A DNA stretch of 64,000 nucleotides, taken from the IMG/VR virus record IMGVR_UViG_3300032295_004069. One strand, given 5' to 3'. A program made the position numbers and the translations under genes. The notes beneath the pieces were generated by a model. The model had not been told where the DNA came from, did no database searches, and saw nothing but the letters and a program-made list of their open reading frames with translations. Shown one piece after another: positions 1 to 64,000 of the stretch (positions within the stretch are counted from its first letter, which is position 1; each line of letters begins with the position of its first letter). The stretch comes from a virus (taxonomy: Duplodnaviria > Heunggongvirae > Uroviricota > Caudoviricetes).

Positions 1-543
1 TCTTAATGATTCCATGAATGGACCAACACCAACTTTTACAATATAGTCAGTCGCATAATTTAACCATTGTGTTGCAGTATCGACAGCTTTTTTACCCGCA
101 TCATAAACTGCAGTAGCACCTTGTTTGACTGTATTCCCAACCACCTGAGCTCCTTGATACAAAGCATCACCAACCTGACTCGCTGCAGATTGAATGTAGT
201 CCATAAATTGTTCATTTATTCTATCTAATTCAATCGAGATAGACTCATTTAAAAATTTGTGAAATCTATCCAACTCATCAATTGGGATTAAAGATTCCTC
301 AGTGAGTAAGTTATTGTAGAATGTATTATAATTTTCGAGTACAACTTTATTCTGTCCGAACAAATTCTTTACACTGTCCTCTTTGATATTGTTTAATATA
401 ACAATACTCTCGTTAACAGGTAAATTCGTAAAAAGGGCTGAAAGATATCTTCTTTGTATGTTAAGAGATTTACCAAAATCAGAAATTAATTCTTGTATAT
501 CTGTTTTATATTTTTTTGTTTCAAAAATATTTTGTAAGTCCAT
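1..543 (-). CDS. hypothetical protein, 3' end runs off window start (N-term MDLQNIFETKKYKTDIQELISDFGK...)
   Basis: Open minus-strand frame from ATG near 543 to the window edge; absent from the ORF track only because it leaves the window. VGVGPF segment resembles the GPFISxGIGLAD segment of paralogs at 2759-5626 and 9896-10603. The overlapping + ORF 383..628 is judged spurious. Confidence 0.5.
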   Translation of the reverse strand, partial: MDLQNIFETKKYKTDIQELISDFGKSLNIQRRYLSALFTNLPVNESIVILNNIKEDSVKNLFGQNKVVLENYNTFYNNLLTEESLIPIDELDRFHKFLNESISIELDRINEQFMDYIQSAASQVGDALYQGAQVVGNTVKQGATAVYDAGKKAVDTATQWLNYATDYIVKVGVGPFMESLR

Positions 544-624
544 TTTTTTATATAGACTTAAAATTTGTCTTTTTTCAGACTCATTTATGTGTTGGAAACT
601 TTTATTACCGTATCTCATTATGAT

Positions 625-1149
625 TTAAAATTTTTTTACACGTTTTAATTTATCATATACTGTGTTTCCAATTAACAACAACACAATACCAATCGTAAAA
701 GAAATTGCAGTTTCTGCTGATGATGAGGTATCTATGTTTGCATAATTTGTGATTTTTTCAATCAGAGATGTCCCAAGAGAACCAAGTAAAGCAGTATTAA
801 TAAAACCAATTGAACCAAGTCCCATCTTCACACGGTCAACAAAGGTAAGTTTTTCCTCTTCTTCGTCTTCAGATAGTTCACTTTCTTCTTTTGATTGTTG
901 AACGGCGATGTTTCCAGCACTTAATGCATCTGATAAACTTGTGTTATCATCAATACCTACATTATTAAGATTTTTCTTTAGGGATACTAATTCACGAGCA
1001 GATAAATTAGAAAGAGCTTGGTCTGCCAAACCTTTTAGTTTTGGAGAATTTACAATATTCATAACCAACTCCTGTTGTTCTTGTTCTGAAATTACTCTTC
1101 TAACAATTCTTGTTAAATCCGATTCACTTAAACTTATAACCTTAGCCAT
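625..1149 (-). CDS. leader-family protein (N-term MAKVISLSESDLTRIVRRVISEQ), acidic Ser/Glu-rich centre, C-terminal TM helix
   Basis: ATG at 1149; shares the 20-aa N-terminal motif with the genes at 8515, 9173, 9896, 10687, 45837 and 52275; hydrophobic C-terminus IGIVLLLIGN. Confidence 0.6.
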   Translation of the reverse strand: MAKVISLSESDLTRIVRRVISEQEQQELVMNIVNSPKLKGLADQALSNLSARELVSLKKNLNNVGIDDNTSLSDALSAGNIAVQQSKEESELSEDEEEEKLTFVDRVKMGLGSIGFINTALLGSLGTSLIEKITNYANIDTSSSAETAISFTIGIVLLLIGNTVYDKLKRVKKF

Positions 1150-1175
1150 TAAAAAATCTTTTAGATAAATACAAT

Positions 1176-1553
1176 TTATTTCAGAATTAAACGTTTGAAT
1201 TGAGAATCACTTATAACAATAACCCTCTTACCCCTTTTCGATTCATTCATAGGTTTATGCGCAATTTTTTCATAATCCTCTCTTGTTCCAACAAACCTGA
1301 GTTCTATTATTTTTTTTGTTTCGTCTAATGGATTAGATAAAAGGGAGAATCTTATTCTCATTTCAGGTTTTCCTGAATATCTAATTCTATATCCTCCAAC
1401 AACATATTTCTTTATGTCGAGGATGGTGTTGAGTTCAGAAAAATCTTTAGCGTTTTGTATTTTTGAAATTACCTTTTCAGTTTCCTCTTTACCACGAGAG
1501 TGTTTTATTTTACTCATCAATTTGAGAAACTTGGGTGTATATTGAATATCCAT
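1176..1553 (-). CDS. RelE/ParE-superfamily toxin-like protein with C-terminal extension
   Basis: GGYRIRYS...EMRIRF...LRFVGTREDY matches the RelE/ParE core pattern (GYRLVY...VG.Rex.Y). The C-terminal tail RVIVISDSQFKRLILK resembles the ITESQ leader motif. Call made from memory of the fold signature. Confidence 0.4.
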   Translation of the reverse strand: MDIQYTPKFLKLMSKIKHSRGKEETEKVISKIQNAKDFSELNTILDIKKYVVGGYRIRYSGKPEMRIRFSLLSNPLDETKKIIELRFVGTREDYEKIAHKPMNESKRGKRVIVISDSQFKRLILK

Positions 1554-1581
1554 TCTTATAAATATCCATTATACCTCTCAT

Positions 1582-1610
1582 AAAATAAAAAACCCCTCAC
1601 AGTGGAGGGG
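1582..1610 (-). terminator. rho-independent terminator (stem CCCCTC/GAGGGG plus U-tract on minus RNA)
   Basis: aaaaaacccctcacagtggagggg on the plus strand; downstream of minus gene 1719..2036. Confidence 0.7.
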
Positions 1611-1718
1611 TTAGTATTAATTTAATTCCTTTGACTCGTAGGCTTTTACTGAGGGTAGGTTTGAATATTCACACCAAAGCTCTTCCCTTTTCTTAAGTAG
1701 TTCTTCTTTCACTTTGTA

Positions 1719-2036
1719 TTAGAAATAAACGGAAGAGTGGGCTGATATAACTGTGCTTTCAGGAAAATTGTACATAAACCACTTTTTTAGTATTTTTTCA
1801 AGTTCAACATCACTAACATTCAAAAGACCCATAAGAGTTTTGAACAACCTTTGGTTTACAATGAATGCATAATCATGATACACAAAAACGGTATTACCCT
1901 CGGAGTCATCTAAAGTAAAGTCACCTTCCCTTGAATTACTATCAATCGATGGGACTATATAAAGTTCACCGTAGGTATCTTCGATGAACTTATTTAAAAA
2001 ATTAATTAATCTATCTTCAGTTATTGTATATTTCAT
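1719..2036 (-). CDS. hypothetical small protein, ITES-type N-terminus (MKYTITEDRL)
   Basis: ATG verified at 2036; 4-nt overlap with the upstream gene; member of the MKYIITESRL N-terminal family. Confidence 0.55.
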   Translation of the reverse strand: MKYTITEDRLINFLNKFIEDTYGELYIVPSIDSNSREGDFTLDDSEGNTVFVYHDYAFIVNQRLFKTLMGLLNVSDVELEKILKKWFMYNFPESTVISAHSSVYF

Positions 2037-2350
2037 AATGATATTGATTCAGCACTTTTATCAAACTCCTTGTTAAACCAATCAATAACAAAAGTCATGT
2101 CTTCTCCCAAATAATTTTCCAAAGTATGAAAAAGTTCTGGATTTAATGCTAATTCTTCTTTCCATATCCAATATCTGGCAAATACTCCCTTATTACCTTT
2201 AATTTCAGGGTCATAATACTCCTCATAGGATTCATCCCCATCACTCCACGTCATATGAAGGGCATTTTCCTTATTAAAGTTTGGATAAACCTCTTTAATA
2301 AGATTTCCCACCAACCTAATCATTCTATCGTGAGTAATTTCGATTTTCAT
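2033..2350 (-). CDS. hypothetical small protein (MKIEITHDRM)
   Basis: ATG at 2350; overlaps neighbours by 4 nt (translational coupling). Confidence 0.55.
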   Translation of the reverse strand: MKIEITHDRMIRLVGNLIKEVYPNFNKENALHMTWSDGDESYEEYYDPEIKGNKGVFARYWIWKEELALNPELFHTLENYLGEDMTFVIDWFNKEFDKSAESISL

Positions 2351-2736
2351 TTTTTTATAATAGTTTCTATATTAAGAGGTATTCCGTAATATGTTATATC
2401 AATACCAAAAAATCCATTTATATCGTCACGAATTTCAAAATCTAAGTGTTTTGTCGTAGGAGGTCTTTTATTAAAATAAAATTTTAGTAGAACACTTTCC
2501 ATAGAATGTTGTTCATTACCATAATGAATCTTTTTTCCACCAACTTCAATTTTTTCGAGATAATCTGAGAATTTCAATTCAAAAAAATCAACGATGGAAG
2601 GTACTAACTTGAGAATATGTTTTTTCCTTTCTTCAATACCTGCAATTCTACCTTCTCTAGTAAGTTTTTCCCATTCCCTGAACCATTTAGGTATTTCAAT
2701 TTCTTCTCTTAATATTTTTTTTATTAGGTCTCTCAT
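2347..2736 (-). CDS. hypothetical protein
   Basis: ATG at 2736; compact operon arrangement. Confidence 0.5.
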   Translation of the reverse strand: MRDLIKKILREEIEIPKWFREWEKLTREGRIAGIEERKKHILKLVPSIVDFFELKFSDYLEKIEVGGKKIHYGNEQHSMESVLLKFYFNKRPPTTKHLDFEIRDDINGFFGIDITYYGIPLNIETIIKK

Positions 2737-2758
2737 TTTGATTTCAAATCCGAAATTA

Positions 2759-4213
2759 TCAATTTATTGCGGCAATATAATTGCTTTTTGGTTGCAATTG
2801 TTGTTTTTGTGAGTCATCTACAAAACCTGCAACTTTTTGTAACCCACCCCTTGCGGATAACTTACTTGTTTGTTTACCAATTATTTTTTCTAAAGTTAAT
2901 AAAACGTGTGGGTTATTTGCTGCCTTAGATAAATTTTGGGCGACACTACCACCCAATTTATTAGTAAGTTCGGTAAACATTTTACTTGCGTTCTGTGCTA
3001 AGTATTTTTCTACACTTATAGCACCCTCACCACCAGCGGCTACGATACTCAATGGACTTACGTTTTTAAGATACGTAGAAACCTGTGGTAGAACTGCAAA
3101 TAGTAAGTTGAGTCCCGCTTCAGTATAATCTCCATTCTCATAAGCTCTGTACGCTTTTACCAAATTGATTCCAGTATTTAAAACCATGGCGGCTTGACCA
3201 ACAACAGGTAATAATGATGCGACGGTTAATAAAAACCCTGCCCAATCATAACCTTCTTCCCCTTTTGATTTTTGTTCTGCAACGTATCTACCAAACGCGG
3301 CATTTATTTGGTCAATTTCAGCATTAATACCTTGTCTAATTACTGACTCAACCTTTTCTCGATTTTTCAAATCAACGTTTGCAAAATGGTCTGAGCCTGC
3401 AATAGGTTCTATAGAATTTTGTTTTAATTTTTCATCGGCCTCTTTTTGTTTAGCCTCAATCTGAGCATCAAATGTTTTAATTGCTTCTTGTGAAAGACCC
3501 AAAGGAAATTCGGGTCTAAAGTATATACTTTTTAGATTACTAGTTTGTTTTCCTGTAACCGAAGTGCTTTCTGATGATGATGAGTTTAAACGAGCATTAG
3601 TTGTCTTTTGAAACTCAAGAGCTTTGGGATAATCGGGAGGGTAATAACCAGCTGGTACGTCTCTCCATGAATTAACATTTGCCAAGGTTTTAAGTACCCA
3701 TCCACCTTTAACAGTTTTGTTTGCAGATTGACCCGATTGATTTATGGATTTCTGTTGGGTCACTTGGTTGGGGTCATAAAAATATTTGTTTGTTTGAGGA
3801 GGAAGGGACCCTCTATATCTTCCCTTTACGGTTCTGTCTGGCCTACCCAATGGTTCATTAAATGCTGCATATCTTTCTTCATCTCTTTGCCAATCCCATG
3901 GTAAAGCTGGCAAAGGTGTTACTGATTTACCTTGCACCAAATTTCCAAGTTGTGAAGATATATTATTGATTTGTTGTAAAGGTACTCTTCTTGGATACCC
4001 TCCCTGTGGAGGTCCTGATGGAAATAATTGTTTTGCGTCAATTGCCCCTTGTGGTTTTTTGATTGGACCACCCGCATAATACACATAATCTCCTTTTGGG
4101 TTAACGCCACCACTTGCAGTTTTTTCCTGAGCATAAAATGGTGAAGATTGTTCCGTTATAATTCCTTTGGTCTTAAGTCTTCGATATTGTGACTCCGTTA
4201 TTTTAATTATCAT
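2759..4213 (-). CDS. large leader-family protein (MIIKITESQYRRL...) with glycine-zipper-like segment
   Basis: 484 aa; N-terminal ITESQY motif; Pro/Gly/Gln-rich centre; C-terminal LLPVVGQAAMVLNTGINL resembles the GPFISAGIGLADA segment of the 4223..5626 paralog. Confidence 0.6.
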   Translation of the reverse strand: MIIKITESQYRRLKTKGIITEQSSPFYAQEKTASGGVNPKGDYVYYAGGPIKKPQGAIDAKQLFPSGPPQGGYPRRVPLQQINNISSQLGNLVQGKSVTPLPALPWDWQRDEERYAAFNEPLGRPDRTVKGRYRGSLPPQTNKYFYDPNQVTQQKSINQSGQSANKTVKGGWVLKTLANVNSWRDVPAGYYPPDYPKALEFQKTTNARLNSSSSESTSVTGKQTSNLKSIYFRPEFPLGLSQEAIKTFDAQIEAKQKEADEKLKQNSIEPIAGSDHFANVDLKNREKVESVIRQGINAEIDQINAAFGRYVAEQKSKGEEGYDWAGFLLTVASLLPVVGQAAMVLNTGINLVKAYRAYENGDYTEAGLNLLFAVLPQVSTYLKNVSPLSIVAAGGEGAISVEKYLAQNASKMFTELTNKLGGSVAQNLSKAANNPHVLLTLEKIIGKQTSKLSARGGLQKVAGFVDDSQKQQLQPKSNYIAAIN

Positions 4214-4222
4214 ATTCTATAA

Positions 4223-5626
4223 TTACATTGCAATCTTAACTTGTGATTTTAAGTATTCTGCTTGTTGAGCGAGTTTTGATATAAACTTTCGATATTCCAC
4301 AGGGTTTTTTGAAAGGTATAGGAAATGTTGCGAAATAGTTTGGTCATTATACCCTAAGACTTTAGATACGTTGTTTGACCAACTAGCAGCACTCCCTTTT
4401 GACCAATTGATTACACCATTCAAAGCACTAATTAATTCATTCTTATCCATTACTTTACCCAAATTTTTTGTATTTCTTGCTAAATTTTGTAAAACCATTG
4501 TATTATTTGCAATTATTTCATTTGGGTTGAGATAATATTGTCTTAATCCTATATCAAACCTAGCTTGGGCTATATTTTTGAAACCTAATCCTCTAGCGTC
4601 GGCAGCGAGAGCCAAATTTTTTAATCCTTCCAAAGCCTCCGTTGCGTATTTTTTTATGTATACAGGACTTTTAACCATTGAGGGGTCTTTTATATGTGCA
4701 AATTCGTGAAATAGACTGTCTTCTATATTTTTTAGACTAAGATTTTTAACATTGTCTTTGATAATATAAATCGCATTTTCTGCATTATCTGCAAGCATAT
4801 GAGAGTTTGCACTTTGAGGTAATTGTTTAGCAACCAAATCCCTTGGAACCGTATATACTTTGATTGTTCTTGGTCCTGTCTTTAAATTCAAAACAACCTG
4901 TTTAACAGTGTCGTTATCGAACACTTCTGCTGCAATTTTTTGGATTTGTGTTATTTCATCAGACCCAAACTTAATTCCAAACTTTGTAACAAAATTGGCC
5001 AATCTTGGAATGGCTTTTTGTCCTGATTGAAGTGATTGTAAAAAGTATACTTGGTCCGAGCCTCCTGAGATAAATTCCCTCATAAGTTTTTCGTACGCCT
5101 CTTGACCAAATCTTTCAATATAAGCAGGTTTTAGCTCTGTAATTTGTTTTACTAAAGGTGATAATTTTTTGGAAGCAGTTTGCGCAATAGTTTGAATGGA
5201 AGGTGCGTTAGTTATAACTTGTTTGACCAACTCGGTTTCCAATTGTGTTAATTTTGCACCTGATGTGAACTTAGATGCAATTGTTTTCCAAACAGCGGAA
5301 CCTGTTTCTTTTACACCAGGAATTTTTCCAATAAAAGGTAAAAGAGAAAAAACTGCTGAAATTGTTGCGGATGTTTTGTCTCCCTCCTTATAGTATAATG
5401 ACGCATCCGCTAACCCGATACCTGCAGAAATAAATGGTCCAACCACAGGAATGAAAGCAGAACCTATACCAGCAATCGCCAGTATGGTATTAGGGTCCAA
5501 TCCCGTCAATTCAAATGCTTTTTTGATTGCTTGTGGTTTTTGATAATCATAACCACCAACAGGTGCCAAACCCATCGGTTGTTCAAGAATCAACTTATAC
5601 TGAGATTCAGTAATAATAATTTTCAT
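4223..5626 (-). CDS. paralog of 2759..4213 (MKIIITESQYKLILEQ...), GPFISAGIGLADASLYYKEG segment
   Basis: The track start at 5632 is a TTG inside the upstream TATTTATTG motif; true ATG at 5626. Shares the FIPVVGPFISAGIGLAD block with 9896..10603. Confidence 0.6.
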   Translation of the reverse strand: MKIIITESQYKLILEQPMGLAPVGGYDYQKPQAIKKAFELTGLDPNTILAIAGIGSAFIPVVGPFISAGIGLADASLYYKEGDKTSATISAVFSLLPFIGKIPGVKETGSAVWKTIASKFTSGAKLTQLETELVKQVITNAPSIQTIAQTASKKLSPLVKQITELKPAYIERFGQEAYEKLMREFISGGSDQVYFLQSLQSGQKAIPRLANFVTKFGIKFGSDEITQIQKIAAEVFDNDTVKQVVLNLKTGPRTIKVYTVPRDLVAKQLPQSANSHMLADNAENAIYIIKDNVKNLSLKNIEDSLFHEFAHIKDPSMVKSPVYIKKYATEALEGLKNLALAADARGLGFKNIAQARFDIGLRQYYLNPNEIIANNTMVLQNLARNTKNLGKVMDKNELISALNGVINWSKGSAASWSNNVSKVLGYNDQTISQHFLYLSKNPVEYRKFISKLAQQAEYLKSQVKIAM

Positions 5627-5669
5627 CAACAATAAATACTCGGACCCACTTGTTTAAGATGGTCAAAAT

Positions 5670-5780
5670 GAGGGGGACAGACGACGGGGGGATATTCGGT
5701 CCGACCGAAGGTCGGTCGGGGACGGTCGGTCAGAAAAAACGGGGGAAAATACCGACGGAGTCGGTTTCGGTTTGCGAATA
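5670..5780. promoter_or_regulatory. GC-rich palindromic island (GACCGACC/GGTCGG repeats, perfect hairpin CCGACC-GAA-GGTCGG near 5701-5715)
   Basis: Sharp local GC jump in an AT-rich genome; intergenic between minus genes 5807..6112 and 4223..5626. The only overlapping ORF (5626..5871) looks spurious. Confidence 0.4.
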
Positions 5781-5806
5781 CAGACCAAAAAGATGAATAA
5801 AAGATA

Positions 5807-6112
5807 CTAAACGTACCAATCACCATTCCACATACCATCAATAACGATTCGAAAGTGTATGGAAGTATCATCCTCTACTCCAAATATCTTTTTCATGGTA
5901 AAGAGTTCTTGTCTCAATGAATCTTCAAAGTCCTGGTCGGTCCCATCAACATTAAAGGTAAGTTCATATATGTCCTTCCATGATGCAGTTTTAAAATTCC
6001 ATTCTTTTCCCTTTTCAATTTTAAGTCTAAAATCTTCAATTTCGGGATAAATCGGCATAATGATACTATCAATATATTTTTCAAATGCAGAAATAAACGA
6101 TGAAGTTTTCAT
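5807..6112 (-). CDS. hypothetical protein (MKTSSFISAF...)
   Basis: Track start at 6118 is TTG within TATTTATTGGTA; in-frame ATG at 6112. Confidence 0.5.
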   Translation of the reverse strand: MKTSSFISAFEKYIDSIIMPIYPEIEDFRLKIEKGKEWNFKTASWKDIYELTFNVDGTDQDFEDSLRQELFTMKKIFGVEDDTSIHFRIVIDGMWNGDWYV

Positions 6113-6132
6113 TACCAATAAATATAAAACAA

Positions 6133-6384
6133 TTATAGTTCCTCTAACTGCTTGTTAAACTTCTCAATCTCTGTTTCCAATGAGGAAGAAATTATACTAT
6201 GAAACATCGAGAACTCGACACTATCGGGGAACATATACTCAAGGTCCTCACCAATTTTAATGGTAACACCTGTATATCCCAAAAACTTATTTTGTTTTGC
6301 AAAATGAACTGCGTCTCGAACTTGCTCTAAGTGTTCGAGCATAGAAATAATTTTGCGAGCCTTTTCAAGATTCTCCCTTTTCAT
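6133..6384 (-). CDS. hypothetical protein
   Basis: ATG at 6384; part of a minus-strand operon. Confidence 0.45.
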   Translation of the reverse strand: MKRENLEKARKIISMLEHLEQVRDAVHFAKQNKFLGYTGVTIKIGEDLEYMFPDSVEFSMFHSIISSSLETEIEKFNKQLEEL

Positions 6385-6389
6385 CTGTT

Positions 6390-6695
6390 TTAAATCTTAT
6401 ATTTAAATTCTTTTACCAAAACCTTTGTATTCAAAAATGAGTCAAAATAGTTTGCGATGTATGTTGCCATCCTATAACGAAAATGTTCTTTATTTGACGT
6501 GCTTAACTCAGATATATTCCGATGAGCTTCATCATCTGCAGAAAAATGAACTTCAACATAAAGGGTATCAGACCACTCACTATATTCAATCGGAACAATA
6601 TTAAGATAAGTCATCCAATCAGCCATAATCAAGGGGGAAAATGATTCCACCATCTTTTCAAATGAATTATGGGACCAATTTCTTGTTGCGGTCAT
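6390..6695 (-). CDS. hypothetical protein (MTATRNWSHN...)
   Basis: Track start at 6704 is TTG; in-frame ATG at 6695. Confidence 0.45.
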   Translation of the reverse strand: MTATRNWSHNSFEKMVESFSPLIMADWMTYLNIVPIEYSEWSDTLYVEVHFSADDEAHRNISELSTSNKEHFRYRMATYIANYFDSFLNTKVLVKEFKYKI

Positions 6696-6706
6696 ACTAC
6701 ACAATA

Positions 6707-7066
6707 TTAATTTCCATAAAATAATTCAAACACCATCTCCTTTTTTGTGGGCTTGGGAACGAACTGTATCTCCTCAACAAAAAAGGTAACAAAATTCATA
6801 TCAGGATAGGCATACTTAAACTTATTTGTTAACTCCTGACCATACCCCTCACAAGTGAAGAGTCCTTTTTGTCCCTGAGCAAGAACAATCCGAACTTTAA
6901 CAATGTAGATGTCCCCAGCATCGGAGGTATAATAAGAAGTAGAAGAAGAATAACCCCCCGTACCATGAAATTTCTGATGACTAATCTCGGTGATATCAAC
7001 AGAATAAATCTCGGGGAAAAACTTATTAACAACCTTCATAAAGGTTGGAGGAATCTTTGCGGTCAT
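6707..7066 (-). CDS. hypothetical protein
   Basis: ATG at 7066. Confidence 0.45.
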   Translation of the reverse strand: MTAKIPPTFMKVVNKFFPEIYSVDITEISHQKFHGTGGYSSSTSYYTSDAGDIYIVKVRIVLAQGQKGLFTCEGYGQELTNKFKYAYPDMNFVTFFVEEIQFVPKPTKKEMVFELFYGN

Positions 7067-7269
7067 AAAAAAATAGTTTGGTGAATCATTTCATTTGTCC
7101 AACCCATCATCTTTCTATAATACTTTGGAGCCAAGTCTGTTTGATAGTCAACAAGTTTTCTTCGGACCTCATTATCTTCAATATAATAAAGAAATGCTTG
7201 AGTAGGTTTATAGCGTGGTTCCATAAAATGAAAATTTTAATAACCACAAAACTACAACAAAATTTTTAT

Positions 7270-7734
7270 TTAAACAAGAAGTTTCCCAGAAGGGGAATAG
7301 ACATTGAAAGAAAAGAGCTGAGAAGACTTATCAACACCAAGATAGTTCAGATAATTTCTAAGATGATAGTCAACAAGATAGTGGGGGTCAAATTCTTTCT
7401 CGTACATATTTTCTGTGGTGATTGAATCATCATTAAGATGAATCTCAACACGATACATTGGAATCTCTCTCCATGTCTGCCTATTCTTGGTCCCCATATT
7501 CCAAACGTCAATATGGTCAACCATTGGATAGACATCCTTTATGAGCTCGGAATTTAAAATCTTTTTTAAACCTTTGATTTGAGACTTATTCATCATAAAG
7601 ATAAATACCTTTCCCAACAAATATATTACTTGTCCTTTTTTCTTTCTGTAAAATATTCGTGTAGTATTGTCCCCCCAAAAATGAGAATGGTCATTCCAAA
7701 AAATATGAGCATTGAGTAATCCATAGTATTTCAA
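7270..7734 (-). CDS. hypothetical protein (start uncertain; track uses TTG at 7734)
   Basis: 154-aa ORF; promoter region carries two palindromic operator-like sites. Confidence 0.4.
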   Translation of the reverse strand: MKYYGLLNAHIFWNDHSHFWGDNTTRIFYRKKKGQVIYLLGKVFIFMMNKSQIKGLKKILNSELIKDVYPMVDHIDVWNMGTKNRQTWREIPMYRVEIHLNDDSITTENMYEKEFDPHYLVDYHLRNYLNYLGVDKSSQLFSFNVYSPSGKLLV

Positions 7735-7821
7735 TTTTTACAAACATACCAAATTCCCAAAATTTTTCCAAAAATTTTTTTTTGACTATAGGGGACCTTT
7801 TTAAAAGAGGGGGTCCTTGTT

Positions 7822-7900
7822 TTGGAAATATATTTCCAATATGTTGAAATTGATATAAGATAGTCCCCCATGTTTTGGATAATTGGAAATATGTTTCCAA
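7822..7900. promoter_or_regulatory. pair of 18-bp palindromes TTGGAAATATATTTCCAA (7822-7839, perfect) and TTGGAAATATGTTTCCAA (7883-7900), centres 61 bp apart
   Basis: Read directly from sequence; located just upstream of minus gene 7270..7734 and downstream of the terminator of 7945..8433. Confidence 0.5.
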
Positions 7901-7911
7901 TTCCCACAAAT

Positions 7912-7936
7912 AAAAAACCCCACTCAATAGGTGGGG
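7912..7936 (-). terminator. rho-independent terminator (CCCCAC...GTGGGG)
   Basis: aaaaaaccccactcaataggtgggg; immediately downstream of minus gene 7945..8433. Confidence 0.7.
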
Positions 7937-7944
7937 TTTATAAA

Positions 7945-8433
7945 TTACATTGTTGCTCCTCTAATTCCGTATCGTCTAACCAATCTGTTTCTTTGTCTAC
8001 ATTCCTTATTAGTTCTTGTTCCACCTCCGAATATTCTTCTAAATAATTCAATAATCAAAACCAAAATCATAAGACCTCCTATTCCTTTCATAACTTGTGC
8101 ACCCATCACATTACCACCATAATTTTGTTCTTGTACTTTATTACTTCTTTGTTGTGCTTTCAGTTCTTTAATCTTATTTTTGATTTGAGGTACAGTCATC
8201 TTTTTTACTTCCTCTTCAAACTTTTTAATTTCATCTGAATACTCAGGTACTTCATAAGATATTGAACACTCGGGTTGAAGTTCTTGAATTTCTTCAGCAC
8301 TTAATGTTTCCCCAACATCTTGTAGTTCTTGATTGAACTCTTCCATTCCATCCATTTGTTCAGATAATAATCTTTTTTCTAATCTCTGATTAGCTTCTTG
8401 GATGTGTCTAATTTTACTATAACTTCTATTCAT
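7945..8433 (-). CDS. hypothetical coiled-coil protein with C-terminal TM segment
   Basis: ATG at 8433; EEFNQELQ / KKFEEEVKK heptad-like stretches; GIGGLMILVLIIELF hydrophobic tail. Confidence 0.5.
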   Translation of the reverse strand: MNRSYSKIRHIQEANQRLEKRLLSEQMDGMEEFNQELQDVGETLSAEEIQELQPECSISYEVPEYSDEIKKFEEEVKKMTVPQIKNKIKELKAQQRSNKVQEQNYGGNVMGAQVMKGIGGLMILVLIIELFRRIFGGGTRTNKECRQRNRLVRRYGIRGATM

Positions 8434-8514
8434 GTCTTTGGTTTAAAATAAATACAATTTTTTCCAAAAAATTTTAAAACAAAAAACCCCCTTCGTTTAT
8501 GAAGAGGGTCTTAG

Positions 8515-9171
8515 TTATATAATTGAACTTAATGTGTCTTTAATTTGTCGGGCCAGTTTTGCAAGGTCCCCTTTATTAATAGTGTTGACCAATGTTTGAT
8601 ATTTGTCCCCCAATTGTTTTTCATGACTTTTGAGTGTTGATAACGCACTTGTTTTGTTTCCTGTGATTAAATCCCAAATCAAACCCAATGTGGTTTGTGG
8701 AGGAAATACATTCACTATAAGTTTTACAACATCAATACCAATTTCCCCGATATTATAAGCAACACCCAATGGAGTTTGTTCACTCAAATTTTGTTCTTCA
8801 ATAACTCTTTTAACAATTTTAGTAGAATCAGATTCCGTAAGTTTATTTCTCTTTTTACTTTCACCAAGTAAACCAATCAAATCTTCTTTTGATTTACCTC
8901 TATAACTTGTGCAATAAATTATATCTCTTTCAGGTCTTTCACCATAAAGTGATTCCGCACTCATGTGGTTGATACCTTCACAATCTATAGATTCAAAATT
9001 ATTTATAATATCTCTTAGTTGAGAATTTCTTGTATCTTTAATTCTCATTTCAAATTCGTCAGGTTCATAACTTGGTTCACTTCTTCTGAACTCACCTGCA
9101 AATTGTTCCTTCATAACTCTTTTAACGATTTTAGTTAAATCAGATTCAGTTAGTTTAATTATCTTTTTCAT
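8515..9171 (-). CDS. leader-family protein carrying two copies of the KLTESDLTKIVKRVIxEQ motif (N-terminal and internal, about aa 110-127)
   Basis: ATG at 9171; the internal repeat KRNKLTESDSTKIVKRVIEEQ is encoded near 8790-8850, suggesting fusion of two tandem paralogs or a polyprotein-like arrangement. Confidence 0.6.
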   Translation of the reverse strand: MKKIIKLTESDLTKIVKRVMKEQFAGEFRRSEPSYEPDEFEMRIKDTRNSQLRDIINNFESIDCEGINHMSAESLYGERPERDIIYCTSYRGKSKEDLIGLLGESKKRNKLTESDSTKIVKRVIEEQNLSEQTPLGVAYNIGEIGIDVVKLIVNVFPPQTTLGLIWDLITGNKTSALSTLKSHEKQLGDKYQTLVNTINKGDLAKLARQIKDTLSSII

Positions 9172-9172
9172 A

Positions 9173-9496
9173 TTATTGTTTTGGACTTGTATCTTTTAAT
9201 TGTTCAAATGTGGGAAGAACAACACCCGTGATTTTCTTTGAATTCAAATCATCTTGGACAAGTTTAATTACTTGAGGATATAGTTGAGCAGAATCTTTTC
9301 CCTCAGCCCCCTTACTTGTTACAATCTCACTTGTAGTTTGATTAATTACTTTGATATCAACTCTACAACTACCGAAGAAACAAAACTTTGTCCCCATGGA
9401 AATATAAGTTGGAGATGATGGTTGAGATTGTTCTTTAATAACCCTTTTAACTATTTTAGTTAAATCAGATTCAGTTAGTTTAATTATCTTTTTCAT
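9173..9496 (-). CDS. leader-family small protein (MKKIIKLTESDLTKIVKRVIKEQ)
   Basis: ATG at 9496; the first ~70 nt are nearly identical to the 5' end of 8515..9171 (recent duplication). Confidence 0.6.
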   Translation of the reverse strand: MKKIIKLTESDLTKIVKRVIKEQSQPSSPTYISMGTKFCFFGSCRVDIKVINQTTSEIVTSKGAEGKDSAQLYPQVIKLVQDDLNSKKITGVVLPTFEQLKDTSPKQ

Positions 9497-9497
9497 A

Positions 9498-9815
9498 TTA
9501 AAACATTTCTTGTTTAATTGTAAATTCAGGATGAATATCCAATTCAGAGTTTATCCATCTTAATATATAAGTTTTAGTTTCGTGTTCGGATATTCCAAAT
9601 AAGTCAGACATTGAAGAAACATATTGTTCATCAAACGCAATTCCAATTTTACCATACACATCTTTAAGAACAAACACGGGAGTATCTCCAATACCCCACC
9701 AAGTATATTCTTCACCCTCAATCTCTTGGGAATGAGATTCAATATTTTCCAACGAATCATTAAGATAATTTGTTATCAAACTTTCAAATCTCGATTCAGA
9801 TATAATGTATTTCAT
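9498..9815 (-). CDS. hypothetical small protein (MKYIISESRFESL)
   Basis: ATG at 9815 preceded by the TATTTATTGAAAT motif. Confidence 0.55.
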   Translation of the reverse strand: MKYIISESRFESLITNYLNDSLENIESHSQEIEGEEYTWWGIGDTPVFVLKDVYGKIGIAFDEQYVSSMSDLFGISEHETKTYILRWINSELDIHPEFTIKQEMF

Positions 9816-9885
9816 ATTTCAATAAATATCCCAAAAATTTTTAAATAAAAAAACCCCCTTCTTTTCAGAAGAGGGTCTTGTTTAT
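9816..9885. repeat. intergenic unit duplicated at 10604-10675 (TATTTATTGAA start context + CCAAAAATTTTTAAAT + terminator CCCCCTTCTTTTCAGAAGAGGGTC)
   Basis: The two copies are near-identical over about 60 bp when read from the sequence. Confidence 0.6.
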
Positions 9886-9895
9886 AGAAATTTAT

Positions 9896-10603
9896 TTATG
9901 TTCGTTTAGGTAACTTAGCCTTTGATAAACTCGATGATACCGCATTGAAAAAACCTGGCTTTGTTGGTGTTTTAGGTGTAGGTTGTGTTGCCGCCATATT
10001 CATCGCAGTATTTTCAGCTTTTACTTGAATACCCGTTTTTGAAAGGTCCATCAGTTTTTTATGGGTTGCTGGGTCTTCTACCTTCGCAACCACCTTTGAT
10101 GCTAAATTTTTAACAACATTATTTGTTTCTTGTTTGATTAATTCTTTATTGAGATTAATCCCAGTAACCACCCCCTGTTCAACAGCATTTAGAGGTGCCT
10201 GACTAAAAAGTTTAGACGCTAATGCCTGCATTCCTTTTTGACCTAATTGTTTCACTCCAGGTATTTTCGAAATTACCGTACCGATGCCAGGTAATAAAGC
10301 AAAAAATGCGGCCACTCCAGCTTCACTGTTCTTACCTTCTTTATAGTATATCCCCGCATCTGCTAATCCAATACCCGTAGAAATAAATGGTCCAAGTAAA
10401 GGAATAAAGGCAGTACCAAATTGCATTATTTGATTTATATAATGTGGATTTTCATTATAATAGTCACTCATTACTTTTTGAACTTTAGACGCTTGACTAA
10501 GACTCATAGAACCACCTGGACCATATCCAAATGATTGTTCCTCAATAACTTTTTTAACTATTCGATTCAAATCAGATTCCGTGAGTTTAATTATCTTTTT
10601 CAT
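9896..10603 (-). CDS. leader-family protein (MKKIIKLTESDLNRIVKKVIEEQ) with FIPLLGPFISTGIGLADAGIYYKEG block
   Basis: The track start at 10621 adds MGYLLN upstream, but the ATG at 10603 sits directly after TATTTATTGAAT and matches the family N-terminus. Confidence 0.6.
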   Translation of the reverse strand: MKKIIKLTESDLNRIVKKVIEEQSFGYGPGGSMSLSQASKVQKVMSDYYNENPHYINQIMQFGTAFIPLLGPFISTGIGLADAGIYYKEGKNSEAGVAAFFALLPGIGTVISKIPGVKQLGQKGMQALASKLFSQAPLNAVEQGVVTGINLNKELIKQETNNVVKNLASKVVAKVEDPATHKKLMDLSKTGIQVKAENTAMNMAATQPTPKTPTKPGFFNAVSSSLSKAKLPKRT

Positions 10604-10634
10604 ATTCAATAAATACCCCAAAAATTTTTAAATG

Positions 10635-10664
10635 AAAAAACCCCCTTCTTTTCAGAAGAGGGTC
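10635..10664 (-). terminator. rho-independent terminator, copy 2 of the repeated unit
   Basis: aaaaaacccccttcttttcagaagagggtc. Confidence 0.65.
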
Positions 10665-10686
10665 TTGTTTTATAAATTCTCATAGG

Positions 10687-11199
10687 TTATTTAACCACGA
10701 TTCTTCTGAGAGGGTTTGCAATATTGTTCCACTCAATTTCTATATCAATATCACCATCCAAGTCATCGAACAAATTATTATATGCTTGGTTATATGTTTT
10801 TACTGTAGAACAAAATGATGTAACATCTTTGAAAGAGTTGAATACATTATATATTGTTTGTTCATCGGTTCCAGCTCCTGTAATTGCGTTGTACAATTCC
10901 TGTGCTTGTTTTTTTGATTGAGGTGTTATAGGTGCCTGACTTTTATTACAAAGACTCATAAACTCTTTTACTTTTACGTCTGAATTACCAGCCCCTCTGA
11001 AAATTGTTGCAGCCGCCGCAGCTAATCCACCTACCGCAGCACCAACTACATTACCAACACCAGGTACCACACTTCCTACAAGTGCTCCACTTCCCGCACC
11101 AGCTGCAATCTGTCCAAGAACATCTTTTGTCTGTTCTTTTATAACTTTGGAAACAATTCTTTCCAAGTCTGACTCCGTTAGTCTTATAATTTTTCTCAT
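10687..11199 (-). CDS. leader-family protein (MRKIIRLTESDLERIVSKVIKEQ) with Gly/Ala-rich glycine-zipper segment
   Basis: Family motif begins at the internal ATG 11199, which is preceded by a TATTTATAAT motif; the track's 5' extension to 11397 crosses into the DnaA-box/G-tract region. GAGSGALVGSVVPGVGNVVGAAVGGLAAAAA is membrane-active-like. Confidence 0.55.
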   Translation of the reverse strand: MRKIIRLTESDLERIVSKVIKEQTKDVLGQIAAGAGSGALVGSVVPGVGNVVGAAVGGLAAAAATIFRGAGNSDVKVKEFMSLCNKSQAPITPQSKKQAQELYNAITGAGTDEQTIYNVFNSFKDVTSFCSTVKTYNQAYNNLFDDLDGDIDIEIEWNNIANPLRRIVVK

Positions 11200-11280
11200 T
11201 TTAAATTTGTTTATTATAAATACTCCAAAAAAGGACAATTTTTTCCCAAAAATTTTTTTTGCGTTACCCAAGGTATTATC

Positions 11281-11412
11281 CCCCCCAAACTGACGTTTTG
11301 TCCTATAGTAAGGGGGGATACGGGGGGAGGGGCCCCCACCTAGGGGGGTATACCCCCATGCCAGAGGGGGGTTATGTGGATAAATAGTTATCCCCACCTC
11401 CCCTGTGGATAA
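11281..11412. promoter_or_regulatory. cluster of DnaA boxes (TGTGGATAA at ~11375-11383 and ~11404-11412; TTATCCCCA at ~11388-11396) with G-tracts G6-ATAC-G6-A-G4...G6 (11312-11370) and a 16-bp direct repeat TGACGTTTTGTCCTAT (11291, 11435)
   Basis: Read directly; TGTGGATAA is the reverse complement of the consensus DnaA box TTATCCACA. Confidence 0.45.
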
Positions 11413-11445
11413 ATAAATTTGGTTATTTAATTATGACGTTTTGTC

Positions 11446-11928
11446 CTATGTACTTTTCGAGAAGACTGCATCTTCAGGGACATCCATATTCTTAAGGACA
11501 AACTCCCCGACCACAAAGGTTCTGTCTTTGTTTAACTTAAGGTCCTGTGGAATGGCGGGGGACTTGGCAACTGCTTTCATTGTGTCTTCTATCTCCTCCT
11601 GTATTGGGGTTGTCTCATCACGTGGGACATCATATACGGTTGTGAGATAAGATGTTCTATATGAGTATGGTCCTTCGGCTTTTAGATAACCACTAAAGTA
11701 TACTTTCATGTAGAAGTTAAATGGCCACCCCTCCATTTGTTGTAGTAGAAAGGGGTCGATGACTATGGGTAAAAAGATTAGTCCCCAGTTATTTATCTCC
11801 TCATCCGAGGGGACCAATATGTCGACAATCCATGGGAACTCACGTCTAAGGATTTTCTTTATGAGTTTGAACTCATAAGAATCCTCCACTTCCTTTTGGG
11901 TCACCTGAATGTTTGGGGCTACGGGCAT
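11446..11928 (-). CDS. hypothetical protein
   Basis: ATG at 11928; 160 aa; no recognisable motif. Confidence 0.45.
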   Translation of the reverse strand: MPVAPNIQVTQKEVEDSYEFKLIKKILRREFPWIVDILVPSDEEINNWGLIFLPIVIDPFLLQQMEGWPFNFYMKVYFSGYLKAEGPYSYRTSYLTTVYDVPRDETTPIQEEIEDTMKAVAKSPAIPQDLKLNKDRTFVVGEFVLKNMDVPEDAVFSKST

Positions 11929-11989
11929 TGAAAATAAATTTGTTTAATTGATAAATAGTAACGACCTTTGTTAATTAAAATAACATAAT

Positions 11990-12124
11990 ATGAAAAAGTT
12001 CATTAAAGCTGTGATTGTTGGGTACGTGGTCCTTTGGGGAATTCAGTGGTTGAAAGACCTGTTCCGTGATGAGAACATTAATAACGTTGATGACCTGAAA
12101 AGAATCATTAAGGAGAAGTTATAA
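11990..12124 (+). CDS. small membrane protein, 44 aa (MKKFIKAVIVGYVVLWGIQWLKDL...)
   Basis: Below the ORF-track size cutoff; single TM helix plus charged tail; lies in the strand-switch region. Confidence 0.3.
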   Translation: MKKFIKAVIVGYVVLWGIQWLKDLFRDENINNVDDLKRIIKEKL

Positions 12125-12145
12125 CCCCGACACGCCAGAGAAGGG

Positions 12146-12442
12146 TCATAGACCTGCCTCTGTAATTCTCTTTCTACACTCTTGAATAATCTGAGCTGGG
12201 GTGATGGACTCGTCTTTTGTATAGAGTCCTTCCACCTTGGCATCTACGCATGCCCATGCATTTAGACCTATGGGTTTTCTTACGTACCCTCTTTTAGCCT
12301 TCTCGAAATATAATATCCCTAAACTCTCAGTCAGGTTCCCCACCTTGAAGAGCACTTCTACTGAACATCGCTCGGGGGTAATCAGTGTTATATCATACGA
12401 CAGTTTGGCGGATGTATTGACGTTAGGAGATTCCATACCCAT
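12146..12442 (-). CDS. hypothetical protein
   Basis: ATG at 12442; 98 aa; GC-richer than surrounding sequence. Confidence 0.35.
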   Translation of the reverse strand: MGMESPNVNTSAKLSYDITLITPERCSVEVLFKVGNLTESLGILYFEKAKRGYVRKPIGLNAWACVDAKVEGLYTKDESITPAQIIQECRKRITEAGL

Positions 12443-12512
12443 AAAACATAGTTACGGAACATATAAAAATAAAGGGTGGGGAAAAATACTTTTCCACCTG
12501 ACGATATGTCTG

Positions 12513-12536
12513 TGTGGATAAATAAAGTTATTCACA
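12513..12536. promoter_or_regulatory. inverted DnaA-box pair TGTGGATAA-ATAAAG-TTATTCACA
   Basis: Perfect DnaA box facing a 1-mismatch box; lies in the 12.45-13.15 kb region that has no convincing ORF. Confidence 0.45.
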
Positions 12537-13102
12537 TGGGGTTTGGGGATAAGTTTTTTTGAATCGGACAAAAAGTCAGGGGAGCTTTGGATGGGGGATA
12601 ATCCCCTCGACCCATTTTCCCCCACTTTTTCACACCACTGTCTCCCACATTTTCCCACCGAAATGGTCATGCAGATAGTGAAAACCCCACTTTTTCCCCC
12701 CTCACGGTATCAGGAAGACCAGTTTTTTACTATGTATGTTTATTAGCAAAAAAAGGATGATTAAGTATAAAGAGCGGGGAGTGAACGTAGTGAACCTTAA
12801 GTAGTGTTTTATTACCTTCAACGAGATGGACATTCATTGTCCCCAAGCGTACAGACACCTCATATGGTGGTAAAATGTGGGGATAGTTTAGGATATCTAA
12901 TTAAGACCGTAGGTATATTATAATATCCTGTTGTACCCATATTATAAATTCATGTCGAAAAAATCATTTAGTTTCATCACGAAGTGTTGTCTTATGATGA
13001 TTTGCTATACATGAACATAATATCACCATCTCATTTGTCTTCTCACTTAGGTGGGGACCGTCTATTAGGTGGGGAAGATTGGACAACAAATGAGTGAATG
13101 GA

Positions 13103-13143
13103 GGGAGACACCGAACCGAAAGGTGAGGTTGTCCTTGTCTCCC
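13103..13143 (+). promoter_or_regulatory. hairpin GGGAGACA...TGTCTCCC (8-bp stem, loop containing CCGAACCGAAAGG) in the 5' leader of the plus-strand operon
   Basis: About 50 nt upstream of ATG 13193. Confidence 0.35.
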
Positions 13144-13192
13144 GAAGTGAACGAATTTGATGGGTAATCTTATCCCTGTTATATTTATGAAT

Positions 13193-13504
13193 ATGAAGTA
13201 CATTATCACAGAGGTACAATATGATAGACTATTAAATCAGTATTCACTCATATGGGTAAGACGAAGATATGATTTGGTAAGAGAATCGTTAATAGAAACC
13301 TATGACCTTATGAAATCTTCTATTTGTAGAATTGATGATTATGAAAGTTTTGAAAAGGAATTCTTTCATGTAATGATGGAGTGTCTTCATCATCATTATT
13401 ATGTGGATGAGGTTTTTGATTATGGTAGTGTACTTGAGATATTAACTGATTTGTTCTATGTTGAATGCACCGAGTTTTATTTTAAGGGTCGTTCTAAATG
13501 TTAA
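13193..13504 (+). CDS. hypothetical small protein (MKYIITEVQYDRLL)
   Basis: Internal ATG at 13193 preceded by TATATTTATGAAT; the track's 12-codon 5' extension is unlikely. Confidence 0.5.
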   Translation: MKYIITEVQYDRLLNQYSLIWVRRRYDLVRESLIETYDLMKSSICRIDDYESFEKEFFHVMMECLHHHYYVDEVFDYGSVLEILTDLFYVECTEFYFKGRSKC

Positions 13505-13549
13505 TTCCCCCCATATATATTCTGAATTTATTTCCGTATATTTGCGGTT

Positions 13550-13837
13550 ATGATGAGAAAGGTTATACACACGGTTTTGGATATAACATACGAGGGTCTT
13601 GTGATAGAACGTGAGACATATAACCTTGTAGATAAATGGATGGAGACGTTCACTGTTAAAGGTGGAGGTGATATAATGACTTTCTCTAATTACTATAACG
13701 GTAAAGGTGTGCACTACCGCGTGAACTCTTTTCTTGAGAAAAAGATTAGAGCATATACTGACCTTCACTACGACTTTATTTGTATCCACGTTCTTGATTG
13801 GTGCCGTAGAAGAACAATGGAGACTGTTGAGATGTAA
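13550..13837 (+). CDS. hypothetical small protein
   Basis: ATG at 13550. Confidence 0.45.
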   Translation: MMRKVIHTVLDITYEGLVIERETYNLVDKWMETFTVKGGGDIMTFSNYYNGKGVHYRVNSFLEKKIRAYTDLHYDFICIHVLDWCRRRTMETVEM

Positions 13838-13881
13838 ATGAACAGACAAGGATTACTTGAGGGTTGGATATTTATTTTATT

Positions 13882-14139
13882 ATGGATAATGGTCTCAGCA
13901 AAATTATTAAATCCCTCATATTACCACAGTTTCCGTGGTTACAGGGGTTTGATATTAAAATAGTAGGTGATAGATTATATGAGGTGATTTATTATCCTAA
14001 GTCAAGTTATTTGGGTTTGTTTACTGTTACCCCCGAGTTTAAAGATGTGGAAGAAATGACCCATAGTGTTTTTACAATGCTCGGTCTTAAAGATAAAGTA
14101 TTAATCAACGTACAATTTAAAAATAGAACAAATTGGTAA
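13882..14139 (+). CDS. small protein, tandem paralog 1 (MDNGLSKIIKSLILPQF...)
   Basis: Track start at 13864 is TTG; ATG at 13882. Shares the LILPQF/IIVPQY/LILPKY, VG and MLGL positions with the next two genes. Confidence 0.5.
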   Translation: MDNGLSKIIKSLILPQFPWLQGFDIKIVGDRLYEVIYYPKSSYLGLFTVTPEFKDVEEMTHSVFTMLGLKDKVLINVQFKNRTNW

Positions 14140-14390
14140 GCCTAAAAGATAAGTTAAAAAGAGTTTGTGAGAGTATCATTGTACCTCAGTATAATGAACT
14201 TGAATCTGCTGATGTAAGAATTGTTGGTGGTGCTTTTGATATATTCTTTTATGAGGTTACATATTATTTTACCCCGCCACTTGATAAGGACACAAGAGTT
14301 GATATCATGGAAGAAACAATAACCATGTTTAATATGGTGTCTATGGAAAAAGGAAGTGACTTAACTATTGTATTTAAAAGGAAAGAATGA
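14133..14390 (+). CDS. small protein, tandem paralog 2 (start codon uncertain, TTG at 14133)
   Basis: Paralogous to 13882 and 14387. Confidence 0.45.
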   Translation: MVSLKDKLKRVCESIIVPQYNELESADVRIVGGAFDIFFYEVTYYFTPPLDKDTRVDIMEETITMFNMVSMEKGSDLTIVFKRKE

Positions 14391-14674
14391 GAGACATAAT
14401 TATAAATCTTATTGAGAAACTTATCCTCCCGAAATATGATTTGATAGGATATCATGTTGTTGGTACTAATGACTTTAGAAACTCAGGTTATGGTAAGGAT
14501 GACTATGGATATACCATAAGATATGATTTTGAGAATCTTCCGAGGGGTACATCTGACCAAGTGGTTAAAGATATTGTTGATGATACCACCACGTTTTTGA
14601 GAATGCTTGGTCTTCATGGTATTAGTCACACAAAACTTGCTAACTCCGTGTTTATTGAAGCGATTGAGTCTTAA
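14387..14674 (+). CDS. small protein, tandem paralog 3 (MRDIIINLIEKLILPKY)
   Basis: ATG at 14387, overlapping the previous stop by 4 nt. Confidence 0.5.
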   Translation: MRDIIINLIEKLILPKYDLIGYHVVGTNDFRNSGYGKDDYGYTIRYDFENLPRGTSDQVVKDIVDDTTTFLRMLGLHGISHTKLANSVFIEAIES

Positions 14675-14683
14675 TCAACTATT

Positions 14684-14965
14684 TTATTTGTTGTTATCAA
14701 AAACCAATACAACCTTTTTTCTCCACCCATCAGGTATTGTCCCCCTCTGTAAATTCTTGATTGCATAAATCGCATCAGATTCTGTGTCGAACTTAATTGG
14801 AACATCATAACAATCCCCCATTCCGCATATACTTTCTCTTATACTAACCCACTTGTCCCACCACAGGAACTTTCCCTTTTTCTGTATTGTGTAATGTTCT
14901 CTTTCTATATCACACTTCTCATAATAAGTGTGCTTAAGAACTCTATATATCGGTAACTTTTTCAT
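14684..14965 (-). CDS. hypothetical protein (MKKLPIYRVLKH...)
   Basis: Track start at 14971 is TTG; ATG at 14965. Confidence 0.45.
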   Translation of the reverse strand: MKKLPIYRVLKHTYYEKCDIEREHYTIQKKGKFLWWDKWVSIRESICGMGDCYDVPIKFDTESDAIYAIKNLQRGTIPDGWRKKVVLVFDNNK

Positions 14966-15025
14966 GAACAAATTTTAGTAAATTTGTTGTTCTCGTAAAG
15001 TTCTATTTTTAACTATTTATATTAC

Positions 15026-15412
15026 ATGAGATACATTATCACGCAATCACAACTTCATACACTCGTTTATTCATATTTGGATGAAATGTTTTCTAATGAA
15101 GACTTTGAGAGAAAAATCAACGAATATGATAAGAGTGGAAATACTTGGAGAATTCATATGAATGATGATAGCGGTAATGAAAAGATTGTCTATTTTTGGT
15201 TCGGACCTGGTGAAGATGATGATGGTAATCCACATAATGGTACAGGTAGTTTACATGTTCACCCCGATGTTGCCGACTTTATAAGAAATACATTCTCGAT
15301 TAGACAAGGAAAAGCTCTCGACATCATCGGTGATTGGGTAAGCGAAAAGTTTGATGTGGATATTGATGAGGTTGATATCTATCCTACCAGAAAAAGTCCC
15401 CCTAATTATTAA
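15026..15412 (+). CDS. hypothetical protein (MRYIITQSQLHTLVYSYLD)
   Basis: ATG at 15026 after CTATTTATATTAC; ITES-type N-terminus. Confidence 0.5.
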   Translation: MRYIITQSQLHTLVYSYLDEMFSNEDFERKINEYDKSGNTWRIHMNDDSGNEKIVYFWFGPGEDDDGNPHNGTGSLHVHPDVADFIRNTFSIRQGKALDIIGDWVSEKFDVDIDEVDIYPTRKSPPNY

Positions 15413-15465
15413 CATTATTCATAATAAGTTAATATTTGTCTTGTTAGAATTTTCTATTTATTGTA

Positions 15466-16164
15466 ATGATAAAAGATATTCTAACCATTGTAATCCCTTG
15501 TAAAAACGAAAGGGATTTGATTTCATTTACGTTGAAGTATTTGGATAAACAAATCAACATCCACGGGACGAAGGTAATCATCGCTGATTCATCAGATGAC
15601 CTTACAAGAGAAATAATTAACAACACCTATTGTCCCCATCTCAACGTTGAAATAATTGACGGAGGTTTCCCATCTGTAGCAAGAAACAATGGAGCAAAAC
15701 TTGTTGATACACCATATGTTCTTTTCTTGGATGCAGATATTTTCTTACATGATAATGAGACAATAGATAACTCTTTGAATTATATGATTAATAATTCACT
15801 TTATCTTGTTACTTGTAGATTCCGAACTCGTGGGAAATATTCATTGGTCTTCCCTATATTTGAATGGTTCAGAGATTTTTATTCTCATCACCTGCCATGT
15901 GCAATTGGTGGTTTTATGATGTTCGATAAAGAAGTTTTTGATAAACTTGGAGGTTTTATTAATGAGGATTTATTTGCCGAAGACTTTCATCTATCTTCAA
16001 AAGTTCACCCATCAAAATTTGGAGTTCATAATAAAAAAATATATACCACAGATAGAAGGTTCAAGAAAAAAGGTTTGTGGTACATGCTAAAAATGGCGGT
16101 TCTTTCTGCTGTTAATAAAGACAATCCTGAGTTTTTTAAAAATGAACACAATTACTGGGTATAA
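15466..16164 (+). CDS. family-2 glycosyltransferase
   Basis: IVIPCKNE...ADSSDD...FLDADI: GT-A fold signatures with the DxD motif. Confidence 0.75.
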   Translation: MIKDILTIVIPCKNERDLISFTLKYLDKQINIHGTKVIIADSSDDLTREIINNTYCPHLNVEIIDGGFPSVARNNGAKLVDTPYVLFLDADIFLHDNETIDNSLNYMINNSLYLVTCRFRTRGKYSLVFPIFEWFRDFYSHHLPCAIGGFMMFDKEVFDKLGGFINEDLFAEDFHLSSKVHPSKFGVHNKKIYTTDRRFKKKGLWYMLKMAVLSAVNKDNPEFFKNEHNYWV

Positions 16165-16900
16165 AGTTGTTATCATGTCCGACCTTCACCTCGGAATGAA
16201 AGATAGCTCACCAAAAAAGATATTGGAATTTTTAAATTCCATCGAAACGGAACTTCTGATTCTAAACGGAGATATCATTGATATTGATGCTCTTAAACGT
16301 GGCAGCAAGTGGAAAAACAAACATACAAAAGTCTTAATGAAAATATTGGATATAAGTCGTCACACAGAAGTTATATATATCCGCGGAAATCATGATAATG
16401 ATTTGGAAGACTTATTTGAATTTGATTTGGGTAATATAAAGTTCGTTGAGGATTATACCTATTATCAAAGTGTATGGTTAGGTGAAGATGATAACTTCGG
16501 TACCAAGAAAGTTTTTGTATTCCACGGTGATAAAATAGATGTGACCGTTAAATATAAATTCTTATCTTACATAGGCTCCGTGGGTTATGATATTGCTCTT
16601 CGTGTTAATACTTGGTACAATGATTATAGAAATAAAATGGGTAAACCTTATTTTTCTATATCTAAAATTATCAAGGAAAATGTTAAAGATGCTATTAGTT
16701 TTATCAATGATTTTGAAGTTAACGCTTGTGAATATGCAAAAACAAAAAACGCAGATATTGTTGTTTGTGGTCACATCCATATTCCGTCAATAAAAAAAAT
16801 TAATGGGGTAACTTATTATAACTCAGGAGATTGGGTCGAAAATTTCTCCGCACTTGTTCTTACTAAAGAAAACAAGTGGGAATTGATTACTCTTTCTTGA
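16142..16900 (+). CDS. calcineurin-like metallophosphoesterase
   Basis: MSDLHLG, GDIIDI, GNHDN, GHIHIP motifs; the true start may be M12 (MSDLHLG). Confidence 0.75.
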   Translation: MNTITGYKVVIMSDLHLGMKDSSPKKILEFLNSIETELLILNGDIIDIDALKRGSKWKNKHTKVLMKILDISRHTEVIYIRGNHDNDLEDLFEFDLGNIKFVEDYTYYQSVWLGEDDNFGTKKVFVFHGDKIDVTVKYKFLSYIGSVGYDIALRVNTWYNDYRNKMGKPYFSISKIIKENVKDAISFINDFEVNACEYAKTKNADIVVCGHIHIPSIKKINGVTYYNSGDWVENFSALVLTKENKWELITLS

Positions 16901-16965
16901 TAATAAAAAACCCCCACCATTTCTGATGAGGGTCTCCCTTCGGTAGCGTTCCGTTAGGAAAAAAG

Positions 16966-17340
16966 TTATTGTTTGTCGAAGGTTAGTGTTATATCCCCAC
17001 CATCTTCGAATTCATTCCATGCTAAAAGTGTTTCACCACCATTTGCTGTCTGTGTCCACGAGTTACCGTTTGCCACTGCAGTCATCTTAATTGTTTGGTC
17101 ATTATCTGCCATCCATCCTCTATCTACATAAACTCCTGCTTCAGGACCAAAAGATAGATTACCTTGCATATACCATACGTTTGGTGTTACCCAAAATAGT
17201 AATGACTTGGTGTTATGAACTTCTTGTGATGACCAAGATGTTTCTGAGTTCGGACCAACGGTTGTATTACCAGGACCTACACCATCTACAGTTAGATTGT
17301 AGTCAGTGTTGTTTTTAATTGTTACGTTTGCTTGCCACAT
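16966..17340 (-). CDS. hypothetical Trp/Asn/Gly-rich protein, possible carbohydrate-binding beta-sandwich
   Basis: ATG at 17340; composition only. Confidence 0.35.
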   Translation of the reverse strand: MWQANVTIKNNTDYNLTVDGVGPGNTTVGPNSETSWSSQEVHNTKSLLFWVTPNVWYMQGNLSFGPEAGVYVDRGWMADNDQTIKMTAVANGNSWTQTANGGETLLAWNEFEDGGDITLTFDKQ

Positions 17341-17417
17341 ATGTTTTTTTCAATAAATAGTTCTGAAAATTTTGTTCTTATGAATCCATTTTTTATTTTT
17401 GTGGAAAATATACATAT

Positions 17418-18143
17418 ATGAAAAAAATTACACTTCTACTCCTACTTTCCGCCCTGTTTATCGGGTGCGTGAAAAAAAATGAAATGCTCCCTACTAACAC
17501 CTTGGATAATGGTTTAGTTGCTTATTACCCATTGGATGGTAATGCCAAAGACATGACTCGTTTTTCTAATCATGGTCAAATCAGTGCAGATGTTTACCCC
17601 GACCGAAAGGGTCTTGCCAACAAGTCTTATAATTTTGACTCGGATAGTTCCTATTTTCAGTCTTCAAATATTCCTATTAGTTTGAACACGAATTATACTT
17701 TCTCATTTTGGATTAAAATGAACTCTTATGATGACGGTATGGCTGTGATGGAACTTACTAAGGATAAAGAATTCGGTAAGAATCCACAGATTTGGCAGTA
17801 TAATGATAGTATATTTTTAGTTCCTACATTTCAGAGTCACAATCGTATCTACATCCATTCCCTAAAGAGAGTTAAAGGTGGTGAAATACCCACTTGGAAT
17901 CACGTTCTTTGGACTGTTGGTAACGATACCACGAAAATGTATGTTAACGGTATCCAGGTTGATAAGAAGGCGGTTGCTTGGCCCGAATACACTAATGTTG
18001 ATTTAACTTTGGGAAATTCGGGTAACAACGGTGGTGGTGGTGCAAATTACCGTAACCAACCTTCTAAAGTTTCTATTGATGAAGTTAGAATTTATAATCG
18101 TGTGTTAACTAAATCTGAGATTGCTAAATTATCTCAGTACTAA
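17418..18143 (+). CDS. lipoprotein with concanavalin-A-like / LamG domain
   Basis: MKKITLLLLLSALFIGC lipobox signal; LVAYYPLDGNAKD...VDGV...DEVRIYNRVLTKSEI are typical LamG signatures. Confidence 0.7.
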   Translation: MKKITLLLLLSALFIGCVKKNEMLPTNTLDNGLVAYYPLDGNAKDMTRFSNHGQISADVYPDRKGLANKSYNFDSDSSYFQSSNIPISLNTNYTFSFWIKMNSYDDGMAVMELTKDKEFGKNPQIWQYNDSIFLVPTFQSHNRIYIHSLKRVKGGEIPTWNHVLWTVGNDTTKMYVNGIQVDKKAVAWPEYTNVDLTLGNSGNNGGGGANYRNQPSKVSIDEVRIYNRVLTKSEIAKLSQY

Positions 18144-18154
18144 TTTTTGTAGGG

Positions 18155-18895
18155 TTACTTGGATGATGAGTCTAAGTAACCCTTTTTAATTTCAGGGTTG
18201 TTCCAAGCTCTTTTTGTGTTGGGACCAAAGATTCCCCATCCTTTCTCTTCATCATCACCAAGTGTTCCGTACTTGTTGTGCCAACCTGGCTTGTTCTTGT
18301 CTAACCAAGTTTGAAAGTCTTTAACATCTAATTCATTATCAGATGATTTAACAGGTGTTATACTTGTTGGTTCTAGACCACTTTTCATTGACCCCACTGT
18401 TGTAAGTGCCCCGAAGTGTGATGAACTCCTTGAGTCAGATGCTCCGTCTACGATTCCTTTTCCTCTCCCCTGTGAACCTCCCACAAAAACGTTACTCGCA
18501 GGTACACCGTTTGAAACCGCAGAGTTAACAATTGATTTGGTGGTTTCTGAAACTGCATATGGTTCTATGATGTATAACTTATCTTTGTCTACGTTTGGAC
18601 TTTTACTTAAGTCATAAGCTTTTGTACATCCCGCACTAAAAAGGAAAACAGGAATGCCAGGGTTTCCTCCCATAAAGTTTAATACCTCAGATGTTGACGC
18701 GTTATATCTAAATCCTTTTACTCTTTTATCACCACCCAAACCCTTCTTAACCAATTCAACTTGTTGGTCTATTGGTTGGTCAGATGAACGATAATCTAAT
18801 CCACCAACTAAAACAGCATCGTAAGAACCTTCGGATTCTATAATTAATCCCATAACTTGTTTGATTCTTAATATATTCTCTTGAAGATTTCTCAT
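18155..18895 (-). CDS. hypothetical protein
   Basis: ATG at 18895; 246 aa. Confidence 0.45.
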   Translation of the reverse strand: MRNLQENILRIKQVMGLIIESEGSYDAVLVGGLDYRSSDQPIDQQVELVKKGLGGDKRVKGFRYNASTSEVLNFMGGNPGIPVFLFSAGCTKAYDLSKSPNVDKDKLYIIEPYAVSETTKSIVNSAVSNGVPASNVFVGGSQGRGKGIVDGASDSRSSSHFGALTTVGSMKSGLEPTSITPVKSSDNELDVKDFQTWLDKNKPGWHNKYGTLGDDEEKGWGIFGPNTKRAWNNPEIKKGYLDSSSK

Positions 18896-19443
18896 TTTGG
18901 TCTAATAACAATTATTTGTCCTACATATAGGTTTTCAGGAGTTATCGGTGTTTCATAAAAATCAAACCAACATCTTCTAAAGTCATACTTACTTACAATC
19001 CTCATTTCCTCTAAGTAAGGGTCTAAAATATAAAGGTTTTCATCATCATACCCTATCACAACCGAAGAATGTCCTTCGGGTGGGTCACCACAAAACCAAT
19101 CTACAATCACAGGTACATTCGCATCAATAAGTCTAATAACTTCTTCGATGGTAGAATTATTTTTAAGATATACTTTGAAACCTAAGGCTTCTGCTGCACA
19201 TGCCATATCTTCACTCTTACAACCAAGTTCATAGGTATGGTCACAAATTTCAGCAATGTCTTTCTCACTCATCATCTTTCCGTAATAAGCAAAAACCATC
19301 CTTAGAGAGGCTGGTCCACAAGTAGAATCGTCAGATTGAAGATAGTGTGGCACATCCAATATTTTGGTTGGAGTTTGATTCACCTCCTCCACAATCATTG
19401 AAATTAAATCAATTAGTTGTTGTTCTGTGAGTCTACGTTTCAT
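18892..19443 (-). CDS. stand-alone papain-like C39-family peptidase domain protein
   Basis: QSDDSTCGPASLRMV (Q...CG.A.L.M) and GHSSVVIGYDDENLYILDP (GHxVV...DP) match the C39 catalytic Cys/His region. The N-terminus MKRRLTEQQLIDLI itself resembles the leader motif. Confidence 0.55.
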   Translation of the reverse strand: MKRRLTEQQLIDLISMIVEEVNQTPTKILDVPHYLQSDDSTCGPASLRMVFAYYGKMMSEKDIAEICDHTYELGCKSEDMACAAEALGFKVYLKNNSTIEEVIRLIDANVPVIVDWFCGDPPEGHSSVVIGYDDENLYILDPYLEEMRIVSKYDFRRCWFDFYETPITPENLYVGQIIVIRPK

Positions 19444-19444
19444 T

Positions 19445-20074
19445 CTATTTTTTTATCTTAACACAGTTTGGATATTTTTTACCAAACATTGTCTTCATAC
19501 CTTTTTGAGTATAACCTTTCCAACATCTTTCAGTTAGTTCAGTTTCAACGAGACCTTTTTGGGTATTTAGCTGACTATCACCAACCTTAAGAAAATCAAA
19601 TACTACTTTAGCATTTCTGGCTCTTTTATCTGCCACAGGGTCGATGTAATCAATACCAATTCCATCGGCAACCTTTTGGAATACTTCTTTGAATTTTTCG
19701 TAATCTTCTTCGAATTGCTCTTTGGACTCAGGTGGATTGGACTTATCTATGTTTGGAAAAACTCTCACAGTATAATTCATTCTTGAAATTTTATCTTCAG
19801 GTCTAGAGAAGTTCTCCCCCCATTTGTCCTGCCAAACTGTTCCGACATTCATACCGTCAACCCCATCAAAGAACACTTCCTTACTTGTGTATTTGTAGAT
19901 TAGGTCAACCCATTTTTGAAATGCTTTAATCATTTTGTATCTATCAAATGAATCAGCACCTGGATGTTTTTTCTTATCTAAATTGATGTAATAATCATAC
20001 CCTTTTTTTAAATCATCAAAAGTGAAGTATTCTTGAATTTTCTGTAATTGGCTTTCTGTAATAATGATTTCCAT
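19445..20074 (-). CDS. hypothetical protein (MEIIITESQLQKIQEY)
   Basis: ATG at 20074 after TATATTTATCAAT. Confidence 0.5.
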   Translation of the reverse strand: MEIIITESQLQKIQEYFTFDDLKKGYDYYINLDKKKHPGADSFDRYKMIKAFQKWVDLIYKYTSKEVFFDGVDGMNVGTVWQDKWGENFSRPEDKISRMNYTVRVFPNIDKSNPPESKEQFEEDYEKFKEVFQKVADGIGIDYIDPVADKRARNAKVVFDFLKVGDSQLNTQKGLVETELTERCWKGYTQKGMKTMFGKKYPNCVKIKK

Positions 20075-20123
20075 ATTGATAAATATAATAAAATGTGTAA
20101 CTTGTTATAAGGTATTTATTGAT

Positions 20124-20396
20124 ATGGATAAGAATGTAAAATTGCTCGAAAAGTTCATGGAGAACTTTGATATGGACGGTATATGTGGATTTTGGATTGA
20201 TGAAGAAGTGGATGTACACGACAAATATTGGGTCTATATAATTATAGACTTGGACTTAATTGAGGGAACTAAGCCAGGTTTCGTTGCTCAGAGACTAAGA
20301 AATCACTTGAAATCTGAGATTAAAAAATTCACAAACATTGATGTCGAGATAGGTACTACCTCGAGAAGATGCTCCGAACTTACACAAACACATTAG
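20124..20396 (+). CDS. hypothetical small acidic protein ([11 protein letters not shown]...)
   Basis: ATG at 20124 after GGTATTTATTGAT; the track's 5' extension is unlikely. Confidence 0.4.
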
Positions 20397-21585
20397 GAAT
20401 CTCATCCCATGATGTCGTAAACTTCTGAGACATAAATTCTTGTCTCATCTCCCAATCTTTTGTTTTGTTAACAGGTGCCTGAACTAACTGAATTGAATTA
20501 GAAAACAACGTAGGTTGTTCAATATTTTCAGGCATAAGTTCATTGAATATAATCCCACATTTTTTGTAGTTTTTCCTTGAGTTATACATTTGTCTCAGGT
20601 GTGGGTATACCTGTGACCAAATTTGGTCTATATCACGTGTTTGTGACTCAAATTTAATCTGTTTTGAACTGTAATGTTTCTCACCCTTGTGGATGTTTCC
20701 ACTAAGAAATATGGTTGCTCTGTTGGGAGATATCTCGTTATCTATTAGTTTCTTTACACCGTTTTTAATATAGGTATACATCGCTTCGGCCAATTGGTCA
20801 AAGTCATTCACATCTTTTCCAAACGAACGAGTGGATGCAATGTTTTTCTTTAACTTTGGAATTGGTTTAACAGCATGGCAATACATTCCAAGTAATTCAC
20901 ACTTGGTTCTAAGACCATTAACGTTCATTAACTTTCTGACGATTGAATCAGACATCATAACAAACTGTCCAATACTTTCAACACCAAGTGTTTTAAGTTT
21001 CTTTGTCCACTTTCTTCCAATACCCCAAACCTCATCAACTGAAATTGTGTAAAGCGAATCTCTAAAATTTTGTAAACTCCAATAGGAACAAACACCATCA
21101 TAAGATGGTTGTTGTTTTGCCATATATGATGTAAGTTTGGCCAAGGTCTTGTTTGGACCAACACCAATTGAAACAGGAACACCTGTTAATCTCTTAACTT
21201 CGTTTCTAATTAAATGTAATCTGTCGAGGAGTTCTTCATCAGGTATATTTGAAAAATCCACAAAGCACTCATCTATTGAATATACCTCCACTTCGTTGGC
21301 GTACTTTTTAATTGTGGTCATAACTCTATCAGACATATCACCATAGAGATTATAATTGGAAGAGTAGACACAAAACCTATGTTCGTCCATATAGTCTTTT
21401 TTCATAAAGAAAGGTTCACCCATCTTTATTCCCAAGGCTTTGGCTTCTTGTGAACGAGCAATAACACATCCATCGTTGTTAGATAATACAACGGTTGGTC
21501 TTCCGATAGATATCGGATTAAATACTCTCTCACAACTAACATAAAAGTTGTTACAGTCTACAATACCAATTTTTTTATTTACCAT
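20380..21585 (-). CDS. umuC: Y-family translesion DNA polymerase, UmuC-like
   Basis: [60 protein letters not shown] align almost residue-for-residue with E. coli UmuC. Confidence 0.9.
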
Positions 21586-22007
21586 TCTTTTTCTACTTTC
21601 TGAACTCTAAAGGTATACTCTTTATCGTTCACATTAAAATAATAATGACCACCAGCTTCCTGTGCTCTAAATTTCAACAACCATAACGCGGTGTTCTTTA
21701 ATCTTGGTAATATCTCTTCATTACCCGACCAACCAAGAGTGTGTATTTCAAGCAGTTTTCCATCCCAAATTAGTGCATCTTTACCATAAGTCCAAATTGA
21801 AAGAACATATTCAATAAGTTCTTCGTAGTTGTGAACAACAAACTTTTCACCATAAAACAATTTGCCATCAATTTCTCGGCTACCCCAATTGTCGATGTAG
21901 TTTAATGCTTCCTCAGTTGGATACCCATGTTCATCAAATAACTCCTCAGGATATGGTTGGAGTGGTAGTTGGTTGTTTTCCATGTGGTTTAGGTTTTCCA
22001 TTTTCAT
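21579..22007 (-). CDS. hypothetical protein (overlaps the upstream gene; real start may be an internal Met)
   Basis: 142-aa ORF between the thioesterase gene and umuC. Confidence 0.4.
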
Positions 22008-22326
22008 CTAATAATACGAAAACTATTTTGTCTATTTTAATAATAGATTGTTTTGTAATTTTGTTTCTAACGTCACACGCGAGTGTGATTGAGGTTGTAC
22101 CAACTTTAACTAACTCCATACCGAACTCGATGATATCACCAAGAACCGCGGTTGATACGAAATTAATCTCAGACATTGCTTTGGTTACAATGTTTGGACT
22201 TCCCAATTGGCAGATTGCGAATATCGCAGCTTCCTCATCAATCCATTTAAGAACCTGTCCTCCGAACAATGTTCTTCTTGGATTCAAATCTCCTGGCTTA
22301 ACCAGCTTTCTTGTTCTGTATTTCAT
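21946..22326 (-). CDS. hotdog-fold acyl-CoA thioesterase-like protein
   Basis: RTLFGGQVLKWIDEEAAIFA resembles the YbgC/4HBT-type thioesterase N-terminus. Confidence 0.55.
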   Translation of the reverse strand: MKYRTRKLVKPGDLNPRRTLFGGQVLKWIDEEAAIFAICQLGSPNIVTKAMSEINFVSTAVLGDIIEFGMELVKVGTTSITLACDVRNKITKQSIIKIDKIVFVLLDENGKPKPHGKQPTTTPTIS

Positions 22327-22644
22327 TTAAATCTTATTTAATATCCATGAAACCCTACCCCATAAATTGGACTGACCTTCATATTTTCTTATTTTAAAAT
22401 GGTCTTTCTCGGTTAACACCACAAGGTCACCTTCCACAGGGTCAATAGAACGGTCTATAACGAGGATATTTCCCGTCATGACTCCAAGTGTACTTGGACC
22501 CATATAACGGAAATAAAAGGTCGTATAAGTGTTCTGAATGATTAAATCGTTAAGGTCTAATCTTTTGTCCACGTAAGATTCTGCGGGAGATGCAAATCCC
22601 GTGGTTCTTGACTTAATATTTAACTCTTTTGTTGCAGTTTCCAC
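22327..22644 (-). CDS. umuD: UmuD'-like S24 peptidase-fold protein (begins near the autocleavage site)
   Basis: TGFASPAESYVDKRLDLNDLIIQ aligns with UmuD CGFPSPAADYVEQRIDLNQLLIQ. The Ser (GPST vs GDSM) and Lys (KIRK vs VKK) are retained. Start is a GTG. Confidence 0.7.
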   Translation of the reverse strand: METATKELNIKSRTTGFASPAESYVDKRLDLNDLIIQNTYTTFYFRYMGPSTLGVMTGNILVIDRSIDPVEGDLVVLTEKDHFKIRKYEGQSNLWGRVSWILNKI

Positions 22645-22684
22645 ACCACAAAAATAAGAAAATATTCCTTAATTTCAAATGTTT

Positions 22685-23659
22685 TTAGATTTCCCCTATC
22701 AATACTTTCGGTTTCATACCCATAGCCATTGCAGTACACAACCTAGTATTACCAGCAACTAAGTGGTATCTATTTTTAAACTTAAGAATAAGTGGTCTGT
22801 CGTAGTCCCCACTCTCAAGAACTTTCTCTAACTCTAAAGGGCTTTGTTTGTTGTACTTCTTAGCAATGGCAATGACTTTATTCATATCACCTTTGTTGAT
22901 TGTATTACACTCAGTGTTTTCTAAATTATTTAACACTTTTACAGATAAGGTAATTTCTCTCGCATTATCAAAAGCCTTGTTAATGTCTTGCACAGAAACA
23001 TTCATACCTTCTTCTCTGTTAAGATATTGAACTACTCTCTCGATTTCGTGTTCTCTATCTATGTAGAATTCAACTTCACGTTTAATTTGCTGAAACTCAG
23101 AATAGTCTGAATCTAACAAATATTGTTTGAGACTTTTCAATGAACCAAACTTTAAGTATTTGAGGGCTTCGGGATGTTGGGCAACAAGGTCATATAACTC
23201 TTGAAAACCACTAGAATCAGGAGACAATTCGTTAATTTGTTTTTTATTTCTTGTTATCTGTTCACCAAATAATTTATTGATGAATTTAGGATGTCTCTTT
23301 TGAAACTTTTTTAGAAATACTGATGCCAAAACACTTGCCATGTTCTCTTCAGGTCCTCCGATATCTTGTATTTGTTCATCATCAGAAAGCCCCATCTTTT
23401 GAACTTGATATTCATGAACCCATTCATGTGCTAAAGTTCTAAGCACGTCAATCAACATTCTATCTTTGGATAAAACTTGAATATCGTGGTCAGGTCTTCT
23501 GACCCCAGTAGTCATTTTCCCATTTCTTTCTGTTACAAAAGCGATTGTTACGTCTTGAGACAAGTTCAACTCATCTTGTAACATTTTACAGAAACTTTTA
23601 ACTACAGGGATGGTATCCTTGAAATCTGTTTTATCGATGTTCTTTAAAGAAACTTTCAT
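22685..23659 (-). CDS. hypothetical protein with HExxH motif (AHEWVHEYQ), possible metallopeptidase
   Basis: ATG at 23659 after the TATTTATTAAAC motif. Confidence 0.4.
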   Translation of the reverse strand: MKVSLKNIDKTDFKDTIPVVKSFCKMLQDELNLSQDVTIAFVTERNGKMTTGVRRPDHDIQVLSKDRMLIDVLRTLAHEWVHEYQVQKMGLSDDEQIQDIGGPEENMASVLASVFLKKFQKRHPKFINKLFGEQITRNKKQINELSPDSSGFQELYDLVAQHPEALKYLKFGSLKSLKQYLLDSDYSEFQQIKREVEFYIDREHEIERVVQYLNREEGMNVSVQDINKAFDNAREITLSVKVLNNLENTECNTINKGDMNKVIAIAKKYNKQSPLELEKVLESGDYDRPLILKFKNRYHLVAGNTRLCTAMAMGMKPKVLIGEI

Positions 23660-23806
23660 GTTTAATAAATACTCATGAAAGAGGAAGGCCGAGGAAAAGT
23701 CCGAAAATTAATAAAATAAAAAGAATTTTGATAAATAGAATTTTCAGGTTTGATAAAGTTGAGCTTTGAATTTTGAATATTCGAGGTCATTATCATTTTC
23801 AATTTG

Positions 23807-23826
23807 TTGTCTAGACAAGCATATGC
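23807..23826. promoter_or_regulatory. adjacent palindromes TTGTCTAGACAA and GCATATGC in the promoter region of 22685..23659
   Basis: Read directly from the sequence. Confidence 0.35.
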
Positions 23827-23870
23827 TTAGCCAAATTTCTATTAATCCCTTTCTTAACCCGACCCTCCAA

Positions 23871-24308
23871 TTATATGTGAGTAGTTGCGTTATGAACGTC
23901 CAATTGTTCTTGGATTGATTCAATTATTTCTTCTAACTTAGAAATCATTGAATCTCTCTCAACAATACTAATTACGGCGTTTTTAGTGATAGTACTATCG
24001 TCAACCAACCTGTGATATGAACGAACTTTTCCTTCTCCACAATCCAAGTCTTTCAATTTTGAAACTTGTGATTTAAGTTCAGACATTTCGAAAATTTTAC
24101 TGTAAACAGGAGTGTTTGCTGTGTGAATCTTCGTTTTTAGTTCTACTAATTCCCTTGTAAGTTTAAAGTATTCGTCTAAACATTGCTCAACGTCATAAGG
24201 TCTGTTTTGACCTTCTTCTAATGAGTTGTATAGTTTTACCTTATTGAAAGCTTCAGTTATTTTCTGAGCCACTTTGTTTTTGTGTTTGAGTGCTTGCTTG
24301 ATAGTCAT
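23871..24308 (-). CDS. hypothetical coiled-coil protein
   Basis: ATG at 24308. Confidence 0.45.
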   Translation of the reverse strand: MTIKQALKHKNKVAQKITEAFNKVKLYNSLEEGQNRPYDVEQCLDEYFKLTRELVELKTKIHTANTPVYSKIFEMSELKSQVSKLKDLDCGEGKVRSYHRLVDDSTITKNAVISIVERDSMISKLEEIIESIQEQLDVHNATTHI

Positions 24309-24347
24309 AAAATTGAATTGTTTGAAAAATATAATAAACTAATATAA

Positions 24348-25454
24348 TCAGTCAAGTTGCTTAACTAAGTTAAGTGCTTGAGCAATGATTTGGTGCATAT
24401 CATAATAAACATATGTTGCCAATCTTCCACCAAAATAATAGTTTGGTAAGCTTTGGGTTAGACCTTTGTATTTCTCGTAAATTTCCGTGTTTTTGTCGTC
24501 TCTGATTGGATAATATGGTTCGTTATGACCATTGTAGTCAACGGGATATTCATAACTTACAACAGTTCCTTTTTGACCTTGAGGGTCAAACCACTTGTGT
24601 TCGAGAACTCTTGTGAATTTGGTATCGGAATCGGTATAGTTAACAACAGGTACTCCTTGGAAATTATCAACATTTAGAACCTGTGTTTCCCAATCCAAAC
24701 TTCTATATTCAAGTTTACCAAACCTATAGTCAAAGAACCTGTCTATTGGTCCTGTGTATATAACTTTATCCGCTAAAGAGTCGTAGTAATCTTTATCTTC
24801 AAAGTAGTCGGCATTTAACATTATGTTAGTATCCTCCAACATCTTTTCAAATATCTGAGTATATCCACCGACAGGCATACCCGTGAACTTATCGTTGAAG
24901 TAATTACTATCCCAAGTAAACCTAACGGGTAATCTTTTGATAATTGATGGAGGTAGGTCCTTACAACTTCTGTTCCACTGTTTTTCAGTATATCCCTTGA
25001 TGAGTTTCTCATAAATCTCTTCCCCAACCATGGACATTGCTTGTTCCTCTAAGTTAGTTATCTTCCCTTTGTATTTGGTCCTCTCAAGTTCTTCTCGTGC
25101 TTTTTCAGGGTCATTTACATCCCACAATTGGTTGAATGTCCACATGTTGAACGGTAAGGTGTACATATCACCTTTGTAGTTCGCAATTACATTGTGTGTG
25201 TATTGTCTGAACTCACAAAACTGATTCACATAATCCCAAATGAACTTGTCGTTTGTGTGAAATATGTGAGCACCATATCTATGAACATGAATTCCATTAA
25301 CATTTTCAGTATAACAGTTACCACCAATAACTTTTCTTTTGTCTATTATAAGACACTTTTTACCTTTCTTAGAAAGTTCATATGCACAAACTGACCCGAA
25401 TGGGCCAGCTCCTACTATGAGATAATCGTATTTTGTTTTATTTAATAGAATCAT
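24348..25454 (-). CDS. glf: UDP-galactopyranose mutase
   Basis: YDYLIVGAGPFGSVCAYEL...IDKRKVIGGNCYTE...HRYGAHIFHTNDKFIWDYVNQF matches the Glf N-terminal FAD-binding region closely. Confidence 0.85.
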   Translation of the reverse strand: MILLNKTKYDYLIVGAGPFGSVCAYELSKKGKKCLIIDKRKVIGGNCYTENVNGIHVHRYGAHIFHTNDKFIWDYVNQFCEFRQYTHNVIANYKGDMYTLPFNMWTFNQLWDVNDPEKAREELERTKYKGKITNLEEQAMSMVGEEIYEKLIKGYTEKQWNRSCKDLPPSIIKRLPVRFTWDSNYFNDKFTGMPVGGYTQIFEKMLEDTNIMLNADYFEDKDYYDSLADKVIYTGPIDRFFDYRFGKLEYRSLDWETQVLNVDNFQGVPVVNYTDSDTKFTRVLEHKWFDPQGQKGTVVSYEYPVDYNGHNEPYYPIRDDKNTEIYEKYKGLTQSLPNYYFGGRLATYVYYDMHQIIAQALNLVKQLD

Positions 25455-26605
25455 TTAAAATCAAATGTAAAACTTTCACTATCAATTGTATGTTCACTCA
25501 TTTTTTTTGTGATTCTTTCACGATATTCATTAAGAAAATTACTTGTGTTAAGGTAACATCTATCTTCAATCAAGAAAGCCAAACTTGGGAATGGATTAGG
25601 TTTATTACCATTAATCATCAAATCAATTGTTTCCAAAACCTTTTCATTATTTCCTAACTTATCGTAGTGAAACGCAAGGTAAATTAAATGCTCATTTCTT
25701 CTTGGTGAAAAAGGTTCCGCCAATTTGAAGTGTTCCTCAGCCTTTTGTGAATCACCAATGAAGTCATATGCCCAACCCATGACTATGAGTCCGAAATATG
25801 CCATCTCGTCTTCGTATTTTGGGGTCTTTGATTCGTTCCACTTGTGAGTCAATTCTAAAAATCTTTCATAATACCAAATTGACCTTCTAGCATATTCGTC
25901 TGAGTGTTTTTTTCCAAAGGGTAATTCACTTGATTTACCATAGCAGTCAGCATAACTCTTAGCGATGTACCATAAATGATAATAATCCTCATTAACTTTA
26001 TCACCAACCACCTTATCAATTTCGAGTTCCAAAGCGTCTCTAAGGAACTTTCTCGGCGCTAACCAAGTGTTACCATCTTGAGATACCAAATGTCTAAATC
26101 CATACGGCATGGTTAATCTTTGGAATCCTTCATCAACATCAGGAAGGTGTATTGTCTCGTGTCTCTTATCATGAGCAAAATACCAAGGGAATTTAGCATT
26201 CCAAAACCAGCATCTAAAATATCTCATACCACCTGTTTCAGCGGTGATATTGTAACTTTGAACCGTCGTATCATTGAGTATTGACCAATCGAAGTCTTCG
26301 TCAACTTTGAGTCTTTCGTCGGCATCCATTCTCAGAATCCAATCACACCCATGGTCTGTCTTTAAACATTCTTGAAGAGTGTGGTCACGATTCCAACCTG
26401 GGAAGTTCCATTCAATCTGATAAGTAAATCCAGGTATGTTCTTTTCTTGGAAATAGTTATCTATAATTTTTTGAGTATCATCTTTTCCGTTACATTGAAC
26501 CACATAATAGTCAACGTAAGGTGCAACAGAATCTAACATTCTTACAATGGTCGCGGCTTCATTACCCACCATTGAATTCAGACAAATTTTTGTAGTTTTA
26601 TTCAT
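25451..26605 (-). CDS. glycosyltransferase-like protein
   Basis: ICLNSMVGNEAATIVRMLDSV...DAD pattern of a GT-A fold; long C-terminal extension. Confidence 0.5.
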   Translation of the reverse strand: MNKTTKICLNSMVGNEAATIVRMLDSVAPYVDYYVVQCNGKDDTQKIIDNYFQEKNIPGFTYQIEWNFPGWNRDHTLQECLKTDHGCDWILRMDADERLKVDEDFDWSILNDTTVQSYNITAETGGMRYFRCWFWNAKFPWYFAHDKRHETIHLPDVDEGFQRLTMPYGFRHLVSQDGNTWLAPRKFLRDALELEIDKVVGDKVNEDYYHLWYIAKSYADCYGKSSELPFGKKHSDEYARRSIWYYERFLELTHKWNESKTPKYEDEMAYFGLIVMGWAYDFIGDSQKAEEHFKLAEPFSPRRNEHLIYLAFHYDKLGNNEKVLETIDLMINGNKPNPFPSLAFLIEDRCYLNTSNFLNEYRERITKKMSEHTIDSESFTFDFK

Positions 26606-27845
26606 AAATGTAGTTCATTACTCCCTCTTCATTAAAGAATTTTTTGACGGGAGTGTATTTTTGAAATTTATGGGAATGTCCCAATTCTTCGTCCCAATAC
26701 CAATCTTCAAGTCCAAATTCTTGTATTCTTTTATGAATTCTTTCATCATAATGGTCTCTGATTAATCTTGCTCTACGGTTGATATCAACAGAATTGTTAT
26801 CAACAGTACTATTTCGATTGTTGTATTGTAAGTATAACATTTTTTTCACATGAATAAATCTTGTGTGTAAAAAACTCCTAACAATAATTTCGAAGTCATC
26901 AGCAACAGGAGTTAACTTGTTATGTCCCCCAATTTTATAATAAAGACTTCTCTCCCACATTCTAATGTGGTTAGGCATTGAGATATTAAATCTAATTGTT
27001 AGTGGATTGATATCAGGGTACCAATGAGCCAAATATTTTTTACCGTCAGCCTCAACCCAACTGTGTCCTGCATATCCAAAGTCGAAGTAGTTATCGGGTC
27101 GTGCATACCAATTACCTGACCAATCGTGGTCATAGGACTTCATTTCACCGTCTTCATAAACCTCACAACTATCAGTGTATAGGAATCCTGCGTCAGGATA
27201 TTTTTTGATGGCATCATAACAGGTTTCCAAGCAATCCGAAACGAGGGCATCATCATGGTCTAACTCACAAACCCACTCTCCATCACATAACATAGCCGCT
27301 CTGTGTTTTGATAATCCAACGTTTCCACCAGTAAGTGGAAATATCTTGTGTATCTTTACTCGAAAGTCTTGATTAGATATTTTTTGAAGTTTCGTCCAAG
27401 TTTCATCATCAGGAGAATCATCAACAACAACCCATTCCCAATTTCTAAAAGTTTGTTTTTTCAAACTTTCATAGGTTCTGAAAATCCTATCACCCGTTTT
27501 GTAAGTGGGTGTGAATATTGAAAACTTTGGTCTGAAATACTTACAATTCCTAAAAACTGTTTGGCAAACGATTATGTTTGCAAGTACGTTATCAGGATAA
27601 ATTTCGTCCACGTGAACGTGAATTGAATGTAGTTTCGAGTCATTGATTTTTATAGGGTCAACTAACGAAACAATAAGGTCCGGTTCATACTTTGAATAAT
27701 CAGAGAAAACATCATCAGTGTAAGGTAAAGAAATTACTTGTACTTCGTCCTCCAATTCTTCTTCAAAGTAAACATCTGAATATAAAATATGGTCACCTTT
27801 GAAGTTCCAACCATAAACAATCGCACTAGGTTTTTTTGTTTTCAT
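26598..27845 (-). CDS. family-2 glycosyltransferase with N-terminal extension
   Basis: FSIFTPTYKTGDRIFRTYESLKKQTFRNWEWVVVDDSPDD...ELDHDD. Confidence 0.65.
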   Translation of the reverse strand: MKTKKPSAIVYGWNFKGDHILYSDVYFEEELEDEVQVISLPYTDDVFSDYSKYEPDLIVSLVDPIKINDSKLHSIHVHVDEIYPDNVLANIIVCQTVFRNCKYFRPKFSIFTPTYKTGDRIFRTYESLKKQTFRNWEWVVVDDSPDDETWTKLQKISNQDFRVKIHKIFPLTGGNVGLSKHRAAMLCDGEWVCELDHDDALVSDCLETCYDAIKKYPDAGFLYTDSCEVYEDGEMKSYDHDWSGNWYARPDNYFDFGYAGHSWVEADGKKYLAHWYPDINPLTIRFNISMPNHIRMWERSLYYKIGGHNKLTPVADDFEIIVRSFLHTRFIHVKKMLYLQYNNRNSTVDNNSVDINRRARLIRDHYDERIHKRIQEFGLEDWYWDEELGHSHKFQKYTPVKKFFNEEGVMNYIYE

Positions 27846-28146
27846 CTGTTGAGTGAATTTTTTTATTAGATGGTCTGTGTTTTCTTTCAGTTACTACTTT
27901 CATGGCTTTGGTGAACTGTTTGGCTCTTTCTTCATCCATTTCAGATTCTATTTTATAAATTCGACCATCACTACCATCTAAATTTAATCTTACACCATTA
28001 GTAGTAAAGATGGAATAAGATTGATATCTACATAAATTTGCCGTATCCCAAACTGTTGTTAAATGAATATCTTTCACTTCACCTTTGTTTACACCTCCAC
28101 GTTTTGTGAACTGAATAAACTTGTCTCCCTGTTTAAACATCTCCAT
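27826..28146 (-). CDS. hypothetical protein
   Basis: ATG at 28146. Confidence 0.4.
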   Translation of the reverse strand: MEMFKQGDKFIQFTKRGGVNKGEVKDIHLTTVWDTANLCRYQSYSIFTTNGVRLNLDGSDGRIYKIESEMDEERAKQFTKAMKVVTERKHRPSNKKIHSTDENKKT

Positions 28147-28465
28147 CTGAATCCCATTCTGTTAATACAAATTCTAATCTAACTCCTTCAATATGTCCAT
28201 ACCTGTTAATCCAAGCATTAGCTTTGAGTCCTCCACTTGAAGAAAAATATGTTGTGTTGGGTCTCTTCTCTTGTTTGGCAAGCTCCATGGCGGACCTCAA
28301 TCTTTCAACCGCAGATGTTTCCAACATTTTGATTGTTGGAACTTCTTGCTGAAATCCCCACGTCCAATCCAATGTTTTCATAACAACTTCGCATTTTCTG
28401 AAATCAAAGTTTTCAATGATTTCATCAATCATTTTGTTTTCTTGTTCTAATATTTTATTTCCCAT
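28133..28465 (-). CDS. hypothetical protein (MGNKILEQENKM...)
   Basis: Track start at 28492 lies inside the upstream terminator hairpin; internal ATG at 28465 preferred. Confidence 0.4.
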   Translation of the reverse strand: MGNKILEQENKMIDEIIENFDFRKCEVVMKTLDWTWGFQQEVPTIKMLETSAVERLRSAMELAKQEKRPNTTYFSSSGGLKANAWINRYGHIEGVRLEFVLTEWDSDGDV

Positions 28466-28506
28466 AATAAAAAGATAAAAAAAATCCCACATTGTGGGAT
28501 TAATTT

Positions 28507-28722
28507 TTAAACACTCATTTCAGATAAAAACTCATGAATTATTTCTTGAGCCTCATCCTCGGTACCCTCATCACCATCCCACATAATTTCAGAGGGGTCT
28601 GCGGTCCAATCATCCCATTCGTCCCAATTTGAGACAATGGTAAATCTTTTTCCGTTTGCGGTTTCTCCTTGGTACCAAACTGTTTTGGAAGTTGTTTTTG
28701 GTGATTTGTAATCAATAAACAT
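28507..28722 (-). CDS. hypothetical acidic small protein
   Basis: ATG at 28722. Confidence 0.4.
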   Translation of the reverse strand: MFIDYKSPKTTSKTVWYQGETANGKRFTIVSNWDEWDDWTADPSEIMWDGDEGTEDEAQEIIHEFLSEMSV

Positions 28723-28727
28723 AGGTT

Positions 28728-29066
28728 TTAAATTGTTCTTAAAATATAAGAAAGAACAGATAAAATTCCAACTAAAAGAGGTACATAAGTTTTTGCTCCG
28801 TTCATCAAAGAAAGATGAAGAGCAACAGCTGCACTCATGAATGAAACAATAAGAACCATACCGTAAAGTGAGGTCATTGGGATTGCTAATAAAACAACTC
28901 CAAGTAATTCTCCAACACCTGTTGGTATTCTGTATTTGTCTAATTTCATGTAAGCGAAGTTACCTACCATTTCTTGTGTTCCAATAAGCTTTTCAATTGC
29001 CCCTTTACCCAAGAAGATTGTTACGATACCTGTTAACAACCATCCAATTAGTGATAATGTAATCAT
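28728..29066 (-). CDS. DoxX-like integral membrane protein
   Basis: Four predicted TM helices with the DoxX-like pattern. Confidence 0.5.
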   Translation of the reverse strand: MITLSLIGWLLTGIVTIFLGKGAIEKLIGTQEMVGNFAYMKLDKYRIPTGVGELLGVVLLAIPMTSLYGMVLIVSFMSAAVALHLSLMNGAKTYVPLLVGILSVLSYILRTI

Positions 29067-29117
29067 AAGATATAAATTTGTTTGTTCAATGTTAGGTAAT
29101 CAAATTGAATAAATCAA

Positions 29118-29142
29118 TAAAAAACCCCTCACTTTGGAGGGG
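29118..29142 (-). terminator. rho-independent terminator (CCCCTC...GAGGGG)
   Basis: aaaaaacccctcactttggagggg; downstream of 29150..29470. Confidence 0.7.
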
Positions 29143-29149
29143 TTTCTGA

Positions 29150-29470
29150 TTAAGCTCTTCTTTTCGAAGGTTTTCTATGATGTTTTTTACATTTTGAACA
29201 CTGAGGTTCAGGTCTGTGTTGGGCCATTCTATATCTTTGGGCCAGTCTCATTTGTTGCATTCTTTTGAACTGCATCTCAGACATTGTGATAATCACTTTG
29301 CCGTCTTTTCTTTCAATCTGAGGTCTTCCCATCTCCATCATCTGTTGATGGTCTACAAAGTCTCTAAATTGATTTGGTAATACTCTTGGACCTTGTGGTC
29401 TCATTGGTTGTTGTGCTAAAAGAGTAAGTGAAACAAATACTCCAAGTGCAATCATAATTAATTTTTTCAT
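29150..29470 (-). CDS. secreted basic small protein (signal peptide MKKLIMIALGVFVSLTLLAQQ)
   Basis: Sec signal peptide; Q/R/M-rich, Spy/LTXXQ-like composition. Confidence 0.5.
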   Translation of the reverse strand: MKKLIMIALGVFVSLTLLAQQPMRPQGPRVLPNQFRDFVDHQQMMEMGRPQIERKDGKVIITMSEMQFKRMQQMRLAQRYRMAQHRPEPQCSKCKKHHRKPSKRRA

Positions 29471-29480
29471 AGTTTTTTTT

Positions 29481-31049
29481 TTAAAGAAAATTTATTGGGT
29501 CGCTGCTCCAATAAGGAAATGGTTTTATTTTTTTTCCAGGCATTTTTTTGATGAACTCCCCTTTTTTATTGTAAATCTTAACGTCCCCATCCAAGTTTCC
29601 ACTCCAAAAATCACCTCTAACAATCAATGTTTCTCCGTCTTTGGTTTTAACCAAGTCAACCCAGTCGTTAAACCTTTCTCCACTAACGTATCTTCCCTCT
29701 GATTTTATTTTTCCATCATATGTATACCAAGTCCATTTTCCAATCGGTCTTGATTTAACATTCAATTTTCCAACTGCTTTAACGTTACCTGAAGGATAAT
29801 ATGCAACTGTATTACCAAATGGTTTGTAATAATTACCATCCTTGGCATAAGAAACAAATTTTAATACGTTATTTTTGGTCATCGCAGACATCATGATTGG
29901 ACTTGAGTCAAAGTCAACAAGAAAATAATTTCCATCATGGGCTCCCTCGAACCAAAGTCCAATTTTATTTCCTGTATTGTTGAATATGCCTTTAGATTGA
30001 ATCTTTCCGTTCTCAAAATACCTTTCATAAGGTCCTTTGTATCGAGATTCCCTTGTACCACCTACGTAACTTCCTTTTGTATGGATACCACCATTTTCAT
30101 TGTAAATTACGAAAGGTCCATCAGCGTCATCTTTTTTGTAGGTATGAATCGCATACAATTCCCCCCCACGCCAAAAAGATTTCCAAAGCCCCGACTTTCT
30201 GCCCTTGGCATCTTCAGTGCCTTTTCCCTTTACAGGTATTTCCATAGTTCCAGGAAAATCCTCTCTTTCTAAACTATATTGTGGAACTTTATCCCCTACA
30301 AATTCAAAAAATTTAAGTTGTTTTATACCATGTTTTTCGAAGTCATCTTTATCCATGAATTGTCCTGACTCATAATGTAACTGATAGGGAGAACTTTTAT
30401 CATCCAAATTGAAAAGTAAAAAATAACTTGAACCTTTTGGGTCTGTTAGATATCTTTTGAAATAACTGTATTGTCCGACGGTACAAATTTCAATTTTTGC
30501 ACCTTTATCACGCCCTTTACATCTTCCTAATATATCTCTATATAATTTCCAAACGTCTTTGCCTATTCCAAAAACTTGAAATACTTGATATTGGTAGTCA
30601 CCATTATCAAACATCCCCAAATATTTTATACCACCTGAACTTTGAAGCTTTTCTATTTCGTTTTGAGAAACAAAATTGTCTTTTCCTTTAATTTCGTCAA
30701 ATACTATATCACCCTCCCTAATTTTGATAACCTCACTTAGAAAATCTTTTAAGTCATCTGCAGTTTTATAAAGGTGAATGTCGTTGAATTTGAATTTACG
30801 TTTGTTTTTTTCAAAAATGTCGAAGTATTCTTTGTACTTGTATATGTCCTCGGCTTTAACAATCCCTTGACCAACCTTCTTGGTCAACCAACTCAATAGG
30901 TAAAACTTATTACCCGTAACATCTACTAACTTGTCGAAGTCTTCTTCAGAAATAGGTTTACCTTCACCAACATATTTGTTCTTCAAATTGATGGTGTTTT
31001 GGTCTAATTGTTCCTTAAGTAACTTCCAAATGAAGGAGCGTAATTCCAT
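29481..31049 (-). CDS. MORN-variant (YwqK-like) repeat protein
   Basis: Start moved to ATG 31049 (after the CCAATAAATAC context; removes the overlap with 31063..31782). C-terminal G(P/K)xxxYYxNGxxK repeats. Confidence 0.55.
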   Translation of the reverse strand: MELRSFIWKLLKEQLDQNTINLKNKYVGEGKPISEEDFDKLVDVTGNKFYLLSWLTKKVGQGIVKAEDIYKYKEYFDIFEKNKRKFKFNDIHLYKTADDLKDFLSEVIKIREGDIVFDEIKGKDNFVSQNEIEKLQSSGGIKYLGMFDNGDYQYQVFQVFGIGKDVWKLYRDILGRCKGRDKGAKIEICTVGQYSYFKRYLTDPKGSSYFLLFNLDDKSSPYQLHYESGQFMDKDDFEKHGIKQLKFFEFVGDKVPQYSLEREDFPGTMEIPVKGKGTEDAKGRKSGLWKSFWRGGELYAIHTYKKDDADGPFVIYNENGGIHTKGSYVGGTRESRYKGPYERYFENGKIQSKGIFNNTGNKIGLWFEGAHDGNYFLVDFDSSPIMMSAMTKNNVLKFVSYAKDGNYYKPFGNTVAYYPSGNVKAVGKLNVKSRPIGKWTWYTYDGKIKSEGRYVSGERFNDWVDLVKTKDGETLIVRGDFWSGNLDGDVKIYNKKGEFIKKMPGKKIKPFPYWSSDPINFL

Positions 31050-31062
31050 TCCAATAAATACT

Positions 31063-31782
31063 TTAGAGGAAGAGTTTGTGAACACTGTCTTGTTGAAACT
31101 TAAGACATAGGTAAGAACCTCCGTCATCTTTGTTCACGAGCTTTGTTATACCGTTGTTTAGGTGAACTCTAACCCTCAACCCCAAATCGAGTTTTGAACC
31201 GTCAGGAGACACGCAAAGTACCTTCCATGAGGTTTTACCCTTGGTGTTGTCTGATAGGTTTAATTTGTGTCCCTCAGAGAGCAATTTGAATATCTTTGGG
31301 TGGACCAAGTGAAGAGTCTTGGTGTTCTCTTCCAGTAAAACAAGTTGAAGGGATTGACCTTCGTACTTTTCGATTACTTTAGTCCTGAAAAGATTGGTCA
31401 GGGTCTCAGATGATGTCTGAGATAACTCTTCATGGATTTTAGATTTGATTAACTCAGCACCTGACCTGTTACCACTTTTTCTGAATGAATCAATTAGTTT
31501 GATACTTTCTTTGAATAAGTTCTTGTCGAAGTTAGCTGTGTTAACGTAATCAAAAGACCCAGTCTTGATTTGTTTTTTTCTCTTAAGGGAGAATACTGAA
31601 ACTGAGTCGTCATCAAAAGTGATTTGGAAATCTACTGTAGTTTTGGTTCCACCGAGGTGCACGATTTCTTTCACAGTTTTACCGAACTGTGATTCAAACC
31701 AAGGGGTATAATCTGAGATGTTCTTCTCTGAATTTACCGCCGCCCAATGATTTCTACCGTCTGAAGGAAATGCCATAAACAC
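31063..31782 (-). CDS. hypothetical protein
   Basis: ATG at 31782. Confidence 0.45.
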   Translation of the reverse strand: MFMAFPSDGRNHWAAVNSEKNISDYTPWFESQFGKTVKEIVHLGGTKTTVDFQITFDDDSVSVFSLKRKKQIKTGSFDYVNTANFDKNLFKESIKLIDSFRKSGNRSGAELIKSKIHEELSQTSSETLTNLFRTKVIEKYEGQSLQLVLLEENTKTLHLVHPKIFKLLSEGHKLNLSDNTKGKTSWKVLCVSPDGSKLDLGLRVRVHLNNGITKLVNKDDGGSYLCLKFQQDSVHKLFL

Positions 31783-31805
31783 AAAGATATAGAAATTATT
31801 TTGAA

Positions 31806-31832
31806 TAAAAAAACCCCCGATTTCTCGGGGGC
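31806..31832 (-). terminator. rho-independent terminator (CCCCCGA...TCGGGGG)
   Basis: aaaaaaacccccgatttctcggggg; downstream of 31978..32427. Confidence 0.7.
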
Positions 31833-31977
31833 TTTACTTATTTCTTTATTTTAGAAACAAGTTTTAGAATGTGTGGTCCCACCACAACTCCGACAACTAC
31901 ACCTAATAAAAAGTACCAGTGCCATAAAAATTCTAATTGTTCCATAGTTTTTTTAAAAAGGTTTAATTTTGTTTAGA

Positions 31978-32427
31978 CTATAAATGATAGTTTAGACCCA
32001 AACCTACAAGGTTAGAATGCTTACCATCTTTTACAGTTCTTAGAATTGATTGTTCTAAGCACCACTTCTTGTTTATCTTATATCCAATGGTAGGTACATA
32101 AGTAAATTGACCTTTTTGACCATTGAAAAAAGTAACACCTCCGTCAAGTCCTACGTATAGGTTCTTCAGGTGCTTACGGTATCCAACAAGTGCTGGCATT
32201 CTTACGAAGCCTGCCTTATCTTGCATGAATTGGAAAGACACGTTCATGTTCTTTTTATGAAAGTTTACTTTCTGACCCCATGCTTTGGAATCCCAACCAA
32301 CATTTTTTGCAAACGGAGCGTTTACAGTTGCACCCACTGAGATGTCCCATCCCTTTTTATCGTGTTTCTGTGCAAATGTTACTAGCGAACATACGAGAGC
32401 AAAAAATAACAAAAATTGTTTCTTCAT
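31978..32427 (-). CDS. small outer-membrane beta-barrel protein
   Basis: Signal peptide MKKQFLLFFALVCSLVTFAQ; alternating hydrophobic beta-strand pattern; aromatic C-terminus. Confidence 0.5.
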   Translation of the reverse strand: MKKQFLLFFALVCSLVTFAQKHDKKGWDISVGATVNAPFAKNVGWDSKAWGQKVNFHKKNMNVSFQFMQDKAGFVRMPALVGYRKHLKNLYVGLDGGVTFFNGQKGQFTYVPTIGYKINKKWCLEQSILRTVKDGKHSNLVGLGLNYHL

Positions 32428-32541
32428 TTTCGTTTTATTTAACGGTTTATAAATAAAAATCCCATCTTCACCTACAACATAGTTGAGATGGGATGGGACT
32501 TAAATTCTATAATAAATATCTTTGAAAATCGAAAAATCGAC

Positions 32542-32823
32542 TTAAACGAACCTTTTGATTTTATAACCCTTTGACTGCATGTAGTCCTTGAATAGCTTTT
32601 TTGTGGATGTATTACTCATAGAGAACATATTTTTTACAAGGTCATTTAATGAATCTCTAACAAATAAAATCATATCACCTTTATCATAAGCAATCTGATT
32701 TTTGTCTCCTTTACCGAAGACAACCAAGGAACCATTGTCCTCAACACTATAGTCTTTTAGGTAGGAATCCAAAAATCTAAAGATTACTGATTCAAGTCTT
32801 GATTCTGTTATAATGTATTTCAT
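32542..32823 (-). CDS. small protein MKYIITESRLESVIFRFLD (tandem paralog a)
   Basis: ITES N-terminal family. Confidence 0.55.
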   Translation of the reverse strand: MKYIITESRLESVIFRFLDSYLKDYSVEDNGSLVVFGKGDKNQIAYDKGDMILFVRDSLNDLVKNMFSMSNTSTKKLFKDYMQSKGYKIKRFV

Positions 32824-32826
32824 GGC

Positions 32827-33180
32827 TTAATTATCGTCGTCATCATAGTCAGTATCCATCCACTCGAAGTTATCAATAGAAAGGTTTTTTTGGTATCTTT
32901 TATTGAACCATTGAATGATTGTTTTTATTGATATCAAGTCAGGTATTGAAAATAATTTAGAGAGTTTGGTAATCAATCCCTCATTGATGTATATAACATC
33001 GAAACTGTGGTCAGGAACTGTATGTGAATACTGAATTCTAAATCTAATAAGGTCTCTACCATATTCACCTTCAGCCATATTGAATTCACTATCACCAATA
33101 TCCCAATCATACCAATCTTGGTTGTCTAGGTAGTTGAATATCAACTGAGCTAATCTATTTTCTGTTATGATGTATTTCAT
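32827..33180 (-). CDS. small protein MKYIITENRLAQLIFNYLD (tandem paralog b)
   Basis: ITES N-terminal family. Confidence 0.55.
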   Translation of the reverse strand: MKYIITENRLAQLIFNYLDNQDWYDWDIGDSEFNMAEGEYGRDLIRFRIQYSHTVPDHSFDVIYINEGLITKLSKLFSIPDLISIKTIIQWFNKRYQKNLSIDNFEWMDTDYDDDDN

Positions 33181-33486
33181 TTATTCAGTATATTCTACTT
33201 TCACATTGAATTTATTTTCAAACCATTCAGTAACAAATGGAATTATATCAAGGACGCTTTTTGCAAACAAATCAGACAAAAACCTTTTGAAATCATTATT
33301 AATCCATAATCTACCGTCAGTAAAGTCATATTCCATCCAATCTCTCCATTCATCCTCATCAAAACCAGCTTTTTCTTGAATTAAGATGAAATCCCTGTAA
33401 TTTAATATGTTTTTACTCTCAACCCAACTATTCAAATAGTCGGTCATCAACATCTCTATTTTACTCTCTCTGATTATGATTTTCAT
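33181..33486 (-). CDS. small protein MKIIIRESKIEMLMTDYLN (tandem paralog c)
   Basis: ITES N-terminal family. Confidence 0.55.
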   Translation of the reverse strand: MKIIIRESKIEMLMTDYLNSWVESKNILNYRDFILIQEKAGFDEDEWRDWMEYDFTDGRLWINNDFKRFLSDLFAKSVLDIIPFVTEWFENKFNVKVEYTE

Positions 33487-33510
33487 GATTACTATAAATA
33501 CCCATGGAAA

Positions 33511-33537
33511 TAAAAAACCCCTCCGTTTCGGGAGGGG
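33511..33537 (-). terminator. rho-independent terminator (CCCCTCC...GGAGGGG)
   Basis: aaaaaacccctccgtttcgggagggg. Confidence 0.7.
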
Positions 33538-33544
33538 TTGGCTT

Positions 33545-34288
33545 TTAGATTGTTTCTACAATCGAAGAGGTTACGCCATCCCACTTCTTGATTTGAGTCT
33601 TGGGAACCCAAAACTCCATTTCACCAATCTCCTCCACACGCTTCAGGTATTCCTCACGGAAACGCTGAGTCTGTGATTTGTCGGTGATGTACTCAACACC
33701 CACATGTTTAGCACAAATCTTACCAAACCCAGTCAACATAGAGAACTCATCAGTTAGAGTCTTCATGCAACAAGTACAAACATCACCACGTTTGATAGTC
33801 AACTTACCACTGAAAAGAACTGCCTTTGGAGACACAGCCTTAAGGGTTGTGATGTCGATAAGGATGGGGTTGAACTTGAGACCATACTTCTCTTTAAGTT
33901 CCATTCCTATCTTACGACCAAGTTTGATGGTCTCTCCGATTGTCGGCCAGTTCATTCGAACTGTCTTCTCTTTGTCCTCCTCCTTTTGAATCTGAGCCAC
34001 AGCGGCTGAGATTTGCTTTGAGGTAAGTGTACCCCACTTTTCGAATTTGGAAGCGATGTCCTTAACGAATGGGTTCTCACCCTTGTACTCGACGATACGC
34101 TTCACGTCCTCAGGTAACTCCTCCCTGTTGATGGTCTTAACTTCGGAGTTAAGAGCCTTATCAGAGGCTTCGAGTTGCTTTGGGGTCAATTGTCCCCACT
34201 TCTTGAGGGCGTCTTTCATGTTGAGGATGAAACGGTTTTGACCTTGGTAGTTACGAACTTTGTCTTGAGTAGAGATTTGAGTAGTCAT
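33545..34288 (-). CDS. GC-rich gene, candidate abundant (virion?) protein with internal KKWGxLTxKQ repeats
   Basis: Track start at 34312 is TTG; ATG at 34288. Markedly higher GC than neighbours. Shares the upstream motif TTGTATTCACAAAACACA with 40848..41312. Confidence 0.45.
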   Translation of the reverse strand: MTTQISTQDKVRNYQGQNRFILNMKDALKKWGQLTPKQLEASDKALNSEVKTINREELPEDVKRIVEYKGENPFVKDIASKFEKWGTLTSKQISAAVAQIQKEEDKEKTVRMNWPTIGETIKLGRKIGMELKEKYGLKFNPILIDITTLKAVSPKAVLFSGKLTIKRGDVCTCCMKTLTDEFSMLTGFGKICAKHVGVEYITDKSQTQRFREEYLKRVEEIGEMEFWVPKTQIKKWDGVTSSIVETI

Positions 34289-34381
34289 GGTGGATGTGTT
34301 TTGTGAATACAAAGATAGTGATTTATTTCAAATCGAAAAACTTTTTTTTAAAAACCCGACTTTTTTTAGTTATAAAATTAC

Positions 34382-34810
34382 TTATTTTCCCCCAAATTTA
34401 TAATCGTAGGTTAAAGCGTTGTGATTTACAATATTTTTGTTAAGAATTTGGAGTATCTCATCCGTTGGATTAGGCCCTGCTAATCTTTTTCTACACTCAA
34501 TTACATTATCTTCCATAAGTTCAACACCATAAGTTGTAGACAATGCTTTTACAAGAGAACACCCACTTCTTTCCATTTTCCTGATAACTATTTCAGATAA
34601 AAATTGACCATCTCCGCATGAGTTGTCTAAAAAAGTTTTTTCTGGATTTGAAAATAATTCGGGATTCGATTTTTCTAAATCATCAATCATTATTAAAACA
34701 AGTTCGGTTGGAGTGAAAACTTCTGCAGTTTGTTTAATCCTTAACTTATCTCTGTCCACACCAGACATATATTTTCTATTTCTTGAAAATTCCTTATACT
34801 CGTTTAACAT
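34382..34810 (-). CDS. truncated gamma-class N6-adenine MTase N-terminal fragment (motif X FTPTELV and motif I DNSCGDGQFL present, NPPY absent); possible pseudogene or partial duplicate
   Basis: ATG at 34810 after the TTTATAAAT motif. Architecture parallels the first ~110 aa of the intact MTase at 35884..37134. Confidence 0.45.
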   Translation of the reverse strand: MLNEYKEFSRNRKYMSGVDRDKLRIKQTAEVFTPTELVLIMIDDLEKSNPELFSNPEKTFLDNSCGDGQFLSEIVIRKMERSGCSLVKALSTTYGVELMEDNVIECRKRLAGPNPTDEILQILNKNIVNHNALTYDYKFGGK

Positions 34811-34846
34811 ATTTATAAATGTAATAAAAAAATAATTATTTCCAAA

Positions 34847-35908
34847 TTGGTAATTTATTTCATCAAAAATAAAATAAACGGTAAAGGTTATGTTGGTCAA
34901 CATTGTGGACAATCTGATGCTAGATGGCGACAACATTTACGTGAGGCATTACAAGTTGAAAATCCTAAACCTCTTTACGCGGCAATTCGAAAATACGGTA
35001 AGGAAAATTTTTCTTATGAAGTTTTAGAAGAAATACCAATTGAGTTGGGTCAGAGAGAATTAGATACTCGAGAAATTTTTTGGATACACAACAAAAATAC
35101 CTTTATAAAGAATGGGAAGGGATATAATCTCACTTTAGGTGGTGGAGGTGGTGTAAGACAATTTTGTTCGGTTAAAGGTGAAGGTCAAGCTCGTCATAAA
35201 TGGGGCCAATACGACCTCAATGGTAATTTTATTGATTCATGGAACAGCCCCACTCAAGCGGCAAGAATTTTAGGATGTAATAATTACAGACATTTATATC
35301 ATGCCGCAAATTGGCATGAAAATAAGGGTAAATATGGAAAAACGTTTTGTGGTTTTATGTGGAAAAAAGTACCACTTTCAGAAAATTTACCAACTAAAAT
35401 TACCCCTTTAAGCGAATTGACCAAAATTGACCTTCCGAAACTTAGAAAGATAAAAATCCCAAAAAGTTCTACAAGTGAGGAATTCGAAATAGGTCAGTAC
35501 AATTTCTTGGGTGAATTGGTGAACGTATGGCCGAATAATGGTGAAATAATCGGAAGGACTTTAAAAATGGAGGGGGACTCAATAAGAAGAAATCTTAGGG
35601 GTGAATCAGTTCTTACCTACGGATTCATGTGGAGAAGATTCAGAAGAGGGGAATCCCCAAAAAAGATTCCAGCACCCCAAGAAATCACTCAGGGGTTATC
35701 CTTGGATGAAAATTTATTTTATGATGAACCAATTCTAAAGATAAATTTGTTAGATAAGGATATTATGAACAAATATACATCAATTTCGGAAATACCTGTC
35801 GCATTTCTAACACAATTAGAAATATATGATGAAGCAGTGAATATGAATAATGTAGATAACACCCTTTGGATTTTTGAAAAGGATTACGAAGAAATAAATA
35901 ACTCGTAA
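34847..35908 (+). CDS. GIY-YIG homing endonuclease (TTG start)
   Basis: VIYFIKNKINGKGYVGQ...R..H...E...N core followed by a DNA-binding tail. Both ends overlap the flanking MTase-type ORFs on the opposite strand. Confidence 0.8.
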   Translation: MVIYFIKNKINGKGYVGQHCGQSDARWRQHLREALQVENPKPLYAAIRKYGKENFSYEVLEEIPIELGQRELDTREIFWIHNKNTFIKNGKGYNLTLGGGGGVRQFCSVKGEGQARHKWGQYDLNGNFIDSWNSPTQAARILGCNNYRHLYHAANWHENKGKYGKTFCGFMWKKVPLSENLPTKITPLSELTKIDLPKLRKIKIPKSSTSEEFEIGQYNFLGELVNVWPNNGEIIGRTLKMEGDSIRRNLRGESVLTYGFMWRRFRRGESPKKIPAPQEITQGLSLDENLFYDEPILKINLLDKDIMNKYTSISEIPVAFLTQLEIYDEAVNMNNVDNTLWIFEKDYEEINNS

Positions 35909-37134
35909 ATTTCTTCTTCAGAAATAGGATGACTTGGTAAATTTATTTTTTTTAATTTTGTATATGTCTTATGACCATCTCTGGCATTTGTTGAGTAAAA
36001 AGAAATTACTTTGGACACAATTTCTGAGTTAAGAATTTTAACTAAATTTTCACCCTGAATTTCATTATCAACAACTACATAAAGTAGGTTATCTGATAAA
36101 TTAGTTGGTTCTGAAAAAAGTGTTGCACATGGGTAACCACTTTTAGAAATTCCAACTTTTATTTTTTCATAATCAACTAAAGCTTCTTTATAGAAATACT
36201 TTATCACCCCTTTAGTCTTAGTCATTTTATCTACTATAGGAAAAACATTAGTTTCAGTCTGCTCAAGGGTAACAACATCATCTTTTATTTGTTTTTTTCT
36301 TATTCTTCTTGCAACACCTTTTAAATTGACCATAATCTTAAAGTCAAAGTTATTTTCCTCGCTTAGAAAATGTTCGGAAAGGTTTTCGCATTCATCTAAG
36401 TGTCTTTTAGGGACAATTTTACCTTTTTCATAAACCCTTAATTTAGTTACAATTTCATTTTTAGAATTTACATAGGTGGTTAAAATTTGTTGGGTTTTTT
36501 CTTGGATTAACTTATTAGTCAAGTTGAATACGAACGCTGTTGTTCCGACACCTTGTTTTTTGAAAATTCTTTCAGGTACATCGAAAATAAAAGAATTTAT
36601 CTTATAAAACCCTTCAACAAAACTTCTGTTTTTATCGCAATTCATTAGATAGTCTGCCATAGTGGTAGGTACTACAAATGAAAAAATTGCATTTGGTTTG
36701 AGTAATGATGAAAGAATTTTTTTTGTGAAATGCTGATAAAGTGCATTATCTCCAGGTTTGTCTTGGTCTTGGTACGGTGGATTACCTATTACTACATCAA
36801 ATTTCATATCAGTTTCTGTTTTGAAAAAATCACAATGTTTTACATTCAAAAATCCTCTTCTTGTTAGGTGATTAATATATTTTACCCTTATATCATATCC
36901 ATAAACACGGGACTTAGAATCATTCTCAGTGTATCCATAAATATTAATCAATCTATTAACAATCTCAATAAGAAATGTACCCTTACCCATGCAAGGGTCC
37001 AAAAATTTGGAATTGGGGTTTTTCCAAATTTCGGTAGGGATTCTGTCTAACATTAAGTTTACAAGTTCAGTAGGCGTAAAAATTTCCCCTAAAGAGGGAT
37101 TTGCTTTCCATTTCTTAAATTGAGTAAGTTTCAT
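35884..37134 (-). CDS. gamma-class N6-adenine DNA methyltransferase (TaqI/Eco57I-like)
   Basis: GEIFTPTELV (motif X), FLDPCMGKGTFL (motif I), VIGNPPYQD (motif IV). Confidence 0.8.
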   Translation of the reverse strand: MKLTQFKKWKANPSLGEIFTPTELVNLMLDRIPTEIWKNPNSKFLDPCMGKGTFLIEIVNRLINIYGYTENDSKSRVYGYDIRVKYINHLTRRGFLNVKHCDFFKTETDMKFDVVIGNPPYQDQDKPGDNALYQHFTKKILSSLLKPNAIFSFVVPTTMADYLMNCDKNRSFVEGFYKINSFIFDVPERIFKKQGVGTTAFVFNLTNKLIQEKTQQILTTYVNSKNEIVTKLRVYEKGKIVPKRHLDECENLSEHFLSEENNFDFKIMVNLKGVARRIRKKQIKDDVVTLEQTETNVFPIVDKMTKTKGVIKYFYKEALVDYEKIKVGISKSGYPCATLFSEPTNLSDNLLYVVVDNEIQGENLVKILNSEIVSKVISFYSTNARDGHKTYTKLKKINLPSHPISEEEIYELFISS

Positions 37135-37135
37135 G

Positions 37136-39340
37136 TTACAAAGATATAGAATTTTCTTCTTGATTGTATGAAGTAATGATTGTGTTTAACAATTTTTCAG
37201 ATAAAGCACCTGAAATTATAATTTTTTTTAATGTATCACAATCAATCCCGACTTCAAAAAAAACCTCTTGATTGTATCCTTTATTCTGAATCATGTCCAG
37301 GGTTGTGAGAATATTATCAGATTCACAATTGTTTATTTCAGAAATTTCAACAATATTCTCTACAATATTTGATAAAACTTGTTTTAGTTTTTGACGTAGA
37401 TTTTCAATTACTTTGAGTTTCTTTTTATTTTCCTCAATTTTTTCTGAATCAGTTCTGATAACTTTAGTTGAATCTATTCCGTCAACTTTTTCTTCAATTT
37501 GAGAAGTAACCTGAACACCTGTTAATGAATTAACCAATTCGGAATCATTTATTATTGAATCAACTTTTACGGTTTCCGCACCAACACGAATTAATGTACT
37601 AGAACTAATTAACTTTTCTGCATATTCATCAGATATGATTGGTTCCATCATACCATCATCGTTAGTAAAAATATTAACAGAACGGAGAACTCTTTTGATA
37701 CCGTCACTTAACTCATTAACCTGAACTTTCTCTCCTTCGTAAACCAAATATTCATCAATAGGGTTAACTTGTTCACGATTAGGGTCTAAGGATAATGAAA
37801 TAACATTACCGAAAACTTTTTTGTCCCCCCAATAAGTTTTACCTGGTGTTAACACTCGAGAAACTTTTTGACTAATTGTTGCATATGAACCACGGTCGAA
37901 CATCAAAAACACAGTATCAATCTCAGATACAGAAAAACTACGTGAACCCATATCTTTACTTATGAATACCACTTTTTTTCCCTCCCTTTGAGCTCGGGCA
38001 ACAACACCCTTAGCTTTCTCTTCCGCTTCTCTATTTGATGTCTCATCTCCATTAATCAACTCAACGATGTATTGAGGTCCCAAATTATTTTGAACCAACT
38101 TGTGAAATTTATTTTGTTCTTTCTTGTTTGGAGTATTAGCAAAAATCATTGAAACTTGTTTGGGACAAATTTCACTTGTGTTCAAATCAACTAAGTAAGT
38201 TAATTTACCGTTGTATTCACCATATAAAGATTTAACCAAGTTAGAAAGAATTGGTGTTGCTTTATCAACGTCTGCAAACAATTTGTTCCAATCTGTCTTA
38301 TATTGGTCAGGCACTTGATTGAAGTTATCAATGATTCCACCTAAAGCTAATCTCATAAATTGAGGAATAATAATGTCTTTAACAGAATTCTTACTCTCAT
38401 TCAGGTCATTTAGTCCAACTTGAATTGGATGTTCTCCTTTCTTAACCATCAACATATCAGTGTAGGACCATCTAATAAGATTGTCTCTGAGATTTGATAG
38501 TGGTGAAGCAACACGTTCGATTGCAGTACCAGTCATGTAGATATTCAACCCACAATTCAAATAGTCAATTTTTCCTTGACTGTTCATTCTATGAGCACCA
38601 AAGTCAGCTTCATCAATAATCGAAACCTTTTCTTTACTTGGAATTGCTTTGATATAATCCAATTTTGATTCATGTTCTCTCATATGAAGAGACATTGCAA
38701 CAACAATTAATTTATCACCATAATTTTCATTAATAACTTCTTGTAAGTTATCATCAGAGGTAACAAATACCATATTTGAAGAATACCCTTTGAAAATATA
38801 AAATTCTTTTTTAAATGATGTAATAGCAGTCAGTACGTAGGTTGGTATTATACAAATTTTTATATTATGCTCTGAAAATAATGTGCTCAATAAGTCAATC
38901 GCCCAAATTGTTTTACCAAATCTTGGAGCCAACTCTAATGCAAAATCAATTTGGTTGTATCCAAGTCGTAATTCTTCTTGATATTTTGATAAGAATTGGT
39001 TTTTGATTAGTGATTGAAAATATCGGGGATTGTACTCAACTCGAGTATCTTGTGATGATTCCGCAATAATTTGGTTCATGACCGCTATAACTTCGTCATC
39101 AGAGGTAAATCCACCATACCACTCTCTGATAATGTGAGAATACCCCATATTAGTTAATTTCTTGTGGATTTCGTAGTCAGTTAGAACGGAAACACCATCC
39201 CAAACTTTTTCAGGATTTTCAGACATCGCAGTACGAGCCTGTTCTTTAATTCTAACATCTGCAGTCCTACTGGTCTGACCAAACTTATAATTACCCTTTT
39301 GTCTATCGGTTGGAGTAGTATGTACGTATAGTGTATTCAT
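37136..39340 (-). CDS. T5orf172/GIY-YIG-like N-terminal domain fused to SF2 (DEAD-type, Res-like) helicase
   Basis: LYVHT...GNYKFGQTSR.ADVRIKE; Walker A APRFGKT; motif II IIDEADFG. Lies immediately 5' of the MTase in the same operon. Confidence 0.6.
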   Translation of the reverse strand: MNTLYVHTTPTDRQKGNYKFGQTSRTADVRIKEQARTAMSENPEKVWDGVSVLTDYEIHKKLTNMGYSHIIREWYGGFTSDDEVIAVMNQIIAESSQDTRVEYNPRYFQSLIKNQFLSKYQEELRLGYNQIDFALELAPRFGKTIWAIDLLSTLFSEHNIKICIIPTYVLTAITSFKKEFYIFKGYSSNMVFVTSDDNLQEVINENYGDKLIVVAMSLHMREHESKLDYIKAIPSKEKVSIIDEADFGAHRMNSQGKIDYLNCGLNIYMTGTAIERVASPLSNLRDNLIRWSYTDMLMVKKGEHPIQVGLNDLNESKNSVKDIIIPQFMRLALGGIIDNFNQVPDQYKTDWNKLFADVDKATPILSNLVKSLYGEYNGKLTYLVDLNTSEICPKQVSMIFANTPNKKEQNKFHKLVQNNLGPQYIVELINGDETSNREAEEKAKGVVARAQREGKKVVFISKDMGSRSFSVSEIDTVFLMFDRGSYATISQKVSRVLTPGKTYWGDKKVFGNVISLSLDPNREQVNPIDEYLVYEGEKVQVNELSDGIKRVLRSVNIFTNDDGMMEPIISDEYAEKLISSSTLIRVGAETVKVDSIINDSELVNSLTGVQVTSQIEEKVDGIDSTKVIRTDSEKIEENKKKLKVIENLRQKLKQVLSNIVENIVEISEINNCESDNILTTLDMIQNKGYNQEVFFEVGIDCDTLKKIIISGALSEKLLNTIITSYNQEENSISL

Positions 39341-39377
39341 ACCACAAAGATACTCATTAGCACGGAACCAACAAAAA

Positions 39378-40643
39378 CTATTTCAAAAGTTTTTTTCCTT
39401 CACGTTCTCTATGGAACTTGATGGCGAATCTGTGGATTTCTTCCTGTATAACTCCAAGCGTAGTCCAAGACATTGGTACCTCTATACCATCAGTCAAATG
39501 GATTGTTTGGGACCTGTGGTTTTGGTCTTTGGATATTGAAATAAGGTCCACTTTATCAAGGAGGTTAAGTGATTCTAAAATCCCCTTGGCTGAGTTTAAT
39601 TGTCCCTTCCCACCGTCGATAAGAACAAGGTGAGGTAGTTGACCCTTTTCATCCAAAAGTCTCTTAAAACGTCTATAAATCACTTCTTGGAAAGACGCGC
39701 AGTCATTACCTTTGTTACCCTCTTCACGGATGATATACTTTCTGTATTCAGACTTCTGAGGTCTGTCGTTCACATATCTAACAGACGCAGCAACATTAGA
39801 GTCACCCTGATTGTGAGAGTTATCAAACGCTTCGATGATTAGTGGAAGGTTCTTGAGACCAAGAGCTTTCTTGAATTCCATAGCCTTCTTGTTGTACATT
39901 CTAACTCGAACAGGTTCAAGTTTCTGTTCAAGGATATCTACATTCTTTAGTCTGTGAAGATAGTCGTGAGCCTTCTCGAACTTTAGGTCATCAGCAAATC
40001 TTTTCATCTCAGAAGAGATATGTTTTCTGAGTTCTTTGAATTGGAGTGAGAATACTTTTTTTGCAATGAAAGAGACTTTCATGTACTCAAGGCTGGACTG
40101 AAGTCCCAAGCAAGGTGCTTCACATCTACCCAAATGATATTCAAGACAAGGTTTGAATTTACCCGCCTGAATATTTTCACTCAAGAGATTGTAAGAACAA
40201 GACCTGAGAGGTAAAAGGTCGTGAATCAAAGTATATACCTCTTGAGCAAGTTGACCTGAGGTAAAACTGATACCATCAGTGTCTTCAACCACACCGTGAG
40301 TTACTTGAAGTTTTGGAAATGGTTCTTTGGTGAGAGATAGAAACCAAGTTCTTGATTTATCATCTTTACCTTTGATGTTGAACTTTGGTTGGTAGAGTTT
40401 GATTAACTCTTCCTCCATCAATAAGGCTTCCGCTTCAGATGAAGCGATTTGATATTCAACGTCTTTGATTTGTTCAACAAGAGTTCTTGTCTTCTTGTCG
40501 TCGTGTTTTTTTGAGAAATAAGAAGCAACACGCTTTGGTAGAAACTTGGACATCCCTACATAGATAACCTGCTCCTTATCATCTTTGTAGATGTAACAGC
40601 CAGGGTACTGAGGAGCAGATTTTATTTTTTGTTTGAGGTCCAT
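39378..40643 (-). CDS. UvrC-like dual-nuclease (GIY-YIG + Cys cluster + RNase H-like DxSH), lacks the C-terminal HhH region
   Basis: GCYIYKDDKEQVIYVGMSKFLPKRVASYF; CSYNL...CLEYHLGRCEAPC; IEAFDNSHNQG. Confidence 0.7.
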   Translation of the reverse strand: MDLKQKIKSAPQYPGCYIYKDDKEQVIYVGMSKFLPKRVASYFSKKHDDKKTRTLVEQIKDVEYQIASSEAEALLMEEELIKLYQPKFNIKGKDDKSRTWFLSLTKEPFPKLQVTHGVVEDTDGISFTSGQLAQEVYTLIHDLLPLRSCSYNLLSENIQAGKFKPCLEYHLGRCEAPCLGLQSSLEYMKVSFIAKKVFSLQFKELRKHISSEMKRFADDLKFEKAHDYLHRLKNVDILEQKLEPVRVRMYNKKAMEFKKALGLKNLPLIIEAFDNSHNQGDSNVAASVRYVNDRPQKSEYRKYIIREEGNKGNDCASFQEVIYRRFKRLLDEKGQLPHLVLIDGGKGQLNSAKGILESLNLLDKVDLISISKDQNHRSQTIHLTDGIEVPMSWTTLGVIQEEIHRFAIKFHREREGKKLLK

Positions 40644-40894
40644 TTATTTCTGTGTCTATAAAACCAAATGAGGTGAATAACAATAACGCACGAATTTACA
40701 ACAATTGTTGGACCTGCAGAAATTCCAAGTCCATAAATTATCCAAAAGACGGCACCTACCGTATTAACCAATCTGAGTTTGAAGATATCTTCAATCAGAA
40801 AGGACGTTAGGATAAGTGCCGTCCCGATATATCCAAAAATTTCCCAATTAATCATTTTGTGAGAAGGCTTTATCTGCCCAAGTTTTAGCTCCAA
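40622..40894 (-). CDS. small membrane protein (2-3 TM helices)
   Basis: Hydrophobic segments FGYIGTALILTSFLI and GAVFWIIYGLGISAG. Confidence 0.4.
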   Translation of the reverse strand: MELKLGQIKPSHKMINWEIFGYIGTALILTSFLIEDIFKLRLVNTVGAVFWIIYGLGISAGPTIVVNSCVIVIHLIWFYRHRNKWTSNKK

Positions 40895-41312
40895 CGAAAG
40901 ACCACAAGTTCATATCACACATATCAGGGAAAGAAGTTCTCATGTCCCCAACAGTAAGTACTTTTAAGAAACCAAGGTCGATGGAGTACCATTTACCACC
41001 TTTTGTTGTATACACATTGAACCAATGTCCTGATTCACTTTTCACCTGAATATTCACCAGTGAGTTCTTGCTGTATCCTGCGATTACGCTGTGAGGAGTA
41101 CCTTTGCTGTCGTGGATATTAATGAAACCCGCTTGGCATTTACCAGCAACACGGAATTCATATTCTTTATCAGTGTCTTTGAGGAAATTAGAGACGCTCA
41201 CTGAGGTTCTTTTACCTTTAACTACGGTGTCGAAAGAACCATAGAATACGTCAGAGGTTAAAACAGAGTCGGTGTTTACTTTAACAACGGGAAGGGTGGT
41301 GGTTGGAGTCAT
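40848..41312 (-). CDS. GC-richer beta-rich hypothetical protein (MTPTTTLPVVKV...), candidate structural protein
   Basis: Track start at 41336 is TTG; ATG at 41312; shares the 19-nt upstream motif with 33545..34288. Confidence 0.45.
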   Translation of the reverse strand: MTPTTTLPVVKVNTDSVLTSDVFYGSFDTVVKGKRTSVSVSNFLKDTDKEYEFRVAGKCQAGFINIHDSKGTPHSVIAGYSKNSLVNIQVKSESGHWFNVYTTKGGKWYSIDLGFLKVLTVGDMRTSFPDMCDMNLWSFVGAKTWADKAFSQND

Positions 41313-41451
41313 ATGTTTGTGTTTTTGTGAATACAAATATACGACCCCTTTTTTTACCAGCCAAATATTTTTTTATGGACTTCAAAATTTCTTTGGTCCC
41401 GTGCCATTTGGTCCCTTCTTCTGTGGTATTCTTGATAAGAAATTATTTCCA

Positions 41452-41874
41452 TTATACCTTATCACAGATATTTGGTTGGAAACATCCCTGTCCTCCGCCT
41501 TCAACATAACCTATTCTATCGTAGATGTTTGTTGACCTGAGGTAAGGACTCTCCATTCCACAGATTACACATCTGTCTTTCTCATCCATCTTTGGGTCTC
41601 CGTTGAGAACACAAGAGAGGTGGTCGTAACCCACAAGATAATCATACTCAATCTCTGAAGTGTCTCCACCACAAATTGAGCAAGTCCAAGGACGGATAAT
41701 TTTGTTAACTGTTCCGTCAGGTGCAATGTCTAAGAAAAAATGTTCGTCATCCATAGGTGGTCCTTCTTGATTTCGTCTTTCTTGCCAGTATCTATTTCTA
41801 ACATACTCACCCAAGTCAAAATCATTGGGTCTGTTTAGAATTTCTTCAGCAGAAAGAGTAACGTTAATACTCAT
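41452..41874 (-). CDS. Cys-rich zinc-ribbon-like protein
   Basis: CSIC..., CVICG..., C...C pairs. Confidence 0.4.
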   Translation of the reverse strand: MSINVTLSAEEILNRPNDFDLGEYVRNRYWQERRNQEGPPMDDEHFFLDIAPDGTVNKIIRPWTCSICGGDTSEIEYDYLVGYDHLSCVLNGDPKMDEKDRCVICGMESPYLRSTNIYDRIGYVEGGGQGCFQPNICDKV

Positions 41875-41932
41875 AAAAATGTTTTTAAAACAATATGATA
41901 CAAAAACAAAAAAACAAATCTATTTATGTAAT

Positions 41933-42349
41933 ATGGCAAAAAAAATGACCGATTCGGAAAGAGATAGAATGGTTGAAGTTCTCAGTGAAAAATACAAATT
42001 TTTACTGACGAATGATTTAATGAAAACCTATGACGTTCAAAGTGTTTTAATTGATGAAATCATTCTAAATGATGACGGTTCAATTGAAGAAATTAATATG
42101 GAGATTGTATTAGATTACTTAGCGAGTTGTGATGGTGATTCATATTCAATCGGACATATGTTAAGAAGAATCTCCGAAGACGTTTCAGACGTATTATACA
42201 AATACGTAATAGATAATAAAACTTTCAAATTCACAAGGGATGAATCATTTCCTGTTCAAGTAAGTGAACCTTTCTTTTTGACTTTTGATTATAAAGCAGA
42301 TGAAACCCATCTAGCCAGACTTTGGGTAAAATATGAATATGGTCTCTAA
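41933..42349 (+). CDS. hypothetical protein (MAKKMTDSERDRMVEVL...)
   Basis: ATG at 41933 after CTATTTATGTAAT. Confidence 0.45.
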   Translation: MAKKMTDSERDRMVEVLSEKYKFLLTNDLMKTYDVQSVLIDEIILNDDGSIEEINMEIVLDYLASCDGDSYSIGHMLRRISEDVSDVLYKYVIDNKTFKFTRDESFPVQVSEPFFLTFDYKADETHLARLWVKYEYGL

Positions 42350-43211
42350 CGAAAAAATATATAAGATAGCCAAGGGTTTATATGAATACATGGACATAAA
42401 AGGTTTGGATTCCCCAACCTCAGTTGTTTCACTTTTCAAAAATAACAAATCACAATACACCGAATATCTAAAAAATTTCCCACCAGAAACTGTTTTGAAA
42501 GTAATGATTGCATTTTGGGGTATTTCAAGGGGAATGACCTTATCTGAGATTGAATTTATGTACGAAGACCTATTCTTTGCAACAGTTTTCTACACTCAAG
42601 GTTATTACCATGAAGAACAATGTGAACAATGTGATGGTAGTGGAAATGAAGAGTGTGATTACTGTGACGGTAGAGGTGAATCATCTTGTGATGATTGCGA
42701 TGGTGATGGTAATATAACTTGTGATGCTTGTGATGGAGAAGGACAAGTTGAAGATGGGTCAGGGGACATGGTACCTTGTACTAAATGTGATGGTGAAGGT
42801 ACTGAAACTTGTGATAGTTGCGACGGTGAAGGGAATAAAAGATGTGATTATTGTTATGGAAACGGGTCTGAAGATTGTTCTAATTGTGAGGGAAGTGGTA
42901 CATTGGAATCAGATTACAATAAAGACTATTCTGTAGATTTTATTGCCTGTTGGAGAAGGTCATTCAAAGATAAATGTGAATTAGAACAAGGAACTACTAA
43001 CCCTGTTGCAACTTTAGATAAGTTTCAAAGAAGTAATCAAATTATGATTTTAGCCTCTGAAGAATCGGACGCAGAGCTTGAGGAAGAAGTTTCCGATAAC
43101 AAAGTATACTGTTTAGAATATTTGGGTGATTCTGCTGAACTCATGTTAAACACTCTGAATAATCTAACTTTCAGAATGGTCGGTTACGATGATAGCCACT
43201 TATTATTATGA
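42333..43211 (+). CDS. acidic protein with eight tandem DnaJ-type CxxCxGxG zinc-finger repeats
   Basis: CEQCDGSG, CDYCDGRG, CDDCDGDG, CDACDGEG, CTKCDGEG, CDSCDGEG, CDYCYGNG, CSNCEGSG. Confidence 0.6.
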   Translation: MNMVSNEKIYKIAKGLYEYMDIKGLDSPTSVVSLFKNNKSQYTEYLKNFPPETVLKVMIAFWGISRGMTLSEIEFMYEDLFFATVFYTQGYYHEEQCEQCDGSGNEECDYCDGRGESSCDDCDGDGNITCDACDGEGQVEDGSGDMVPCTKCDGEGTETCDSCDGEGNKRCDYCYGNGSEDCSNCEGSGTLESDYNKDYSVDFIACWRRSFKDKCELEQGTTNPVATLDKFQRSNQIMILASEESDAELEEEVSDNKVYCLEYLGDSAELMLNTLNNLTFRMVGYDDSHLLL

Positions 43212-43687
43212 CGGACGTGAATATTTTTTTAAGGGTTATACAAAAAGAAGGGTATCCCAACCCTAACTTACACTCTATTGCCAGGATGGTTGACTATAAT
43301 TTGGAAAATTTCTTGGTTGATTTGAAAGAAGAAATAGGTGAAGATGGTGTTAAAGATTTTTGTGATAAGGCAATTGAAAAAATATCAGCTGAAGATGGAA
43401 TCAAAATTGAACTAGATTCCGATGAATTCGTATACCTTCATGTTTACCCATTATTCTATGACGAAGATGAGAGTGAGAATGATGTGGTATCAAATTATGA
43501 GTGGGGTAAATCAAGACTATTGAGCTCGGACGAAGATGGTAAAGAATACTATACAACTATAGAACAAATAATAGACAACACAGATATGGGTGGATGGTCT
43601 GAACTTGACGAATTACTTGACCATATCAAAATGAAAGCCTACAACCACATTAACCAACTGTGCGGTTTTGGTGTTTGGTGGGAATAA
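43208..43687 (+). CDS. hypothetical acidic protein
   Basis: ATG at 43208 overlapping the previous stop. Confidence 0.45.
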   Translation: MTDVNIFLRVIQKEGYPNPNLHSIARMVDYNLENFLVDLKEEIGEDGVKDFCDKAIEKISAEDGIKIELDSDEFVYLHVYPLFYDEDESENDVVSNYEWGKSRLLSSDEDGKEYYTTIEQIIDNTDMGGWSELDELLDHIKMKAYNHINQLCGFGVWWE

Positions 43688-43710
43688 AAAATGGGAGACC
43701 GAAGTCTCCC
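43684..43710 (-). terminator. hairpin GGGAGAC-CGAA-GTCTCCC with U-tract on minus RNA (also ends the plus operon)
   Basis: Read directly; lies between the convergent genes 43208..43687 (+) and 43752..44051 (-). Confidence 0.6.
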
Positions 43711-43751
43711 ACAGGGGCTGTACGGTTTTAACAGCCACTCCACCACCAAGT

Positions 43752-44051
43752 TTATCTAACTTGGAAACCTTTTTTGAAAAGTAAGTTTGCCAGGTATTCA
43801 ATCTGTTCTTTCTCTTGATAAGCCAAGACATCATCACTCGCACCGTCAAAATAATATTTTGTGACGAAATCCCCTGAAGATTTTTCCATGATTGCCACTT
43901 CAAAATCTTTATCAAAGTCCCCATAAAGTCCACGTCCTCCACCAACAATAGAAAGAATTACTTTATCGTCGAACAATACTGTCTGACGAGCCCCTTCCAT
44001 CTGATTGGGATGTGGTTTTGAATAACTGATGATGTCTTCTACTGTAATCAT
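43752..44051 (-). CDS. hypothetical protein
   Basis: ORF with 4-nt overlap to the next gene. Confidence 0.4.
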   Translation of the reverse strand: MITVEDIISYSKPHPNQMEGARQTVLFDDKVILSIVGGGRGLYGDFDKDFEVAIMEKSSGDFVTKYYFDGASDDVLAYQEKEQIEYLANLLFKKGFQVR

Positions 44052-44311
44052 TTTGAGTTCAATAATTGTTTTAATTTAATCTCAAGGAGTTCAATGTTGT
44101 CCTTGTCTTTTCTGTTCTTGTTTGGTTTGGTCTGAAGACATTCTATAATCTCTCGAATATAATCCGCTTCAGTTTGTTCCTGAGGTTCGACGGTCTTACT
44201 TGTTGGTTTAACCTCAGGTTCATCATCTTTGGCATTCTTCTCACCAAGTTTGTAAGCCCCATAGATTAGAGCTCCGAAGAATGCATATCTTAGTACTTCT
44301 CGTGTGTTCAT
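44048..44311 (-). CDS. small single-TM protein
   Basis: VLRYAFFGALIYGAYKLG TM helix. Confidence 0.4.
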   Translation of the reverse strand: MNTREVLRYAFFGALIYGAYKLGEKNAKDDEPEVKPTSKTVEPQEQTEADYIREIIECLQTKPNKNRKDKDNIELLEIKLKQLLNSK

Positions 44312-44589
44312 CGTATTACCTCCGCTTCAATTTTAGATTTGTTAACTAAATGGTCGGTCAAGGTGTACATATCAACCTTGGTAGTGATGATAGAGTTCAC
44401 CAAGTGTTTGAATGGAACGTGAACCATAAAATCCACCCCGTTGAAAAAGGTAAGGTCGTTTTTGGTTTCAATACAACCTTGAACAAGTTTCAAGAATAAC
44501 TTGAACTGGCCAGGGTTTACAAAGGTCTCGTCCAAAAGGACTCCGAAGGTCTCGTGTTGAATCTTAACGTGGTGGCTTGGTAGGTTCAT
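44308..44589 (-). CDS. hypothetical protein
   Basis: ORF with 4-nt overlap. Confidence 0.4.
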   Translation of the reverse strand: MNLPSHHVKIQHETFGVLLDETFVNPGQFKLFLKLVQGCIETKNDLTFFNGVDFMVHVPFKHLVNSIITTKVDMYTLTDHLVNKSKIEAEVIR

Positions 44590-44642
44590 ATCTCTTTATT
44601 TTTAACAAAGATACAGTTTTTTTTCAAACAACAAAAATTATT

Positions 44643-45203
44643 TTACTGAGAAATTGTTAAAGGTGTAACAGGTTGTTTTCCATCAGACATTACCCTGTAA
44701 GTTGTAATCAAACCAAGGTCAGGGAAGCTAACCTGTTCGACAGAGATACCCCACTTTTCAACCTGTTCATTAACTTCAGGAGTGACCACACTTCCCAAAT
44801 CATAAAGGTCACTCCATTTACTTCCCTCAACAACATCACGAATAATACCCTGTGTTGTATCAACAAGAACGTCATTTGCATGCATCACTCCAAGGAGGAA
44901 TTTTTCAACATCATGGATGTGGTATCTCACAATACTTGATAGAACCACACTCTTTTCATCCACGGAGGTTACAGTCTGAGGAGAAAGGTTGACCGTTTGA
45001 GTGATTACAGGAGTTGTGAGGATTTGGTCGAAGAATGGAATTTTCCAATTAAGACCAGGATTTACAACTTTGAGGAAATTACCTGTTCTTAAATGAACAC
45101 CCTTTTCCCATTGGTCAACAATTTTCCAAGGTAAGATGTCGTGGATGAATGTTACAATAAGGTCAATGAGTTTATCAAACATATTTTGTGTTTTAGACCA
45201 CAA
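44643..45203 (-). CDS. SPFH (band-7/prohibitin)-domain protein, short form
   Basis: GVHLRTGNFLKVVNPGLNWKIPFFDQI matches the SPFH N-terminal core (G.rGVv.rfGk...pGlhfkiPf.d). Confidence 0.55.
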   Translation of the reverse strand: MWSKTQNMFDKLIDLIVTFIHDILPWKIVDQWEKGVHLRTGNFLKVVNPGLNWKIPFFDQILTTPVITQTVNLSPQTVTSVDEKSVVLSSIVRYHIHDVEKFLLGVMHANDVLVDTTQGIIRDVVEGSKWSDLYDLGSVVTPEVNEQVEKWGISVEQVSFPDLGLITTYRVMSDGKQPVTPLTISQ

Positions 45204-45232
45204 AGATAGGGAAAATTCCTGAATCCACGAAA

Positions 45233-45275
45233 TAAAAAAACCCCAAGTTATCCTTGGGGTTTAAATATTTTTTAA
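45233..45275. terminator. bidirectional terminator CCCCAAG...CTTGGGG flanked by an A-run and a T-run
   Basis: aaaaaaaccccaagttatccttggggtttaaatatttttt. Confidence 0.65.
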
Positions 45276-45835
45276 ATGTTTGAAGTTATATCTCCACTAT
45301 TTTGGGGTTGAGTGGTTGTATTTTGTGTAACTTGGTTTTGGTCGGTAACTGTTGGGTCAACCGCGGTTAAGTCATCATCGACACCTGTAGTATTACTCAC
45401 AGTTGTGATATCTACACCACTTGGTTCAGTTGTACTAACATTTTGTAAATCAGGTACAAGACTAGGGTCAATATCGTTAGGGTTAGTTAAATAATCATTT
45501 TTATATTTTGTCCAAGCGGCAGATGTAAATCTACCGAATTTACCATCTGCGCCGAATCTACCTAATTCTGAAGTGTTACCTTTACTAACAACCCAATCTT
45601 GGAAAGCTTTAACACCTGTACTATCTTTCAATTCGGGGGGAATTGTATAAAGGGTCCTACGCGGTTGGGTGTTACCACCAGCGTTACCACCACCAGCGTT
45701 ACCACCACCTGAAGCATCAGGAGGAGTTCCAATAATTTGTTCGAAAATTTGTGTATTTTCAGTATCAGTTTTTGCCCAGTTGTATACCATCAACTTTTGC
45801 ATCTGCTTTATTTCATTAATAATTTCCTTTCTCAT
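45272..45835 (-). CDS. putative peptidoglycan-binding (PG_binding_1-like) protein with Gly/Asn-rich linker
   Basis: ATG at 45835 preferred over the overlapping track start at 45976; KAFQDWVVSKGNTSELGRFGADGKFGRFTSAAWTKY. Confidence 0.5.
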   Translation of the reverse strand: MRKEIINEIKQMQKLMVYNWAKTDTENTQIFEQIIGTPPDASGGGNAGGGNAGGNTQPRRTLYTIPPELKDSTGVKAFQDWVVSKGNTSELGRFGADGKFGRFTSAAWTKYKNDYLTNPNDIDPSLVPDLQNVSTTEPSGVDITTVSNTTGVDDDLTAVDPTVTDQNQVTQNTTTQPQNSGDITSNI

Positions 45836-45836
45836 A

Positions 45837-46571
45837 TTAATTTGTTTTTGCTGTCCAAGTTCCAAGAACAAGTCCACGTTGTTTACCAGGTCCACCTTCA
45901 CTACAAGCTCCTTTGGTAGTCCATTTCTTTCCACCTTTTTGATAAAGTATATTATTACCAACAGGAGCACCTTCACCTAAATCTCTACCATCCAAATAGA
46001 ATTGGAGCGTTCCTCCTTGCCATTGAACCTCGGCGTATTGATTTGGTGCTGTCCCATAAGCCTTGAAAGTTGATTCAGACTCAACACAAGAAAACATATT
46101 CGATTGAGTCGCTGGATTCTGTTGTGTTACCGCTGGAGGAGCTTCTAAACTCCTACAGAATTTATTTTCATCGTTAATTAAACCTATTAATTCATCTTTA
46201 ACCGCATCAGATTGAATATCTGCTTCTTCCAAATCCCCTTTAAGACTTCCTGTGTTACCAGTTCCATCAAACAAACCCTCTTCCTCAGCGGCTTTGGATG
46301 CATAAAACTTATCAAATTGTTTGTAGGCACACTTACCAGTTCTGGCAGAAGCCGTACCAAATACTTCATCTTGTAAGATTTCTTGAATCTTTTCCACGTC
46401 AGAGTTTTCTACATCCCCTAACATCAAGTCAACGACTTTGTTAGCAACATCTCTGAGTGTAGCGTCATCCAACCTAATAACAGTGTTTGTAGGTGCTTGT
46501 TCCGAAATCATACTCTTTTTTATTAACTTGATGAGTTCAGATTCCGTGAGTCTAATTTTTTTCTTAGCCAT
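45837..46571 (-). CDS. leader-family protein (MAKKKIRLTESELIKLIKKSMISEQ)
   Basis: ATG at 46571. Confidence 0.55.
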   Translation of the reverse strand: MAKKKIRLTESELIKLIKKSMISEQAPTNTVIRLDDATLRDVANKVVDLMLGDVENSDVEKIQEILQDEVFGTASARTGKCAYKQFDKFYASKAAEEEGLFDGTGNTGSLKGDLEEADIQSDAVKDELIGLINDENKFCRSLEAPPAVTQQNPATQSNMFSCVESESTFKAYGTAPNQYAEVQWQGGTLQFYLDGRDLGEGAPVGNNILYQKGGKKWTTKGACSEGGPGKQRGLVLGTWTAKTN

Positions 46572-46616
46572 TTCGATTTTTATTTAATAAATATTCATTC
46601 TATGATTATAAATCAA

Positions 46617-47540
46617 CTATTGTGGAGTTTGATTTTGTGCCGCCAATTCACCTCTTAGTCTTCTCACTTCTTGTCTTGCAGCTTGTTGTTTCCCACGGGC
46701 AGTTCCGATAGCCACTCTATCACCAGTCTTTTGAGCCGCATCCAACTCCGCTTTAGCAGTATCTAAGTTTGCCTTCGCAAGTTGAAACTGTTGGTCTAAG
46801 GTTAACTGAGTCTGTGGTGCCTGAATTTGTGTTGGTCGTGCACTGATATTTGTAGGTACCTGTACATCGACATTTAGGTCCGCAACTGATTTAGTTGTTG
46901 TCGGAACAGTCACAGGTTTTTCAAGTTGTCTTTTAGGTTGGGCCGCTTGAATTATTTCATTGAAAGAGGTTTCATCCAACCCCACGTTTCTATCATAAGA
47001 TAATCCCAATTCCTTAGCTTTTGCGTCCAAAGCTTTTTGAGTTGCGTTATAAAATTTACCTGTAATGTTTGCCTGTCCCTTACTATTCACAACACCCAAT
47101 GCTTGTTGAAGTTTTTTAACGTTTTCACCCTGCATCATATATTTTAGTGGGAACTTCTCAGCAACGAATTTAGGTGCGGGTGGAGCTGCGGGTGCGGCGG
47201 GAGCTGCACCTGCTGCGGCTTGGGCATTTTGTTGTGTCTTTCCTTGAATCTCCAATAACTTTTTATTCATTGAAGCAGTATCACAAAAGAAAATCTTATT
47301 TTCCGCAACGTTAGGGTTTAACCCTGAATTCGTTGCAAAGTTTTGTTGCATTTGTGCTGTCGTTGGAAGACCTACCGCGACTCCCGTACAATCAATTGGG
47401 AACCCACTCGCTTTTTGTTGAAAAGGTTGTTGAAAAGGTTGTTGAAAGGTTGGAAATTGTTCTGAAATAACAACTCCTTTCTGATAACTGAAAAGAGATT
47501 TCATTCTTGAGATTTCTGAAATCAATGGTTTTGTGTTCAT
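46617..47540 (-). CDS. QPFQQ-repeat protein with PG_binding_1-like domain
   Basis: LKYMMQGENVKKLQQALGV...GKFYNATQKALDA. Confidence 0.5.
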   Translation of the reverse strand: MNTKPLISEISRMKSLFSYQKGVVISEQFPTFQQPFQQPFQQKASGFPIDCTGVAVGLPTTAQMQQNFATNSGLNPNVAENKIFFCDTASMNKKLLEIQGKTQQNAQAAAGAAPAAPAAPPAPKFVAEKFPLKYMMQGENVKKLQQALGVVNSKGQANITGKFYNATQKALDAKAKELGLSYDRNVGLDETSFNEIIQAAQPKRQLEKPVTVPTTTKSVADLNVDVQVPTNISARPTQIQAPQTQLTLDQQFQLAKANLDTAKAELDAAQKTGDRVAIGTARGKQQAARQEVRRLRGELAAQNQTPQ

Positions 47541-47566
47541 ATAAAGTACATTTTTATATAAATACC

Positions 47567-47603
47567 GCCAAAAACAAAAAACCCCAACGTAGAAACGTCG
47601 GGG
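47567..47603 (-). terminator. strong rho-independent terminator ending the tRNA/SSU-like transcription unit
   Basis: Minus RNA CCCCGACG-UUUCUA-CGUUGGGG followed by UUUUUUGUUUUU. Confidence 0.7.
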
Positions 47604-47639
47604 TTTGGCGAAAAACTTTGAGAATACAAGTTTTTTTAA

Positions 47640-48860
47640 GAATCTTTAGAAGGGTTATTGTTTACCTCCATTTCCACTTCCTTTTGAGAAGTAATCCTCA
47701 GTCACGGTCAATTAGATTAACCAATCCTTAAGTTGTGTACAACTCTCTCGATACTTATCACTCTTCGATGGTGCCCCACCAATTAATCCTTGCGAGATTA
47801 GAGAACTTTCTCGAAACTCATGTCGGGCTTGGGACCCTTCACGGCCGTGAACATCTCACGACTATGTAGTGACCTGTCGTCCACAACTGACGAGCACTTT
47901 TCCTTGATTTTAATTATTAGTTGTTAAACCAGAATTAACAATAAAGGTTTTGGTTTACGGATGTGGAAGGTAGCGGCTCGTCACCAGCCATGCCATCTTT
48001 TGAACGACACGATACTAAACTACCCTCTGAAGTCTCCCGACCTCCATATTTCAAGTCAACTTCATAACACATACCCTTGGTAGGGTGAAGGTTAAGGTCG
48101 AATCAGCACCACCTGTTTTCCGACTTACCTTTCGGTTTTAAGCCAACTCTAATATTGAACCACGCAATTATTATGGTGGATGCCATAATTTCTTACATGA
48201 GTCCTTCAGGTTATTCTTTTTGGTCTTCCGACCTCAACAAGACGACCCGTATCGCCTCGTCACCCAACCACTTTCACTACAGTGTTACCCTCGCTACTGA
48301 AGGTCAGGTGATATCCTGATTGCCTACTCGAGTACCATTTCTGATACCGCAGAACACTCAAACCTGGTGTCCCACTTTATACTACTTTCGTAGTTTATTT
48401 AATGACCATAGGCGGCCAATATCTTAAACAAAGAACTATCATTTATGGAGGGAAGAGGAATCTTTACGACCATCCGAAGTTGGAACATTTACAACCCCTT
48501 CCCTCCAATTGTTTCACAAAGATAAGAAGGTTTTGGGAAACCGTCAAATATTTGAAAAACTTTTTTTTGAATTTTCTGACTTTAATTCTAACACCCCCCA
48601 CTCTTAATGGGACAGGTTTAAAATCAGTATTTCAAAGAACAATCAGAATTACCCGATTGGATTTCAAAGATAATAAGAACTTTTTGGTTCGTCAAATCTT
48701 TTGAAAAAAAAGTTACAGGTTTTTTGTACCCATTCGTACATCATCACAAACATATTCCTACATCTGTGGTTACATTTTCGTCATTGGGTTAATTACTCCC
48801 GACTTATAGTAACTCTACCCTCACCGCTCTGATACCGCGAATCAAGACAGCGTCTTTGGG
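47640..48860 (-). rRNA. divergent, size-reduced SSU (16S-like) rRNA homolog; function unknown (decayed copy, mimic or genuinely reduced rRNA)
   Basis: Read on the minus strand, the region carries in correct order diverged versions of universal 16S blocks: CTTGATTCGCGGTATCAGA..TAAGTCGGGAGTAATTA (5' end); TGGGGGGTGTTAG; CTTCGGATGGTCGTAAAG; CTGCGGTATCAG (530 loop); GATACGGGTCGTC (790); TTAAAACCGAAAGGTAAGTCGG (910); GGTGGTGC..ATTCGACC..AACCTTCACC (950-990); GGCATGGCTGGTGACGAGC; GTCGTGAGATGTT..AAGGGTCCCAAG; GGTGGGGCACCATC; TTGTACACAAC..GACCGTGAC (1400); GGAAGTGG..GGTAAAC..AACC (3' end). GC-elevated, ORF-free. Motifs recalled from memory, no search run. Confidence 0.5.
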
Positions 48861-48903
48861 ATTAATAAACAGAGGGGTTCCACCTCCGTCTTCACCTGTT
48901 TAG

Positions 48904-48975
48904 TTGCGAGGGTAGGATTCGAACCTACGACCCCAAGGTTATGAGCCTTGTGAGCTACCGCTGCTCTACCTCACG
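48904..48975 (-). tRNA. tRNA-Met, anticodon CAT, initiator-like C1:A72 mismatch, no encoded CCA
   Basis: Minus strand CGTGAGG-TA-GAGC-AGCGGTA-GCTC-A-CAAGG-CTCATAA-CCTTG-GGGTC-GTAGG-TTCGAAT-CCTAC-CCTCGCA-A folds as a canonical cloverleaf. Confidence 0.85.
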
Positions 48976-48978
48976 ATG

Positions 48979-49052
48979 TTGTTGCGTCGCCTCAGAATCG
49001 AACTGAGTTAGTCAGGCTTATGAGACCTGTGAAATACCTTACCTCCCGCCCG
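48979..49052 (-). ncRNA. tRNA-like element with CAT anticodon loop and perfect T-arm, but the acceptor stem cannot be paired
   Basis: GGGAGG-TAAGGTA-TTTC-A-CAGGT-CTCATAA-GCCTG-ACTAA-CTCAG-TTCGATT-CTGAG-GCGACGC; degenerate tRNA or leader structure directly 5' of tRNA-Met. Confidence 0.25.
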
Positions 49053-49161
49053 CAATATATAGAGAGACTATCTCTCCCCTTTGACGCCATCCAAGTCATG
49101 CTCTGGTTATTCAAAGATAGTCTACTTTTTACCTTAATTAAAAGAACTCTGTGAAAAAAAT

Positions 49162-49209
49162 GTCCCACAAACATAAAGAAATTTTCTCAAATAACCAAGT
49201 TTGTGGGAC
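49162..49209. promoter_or_regulatory. 11-bp perfect inverted repeat GTCCCACAAAC...GTTTGTGGGAC (26-nt spacer) in the putative promoter/leader of the minus-strand tRNA/SSU-like operon
   Basis: Read directly; further hairpins follow at 49238-49286 and 49300-49320. Confidence 0.35.
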
Positions 49210-49523
49210 TTTATAAAAGACTTTTTTAGGAAGTCTCTCGTCTCATTTTCAAAAAAAACTCTCGTTTTTAATAGTGTGATGAGACGTTTTTTGGGGTGTT
49301 CGTCCTTTCGGACATGAACATATAAATATACCAAAAAATTCAAAAAGTAACCTTACAAGAAAATATTTTTTTTAAAATTTTCCCCATTGAGATTTGTGTC
49401 TGTTCTCCTCAGCAATTTTTAGTCCTAACCAAATATCTTTGAATATTCTAACCAATTCTCCGAGTGGATTATTACCTAATAGGTATTTCATTCTACTGTC
49501 GGATTCTAACATTCTCTTTTCCA

Positions 49524-49943
49524 TTATTTGAGTATTATTTCAGCAAGTTTATGCATGTATTCACCAGATTTTTCAGGTTGAATCTCGTCAATTGAAAAAT
49601 ATCCCCAATCGGTATGTTCCTCTCCATCGAGTGCGTTGACCAAATCAGGTTCAATACATTTTTCAACCTCTAATAAGTATACATACATAAGACCTTTTAC
49701 TTTCTTACCATCTCTTGTGTGTCTTGGAATAAGACCAATGAATTTCAACTCCATGTCTTGTATATCAACATCAGTTTCTTCCAAGAACTCTCTACGAGCG
49801 CCGTCTTGAGTTGTTTCATTTTGTTCGAGTTTACCACCAGGGATAGACCACATACCAGGATATGAGCCAAGGTTGTTTCTTTTACATAGGAGAATCTTAT
49901 CTCCACATTTCACCATGACTCCGACGTACCTTTGATTTTTCAT
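49524..49943 (-). CDS. Nudix hydrolase
   Basis: Nudix box GGKLEQNETTQDGARREFLEETDV. Confidence 0.7.
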   Translation of the reverse strand: MKNQRYVGVMVKCGDKILLCKRNNLGSYPGMWSIPGGKLEQNETTQDGARREFLEETDVDIQDMELKFIGLIPRHTRDGKKVKGLMYVYLLEVEKCIEPDLVNALDGEEHTDWGYFSIDEIQPEKSGEYMHKLAEIILK

Positions 49944-50305
49944 TGTATTTATTTAATATGATTGTGCAAATTAACGAAAATTATTTTAAAGTAAAAACTC
50001 TAATTGATTCTAAATCTCAAAAATTTGGAATGATGAATAGAGTTTTTGATGATTCATTTAATGGTTTATTATTTTTAATGGGTGGAAAGAAACAATGCTT
50101 TTGGATGAAGAACTGTTTGATTCCATTGGACATAATAATCATAAAAAATAATGTTATAATCAACATCCATCATGATTGTCCTCCTTGTTCAGAAGAACCT
50201 TGTCCAAGTTATTGTGGAAATGGTAATATAGTTTTAGAAGTAGAGGGTGGAACTTGTGAATATCTTGGAATAGAAGCTGGTGATACGGTAGAATACGTTC
50301 TTTAG
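49943..50305 (+). CDS. DUF192-like small protein
   Basis: FLMGGKKQCFWMKNCLIPLDIIII pattern; weak. Confidence 0.35.
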   Translation: MYLFNMIVQINENYFKVKTLIDSKSQKFGMMNRVFDDSFNGLLFLMGGKKQCFWMKNCLIPLDIIIIKNNVIINIHHDCPPCSEEPCPSYCGNGNIVLEVEGGTCEYLGIEAGDTVEYVL

Positions 50306-50841
50306 TTCTTCCAAATTGTTTCGTTCACATCTTCTTTATTCCCTATGAATCTGGCTAGCACAAAAAAGAAATCGCTCAGTCTATTGAGGTATATTGATAT
50401 TGGATGAAGTTTTTCAAAATTATCTAAAACTTTACAATCCAATACCTCAATTTCAGTTCTTCTTGCAATTGTCCTACAAATATGAGCCAAACAACTCGCT
50501 TTTGTCCCTTTAGGTAAAATAAAATTTTTGAGAGGTGGAAGTTGTTTGTTCATGAAATCCATCGCTTCCTCCAATAACTTAACATCGTCTTGGGTTACCT
50601 CTGTGAGTTCAGTATTGTTATCATTAATAATCATTGAACCAGCATTGAAAAGGTTCCATTGAATTACTTCTAAATCAGCATGAGAATTGTAAGTCTCACT
50701 TCTTAGTAGACCAACAAAAGAATTAAGTTCATCTAATGAACCAACCGCTTTTATTTCTTGAATTGTTTTTGGGACTCTTCTTCCTGATAGTAAACTTGTT
50801 GTACCATCATCCCCTTTCTTTGTGTATACTTTATTGGACAT
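50302..50841 (-). CDS. PduO-type ATP:cob(I)alamin adenosyltransferase
   Basis: KVYTKKGDDGTTSLLSGRRVPK...GSLDELNSFVG matches the MMAB/PduO N-terminal signature. Confidence 0.75.
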   Translation of the reverse strand: MSNKVYTKKGDDGTTSLLSGRRVPKTIQEIKAVGSLDELNSFVGLLRSETYNSHADLEVIQWNLFNAGSMIINDNNTELTEVTQDDVKLLEEAMDFMNKQLPPLKNFILPKGTKASCLAHICRTIARRTEIEVLDCKVLDNFEKLHPISIYLNRLSDFFFVLARFIGNKEDVNETIWKN

Positions 50842-50859
50842 ACACCAATGATAACTTAA

Positions 50860-52275
50860 TTAATCTTCAGATTCAACTTTTGAGGTCTGAATTTTTTCTT
50901 TAATCTTATCAACCATTTTTTTCCCGACCTCTTTCATAAATTTAATGTAAGGTACATCAGGTCTATCGGGATTATATCTGTACGGGTCCTCTGAAGGTCT
51001 TGTCTTTCTTCCTAAAAAATTTAGACCAGATATGTTGGTGATACACTTGTGACCACCTGATTGTGATTGAATAAAGTCCCACATGTTGATTCCGACCTTG
51101 TCTAACAAAGATTTTTCTTGTTCTGAAAGTTCAGAGAAAGGCTTATCCATTATTGGTTTCAGTTTATCAATAACCTCTTCACCCCCTTCAATCATCTGAA
51201 ACTTACCTCCAAATAAAGCATCAAAGTCTTTGAATGTAAATCCAACACTATCAGGTCCAACCGATACTTCACTTAACCATTTCATAGTAGATAATGGAAT
51301 TACTCTTTTTTTCAAAGCTGGCTCGTATTCAGATAAAACTTCCTGAGCTATCTCTCCGAGATTAACACCTTTAAGTTCTCTTTCTTTTTTGAATGGATTA
51401 CAGGACGCTTGAAGTAATCCCATCGGCCATAATAAAACAAGAAAATCCGCTTCAGGATGAACTCTGAATGGTGTGTATCTATCATATGAACCACCTTTCA
51501 TTGAGCCAGCACCATATTGAAATATGATACCATCTTGATAAACTCTTTTAGGGTAGGTTTTCATTTGTTGGAAATATTCCTCTGACCTTTTTTGTAAAAC
51601 ATCAGTGGTATCGGCATTTGTGGCTTTCATCCATGACTTAATATTATTCAAAATTGAAAGTAAAGATGGTTCGGAGTTCATAACTAAATCCTCCATAAAA
51701 CCTTTCTTGTTTTTGAAAGCTAATATTAATTTGTTGATGACTAATCCTAATAACATTTTGTTCTTAGAGAGAGATTTCTCCTTGTCGAGTCTAAACAAAT
51801 AGTTTACAACATCTTCAGGATTTAGACCCTGTCTAACAAAGTCTGCAGAATCAACTGTACTAATCAACAAAATATCTAAAGATGGAAATAAATCCCTTGG
51901 TGATACAACCTGAGAAATTGTTTCAACATTAGAACGAGCCTGTCTAAAAGATTTCGATGTGTCTTTCTCAGCTCCGACTTGTTTGTCGTGGTGGTCAGTG
52001 TGAATTTTAAACATTGGTTTACCATGTGCAAAGTCAACCAAAACTGGCATTGTGTCGCCCTGTGCATCGTTCTTCTTCACCGAAAACTCTTTATCTCCAT
52101 ATTGAATAACATGTGCACCAACCACATCAATACCGTTATCCTCAAGGTATTTTTTCATGGCAATCGCAGTGGTCACACCGTCCAAATCTTGATGAAAATA
52201 AATTTCGGCTTTGGGATATCTCTTCCTCAAAGCCGATATATCTCTCAAACCCGTTTCCGTGATAACTCTTTTCAT
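50860..52275 (-). CDS. DHH-family phosphoesterase-like protein (ITET-type N-terminus)
   Basis: YFHQDLDGVTTAIAM and KIHTDHHDKQ resemble DHH motifs I and III. Confidence 0.5.
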   Translation of the reverse strand: MKRVITETGLRDISALRKRYPKAEIYFHQDLDGVTTAIAMKKYLEDNGIDVVGAHVIQYGDKEFSVKKNDAQGDTMPVLVDFAHGKPMFKIHTDHHDKQVGAEKDTSKSFRQARSNVETISQVVSPRDLFPSLDILLISTVDSADFVRQGLNPEDVVNYLFRLDKEKSLSKNKMLLGLVINKLILAFKNKKGFMEDLVMNSEPSLLSILNNIKSWMKATNADTTDVLQKRSEEYFQQMKTYPKRVYQDGIIFQYGAGSMKGGSYDRYTPFRVHPEADFLVLLWPMGLLQASCNPFKKERELKGVNLGEIAQEVLSEYEPALKKRVIPLSTMKWLSEVSVGPDSVGFTFKDFDALFGGKFQMIEGGEEVIDKLKPIMDKPFSELSEQEKSLLDKVGINMWDFIQSQSGGHKCITNISGLNFLGRKTRPSEDPYRYNPDRPDVPYIKFMKEVGKKMVDKIKEKIQTSKVESED

Positions 52276-52589
52276 TACTTCAATTCAATCGAAAAAATTT
52301 CGAATTTCTTTTTAGTTTTAGGTTCATAACCGAACATTCTCTCACCGTCTTTACCCATTTCAAACATGAAACTTCCTTTCGGTAAAGCCGTTTTAACTTT
52401 CATTGATTGTTCACGTCCTGTTTCAGTCTTAACTACTAAAACTTTATTACCTTCAGCATCCATTTTAATTTCTGCCTCAGCGTTAGAACCTGGTGTTACG
52501 ATTGTTATTTTCTTATCTTTTTGTTCACTGATTACTCTTTTTACGATTCTTTTCAAATCGGACTCAGTCAATTTTATAATCTTTTTCAT
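52275..52589 (-). CDS. leader-family small protein (MKKIIKLTESDLKRIVKRVISEQ)
   Basis: Peptide conserved while the nucleotide sequence is diverged relative to 9173..9496. Confidence 0.55.
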   Translation of the reverse strand: MKKIIKLTESDLKRIVKRVISEQKDKKITIVTPGSNAEAEIKMDAEGNKVLVVKTETGREQSMKVKTALPKGSFMFEMGKDGERMFGYEPKTKKKFEIFSIELK

Positions 52590-52960
52590 TAATACTTAAG
52601 TGTTAAGAGGTATTTTGATTTATTGATTAGACCTAACATCTCGTCTCTTAAATTCAAAAGGTCAGTATCATATCTTGAATCAAGTTGGTCACTCATACCA
52701 ACTAGAAATTCTGTGATTCCATCCATAAAATTTTGGATGCTGAGTGCAGAGATGTCTTGAAACATTAATGCAAATTCAGGTTCAAACTCAGGTCTTCCGT
52801 ACTTACCCATCATAGTCTCTGTGAACTCATCTATCAGGTCACCTAAACCATCATAAATTGCACCGTATGTTTTATGTTTAGCATCACCAAATGTCTGCCA
52901 ATGTAAAAACTTCCATTGAAGTTGTATTTGTACTAATTTTTTAATTAATTCTTCTTTCAT
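52589..52960 (-). CDS. hypothetical protein
   Basis: ATG at 52960. Confidence 0.45.
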   Translation of the reverse strand: MKEELIKKLVQIQLQWKFLHWQTFGDAKHKTYGAIYDGLGDLIDEFTETMMGKYGRPEFEPEFALMFQDISALSIQNFMDGITEFLVGMSDQLDSRYDTDLLNLRDEMLGLINKSKYLLTLKY

Positions 52961-52970
52961 ATTTTAATAA

Positions 52971-54200
52971 TTATATTCCTGGTATAGGATTTAATCTCCC
53001 CAATAACATACTTTTCAAAAATCCTGCGAAAACATCTTTCTCAGGTTCAGGTGTCGCCACAGATGTTGTTGGTATGGATGGTTGAGGTTTAACTTGTGGA
53101 GTTGGAGCAGCAGTCGGAGTTTCAGTTTCTCTACTGAATTTATTAATATCTCCGTACTTTTTCTGTATATCTCCCATTCTGTCGGCTTTACCGAATTGGT
53201 CATCAAAATTTTCGAGTGCTTGTGGTGTTTGATTGTATTGTTCAATTTTTTTCATCATCTGAGCCTCACCCATTTGATTAGATAACTCATCAGGACCAAC
53301 AAAGTTTCCTATACCAATATAATCTAAGAAACCTAACCACCACTTGGTTTGACCCATTAATATTTTAATTCTTCTACCCTCAGGACTTCTAAATAATCTC
53401 GGTATTCCTCCGAAAAAAATCTGACTTAGGGCACCTGGCTTAGATAACGTTGCCGCGTCAAAAATCTTAGTGCTTTTTACAATATCCAAAAGGGTTTCAA
53501 CATCTCCCAACTTCGCAGTTCCTTTAGCGAAGTCACCTGCAACACTCGCAGCAAAACTTTTACTGGTCAAACTTTTCTTACCCGCATTTTGAAGTATCTT
53601 CAAATAATCAGTCATGGTGTTCTTTAAACCATTGAATGGTCCAAGGGGAAGTGCATCTAAAGTTCCAATCACATTATCTCCTGTCTTACCTCCAAACTTT
53701 TGAATCATTTTACCAAGTGCGTTTGGTGCTTTTGCAAAATCATCAACTAGTTTACCTGCCGCAATGTATTGTTTACTTCCTGGTGTTGCAGTCTTCATGA
53801 TTTTCAAGGCTTTGTCTAAGGCTTTAGTAGAATTGGTTCCCAATTTCGCTGCTCCCATAATAGATTTACCCACAACGTCACCAAATGCTGGTATCGCACT
53901 TACCAAACTGAGAATACCAAATAATGTATCTCCTTGTGTGAAATATGATATTGCGTTAATACTGTCTGTAATTGGAGTAGGGTCAACAATACCCAAAAAA
54001 TCCATCGCTGTGTTGTACCACTTGGCTTCCTTAAGAGACTTTTTCTGAGGATAAAGATAATTTAGAACATCAACAACTACCTTCTTTTCCTCTTCAGTAA
54101 GTTTCTCCCACTTTTTTGAAATTGTTTCGTAGGGACTTTCTGTGATTCTGTCTTTTATGAGTTCTAATTGAGATTGTGAAATAATGTACTCAGCCATCAA
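52971..54200 (-). CDS. ITES-leader protein (MMAEYIISQSQLELI) with Gly-rich membrane-active-like segments
   Basis: GILSLVSAIPAFGDVVGKSIMGAAKLG resembles the paralog family at 2759-5626. Confidence 0.5.
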   Translation of the reverse strand: MMAEYIISQSQLELIKDRITESPYETISKKWEKLTEEEKKVVVDVLNYLYPQKKSLKEAKWYNTAMDFLGIVDPTPITDSINAISYFTQGDTLFGILSLVSAIPAFGDVVGKSIMGAAKLGTNSTKALDKALKIMKTATPGSKQYIAAGKLVDDFAKAPNALGKMIQKFGGKTGDNVIGTLDALPLGPFNGLKNTMTDYLKILQNAGKKSLTSKSFAASVAGDFAKGTAKLGDVETLLDIVKSTKIFDAATLSKPGALSQIFFGGIPRLFRSPEGRRIKILMGQTKWWLGFLDYIGIGNFVGPDELSNQMGEAQMMKKIEQYNQTPQALENFDDQFGKADRMGDIQKKYGDINKFSRETETPTAAPTPQVKPQPSIPTTSVATPEPEKDVFAGFLKSMLLGRLNPIPGI

Positions 54201-54242
54201 AGATTTTCTTTATAAATATCCAAACAAATAAAAAAAAGGGTC

Positions 54243-55103
54243 TTAAGACCCTTTCATTTCTAATTTCAATTGTTTGTTCCTATCAACAAAGTGTTGAACC
54301 CTTTGTCGAGCTACTTCAGTGTAGTTTGGACTAAGTTCAATCCCCACCCATCTTCGATGTAGTATCTCTGCGGCTGCCACACTTGTACCTGACCCACAGA
54401 ATGGGTCCAAAACCAAATCATTCTTATAAGTGAGTATCTTAATCGCCTTCATTGGAATATCCATCGAGAAGGTGGCTTTGGTCATCTGCTTTGTGTCTGC
54501 AAAATAATCCCACTGACCGTAAACCAATTCCATAAACTCTTTCTTGTCCTCGTCTTGGTAGACAGTTTTCTTTTTAACTGTACCATCTTCTTGTTGAAGG
54601 TCAACAATATCACTCTTCCATTGAGGTTCACCTTTTACCTTTTTGATGTGATTTTTCTTGTAAGCCAAAATCACACATTCTTTTGGGTTATAGATATAAG
54701 GTGCTGATGGAGACATCCAAGAACCCCAAGCTGTGGTCTTACTTCTATGAGGTGAGTTTTCGTTCAGGTCGACCAATCCATAGAACTTATAACCAATCTT
54801 TTGCATGATTGACCATAACTCAGCGACCATAAAAATTCTTCCCCCCTTATCTTGTCGGTTGATTTCATACGGAATGTTGAGTGCAATTCTTCCATCATCT
54901 TTCAATACTCTGTAGGCTTCAGTCAACCATTCTTTAGAGAAAACTTTATATTCCTCGAAATCAACGTCGTCGTTATGTGTGTCGTACTCAATTCCAACAC
55001 CATATGGTGGAGATGTTACTATGAGGTCTACTGTACTTTCTGGCATCGTCTTCATAACCTCAATACAATCCCCGTTGATTATTTTATTTACAAAATTTTC
55101 CAT
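54243..55103 (-). CDS. beta-class N6A/N4C DNA methyltransferase
   Basis: IVTSPPYGVGIEY (motif IV) N-terminal to DPFCGSGTS (motif I). Confidence 0.8.
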   Translation of the reverse strand: MENFVNKIINGDCIEVMKTMPESTVDLIVTSPPYGVGIEYDTHNDDVDFEEYKVFSKEWLTEAYRVLKDDGRIALNIPYEINRQDKGGRIFMVAELWSIMQKIGYKFYGLVDLNENSPHRSKTTAWGSWMSPSAPYIYNPKECVILAYKKNHIKKVKGEPQWKSDIVDLQQEDGTVKKKTVYQDEDKKEFMELVYGQWDYFADTKQMTKATFSMDIPMKAIKILTYKNDLVLDPFCGSGTSVAAAEILHRRWVGIELSPNYTEVARQRVQHFVDRNKQLKLEMKGS

Positions 55104-55143
55104 TATAATCTTTTAATACTCTAAATCTAATAATTTTTTTCCA

Positions 55144-55545
55144 CTAAAGTTTACCTTCTTGTTTCATTTGTTCACGAATTTTTGTGGCTGAGATATCATG
55201 AATTTCTTGGGGTGGGATGTGTTCGATTATATCATAACCCACACCTCTACCAAAGTTAACTGATTCTATATCAGGTATGACCATCACCTTAACTCTTTCT
55301 TGACCAATCAATTGCCACAATTCTTTTTTGATATTTGATTCTACTTCTTGAGCGGAGAATGGATTTTTCTCATCAGGTTGGATGTCTCTAATACAAATCA
55401 GAACATTCTTACCATCATTAATACATTGGTTAACTAACCACTTGTGTCCATCGTGAAATGGTTGAAATCTTCCCACAACCATTGAGTATTGTTTCCCACC
55501 TGTATTTTTAAGTTTTGGGTCACCTTCTACGTGAATTTTTTTCAT
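55144..55545 (-). CDS. HxGH nucleotidyltransferase (NMNAT/cytidylyltransferase-like)
   Basis: VVGRFQPFHDGH motif. Confidence 0.55.
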   Translation of the reverse strand: MKKIHVEGDPKLKNTGGKQYSMVVGRFQPFHDGHKWLVNQCINDGKNVLICIRDIQPDEKNPFSAQEVESNIKKELWQLIGQERVKVMVIPDIESVNFGRGVGYDIIEHIPPQEIHDISATKIREQMKQEGKL

Positions 55546-55969
55546 AATCTAACACTTTTTTTGTCGATTCTTCGACGCTTTCATTTGTTGTATTAATACT
55601 AAGATATCTTTCCGTTGGTTTCTCATATTCTTTAACAAAGAAGTCTTCTCTACCCCTAATTTCTGTTGTATGAATATAAACCTCAACAAGATTATCTCCC
55701 ATCTTTTCTTTGAACTTATCTCTTTGGTCTTTGTATGGGGAAACCAAAGATACCAAAACATCTTTACCTTTATTGGTAAGGAATTGAGCGATTTGTTGAG
55801 CAAGTTCAATATTTTTTCTACGACCTTGTTCAGAGTAATCTTTATTTTCGAACAGGTCTCTCAAATCATCACCATCAATATGAAAGATTCTGTTATCTTT
55901 TAATTCCAAGATTTCTTTACAAATTGTTGTCTTACCTGAGCCAGGCTGACCTGTTAGCCAAATAATCAT
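55520..55969 (-). CDS. P-loop nucleoside/nucleotide kinase-like protein
   Basis: IIWLTGQPGSGKTT Walker A at the N-terminus; small size. Confidence 0.5.
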   Translation of the reverse strand: MIIWLTGQPGSGKTTICKEILELKDNRIFHIDGDDLRDLFENKDYSEQGRRKNIELAQQIAQFLTNKGKDVLVSLVSPYKDQRDKFKEKMGDNLVEVYIHTTEIRGREDFFVKEYEKPTERYLSINTTNESVEESTKKVLDYEKNSRRR

Positions 55970-56205
55970 TTCTCTAAGTTTTTAATTTTTCTATCCAAAT
56001 AAAATGCGGCCTTTTTAAGGTCTTCCAATTCTTTGGTCAAACATTTTTTTCCAGCTCTCGCAACATATTTTACCACGTTGAATAGGTAGGCATCATTATC
56101 TAATCCCCAAGCCTCACAAACCTTTATTACTTCATATGGATTATCAACCCCACCATAATGTTGTGGGTTATTGACCATCTCTTTTTTTTCGATATCCGAA
56201 GACAT
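55966..56205 (-). CDS. DUF3310-like phage protein
   Basis: NPQHYGG...IKVCEAWGL pattern; recalled from memory, moderate. Confidence 0.35.
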   Translation of the reverse strand: MSSDIEKKEMVNNPQHYGGVDNPYEVIKVCEAWGLDNDAYLFNVVKYVARAGKKCLTKELEDLKKAAFYLDRKIKNLEK

Positions 56206-56295
56206 ATTAACCGTATTTTATTAAATAAATTATGATTATCACCCAACTAATTACTAAACCACTAAGGTATAGAACAAGACCTTTATCAACATTTT

Positions 56296-56934
56296 TCATT
56301 GTATCCAAGAGTTTTTATCATAACCTAATAAATCAAAGTAGTAAGTATTGTTGTAGTATATCAAATCAGCCAATCTTTTATTCAGAACAGGACGATTCAT
56401 ATAAACTTTACCTTTAAAAGGGTTCTTGTTTATCAATTTTTCCAGTTCACCTGATTTATAAAAATCTGATTCACAGATGAAAGGAATCTTTAGATAATCT
56501 TCTAATAGGTTTTCAACCCTAATGAAATAATCAGGTTTTCGATGCTTCAAATGAGATACAAAATTGAAATGATTACTTTCTTGGTATTCACTTTCTAATG
56601 ACCTCTCGAAATTTTCTTGAGCAGCGTTTCCATCATGACCTGCAGTTGCTTGGGTGTAAGGATTTCTACAAGTCATAATTAATTTATACTCTCTGTGGTT
56701 TTTTGGTAGACCTATAAAATGATTGTGTTCAAACCTTTGTTGATGAAGAGCATTACCATTTCTTACGTCATAGGAAAAAAATTCGAAGTTATCAAAAATT
56801 TTCCAAGCAAGTCTTGATGCAGTGCTTCTTGGTGTCCAAACTATAGCTTTATTCTTCTCCGAAATGTTCAGTGCTTGCATTATTACCCCACTTTTTTTCC
56901 ATGTACTCAATATACCTGTGAGTTTTATTTCCAT
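56296..56934 (-). CDS. sulfotransferase-family-like protein
   Basis: IVWTPRSTASRL (5'-PSB-like) and CRNPYT (3'-PB-like). Confidence 0.4.
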   Translation of the reverse strand: MEIKLTGILSTWKKSGVIMQALNISEKNKAIVWTPRSTASRLAWKIFDNFEFFSYDVRNGNALHQQRFEHNHFIGLPKNHREYKLIMTCRNPYTQATAGHDGNAAQENFERSLESEYQESNHFNFVSHLKHRKPDYFIRVENLLEDYLKIPFICESDFYKSGELEKLINKNPFKGKVYMNRPVLNKRLADLIYYNNTYYFDLLGYDKNSWIQ

Positions 56935-57000
56935 TATAGAACATCCATGCGATGTAATAATCGAACCACCAATCCAACTTCTTAAGAATTTTTTTCCTCA

Positions 57001-57216
57001 TTAACCGAAGTATTTTCCTATTGCTTCAAGTTTATCGTCAGCATCCACAAGCATTTGAAGAGCCTCTTCAGCGTTTTTATAAAAATCTCCTGTTGAATGG
57101 TCTCCAATACCTGCTGCGTGGTTTGATAGAAGTTCCAATGTTAAAAGTGCTTTTGACTTTTGTGCTTCAGCTTCCAAACGAAGCATCTCGAATAAATGAA
57201 TTTTTACGTTTCCCAT
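57001..57216 (-). CDS. hypothetical small protein
   Basis: ORF only. Confidence 0.35.
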   Translation of the reverse strand: MGNVKIHLFEMLRLEAEAQKSKALLTLELLSNHAAGIGDHSTGDFYKNAEEALQMLVDADDKLEAIGKYFG

Positions 57217-57467
57217 TATTGTTTGTTTTTATGTTTTTCGGAGCGTTCTCCTTTTTTATATACTTTCTTTTCAACTTGGTCCTGACTTGGTTCCGACTTG
57301 GTCCCGACTTGGTTCTCAACTTGTTTTCTTGTGGCATTTTTCCATTCTGTCTTGGAAACGTACTGCCAACTCAAACCTACCATGTTAATTGCGGTTTTGT
57401 CGTCAACTCTTTTGATGTCTCCGACTTCAACACCTTTTGATTCTCTGATTGCTTTAATACACTTCAT
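57216..57467 (-). CDS. hypothetical small protein
   Basis: ORF only. Confidence 0.35.
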   Translation of the reverse strand: MKCIKAIRESKGVEVGDIKRVDDKTAINMVGLSWQYVSKTEWKNATRKQVENQVGTKSEPSQDQVEKKVYKKGERSEKHKNKQ

Positions 57468-57705
57468 TGGTTTTTTCCTCCATGTTTTGATTTATAATTA
57501 ATAGAATTTCTTTTTCAGTTTTACCTTCTTTATAAAGGTTGTAAATCCTTGAACTTGTTGTGTCTTCAAAAATCAACATATCACTTTTACCATAATAACC
57601 TTTAAGGTCACCCTTGTTTAAAGCGTTGATACAGTGTTCCAAAACAACAAATCTTTTATTGAATCCCATAAAAACAATGATAATAAACTTATAACTCAGA
57701 GTCAA
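57454..57705 (-). CDS. hypothetical small protein
   Basis: ORF only. Confidence 0.35.
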   Translation of the reverse strand: MTLSYKFIIIVFMGFNKRFVVLEHCINALNKGDLKGYYGKSDMLIFEDTTSSRIYNLYKEGKTEKEILLIINQNMEEKTNEVY

Positions 57706-58468
57706 AGTTATTTATCTTTTCTAAATTAACAATTTGAAAAATATACGCCATTATTTTTCTTTTCATAATGGGTATGAATGTTGGTTCCATTGGGAAATCT
57801 TGAGAACATCTAACATCAAATATTGGTAACTCCTTAGTTGCTGGGTCCTCGCTCCAAGAGGAGTAGTTTTCAATTATAGAAACAAGAGTAGTTTCATTAG
57901 GCTCGGATTGATATAGATGTGTGAGATATATCTTATTGTTGAGTGGTTCGTTGTCGGGAGATTTGATTTCAAACTCCCAAATTGTAATTAGATTATCGGA
58001 TTTTTTGTAATGGTATGCAAAACCCCTTCTTTCAGATAATCTATGTTTGTTTTTCTTCAAAGATACTTCAATGTTATCGTAAGCCAAGTTCCAAATTGAC
58101 TTAGCAACATTAAATGCATCAAACAACTTATTACCTGAATATCTTATTGTCTTATCAAGCTCATCTGATTCATCATCAGACAGTAGTCTTGGTTTTTTTG
58201 GAACTAATTCTTTGAGTAGTATTTCATCATCACAAGATTCGAATACCTTATTTGTTAATAAAAGTTTGTTTTCCTTTACTAATGATTGGATGTTTGCCAA
58301 GTGAAGTGATAATTCTACAAAGTCTGGATAAATTTCTAAGTTGTTGAATCTATTTTCACATTTTTGAAGATAATCTAAAAGTGTATATTTGTTAAATTCG
58401 AAATCTACGGGTTTTTTCAACATCCACTCGGGGTCCAATTTAAATGATTGTTTTTTCTGTCTAGCCAT
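57689..58468 (-). CDS. hypothetical protein
   Basis: 259-aa ORF. Confidence 0.45.
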   Translation of the reverse strand: MARQKKQSFKLDPEWMLKKPVDFEFNKYTLLDYLQKCENRFNNLEIYPDFVELSLHLANIQSLVKENKLLLTNKVFESCDDEILLKELVPKKPRLLSDDESDELDKTIRYSGNKLFDAFNVAKSIWNLAYDNIEVSLKKNKHRLSERRGFAYHYKKSDNLITIWEFEIKSPDNEPLNNKIYLTHLYQSEPNETTLVSIIENYSSWSEDPATKELPIFDVRCSQDFPMEPTFIPIMKRKIMAYIFQIVNLEKINNFDSEL

Positions 58469-58495
58469 TATATAAAGGATAACAAAATTTTTATC

Positions 58496-60265
58496 TTAAT
58501 CAATTCTCATTACCCAATAGAAAGTACCTTGTACCTGAATTTCATCTGCACTTCCATCATAACCATTCAAAGTGTGACCGTATCCGTCAGCGTCTATTAC
58601 CGCGTCAATAAATTCATCTTTATCTATAAAATCTTCCCAATCCAATCCGTATTCATTGATAAAATGTTCAGGGTCACTTCTTGCGTCGTCGACAAGTTCG
58701 TCGATTTTTTCTTGTATCAAATCATCAGGGAAGTCCCCATCAGGGTCGTCTTTAATTGACTCTATTTCATCTTGCATCTCAGTAATGTAGTCTTGAAGTT
58801 CTTCAATTTTTTCATCAATTTGTTCTTCATTTTCCTCGTCTTTAATCTCCTCCAAATTTTCTATCTCTGTTTCAGTTTTACTAATTCTATATTCTAAAAC
58901 TTCAATTTCTTTTTCTTGTCTATCGGAAAGTTCTCTTTGATTTTCATCTAAATAAACTTCAGGATTACTATAAACGTCATCAGACCAAAAGTCTTCAGCA
59001 CGTTCAGCAACTTTTTCTGAATCAATGTGTGAAATAGCAAAACTCTTATTAAATCCATCGTAACCTATATCATCAATCAAATTATCAACTCTATCATAAC
59101 AACTCCTTTGAACTTCATCCTCATCACCAACTGCATATCTTCGGTCATCAATACCCGCATCTATCACTTCAAATTCAGTCATATTATAATAAGTTCCAGT
59201 TGGGATTATATTATAAACATCAATCTTATCTTCTAAGTCTGAAATCTCGTCTTCAACCTCATCAATTCTTTCTATTACTTCATCATATTCATCAGTTCCA
59301 TACTCTAATTCATTTTCCTGACTTTGTAATTCAGTAAGTAACTCTTTCAATTCCATAAGTCTTGCAGTCTCTTGGGGTGACCTTGCATCTACATCATTTT
59401 GGTCCACTAACCAATCCAACAAAGCATGAGCCTTCAAACCCTCTTCAGGACAATCAGGTCCCAACTCCCATTCGTTTTCAATTCTTCTATCTGAGGCTTC
59501 TTCTCTTCTATCTGATAATATTCTTTGGACTCTTAATTTTTCACGTATTTCCCTTTCCTTTCTTTCTTTTTCCTTGTCTGTAAAAATTTTGATTTGTTCT
59601 GCATATTGGATGTTCATGTATTTTTCAATCTCACTCATCATATCTTCATACGCCTTTGAACCCATTTGTGCGGGTAATATCATTGTGGTCTCATCAACAG
59701 CCGTCCAAAATGTGTTATTACCATCAAACTTTTTAAGGAGTGCAACCTTATAGAATGGGTCTGAGGATTCTAAATTTCTGTCCAAGATGTAAAACAATTT
59801 CCCATCTTTATTATATGTTTGGAATTGATAATCAGAATCCGCAGCAGTACACCACTTTGTACCTTTACCATAATGGCAAGATGCTTGATGTGTTTCAGGA
59901 TTAACAACAAAGTACCTCCCATCATCATAAACAACATTACCCCCATCTACTTTCTTATAATCTCTTTTTGGCTTATCAGCATAATCTTTCAATGCTTTAT
60001 ATAATTGTTCTACACTTTTGTAATCATTGATATCTGGTAAAGGAAGGTTTGACCCAATTTTTTCAAACTGTTTTAAATTACCTATAAGTGATTGAATATT
60101 TGATTGAAAGTTCATTGAATCGAAATTCTTACCTACCCATTCCAAAAACTTTTGAGGTACGTTATCAATAATGTATTTCACTTGTTCAGGTGAAAACTTG
60201 TTCGAATACTTCGTTTTGAAGTCATCAACCCTATTCTCTTTCAAAATTTGAAAAAAATTCATCAA
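58496..60265 (-). CDS. large, highly acidic (Asp/Glu-rich C-terminal half) hypothetical protein
   Basis: 589 aa; EYGTDEYDEVIERIDEVEDEISDLEDKID-type stretches. Confidence 0.5.
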   Translation of the reverse strand: MMNFFQILKENRVDDFKTKYSNKFSPEQVKYIIDNVPQKFLEWVGKNFDSMNFQSNIQSLIGNLKQFEKIGSNLPLPDINDYKSVEQLYKALKDYADKPKRDYKKVDGGNVVYDDGRYFVVNPETHQASCHYGKGTKWCTAADSDYQFQTYNKDGKLFYILDRNLESSDPFYKVALLKKFDGNNTFWTAVDETTMILPAQMGSKAYEDMMSEIEKYMNIQYAEQIKIFTDKEKERKEREIREKLRVQRILSDRREEASDRRIENEWELGPDCPEEGLKAHALLDWLVDQNDVDARSPQETARLMELKELLTELQSQENELEYGTDEYDEVIERIDEVEDEISDLEDKIDVYNIIPTGTYYNMTEFEVIDAGIDDRRYAVGDEDEVQRSCYDRVDNLIDDIGYDGFNKSFAISHIDSEKVAERAEDFWSDDVYSNPEVYLDENQRELSDRQEKEIEVLEYRISKTETEIENLEEIKDEENEEQIDEKIEELQDYITEMQDEIESIKDDPDGDFPDDLIQEKIDELVDDARSDPEHFINEYGLDWEDFIDKDEFIDAVIDADGYGHTLNGYDGSADEIQVQGTFYWVMRID

Positions 60266-60350
60266 CTTTTTATTTAATAAATATCTTTGGGTAATTATAA
60301 TTGGGATAAGAAACTATTTATTATAATAAACAATAAAAAAACTTTCAATC

Positions 60351-60539
60351 ATGGGATGCGGATGTAAAAATAAGGGTAATCAAGCTCAAAACACACCTGA
60401 ACAACAAAAATCACAACAAGAAGCCCTGCAACAAGCGGCAGTTCAAAGAAATGCGGATTTAAAAGAATCAATCAAAAAAACCGTTGAGAAATACTACAAC
60501 GTTAACAAAAGTAGTACCAATGGTTGGGTTAAAGGATAA
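60351..60539 (+). CDS. small Gln-rich protein (MGCGCKNKGNQ...)
   Basis: 62 aa; first gene of the plus-strand block. Confidence 0.35.
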   Translation: MGCGCKNKGNQAQNTPEQQKSQQEALQQAAVQRNADLKESIKKTVEKYYNVNKSSTNGWVKG

Positions 60540-60600
60540 TCGATTTTCGAAAAACTATTTGAAGGGACAATAAAATGTCCCTTTTTTTGTATTTATATAT

Positions 60601-61605
60601 ATGGAATATTCTCTTCGTGACTTCTTGGAAATGTTCAGAAACGCTGATTTGGATGTTGAAAAATATTTCAACAATTATGAGACGTTTTTTTCATTACTGA
60701 ACAAGAAAGGTCTAATGGATGATGTTGACCCAAGTGATGCCTCTGATGGTGATGATTGGGAAAATCATTACCTTATTTGGTTATATAACAACGACCGTCC
60801 AAAGTTTTATGAGTGGGTTCAAAATGTCTTAGGTGATATAACGATTGAGGGTAAAGAAGTTTTTTGGGAAGGTGATAGAGAGGATTTAGCCAAGTTATTT
60901 TGTGATGGACACAGATATGATTTGAGTCAAGATAGTGTTCGAAGTATTCTAAAAGGGGATGATGTATTCGAACCCTATTGGGATACAACAGATGATATAT
61001 ATAGAGATGTGGTTGAAGAATTAACCCCTGAAAACTTGGAATATTTCAAAAAAAGAGTATTGGAGGAGTTATCAGGAAAACAATTATCACCTGATACTAA
61101 TGAAATGGAAATGATTGCATCTGAACAAGGTCATGATGATTTTTTTGAAATTACAAAGGATAATGTAAGTAGATTAATTGATGATGAAGATTCTATGAAG
61201 TCATTATTTGAAAATGAGTTATCAGAAATCAAAAGTGATTTATATTCAATACATAGTAATTCATTCAATTCGGCTTATGAGACTGATGTATATAAATCAA
61301 TTTTTCACGAATTGGATGATTTTTTTGTTTCAGATAAAGGGGAATTTGTATACACACCTCACCCTTACAAAAAAGATGTTAAAGTTGAAAAATACAAGTT
61401 ACCCATCCGTAATTTTGAAGGTCTAATTGTGGATTATTTAGATAACAACAAAAACTATGGAAATTCAGGTACTTTGGGTTATCATGGTGGATTCTTAGAA
61501 ATTCTATACACAGACAAAGATTGTTTGAGTGTTAGAGTATCTGATTATCCAGATTCAAGAGAAGTTGATAAAAACATAAACAGTTATTTCAGAGATTTTT
61601 TCTAA
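60601..61605 (+). CDS. hypothetical acidic protein
   Basis: ATG at 60601 after TATTTATATATAT. Confidence 0.5.
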   Translation: MEYSLRDFLEMFRNADLDVEKYFNNYETFFSLLNKKGLMDDVDPSDASDGDDWENHYLIWLYNNDRPKFYEWVQNVLGDITIEGKEVFWEGDREDLAKLFCDGHRYDLSQDSVRSILKGDDVFEPYWDTTDDIYRDVVEELTPENLEYFKKRVLEELSGKQLSPDTNEMEMIASEQGHDDFFEITKDNVSRLIDDEDSMKSLFENELSEIKSDLYSIHSNSFNSAYETDVYKSIFHELDDFFVSDKGEFVYTPHPYKKDVKVEKYKLPIRNFEGLIVDYLDNNKNYGNSGTLGYHGGFLEILYTDKDCLSVRVSDYPDSREVDKNINSYFRDFF

Positions 61606-62390
61606 TGGCATATACAAAATATACTTTAGTAGAACAAAGAGGTTTTACCCCACCGAAAAACCCTCCGAAAAACATCAAGAACATTCTATCTCAGATTGAG
61701 TTGTTTGAGATGTATCCCAAGATATTTGCCCTAGTTATTAAAGATAACAGACTTAGAGCCAGAGTTTTCATGCGTTACCAAGAGTTTTATGAATCAGACT
61801 CAGAAACATTTAGAGGTAAAGGTTTTAGATGGTATGATTACGTTAAGTTTTATAAGAACAAAACCAAAAAAGATTATTTCTCATATCACGAAGATTGGGC
61901 TGGCTACAACATTCCTTGTGATTCAATCGAATCGTGTATGGCAGTTATTCCTGACGTAAATTTCTATGACCTGATAATGTTCAGTGTTATTGATACAATT
62001 AGAAGTATTGTCGGTGGTGAAAACTTTTACCTTATCGGTATCGACCAAAGTAATGGTGAAGACCCGTCTTTAATTTTCCATGAGGTTGCTCACGGACTTT
62101 ATTTTTCATCACCAATCTATAAAAACAAACAACTAAAAAACATCGAAAGATTATCCCCCAACATTAGAGAAAGTCTCTCGAAAAAAATATCTAACATGGG
62201 TTACGGTGAAAATGTTGTAAATGATGAGATTCAAGCCTATTTATCTACAGGGATTGATTATCCAATGACTGCGATTAAAGGAGTAAAAGAAGCGCAAATT
62301 CCATTCAAAGAAGTTTTTGATTCTTACGCTGGAAAAATTAAACCCAAAAAGATAAACATAGATTGGTCTACAGACTTAAGTAATGATTAA
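61605..62390 (+). CDS. hypothetical protein with HExxH motif (IFHEVAHGLY)
   Basis: Possible zincin fold; motif only. Confidence 0.4.
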   Translation: MAYTKYTLVEQRGFTPPKNPPKNIKNILSQIELFEMYPKIFALVIKDNRLRARVFMRYQEFYESDSETFRGKGFRWYDYVKFYKNKTKKDYFSYHEDWAGYNIPCDSIESCMAVIPDVNFYDLIMFSVIDTIRSIVGGENFYLIGIDQSNGEDPSLIFHEVAHGLYFSSPIYKNKQLKNIERLSPNIRESLSKKISNMGYGENVVNDEIQAYLSTGIDYPMTAIKGVKEAQIPFKEVFDSYAGKIKPKKINIDWSTDLSND

Positions 62391-63228
62391 ATTCGTCAAC
62401 ATATTAAAAAGTGTTATCACTGAAGCCAAAAGGTACAAATTTACGCCCGAAACATTAGATAGAATGAATAAGGTGGTAGACAAACTATGGGATGATAGAA
62501 AAAAAGACTACCAAAGAAGAAAAGAACTTATTGGTGTAATTCCAATTAAATTGGCTAATGGTGTTGACGGATTGGTAAGAATATATGTAAACCCAAGACT
62601 TAGTTATATAGGTTTGATGGATATTAAACCATCAAAATCTTTAGACCCAGCGGATTTGGTTATTGAGGTTAATCCAAAGTATTACGAGTCAAAGAAAAAT
62701 CTATATCTTACATTATACCATGAGATGATTCATGCTAGTGACCCAACACAAAGTGTTCAATGGTCACCAAAGTATATGATGACTTATGATGAAAAGTCTG
62801 ATGAGAAATATTGGGGTCACCCTATTGAGTTTTTTGCAATCTCAAATGAATTTTTAGAGGGGTTAGTAAAAGAATTCGACAGAAGAGTCAAAAGAACAAG
62901 AAAACCTGAAAACTTGCTAATACTTGAAAAGTCATTGAACAACATTCTAAATTACTTCTCTAAGAACGAACCTCTTAGTACTTTGAGTAAAGATATTTTG
63001 TTCAGAGTCAACGATGAATTTATTGGTGAAGACACACCAAAACAATTGAAGAATTGGACCGCCGACATGCCAAACTTAGCTGACTTCATATCAAGAGGTA
63101 CTGAAGAACCTTATTATCTTTATTATGTACAAATGATTAAGAAATTTAATCCAACAATTTGGAAGAAGTTCTTGAGTATGTTGTATGATACAACTTTTGA
63201 AATCAAAGAATTAATTCATAAAAAATAG
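62383..63228 (+). CDS. hypothetical protein with HExxH motif (LYHEMIHASDP)
   Basis: Motif only. Confidence 0.4.
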   Translation: MIKFVNILKSVITEAKRYKFTPETLDRMNKVVDKLWDDRKKDYQRRKELIGVIPIKLANGVDGLVRIYVNPRLSYIGLMDIKPSKSLDPADLVIEVNPKYYESKKNLYLTLYHEMIHASDPTQSVQWSPKYMMTYDEKSDEKYWGHPIEFFAISNEFLEGLVKEFDRRVKRTRKPENLLILEKSLNNILNYFSKNEPLSTLSKDILFRVNDEFIGEDTPKQLKNWTADMPNLADFISRGTEEPYYLYYVQMIKKFNPTIWKKFLSMLYDTTFEIKELIHKK

Positions 63229-63230
63229 GA

Positions 63231-64000
63231 TTATATTCCCAATTTCTTTTCTAAAATCTCTAATTTCTTTTCACTGTAGTCTAAAATTTGACTTTGTTGT
63301 TTGATTGCTTCAATACAAACTGCAATTAAAGAATCATATTTCACAACCAATATTTCATCGGAGTCCTCTTTACCTGCAACCAATTCAGGGAAGACAAGTT
63401 GTAATTCTTGGGCGATGAAACCGATATCCACTTGACCATTATTAATTGTTACATCATTCCAATTATAGTTTACCCCTCTAATCTTTGATATCTTTTGAAT
63501 CGCATCTGTAATAGGTCTGATGTTTGTCTTATATCTTATATCTGATGGACCTGTTGGGCCTGTTGGGCCTGAAGCACCTGGACCACCTTGTGCCCCTTGA
63601 GCACCTCCTGGTCCTGTCGGACCTGGTCCACCTGTAGCACCTGCCGCACCTCCACCACCTTGAGCACCTTGACCACCGCCAGGCCCTTGGAAACCTTGAG
63701 CTCCTCCCGCACCTTGGAAACCTTGAGCTCCTCCAGGTCCTTGTGCCCCTTGACCACCTTGGCTTCCTTGTCCCCCTTGAGCACCTTGGCCACCGCCAGG
63801 TCCTTGTGCTCCTTGAAATCCTTGACCTCCTTGAGCACCCTGAGCACCTTGACCACCGCCAGGTCCTTGTGCCCCTTGTGAACCAGTTGCACCTTGAGCA
63901 CCCTGAGCACCTTGTGAACCGCCAGGTCCTTGTGCCCCTTGTGAACCAGTTGCACCTTGAGCTCCTTGAGCACCTTGTGAACCGCCAGGTCCTTGTGCCC
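63231..64000 (-). CDS. collagen-like (Gly-X-Y repeat) tail-fibre protein with C-terminal S74-type intramolecular chaperone domain; 5' end beyond the window
   Basis: Correct minus frame reads ...GAQGPGGSQGAQGAQGATG...GPTGPTGPSDIRYKTNIRPITDAIQKISKIRGVNYNW...KKLGI*. Track ORFs 63536..63973 and 63588..63881 are off-frame readings of the repeat; 63231..63431 is its C-terminal tail. Confidence 0.75.
   Translation of the reverse strand, partial: AQGPGGSQGAQGAQGATGSQGAQGPGGSQGAQGAQGATGSQGAQGPGGGQGAQGAQGGQGFQGAQGPGGGQGAQGGQGSQGGQGAQGPGGAQGFQGAGGAQGFQGPGGGQGAQGGGGAAGATGGPGPTGPGGAQGAQGGPGASGPTGPTGPSDIRYKTNIRPITDAIQKISKIRGVNYNWNDVTINNGQVDIGFIAQELQLVFPELVAGKEDSDEILVVKYDSLIAVCIEAIKQQSQILDYSEKKLEILEKKLGI

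What the first reader, a model, noticed from the sequence alone, without database searches (positions are those of the whole stretch)
625..54200. Superfamily of more than 20 proteins sharing a conserved N-terminal leader (MKKIIKLTESDLxRIVKRVIxEQ / MKYIITESxL), with a stand-alone C39-like peptidase nearby
Seven genes (625, 8515, 9173, 9896, 10687, 45837, 52275) start with an almost invariant 20-22-aa peptide. At least 13 more (1719, 2033, 2759, 4223, 9498, 13193, 15026, 19445, 32542, 32827, 33181, 50860, 52971) start with the related (I/V)I(T/S)E(S/T)x(L/Y) motif. Their downstream sequences are unrelated and range from 90 to 484 aa, including glycine-zipper membrane-active-like proteins and a DHH enzyme. 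In 52275 versus 9173 the peptide is conserved while the DNA has diverged, so selection acts on the peptide. A stand-alone papain-like C39 peptidase-domain protein (18892..19443) is encoded in the same region and itself starts RLTEQQLIDLI. The leader resembles double-glycine bacteriocin leaders (LSxxELxxIxGG) in its first half but lacks the GG. Possible roles are a capsid/virion-targeting sequence in the manner of T4 internal proteins, a secretion or ejection signal, or a propeptide removed by the C39-like enzyme.
Basis: partly seen in the sequence, partly recalled or inferred. Interest (0 to 1): 0.75.

Follow-up and report, generated by a model that had tools for sequence, protein, structure and literature searches.

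The report
Capsid-address tag on phage proteins
Dozens of unrelated small proteins in this uncultivated T4-like giant phage start with the same 22-residue peptide, which most likely acts as an address label that loads them into the virus head and is then cut off by the head-maturation protease, so the tag may mark the set of proteins the phage injects into its host.

Summary
Eight copies of M-K-K-I-I-[KR]-L-T-E-S-D-L-x-R-I-V-K-R-V-I-x-E lie in the window: seven at ORF N-termini and one internal. They score 46-61 bits against a leader profile, and the next best hit scores 7. The tag is selected as a peptide, because synonymous codons vary freely. It stops abruptly after an invariant Glu22. It sits on about 7,000 protein clusters in metagenomes, almost all viral.

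Related contigs that carry the tag encode a T4-type head module: Portal_T4, Peptidase_S77 (gp21-like) prohead protease, a scaffold protein and a Gp23 capsid protein. The T4 gp23 cleavage site (E65|A66) aligns with an invariant L-I-N-E|A in these capsid proteins. The scaffold proteins carry L-x-E|Q. At least six other N-terminal peptide families in these phages also end in hydrophobic-hydrophobic-x-E-Q at residues 15-35.

The best reading is therefore a T4-style capsid-targeting propeptide removed by the S77 protease, not by the C39 enzyme. The C39 protein is itself a tagged cargo: its homologues carry different leader types or none. The domains that can be recognised in cargo tails are directed at peptidoglycan.

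Cleavage and packaging are inferred, not shown, and the window itself holds no head genes. Novelty: new variant of a known kind. Confidence about 0.6.

The parts
625..1149 (-). Class I leader ORF (174 aa). Leader codons 1084-1149. The tail has C-terminal hydrophobic segments.
   Evidence: 53.6 bits to the leader profile. Sequence. TATTTAT box 22 nt upstream of the ATG.
8515..9171 (-). Class I leader ORF (218 aa) with two leader copies: N-terminal (9106-9171) and internal (~8794-8859). Probably a read-through fusion of two tagged genes.
   Evidence: 59.9 and 50.8 bits. Two-copy proteins recur in the metagenome hits.
9173..9496 (-). Class I leader ORF (107 aa). Leader codons 9431-9496.
   Evidence: 59.9 bits.
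9896..10603 (-). Class I leader ORF (235 aa from the ATG at 10603). Leader codons 10538-10603. The tail is a Gly/Pro-rich hydrophobic domain shared with 4223.
   Evidence: 60.8 bits. Tail 48.5% identical to the tail of 4223, E 3e-24. A terminator hairpin plus TATTTAT cassette lies upstream.
10687..11199 (-). Class I leader ORF (170 aa from the ATG at 11199). Leader codons 11134-11199, followed directly by a glycine-zipper hydrophobic segment.
   Evidence: 51.4 bits. Weak DUF6861 and tape-measure-like PHROG matches to the tail.
45837..46571 (-). Divergent class I leader ORF (244 aa; MAKKKIRLTESELIKLIKKSMISEQ). Leader codons ~46500-46571.
   Evidence: 46.4 bits.
52275..52589 (-). Class I leader ORF (104 aa). 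Leader codons 52524-52589.
   Evidence: 54.3 bits. AlphaFold2 model: residues 1-20 have pLDDT 94-97, helix 9-25, then a small beta-strand tail.
7945..8433 (-). ORF with a different N-terminal peptide family (type B, MNRSYSKIRHIQEANQRLEKRLLSEQ) ending in L-L-S-E-Q at residue 26. C-terminal hydrophobic segment.
   Evidence: Motif count. The same peptide family occurs in L070, L007, L009, L090 and L078.
46617..47540 (-). ORF with a type C N-terminal peptide (..EISRMKSLFSYQKGVVISEQ) ending in V-I-S-E-Q at residue 28.
   Evidence: Family recurs in L065, L008, L030, L048, L053 and L059.
2759..4213 (-). 484-aa ORF with a class II-type N-terminus (MIIKITESQYRRLKTKGIITEQ) ending in I-I-T-E-Q at residue 22.
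   Evidence: Weak tail similarity to 9896 and 4223.
4223..5626 (-). 467-aa ORF with a short class II leader (MKIIITESQYKLILEQ) ending in I-L-E-Q at residue 16. Its tail domain is homologous to that of the class I ORF 9896, which is an example of leader swapping.
18892..19443 (-). Stand-alone C39 peptidase domain (183 aa). Its first 20 residues (MKRRLTEQQLIDLISMIVEE) have the same hydrophobic register as the class I leader and end in I-V-E-E. Predicted to be a tagged cargo, not the leader peptidase.
   Evidence: Pfam 1.7e-20. Nearest PDB sequences are ComA and LahT150. AF2 pLDDT 92.5 with helix 7-21. Fold matches. Homologues carry other leaders or none.
18155..18895 (-). 246-aa ORF with a type F-like N-terminus (MRNLQENILRIKQVMGLIIESEG; L-I-I-E at residue 21). 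Downstream in the same operon as the C39 ORF.
   Evidence: Related peptides MNLHENINRIKEVMGVILEQ and MKLQEQVSRIKSMMGILTEQ occur in L020 and L033.
19445..20074 (-). 209-aa ORF with a class II N-terminus (MEIIITESQLQKIQE). First gene of the 19445-18892-18155 operon (TATTTAT 11 nt upstream). Carries a conserved C-terminal Cys module.
52971..54197 (-). ~408-aa ORF with a class II-like N-terminus (MAEYIISQSQLELIKDRITES; R-I-T-E at residue 20). The tail has hydrophobic Gly/Pro-rich segments.
1719..2350 (-). Two adjacent ~105-aa class II ORFs (1719-2036 and 2033-2350). No obvious hydrophobic-x-E boundary after the motif.
   Evidence: Membership in the cleaved-leader set is uncertain.
9498..9815 (-). 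105-aa class II ORF (MKYIISESRF...).
   Evidence: Terminator-promoter cassette upstream.
13193..13504 (+). 103-aa class II ORF (MKYIITEVQYDRLL...).
   Evidence: TATTTAT 11 nt upstream.
15026..15412 (+). 128-aa class II ORF (MRYIITQSQLHTLV...). Belongs to an 11-member tail cluster across the fetched loci.
32542..33486 (-). Three tandem class II ORFs (32542-32823, 32827-33180, 33181-33486).
50860..52275 (-). 471-aa DHH-like protein with N-terminus MKRVITETGLRD. This N-terminus is conserved together with the enzyme across 11 loci, so it is probably part of the enzyme family rather than a swappable tag.
   Evidence: Pfam DHH 9.5e-4. Cluster of 11 homologues.

Best explanation
The 22-residue peptide M-K-K-[IV]-I-[KR]-L-T-E-S-D-L-x-R-I-V-K-R-V-I-x-E is a capsid-targeting propeptide of a large, uncultivated group of T4-like (Gp23/Portal_T4/S77) giant phages. 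Their translation signals look Bacteroidota-like. The proposed mechanism is as follows. A short extended stretch plus an amphipathic helix binds the scaffolding core of the assembling prohead, so any protein fused behind it is co-assembled into the head. The gp21-type serine prohead protease then cuts after the invariant Glu22 (P4-P1 = V-I-x-E, often with P1' = Q). This frees the mature cargo, which stays in the head with the DNA and is delivered to the next host at infection. Other N-terminal peptide families in the same phages (types B-G, including the short 'class II' MKIIITESQYxLIxE form) would be alternative tags ending in the same cleavage motif. The C39 peptidase in the window is one such cargo.

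Shown here: the motif, its N-terminal position, peptide-level selection, its sharp boundary, its spread, the diversity and swapping of tails, the T4-type head genes in related contigs, and the conserved hydrophobic-x-E sites in capsid and scaffold proteins.

Inferred: binding to the core, cleavage, packaging and ejection. It is also inferred that the window's own genome, whose head genes lie outside the window, has the same protease.
For: 1. Discrete, N-terminal, multi-copy motif. There are 8 hits of 46-61 bits in the window against 7 bits for the next best. In 1.25 Mb of related loci, 210 of 212 strong hits start at an ATG, with up to 9 per 14-20 kb.

2. Peptide-level selection and a sharp end. 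All positions up to E22 carry 2.7-4.3 bits, except the two variable positions 13 and 21 (1.6-1.9 bits). E22 is present in 149/153 unique sequences, Q23 in about 50%, and there is no information beyond. Synonymous codons vary freely, for example L7 TTA 71 / CTT 33 / CTA 29.

3. Modularity. 158 unique tails fall into 122 BLASTP clusters. Homologous tails carry different leaders (4223 versus 9896). C39 homologues carry class I-like, class II-like or other leaders, or none.

4. A common end motif on unrelated N-terminal peptides. In the window, [LIVM][LIVM]xEQ ends at residues 18-28 in 11 proteins and occurs only twice in the other 16.6k residues. In related loci, proteins without the class I leader show the same positional peak: 0.0014-0.0029 per residue at positions 15-30 against 0.00013 background.

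5. T4-type head machinery in leader-bearing phages. L078 encodes Portal_T4 (4.5e-73), Peptidase_S77 (1.6e-22, with the T4 H85 and S140 columns conserved) and Gp23 (2.3e-74). The protease lies ~2.5 kb upstream of the capsid gene in all 57 capsid-seeded loci with enough flank, and 17 of 80 such loci hold class I leader genes. Contig 3300044633_000899 holds both.

6. Site conservation. T4 gp23 ...FLTE65|A66 aligns with L-I-N-E|A, which is invariant in 43/43 unique capsid N-termini. The scaffold proteins carry L-x-E|Q with x free in 28/28.

7. T4 precedent. IPII and IPIII share MKTYQEFIAE|A on unrelated proteins. gp21 cuts after L/I-X-E, and the first 10 residues of IPIII suffice for packaging (PMC9026906; PMC3012670; PMC5694885).

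8. Gene position and regulation. In L078 and L113, class I and type B genes sit between the protease and scaffold genes. The box ATATTTAT precedes 56% of class I genes against 21% of other genes (OR 4.7, p 1.5e-18), and also precedes the scaffold/capsid operon.

9. Structure. AF2 gives residues 1-20 a pLDDT of 94-97, with helix 9-25 and then a separate tail.
Against: No head gene or protease lies in the window or could be read on its 81.9-kb source contig. The link rests on family relationship: shared gene blocks with leader loci and L003 head-module synteny.

There is no proteomic evidence for cleavage or packaging.

Leader genes are not enriched near the capsid gene: 17 hits in ~1 Mb of capsid-seeded loci, against ~1 per 6-8 kb in leader-seeded loci and the window.

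The recognisable cargo domains (PG_binding_1, LysM, YkuD/Tlde1, transglycosylase, M23) act in the periplasm, whereas T4 internal proteins go to the cytoplasm. A myovirus delivering head proteins to the periplasm has no established precedent that I know of.

Dozens of tagged genes per genome is far more than T4's handful.

The TATTTAT box also precedes about a fifth of other genes, so it does not prove late expression.

The leader has no detectable sequence similarity to the T4 CTS.
Confidence: 0.6

Rival explanations
1. The leader is a new, Sec-independent export or membrane-targeting signal. It would send phage proteins to the cell envelope of the infected cell, for example for envelope remodelling, superinfection exclusion or lysis.
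For: Every recognisable domain on tagged proteins is directed at peptidoglycan or the envelope. PG_binding_1 occurs 5 times, LysM twice and YkuD/Tlde1 once. PHROG 'endolysin' and transglycosylase families match. Peptidase_M23 sits on a class II leader. Glycine-zipper or hydrophobic tails are present. None of these proteins has a classical signal peptide. The helix is amphipathic and basic.
Against: There is no hydrophobic core, twin-arginine or lipobox. No exporter gene was seen in the window or among the conserved neighbours. The near-invariance of 20 residues points to one specific protein partner rather than a membrane. 30 of 158 tails are strongly acidic soluble proteins. The invariant E22 and the shared hydrophobic-hydrophobic-x-E-Q end on unrelated N-terminal peptides, on the capsid protein and on the scaffold protein are not explained by this reading. 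Conserved internal copies occur in fusion proteins.
Confidence: 0.13
2. The leader is an uncleaved docking or recognition tag for another common partner. Candidates are the scaffold or portal without processing, the phage-encoded Clp-type AAA+ unfoldase seen near leader genes in some relatives, or self-association.
For: Extreme conservation implies one partner. Tandem and internal copies are tolerated. A ClpA/B-like ATPase lies close to leader genes in about 6 loci. The helix is predicted with confidence on the C39 protein as well.
Against: The abrupt loss of conservation right after Glu22, followed by a stretch enriched in E, D, S and Q, and the match to the protease's known motif fit a cleavage boundary better. 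No Clp gene is in the window. The Clp gene is absent from most leader loci.
Confidence: 0.12
3. The leader is a double-glycine-type bacteriocin or RiPP-like leader processed by the neighbouring stand-alone C39 peptidase.
For: L-T-E-S-D-L-x-R-I-V lines up with L-S-x-x-E-L-x-x-I-x of double-glycine leaders. A catalytically intact C39 domain, closest to ComA, PCAT1 and LahT150, is encoded 7.5 kb from the nearest class I gene.
Against: K17-R18 stands where Gly-Gly should be, and conservation runs on to E22. A C39 profile finds no homologue in 2.2 Mb of leader-seeded and capsid-seeded loci. The leader is on ~7,000 clusters, while only 87 C39 homologue clusters were found. The C39 protein itself bears a leader that is swapped or absent in homologues. 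No ABC transporter or modification enzyme is in the window. Cargo reaches 434 aa.
Confidence: 0.03
4. The similarity is a DNA-level or translation-level feature (a recombination cassette, or an A-rich start region for initiation without a Shine-Dalgarno sequence), or a generic helix without a specific function.
For: Upstream regions are A/T-rich without a Shine-Dalgarno sequence. Repeated terminator-promoter cassettes flank several leader genes. MKK starts are common in AT-rich genomes.
Against: Synonymous sites vary freely while the amino acids are fixed. Profile scores are bimodal. The motif is essentially absent from 185,579 species genomes (5 stretches) and from 50,697 GenBank phage records.
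Confidence: 0.02

Closest known systems
Capsid targeting sequences (CTS) of bacteriophage T4 internal proteins IPI, IPII, IPIII and Alt, removed by the gp21 prohead protease (MEROPS S77)
   Same: A short N-terminal peptide shared by otherwise unrelated, fast-evolving small proteins. It ends in (L/I)-x-E, the gp21 cleavage motif. The phage group has homologous portal, protease, scaffold-position and Gp23 capsid genes. Tagged genes lie in variable regions flanked by terminator-promoter cassettes, as the T4 IP locus and PeSL elements do.
   Different: The leader is 22 residues rather than 10-19, with no sequence similarity to MKTYQEFIAE. It is far more conserved and far more widely used: 8 or more class I genes plus about 15 other tagged candidates in 64 kb, and ~7,000 protein clusters overall. 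P1' is often Q rather than A. Several parallel leader families coexist. Cargo includes peptidoglycan-directed domains, membrane-active segments and a C39 protease. Nothing has been tested experimentally.
Propeptides of head and ejection proteins of giant phages phiKZ, 201phi2-1 and SPN3US, cut by gp175/gp245 after (S/A/G)-x-E
   Same: Large phages that load many different proteins into the head. N-terminal propeptides are removed after Glu. Paralogues share conserved N-termini. Some mature fragments begin with a transmembrane segment, as 10687 would.
   Different: Those propeptides are mostly over 100 residues and are not one shared tag. The motif is S/A-x-E rather than hydrophobic-x-E. The phage lineage is different (no phiKZ-type markers were seen here).
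Double-glycine leader peptides processed by C39 peptidase domains of PCAT/AMS transporters
   Same: An N-terminal amphipathic helix with L-[ST]-x-x-[ED]-L-x-x-[IV]. A C39 domain is encoded nearby.
   Different: There is no Gly-Gly, no transporter, large cargo and no co-occurrence with C39. The C39 protein is itself tagged.
N-terminal trafficking domains of polymorphic toxin and effector systems (for example LXG, MIX, PAAR/Rhs)
   Same: One conserved N-terminal delivery module fused to a very large, shuffled repertoire of C-terminal effectors. One tail matches the Tlde1 type VI effector domain.
   Different: Here the module is a 22-residue peptide encoded by a virus, and the presumed delivery vehicle is the virion. 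There is no homology to those domains.

Membership tests
T4-type capsid targeting sequence / S77-processed propeptide | N-terminal peptide shared by otherwise unrelated proteins of one phage | tested here: met
   210/212 profile hits are at ORF starts. 158 tails fall into 122 clusters.
T4-type capsid targeting sequence / S77-processed propeptide | Peptide ends in the prohead-protease motif (L/I)-x-E | tested here: met
   The end is V-I-x-E22. P3 is I, V, L or M in 152/153 sequences and E22 is present in 149/153. Information content drops to zero after position 23. The motif itself is taken from PMC9026906.
T4-type capsid targeting sequence / S77-processed propeptide | The same genome encodes an S77 (gp21-like) prohead protease | tested here: inconclusive
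   Met in related leader-bearing contigs: L078/L079, L113, the L120 contig, and 57 capsid-seeded loci. Not seen for the window's own contig, because the head genes lie outside the 64-kb window and its readable flanks.
T4-type capsid targeting sequence / S77-processed propeptide | Other head proteins of the lineage carry the same site form at positions homologous to known T4 cleavage sites | tested here: met
   The capsid protein has L-I-N-E|A aligned to T4 E65|A66 (43/43). The scaffold protein has L-x-E|Q (28/28).
T4-type capsid targeting sequence / S77-processed propeptide | Sequence homology to the T4 CTS (MKTYQEFIAE) | tested here: not met
   By eye there is no similarity between the class I leader and T4 IPI/II/III; no alignment was run. 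It works like a CTS but is not a homologue of it.
T4-type capsid targeting sequence / S77-processed propeptide | The peptide is sufficient for packaging and is removed in the mature virion | not testable with these tools
   Needs virion proteomics or fusion experiments.
Double-glycine (C39/PCAT) leader peptide | Gly-Gly (or Gly-Ala/Ser) at positions -2/-1 of the cleavage site | tested here: not met
   K17 (112/153) and R18 (125/153) occupy the aligned positions. No GG is found in the leader.
Double-glycine (C39/PCAT) leader peptide | Co-occurrence with a C39 peptidase or PCAT transporter | tested here: not met
   There are no C39 profile hits in 2.2 Mb of related loci. No ABC transporter is in the window.
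Peptidase family C39 (for ORF 18892-19443 only) | Papain-like fold with a Gln/Cys/His/Asp catalytic set and a score above the family threshold | tested here: met
   Pfam scores 74.5 bits against a cut-off of 24. Q36, C42, H125 and D141 are invariant in 44 homologues. Foldseek matches ComA, PCAT1 and LahT150 at E ~1e-8 to 1e-9.
Sec/Tat/lipoprotein signal peptides | Hydrophobic h-region, with or without a twin-arginine or lipobox Cys | tested here: not met
   The leader is charged and amphipathic, with 10 charged residues out of 22 in the consensus MKKIIRLTESDLTRIVKRVIKE. It has no Cys and no uninterrupted hydrophobic run.
RiPP precursor leaders (for example NHLP/prochlorosin type) | Short core peptides and adjacent modification enzymes | tested here: not met
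   Cargo has a median of ~100 aa after the leader and reaches 434 aa. No LanM or radical-SAM type gene is in the window.

The most novel reading that the evidence does not exclude
One 22-residue address tag, together with a few sister tags ending in the same cleavage site, defines a very large virus-borne polymorphic effector system. An abundant, uncultivated group of T4-like giant freshwater phages would use it to load dozens of interchangeable proteins per genome into the head for injection, more than 7,000 protein families in all. These include peptidoglycan-binding and -remodelling domains, membrane-active glycine-zipper proteins, very acidic DNA-mimic-like proteins and a C39 protease. The tag would then serve as a sequence-only marker that reads out the 'injectome' of uncultured phages. 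It would also imply that a myovirus head can deliver cargo to the periplasm.
Probability: 0.4. Interest if true: 0.8.

Novelty: new variant of a known kind. Interest (0 to 1): 0.62.

Why it matters
If the tag is a capsid-targeting propeptide, it provides a simple sequence marker for proteins that an abundant, uncultured group of giant phages carries in its heads and injects. Such proteins are the first phage products to meet the host. In T4 they include anti-restriction factors. The thousands of tagged ORFans would therefore be a focused candidate list for new anti-defence and host-takeover functions.

It would also extend the T4 packaging-tag principle, which is already used to load foreign proteins into T4 heads, to a second tag that is much more strongly conserved. 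It raises a testable question about whether myovirus head cargo can act in the periplasm.

Finally, it corrects an attractive but wrong link to bacteriocin-type C39 processing.

Tried and rejected
- Known families for the leader. Pfam, PHROGs and NCBIfam scans of the tagged window proteins found nothing covering the leader.
- Full-text search for LTESDL, ITESQL and LTESDLTRIV found no paper.
- GenBank phages. There is no nucleotide match to window 20-44 kb, no match to the 4223 protein and none to the leader peptide. No cultured phage carrying class I was found.
- GTDB genomes. Only 5 pattern matches were found, in MAGs or a single-cell assembly. One (L088/L001) is in a real Bacteroidota chromosomal context but is an isolated 53-aa ORF.
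- C39 as the leader peptidase: rejected.
- Reaching the head genes of the window's own contig. Look-ups at both window edges gave 1.8 kb on one side and only a short Logan contig on the other.
- Shared genes between the window and the capsid-seeded loci. Only one weak hit was found, so the link had to go through leader-seeded loci and L003.
- The idea that leader genes cluster in the head module holds only for L078, L113 and, for class II, L120. It is not general.
- The ~100-aa class II ORFs could not be shown to be either one paralogous family or a set of tagged unrelated proteins. Tail-only BLAST gives only E 0.002-0.007 links.

Full report
**1. What is in the window**

The coordinates given are the low ends of minus-strand genes. 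Two starts need correcting: 9896 begins at the ATG at 10603, and 10687 begins at the ATG at 11199.

I built a profile from the leaders and searched the six-frame translation of the window. It returns eight hits of 46-61 bits, and the next best hit scores 7.1 bits. The 'class I' leader is therefore a discrete object, not the tail of a continuum. The eighth copy is internal, in ORF 8515-9171.

The looser 'class II' N-termini (MK[YI]IITES[QR][LY]) are also present, including 13193(+) and 15026(+). The class I profile does not detect them.

**2. How widespread and how conserved the leader is**

- The leader profile finds 410 proteins among 420 candidates in the word-indexed search.
- It finds 7,009 representatives of 50%-identity clusters at E <= 0.001 in an exhaustive search of 1.84 billion proteins.
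- In IMG/VR more than 600 stretches match a back-translated pattern. Of these, 368 were confirmed, many on contigs of 100-322 kb.
- No match exists in 50,697 GenBank phage records.
- Only five stretches match in one genome each of 185,579 bacterial and archaeal species. All are MAGs or a single-cell assembly.

In 1.25 Mb of window plus fetched loci, 210 of 212 strong hits begin at an ATG. There are up to nine per locus, and the median ORF is 123 aa. The 158 unique tails form 122 BLASTP clusters.

The logo is M-K-K-[IV]-I-[RK]-L-T-E-S-D-L-x-R-I-V-K-R-V-I-x-E. Glu22 is present in 149 of 153 unique sequences and Gln23 in about half. There is no information beyond that point.

Synonymous codons vary freely at fixed residues. 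The upstream DNA is A/T-rich without a Shine-Dalgarno sequence. From my own knowledge, that pattern is typical of Bacteroidota.

AlphaFold2 models residues 1-20 of ORF 52275 at pLDDT 94-97, with a helix at 9-25 followed by a separate small tail.

**3.

In the window, [LIVM][LIVM]-x-E-Q ends at residues 18-28 of eleven proteins. It occurs only twice in the other 16,600 residues, and one of those two is the internal leader copy.

Four of the eleven do not have the class I leader: 2759, 4223, 7945 and 46617. In the fetched loci, proteins without the class I leader show the same positional peak, at roughly 10-20 times background.

These proteins fall into recurrent but mutually unrelated N-terminal peptide families:
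- MNRSYSKIRHIQESNxRLExRLLxEQ
- ..EIxxMKxLFGYxxGVVISEQ
- ..YKNRFxNLMESTxGDVKPLIxEQ
- ..ITEEEKxxILxLYxxxxIIxEQ
- ..ExIxRIKxxMGxIxEQ
- MKIIITESQYxLIxEQ

Unrelated peptides of 15-35 residues that all end in the same four-residue pattern suggest a shared processing site.

**4. What kind of phage this is**

The window itself holds only accessory genes: two family-2 glycosyltransferases, UDP-galactopyranose mutase, PduO-type adenosyltransferase, a UvrC-like nuclease, a Y-family polymerase, methylases, an SPFH protein, APS kinase and a NUDIX protein.

The window comes from an 81.9-kb ENA scaffold. Its close relatives in IMG/VR are ~321-kb contigs.

Among the leader-seeded loci, five carry a capsid gene of the T4 Gp23 family. 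In L078 the gene order is:
- terminase
- Portal_T4 with an intein (4.5e-73)
- Peptidase_S77, the gp21 family (1.6e-22; the T4 His85 and Ser140 columns are conserved)
- a 69-aa ORF
- a type B leader gene
- two class I leader genes
- a scaffold-like acidic coiled-coil protein
- Gp23 (2.3e-74)

A capsid-seeded scan of IMG/VR gave more than 600 relatives. The protease lies ~2.5 kb upstream of the capsid gene in all 57 loci with enough flank. Class I leader genes occur in 17 of 80 such loci. One contig (3300044633_000899) appears in both the leader-seeded and the capsid-seeded sets.

The nearest cultured relatives by capsid protein include Flavobacterium phage immuto. Its record annotates gp20, a 'prohead core protein serine protease' and gp23 in the same order.

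The window shares a conserved ~10-kb gene block with many leader loci. L003 shares the APS-kinase/cytidylyltransferase pair with the window and has two class I genes. It also shows the same terminase N-terminus and upstream neighbours as the L078/L113 head module. That the window phage has this head module is therefore an inference from family relationship. It was not read directly.

**5. The cleavage-site argument**

T4 gp21 cuts after Glu in L/I-X-E (PMC9026906). T4 gp23 loses a 65-residue propeptide (PMC5694885).

In an alignment of capsid N-termini, T4 ...FLTE65|A66 aligns with immuto QIVSE|A and with HLINE|A of the leader phages. The Glu and Ala columns are invariant. L-I-N-E|A is present in all 43 unique capsid N-termini.

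The scaffold-position proteins carry L-x-E-Q just before their acidic region in 28 of 28 unique sequences. The x position is T, S, K, N, H, F or R. This is the pattern expected of a protease site.

The class I leader ends in the same form: V-I-x-E|Q, with x variable. T4 IPII and IPIII both start MKTYQEFIAE|A and are otherwise unrelated. IPI starts MKTFKEFTSTTTPVSTITE|A. The first ten residues of IPIII suffice for packaging.

**6. Position and regulation**

In L078 and L113, class I genes sit between the protease and scaffold genes. In L120, a class II gene sits inside the head module. This is not the rule, however. Most leader genes lie in variable accessory regions, as T4 IP genes do.

A box TATTTAT lies 7-29 nt upstream of about 30 real starts in the window. 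Thirteen of the 22 genes that have it are leader-type genes. In the loci, ATATTTAT precedes 56% of class I genes against 21% of other genes (OR 4.7, p 1.5e-18). The same box, preceded by ACTTTTT, stands upstream of the scaffold/capsid operon. This is consistent with co-expression with the head genes, but it does not prove it.

**7. The cargo**

Of 150 class I proteins, the only meaningful Pfam hits are PG_binding_1 (5), LysM (2) and YkuD/Tlde1 (1). PHROG hits are 'endolysin' families and transglycosylase. A Peptidase_M23 carries a class II leader in relatives.

Thirty of 158 tails are strongly acidic, 13 are basic, 9 have a transmembrane-like segment and 14 are Cys-rich.

Many metagenome proteins carry two leaders, one N-terminal and one internal. 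Some internal copies still include the Met, so they are read-through fusions of tandem genes. ORF 8515 in the window is of this type.

**8. The C39 protein**

ORF 18892-19443 is a true C39 domain. However:
- A profile of 44 homologues finds no other copy in 2.2 Mb of leader-seeded and capsid-seeded loci.
- Its first 20 residues have the class I hydrophobic register and end in I-V-E-E.
- Close homologues carry clear class I-like leaders (MKKVLKLTEGELVSLIKNIISE...) or other types (MNSELRSIIKQILTE..., MEYILTKEQFEKIVKINE...).
- Homologues at 60% identity or less start directly at the peptidase domain.

The C39 domain is therefore one more cargo with a swappable tag. The leader also lacks Gly-Gly.

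**9. Class II**

The MK[YI]IITES[QR][LY] start occurs on 91 unique proteins in 46 tail clusters. Many of these end soon after in hydrophobic-x-E (for example MKIIITESQYKLILE|Q and MKYILTESQLSKLIKGKIKE|A). They fit the same model.

The ~100-aa window ORFs (1719, 2033, 9498, 13193, 15026, 32542, 32827, 33181) have no clear boundary and only weak mutual tail similarity. Their status is open.

The N-terminus of the DHH protein is conserved together with the enzyme. It is probably not a tag.

**10. Mechanism, and what is shown versus inferred**

Shown:
- the motif, its N-terminal position, its copy number and its peptide-level selection
- the sharp boundary at Glu22
- modular exchange of leaders and tails
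- T4-type portal, S77 protease, scaffold-position and Gp23 genes in leader-bearing relatives
- conserved hydrophobic-x-E sites at the homologous capsid position and in the scaffold protein

Inferred:
- the helix binds the prohead core
- the S77 protease cuts after Glu22
- the mature proteins stay in the head and are ejected
- the window's own genome has the protease

**11. Rivals**

- An envelope export or membrane-targeting signal (0.13) is kept alive by the peptidoglycan-directed cargo. It explains neither Glu22 nor the shared site form.
- An uncleaved docking tag (0.12), for example for the Clp-type ATPase seen near leader genes in some loci, cannot be excluded without proteomics.
- C39 processing (0.03) and DNA-level or generic explanations (0.02) are contradicted by the data.

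**12. Comparison and novelty**

Functionally the closest system is the T4 CTS with gp21. The leader meets the positional, motif and machinery criteria. It is not a sequence homologue of the T4 CTS, and its use is on a very different scale. I found no description of it in the searchable literature or in Pfam, NCBIfam or PHROGs. I rate it a new variant of a known kind.

Noticed in passing
window 47615-48027 (-): A full-length match to the GOLLD RNA family (Rfam RF02032, 312 bits, E 6.6e-90, model positions 1-416). It lies about 0.9 kb from tRNA-Met (48903-48975, -). It accounts for the ORF-poor, higher-GC stretch at 47.5-49.5 kb. This places a GOLLD RNA in a T4-like giant lake phage.
   Followed up: partly
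window ~8454-8500, ~9828-9880, ~10615-10665 (-); also 1564, 33500, 47564, 54218: A near-identical terminator hairpin (ACCCTCTTC-N7-GAAGGGGGTTTTTT) is followed within ~20 nt by the TATTTAT box and the ATG of a leader-type gene. These composite terminator-promoter cassettes resemble the PeSL elements proposed to mediate gene shuffling in T4-like phages (PMC4122927). Together with the conserved 66-nt leader coding region, they could be the recombination handles that swap cargo genes.
   Followed up: partly
window, 43 sites, e.g. 1171, 5638, 8454, 10615, 11222, 20085, 46593, 54218 (-); 13182, 15014 (+): The promoter-like box TATTTAT lies 7-29 nt upstream of about 30 real start codons, with modes at 11-13 and 21-23 nt. 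This implies very short or absent 5' leaders. The same box precedes the scaffold/capsid operon in related contigs.
   Followed up: partly
window ~19448-19540 (-), C-terminus of ORF 19445-20074: A conserved ~31-residue C-terminal module, E-L-T-E-R-C-W-K-G-Y-T-Q-K-G-M-K-T-M-F-G-K-K-Y-P-N-C-V-K-I-K-K. It also ends C39 homologues (L090-L096, P0249, P0284), a class I protein (L074) and other proteins (L020, L029), and is internal in L060. It is always preceded by L-T-E or L-K-E. It is a second shuffled module of unknown role.
   Followed up: partly
window 63656-64000 (-), runs off the window end: A collagen-like Gly-X-Y tandem array (period 9 nested in period 63, about 5 copies of 63 nt). Probably a fibre or decoration protein.
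   Followed up: no
L003 13504-15540, L032 13902-15965, L089 3872-5875: A ClpA/B/C-type AAA+ ATPase (phrog_4871 'ATP-dependent protease', E 2e-240) is encoded close to leader genes in about six related loci. None is in the window. It might unfold or chaperone tagged proteins.
   Followed up: no
L100, L103 (relatives of window 1-2.7 kb); L101, L102, L105: Strain variants of this phage differ next to the leader genes at the window's left end. Some have an inserted RE_EcoO109I plus N6_N4 methylase pair. Others have a block that includes a Peptidase_M23 with a class II leader. This is a hyperplastic region.
   Followed up: no
L078 2731-5709; L047 3946-5655; L078 14638-16344: There is an intein with an HNH endonuclease inside the portal gene, and large homing-endonuclease genes sit next to the capsid gene in related phages.
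   Followed up: no
L086 4025-4468 and L087 1862-2290 (QCKH01000009.1, 'Prochlorococcus sp. AG-409-L21' single-cell assembly): Two genes carry a class I-like leader with a 6-residue N-terminal extension (MKIKKNGQVIRLTESDLKKIVKRVLIEQ). They lie on a 64-kb, 28-29% GC contig that looks phage-like. The contig is probably a co-sorted or infecting phage rather than cyanobacterial DNA.
   Followed up: no
window 18892-19443 (-): Besides PCAT/ComA peptidase domains, the C39 model matches the pseudomurein endoisopeptidase PeiR (8z4h, E 1e-8) and papain-like contact-dependent toxins. A cell-wall peptide or a host protein may be its real substrate, rather than a double-glycine leader.
   Followed up: no
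L109 5659-6741 and 7322-7549 (Flavobacterium phage immuto, MW353176): In this cultured relative, ORFs inside the head module start MRTLQEKYNAIQEGKFSKEHFIAE|A (compare the T4 CTS ...EFIAE|A) and MENNFDIHKWQAKFLKESTIQEQ. They are candidates for experimentally accessible tagged proteins.
   Followed up: no

Follow-up and report, generated by a model that had tools for sequence, protein, structure and literature searches.

In Type III restriction-modification (R-M) systems such as EcoP15I Res/Mod, Res carries its nuclease as a PD-(D/E)xK domain at the C-terminus, and Mod belongs to the β class of methyltransferases (MTases). Type ISP enzymes cleave DNA upon collision after translocation and hemimethylate an asymmetric site. 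These Type ISP enzymes (LlaGI, LlaBIII) place a nuclease, a helicase, an MTase and a recognition domain in this order on one polypeptide (PMC3553950), and their nuclease domain belongs to the Mrr family of PD-(D/E)xK folds (PMC2790908). The dnmA-yeeB-yeeC clusters encode an MmeI-like MTase, an SF2 helicase and a T5orf172/GIY-YIG protein; the B. subtilis cluster showed neither restriction nor antiphage activity, whereas in Vibrio crassostreae a homologue of it has an effect on phage sensitivity (PMC9973331).

Here we compare with these systems a phage locus at 34382–40643 of a 64,000-nucleotide stretch of viral DNA (the window). All five ORFs claimed for it by an earlier, sequence-only reading check out in coordinates and strands. 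Three of them, for a helicase-like 734-aa protein, an MTase and a small protein, make up a minus-strand phage operon that is conserved as a three-gene unit. This operon probably combines a helicase-nuclease-like protein, a γ-class MTase and a spare MTase lobe in an ATP-dependent R-M-like system, with a homing endonuclease gene (HEG) resident at the junction of the MTase and small genes.

The conserved three-gene operon

The operon runs from the helicase through a 1-nt gap to the MTase, and then to the small ORF, whose start codon overlaps the MTase stop. In the window, the joint between the 734-aa protein and the MTase reads TAA C ATG, so that the gap is 1 nt rather than the 2 nt claimed before. 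The trio keeps its order at loci L004–L011, L025, L022/23 and L026, where the flanks differ, and it occurs in a distant form in the cultured Synechococcus phage S-CAM7 0809CC03, with a helicase identity of 27%. All genes of the module are annotated as hypothetical in S-CAM7. Across relatives, dN/dS is 0.04–0.2 for all genes, pointing to more than chance.

The first two genes are even joined in some relatives. The helicase and an Eco57I MTase form one polypeptide of 1131–1142 aa in P0064–P0071, P0092 and P0093, and the helicase-MTase junction of L008 has no stop codon. Sequencing artefacts were ruled out as the source of the fusions, because at least 10 independent clusters of 1131–1142 aa come from different sources.

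Megablast and blastn searches with 34000–41000 found nothing similar among 50,697 phage records, and IMG/VR scans with the helicase and with the MTase found no relatives. A promoter and terminator scan was uninformative, as its counts equaled the shuffle expectation.

Helicase, MTase and a probable R-M-like logic

The 734-aa protein (37136..39340, minus strand) consists of an N-terminal T5orf172/MUG113-like domain of the GIY-YIG superfamily (about residues 1–100), an SF2 dsDNA-translocase-like ATPase (about residues 105–540; Walker A RFGKT, motif II DEAD) and a helical C-terminal region after the ATPase. T5orf172 (best E 4.4e-10) and MUG113 (best E 1.9e-5) were matched only in relatives, which are 58–77% identical; in the window's own protein T5orf172 was not found even at E 0.1, and the ResIII and Helicase_C matches are sub-threshold. 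Residues Y5, R30 and E73 are invariant over sequences of 43–91% identity, and the second tyrosine of the YIG motif varies in the family among Y, F and V. An hhalign comparison of the N-terminal domain with the GIY-YIG domain of the HEG, using a very shallow template alignment, gave no similarity. Because of the missing T5orf172 match in the window, the variable tyrosine and this lack of similarity to the HEG profile, the N-terminal domain may be a DNA-binding module and not a nuclease.

The motor fold appears nearest to the dsDNA motors of restriction enzymes (Type III, Type ISP) and of the Snf2 type and not specifically to DEAD-box RNA helicases, although motif II is DEAD. This corrects the former description as a GIY-YIG-like plus DEAD-box helicase protein. 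Searching PDB sequences with a profile of the helicase family yielded nothing beyond noise (E ≥ 0.29), and PHROGs, PADLOC and NCBIfam have no family for the 734-aa protein. A scan of GTDB genomes with the helicase alignment returned a single weak match, in an archaeal MAG, by which the family appears essentially viral.

The second gene (35884..37134, minus strand) encodes a γ-class N6-adenine DNA MTase of 416 aa, complete as had been proposed. Eco57I (46.1 bits) and N6_Mtase (41.2 bits) are both over cutoff, TaqI_C is sub-threshold, and the motifs follow the γ-class order of X, I, II, III and IV (VVIGNPPYQ) before a C-terminal target-recognition part. The N-lobe is intact in the window. The MTase also matches the PADLOC mad2 model at 1.7e-19. 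Its recognition part is hypervariable, being 17–48% identical between lineages whose helicases are 76–91% identical.

The fusions of helicase and MTase, the apparently restriction-like motor and the hypervariable recognition part together point to an ATP-dependent R-M-like logic, and they bear out the earlier view of the cassette as R-M-like. A methylase paired with a helicase-nuclease had seemed of unclear logic, but such a combination is standard for ATP-dependent R-M (Types I, III and ISP), and the two are fused in relatives. By analogy with Type ISP, Type III R-M and the DnmA-YeeB-YeeC clusters, the MTase and its recognition part would read a short asymmetric site and methylate phage DNA. 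At an unmethylated site they would instead recruit the translocase-nuclease, which would move along DNA with ATP and then cut; the DNA of the host or of competing phages would be the likely target.

The module is set apart from each of these systems. Unlike in Type ISP enzymes, its nuclease-like domain is of the T5orf172/GIY-YIG type, as detected in relatives, and searches with the 734-aa protein and its relatives turned up no Mrr or PD-(D/E)xK family. It is also divided between two polypeptides in the window, a single polypeptide being found only in the fused relatives listed above. Further, it is phage-encoded and comes with an extra stand-alone SAM lobe, and no similarity in sequence to any PDB chain was detected. 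From Type III it differs by an N-terminal nuclease-like domain of another fold and by the γ class of its MTase. With dnmA-yeeB-yeeC it shares, as a set of functions, a γ N6A-MTase (MmeI/Eco57I-like), an SF2 helicase and T5orf172/GIY-YIG in one operon. There, however, MTase, helicase and T5orf172 are three separate proteins with no small SAM lobe reported, whereas here a single protein, ahead of the MTase, joins T5orf172 to the helicase.

The same components could serve modification only. The translocase would then carry the MTase along DNA for fast processive methylation that protects against host restriction, and the T5orf172-like domain would be a non-cleaving module for DNA binding or recombination, as T5orf172 has been described (PMC9973331; PMC7824862). 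The unconserved second GIY-YIG tyrosine agrees with this, as does the B. subtilis cluster, which methylates but does not restrict, and hypervariable recognition parts could track diverse host R-M systems. On the other hand, Y5, R30 and E73 do not vary among those sequences of 43–91% identity, the best structural matches of the motor include restriction motors, the homologous V. crassostreae cluster affects phage sensitivity, and protective phage MTases normally do not need a motor. We regard modification alone as possible but rather doubtful.

A second SAM-binding lobe

The small gene (34382..34810, minus strand) encodes a 142-aa protein that we assign, by phrog_4376, homologues and motif alignment, as a stand-alone SAM-binding lobe of an N6A-MTase. 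The phrog_4376 match has an E of 1.2e-20 over positions 6–124 of 134. The protein was previously credited with motifs X and I only, but the alignment gives X (EVFTP), I (FLDNSCGDGQFL), II (YGVEL) and III (NIVNHNALTYDY), and its end is the exact point where motif IV would start. It thus has what marks a stand-alone lobe, that is, about 135 aa with motifs X to III, ending before motif IV. Its true start is the ATG at 34810, where all homologues begin. The family counts 1,762 representative clusters at E ≤ 1e-3, mostly of 110–250 aa, and 5,211 clusters at 90% identity.

In the predicted structure, three strands alternate with helices (core pLDDT 67–93), and disorder is predicted for the first 32 residues, which are conserved. 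The best Foldseek matches of the model were the MTase domains of CamA, MmeI and LlaGI/LlaBIII, the right kind of proteins, at weak E-values of about 0.1, none of them significant.

Alignments show homology of the small protein both to the lobe at the C-terminus of permuted MTases, with identity up to 55%, and to the second subunit of split MTases. P0130, P0201, P0252 and P0267 are fused permuted MTases that begin at motif IV and have the lobe at the end; residues 1–300 of the permuted form align with the cassette MTase from residue 108 to the end. The fused permuted form also occurs in Aeromonas phages phiAS5 and G2, the lobe family is also the C-terminal part of phrog_11371, and split forms are found in S-CAM7 and P-SSM2. 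In these β-class-like permuted or split enzymes, the counterpart of the small protein is the X-I-II-III lobe after the recognition domain, or a second subunit. In the window, by contrast, the lobe coexists with a complete γ MTase.

A true split, in which the catalytic partner has no SAM lobe of its own, is therefore not what the window shows, its MTase N-lobe being intact. Such partners do occur at L017–L021, at a second S-CAM7 locus and in P-SSM2. L017–L021 have no helicase, and motif X is gone from their MTase N-lobe; in L018 this lobe also has in-frame stops and FLDP changed to YLGP. A 306-aa catalytic half is nevertheless intact in seven clusters. Codon differences between L018 and L022 number 9 nonsynonymous and 1 synonymous in the N-lobe remnant, as against 5 nonsynonymous and 16 synonymous in the catalytic half (Fisher p = 0.0012). 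A decayed N-lobe next to a constrained catalytic half suggests that the small protein works in trans on the catalytic half. It would be a spare SAM-binding lobe able to dock onto that half, and such docking would explain why the half is kept under constraint where the helicase and the MTase N-lobe have been lost.

Duplication-truncation and fission-fusion models of MTase permutation were reportedly advanced by Jeltsch in 1999, by Bujnicki in 2002 and by Peisajovich et al. in 2006. The window would represent the partially duplicated intermediate that permutation models predict. We tentatively extend this to a bolder proposal, which we hold to be somewhat improbable as a whole, that one phage neighborhood retains all stages of MTase circular permutation, together with a parent module that is an undescribed phage-specific class of ATP-dependent R-M. 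First, a complete γ MTase would be accompanied by a spare X–III lobe, as in the window. Second, the cis N-lobe would decay or be deleted with the spare lobe serving in trans, as in L017–L021, S-CAM7 and P-SSM2. Third, fusion would yield the permuted enzyme of the P0130 type and of the Aeromonas phages. In the new class, a GIY-YIG-superfamily nuclease would replace PD-(D/E)xK, and the resident homing endonuclease would shuttle specificity alleles between phages.

Alternatively, the small protein could be a regulator and not a catalytic lobe, acting as a SAM sensor or sink, or as an inhibitor that competes with the MTase N-lobe, and so timing methylation against restriction. The second lobe does look redundant beside the complete N-lobe in the window and most relatives, the conserved N-terminal segment, with its predicted disorder, suggests partner binding, and in ACG-2014f the small protein stands alone with no adjoining catalytic half. 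We find regulation unlikely, however, as the lobe is the sole SAM-binding half in fused and split permuted MTases, and the catalytic half of L017–L021 is under selection with no lobe of its own.

Neighboring genes and the resident homing endonuclease

Upstream of the operon lies a UvrC homologue of 421 aa (39378..40643, minus strand) with GIY-YIG and UvrC RNase H domains, which scores 318.8 against the TIGR00194 cutoff of 285.45. No (HhH)2 or HhH family was found in it at E ≤ 0.01, and it ends 13 residues past the RNase H domain, in agreement with the proposed UvrC-like dual nuclease without HhH. It resembles UvrC/Cho excinucleases in its two domains but differs in its length, the lack of (HhH)2 and being phage-encoded. 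A Y-family polymerase gene is present elsewhere in the window.

The UvrC homologue adjoins the module only in the window and in L011 (80% identity); other lineages have a 792–801-aa protein or small ORFs upstream. Synteny thus rules it out as a module member, and it is a lineage-specific neighbor outside the conserved unit. A repair or recombination cassette would unite the helicase-nuclease with the UvrC homologue, perhaps with the polymerase too, and leave the MTase as an unrelated neighbor. We consider this very improbable, because apart from that adjacency in two loci there is no support for a joint repair module: the fusion partner of the helicase in relatives is the MTase and not UvrC, the trio is found again without UvrC in genomic surroundings that differ greatly, and the loci examined show no helicase-UvrC fusion or conserved adjacency.

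The remaining ORF (34847..35908, plus strand) is, as previously recognized, a free-standing GIY-YIG homing endonuclease with a TTG start; it has 353 aa and also carries NUMOD1. NUMOD1 scores 24.2 bits (cutoff 22.8), and GIY-YIG scores 21.5 bits, 1.1 below its cutoff of 22.6. Matches to PHROG homing-endonuclease families (E 4.6e-22) and TIGR01453 (E 6.4e-14) support the assignment, tblastn matches are annotated phage HEGs, and relatives have an ATG start where the window has the TTG in the alignment. The HEG is antisense to the operon. Of the overlaps formerly claimed at both of its ends, the one with the 3′ end of the MTase is real (25 nt, kept in relatives), but the small ORF, counted from its true start, is divergent from the HEG and separated from it by a 36-nt spacer.

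That the HEG was inserted between the two genes is confirmed by relatives. It is absent from at least seven related metagenomic lineages (L004/5, L006, L007, L008, L009/10, L011 and L025), in which the MTase stop overlaps the small-ORF start by 8–11 nt, and it is present at the same site and in the same orientation in L012, L013, L018–21, L022/23 and L026. Its dN/dS is 0.05–0.18. The HEG itself has an amino-acid identity of 68–86%, and it is always with one MTase allele: the C-terminal part of the window's MTase is 80% identical to that of HEG-containing L012 and 17–22% identical to those of HEG-less relatives, and the MTase is 57–59% identical to those of the other HEG-containing loci.

Centered on the HEG, a recombination tract of ~3.1 kb (34500..37650) departs from L011, the closest backbone relative, with boundaries that are approximate as they come from 100–150-nt sliding windows. 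Identity to L011 is 97–100% at 38500–37900 and 76–77% at 37600–37150; no alignment is possible between 36770 and 34783, and identity is 70–75% at 34800–34500 and 90–100% below 34500. The helicase is 91% identical to L011 versus 62% to L012, whereas the MTase C-terminal part is 17% versus 80%. The HEG thus shows presence/absence polymorphism at a fixed site together with flanking co-conversion. HEGs are known to mobilize flanking DNA and to sit at exchange boundaries (PMC2790892, PMC10448857). This one is probably functional and old, and it and one MTase allele would travel together between phage backbones by gene conversion of the flanking DNA. With T4-like free-standing GIY-YIG HEGs (Seg) and the mobE type it shares the N-terminal GIY-YIG and NUMOD modules, the intergenic position, the presence/absence polymorphism and the flanking mosaicism (PMC2790892, PMC2988022, PMC10448857), but it differs in being antisense and in its stable tie, kept through deep divergence, to a single MTase specificity allele.

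The small protein predates the HEG and is an old selected gene, not debris of the insertion. The gene is intact in every HEG-less relative, lying directly after the MTase in at least seven such lineages at 66–85% amino-acid identity. Synonymous sites are saturated across relatives, with dN/dS of 0.04–0.16 (about 0.1), so the gene is under purifying selection and a pseudogene is ruled out. Its family has thousands of members, among them cyanophage proteins with no HEG alongside. Both observations that the earlier reading had named as refuting it were made: the gene occurs in relatives that have no HEG, and it codes for a separate family of proteins kept under selection. An origin of the ORF as a truncated MTase 5′ end, copied as a partial target duplication at HEG insertion, can be practically dismissed in spite of its position adjoining the HEG and its 40% identity to the MTase N-terminus over 70 aa, since identity this low and the HEG-less relatives rule out a recent duplication, and the protein is closer to the C-terminal lobes of permuted MTases than to its neighbor.

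These results name a widespread, unannotated phage module and give it an architecture, and they correct the intuitive reading of a fragment next to an HEG as an insertion scar. They suggest that phages, and not hosts, use a relative of the Type ISP and Type III restriction enzymes in which the nuclease has been swapped. With partially duplicated, split and fused states among related loci, they also offer natural material on the origin of circularly permuted DNA MTases, in which, from the sequence evidence, a spare lobe may buffer the loss of the cis lobe. Finally, the hitch-hiking of an HEG with one MTase specificity allele is a plausible route by which methylation or restriction specificities may move between phages.

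Gene content and the small open reading frame

The five ORFs that the sequence-only reading had placed in this region are present there. What it observed is largely right, and its interpretation holds in part. The GIY-YIG homing endonuclease gene (HEG; 34847-35908, plus strand) encodes a protein with an N-terminal GIY-YIG domain plus NUMOD1, matches PHROG homing-endonuclease families (E 4.6e-22) and, by tblastn, annotated phage HEGs, and has its TTG start where the ATG of its relatives aligns (MIIYYIKNK...). The methyltransferase (MTase; 35884-37134, minus strand) is a complete gamma-class N6-adenine enzyme as described earlier, with Eco57I and N6_Mtase above cutoff and motif IV as VVIGNPPYQ. 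The gap between it and the 734-aa helicase gene (37136-39340, minus strand) measures 1 nt instead of 2 nt. The name T5orf172-SF2 helicase is borne out in part, as T5orf172 and MUG113 are found in close relatives, but the ResIII and Helicase_C matches of the window protein are both below threshold.

The small ORF (34382-34810, minus strand; 142 aa) had been read as an MTase fragment with motifs X and I only. It actually contains X, I, II and III, and ends precisely at the expected beginning of β-4/motif IV. As in all homologues, translation truly begins at an ATG, here at 34810, so that the small ORF does not overlap the HEG end as previously thought.

Related metagenomic contigs were reached through the helicase search. 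In loci L004/5, L006, L007, L009/10, L011 and L025, the helicase, MTase and small ORF occur in order without the HEG, and the MTase stop is overlapped by the small-ORF ATG (ATGATTGA in L011, for example), which upholds the view of the HEG as an insertion. The small proteins of these relatives are 66-85% identical to that of the window. The window protein also matches phrog_4376 almost end to end (E 1.2e-20), and stand-alone homologues of ~133 aa are found in T4-like cyanophages without a neighboring HEG. Among 1.84 billion representatives searched, its homologues (E<=1e-3, mostly 110-250 aa) form 1,762 clusters, or 5,211 at 90% clustering. The dN/dS of the small ORF is 0.04-0.16 with synonymous sites saturated, and the protein shares only 40% identity over 70 aa with the adjacent MTase N-terminus.

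Because the small ORF is kept in HEG-less relatives, belongs to a protein family of its own, shows purifying dN/dS and is only 40% identical to the MTase, a partial target duplication accompanying the insertion is no longer tenable; the first two of these findings are the ones that the sequence-only reading had itself named as refuting it. The ‘fragment’ is an old gene and no insertion scar.

Homing endonuclease and the mosaic tract

L012, L013, L018-21, L022/23 and L026 all have the HEG at this site and in this orientation, accompanied every time by a 415-418 aa MTase allele type or a truncated form thereof. The closest HEG-less allele of the HEG-linked recognition-domain family, in L025, is 45% identical. 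The HEG itself has a dN/dS of 0.05-0.18.

Gene trees of the helicase, the MTase C-terminal part and the small protein are in conflict. Between the window and L011, the respective identities are 91, 17 and 78%, whereas between the window and L012 they are 62, 80 and 84%. The DNA of the window and L011 is 97-100% identical in the mid-helicase gene, drops to ~76% at 37600, is unalignable from 36770 to 34783, and recovers to 70-75% down to ~34500 and then to 90-100%. The downstream ORF (33545-34312, minus strand; 255 aa, with a DUF6011-like C-terminus) encodes a protein 100% identical to its L011 counterpart, as opposed to 78% for the adjacent small ORF, which places a sharp recombination boundary near 34500.

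Free-standing HEGs co-convert flanking DNA (PMC2790892, PMC10448857), and the pattern seen here is what would be expected of a functional one. In this case the HEG takes a whole MTase specificity allele along.

Helicase-MTase unit and neighboring genes

The cassette had been called RM-like, which holds, with an unclear logic in pairing a methylase with a helicase-nuclease, which does not. In clusters P0064-P0071, P0092 and P0093 (1131-1142 aa), helicase and MTase form one polypeptide, and the helicase-MTase junction of L008 lacks a stop codon. The trio is found again amid unrelated flanks, as in L009/10, and at 27% helicase identity in S-CAM7 0809CC03, a cultured Synechococcus phage in which its genes are all annotated hypothetical. 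The helicase N-domain carries a T5orf172/MUG113 signature (...IYIYTT...YKIGET...R.KQQ...REWF) with invariant Y5, K19, G21, R30, E73 and W74. The C-terminal, recognition part of the MTase is 17-48% identical across lineages with helicases 76-91% identical. Taken together, the fusion, the recurrent trio, the N-domain and the variable recognition part argue that the unit follows the logic of ATP-dependent R-M enzymes. Almost no member of the helicase family turns up in 185,579 species-representative cellular genomes.

We infer that the unit would cleave DNA; alternatively, it may be a protective MTase that is helped by the motor and does not cleave. The fused relatives have the same domain order as Type ISP enzymes (PMC3553950), but the nuclease fold differs. 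Bacterial dnmA-yeeB-yeeC clusters have the same component set as the phage module (PMC9973331). The module is a variation on three kinds of system already known: ATP-dependent R-M-like enzymes, split or permuted MTases, and free-standing HEGs.

The helicase is called as two consecutive ORFs in L026 (2712-4979; 311+434 aa) and L024 (2342-4649; 319+448 aa), which may reflect either a natural split or a frameshift. Near the module, L006 (12957-13679), L017 (1008-1784) and L020 (830-1789) have another MTase of the N6_N4_Mtase family, unrelated to the first, so these phages have multiple MTases.

The UvrC homologue (39378-40643, minus strand) passes the TIGR00194 cutoff at merely 421 aa and lacks (HhH)2, in agreement with the earlier description, and is a genuine UvrC relative. 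Residues ~195-240 resemble by eye the UvrB-binding UVR motif. Only the window and L011 have it next to the trio, with other upstream genes elsewhere, and we treat it as a neighbor rather than a module member. The window also encodes a Y-family (DinB/UmuC-like) DNA polymerase with IMS, IMS_C and DUF4113 domains (20380-21585, minus strand), which, taken with the UvrC homologue, points to a repair repertoire unusual for a phage.

Elsewhere in the window, tandem small paralogues of 93, 117 and 101 aa (32542-33486, minus strand) all begin MKYIITE[SN]RL, with weaker copies at 9519-9815 (minus) and 15026-15349 (plus); these paralogues received no family assignment. At 24348-27845 (minus), two GT2 glycosyltransferase-like genes come after a UDP-galactopyranose mutase, and the three may form a cluster for glycan synthesis or DNA/protein glycosylation. 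A 292-aa ORF (42333-43211, plus) is full of CxxCxGxG-type, DnaJ zinc-finger-like repeats (CDGSGNEECDYCDGRGESSCDDCDGDGNITCDACDGEG...). A 149-aa ORF (31978-32427, minus) has an N-terminal signal-like sequence, MKKQFLLFFALVCSLVTFAQ, in a style typical of Bacteroidota secreted proteins, possibly hinting at the host.

Permuted, split and decayed MTase forms

Some members of the small-protein family are found fused, making up the last 130 aa of circularly permuted MTases that are 400-470 aa long and begin at motif IV (MLSFKCIAGNPPF..., MKFDIIPTNPPF...). The first ~300 residues of these proteins are collinear with the cassette MTases, from residue 108 of the latter through to their end. The same fused form occurs in T4-like Aeromonas phages. 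A split form is found in S-CAM7 and P-SSM2, where an upstream overlapping ORF begins at motif IV and is followed by the small gene. The S-CAM7 genome MT586120.1 contains two related loci, all annotated hypothetical: a distant helicase (two ORFs), gamma MTase and small lobe at 4320-8145, and a split permuted pair, with a catalytic half beginning MKFDVIIANFPF and a lobe, at 13970-15326.

L017-L021 have no helicase, and their MTase N-lobe is decayed with motif X lost; that of L018 has in-frame stops and FLDP changed to YLGP. A 306-aa catalytic-half ORF beginning MKFDVVIGNPPY is intact in seven clusters. Between L018 and the intact L022 allele, the codon differences in the catalytic half (98% aa identity) comprise 5 nonsynonymous and 16 synonymous ones, versus 9 and 1 in the N-lobe remnant (Fisher p=0.0012).

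The simplest reading is that the small protein would supply the SAM-binding lobe in trans. In the window, where the MTase retains an intact lobe of its own, the small protein may or may not have this role. With the HEG putting 1.07 kb between the small ORF and the MTase, HEG-containing loci also show the small protein acting as a separate polypeptide. Its structure model has three β-strands alternating with helices (core pLDDT 67-93), and the N-terminal 32 residues are strongly conserved yet modeled with low confidence. Fold matches go to proteins of the expected type (CamA, MmeI and LlaGI/LlaBIII MTase domains), although none is significant.

What is most interesting about the module is that the MTase permutation states appear to form a natural series, along with its nuclease-swapped, phage-specific Type ISP-like architecture.
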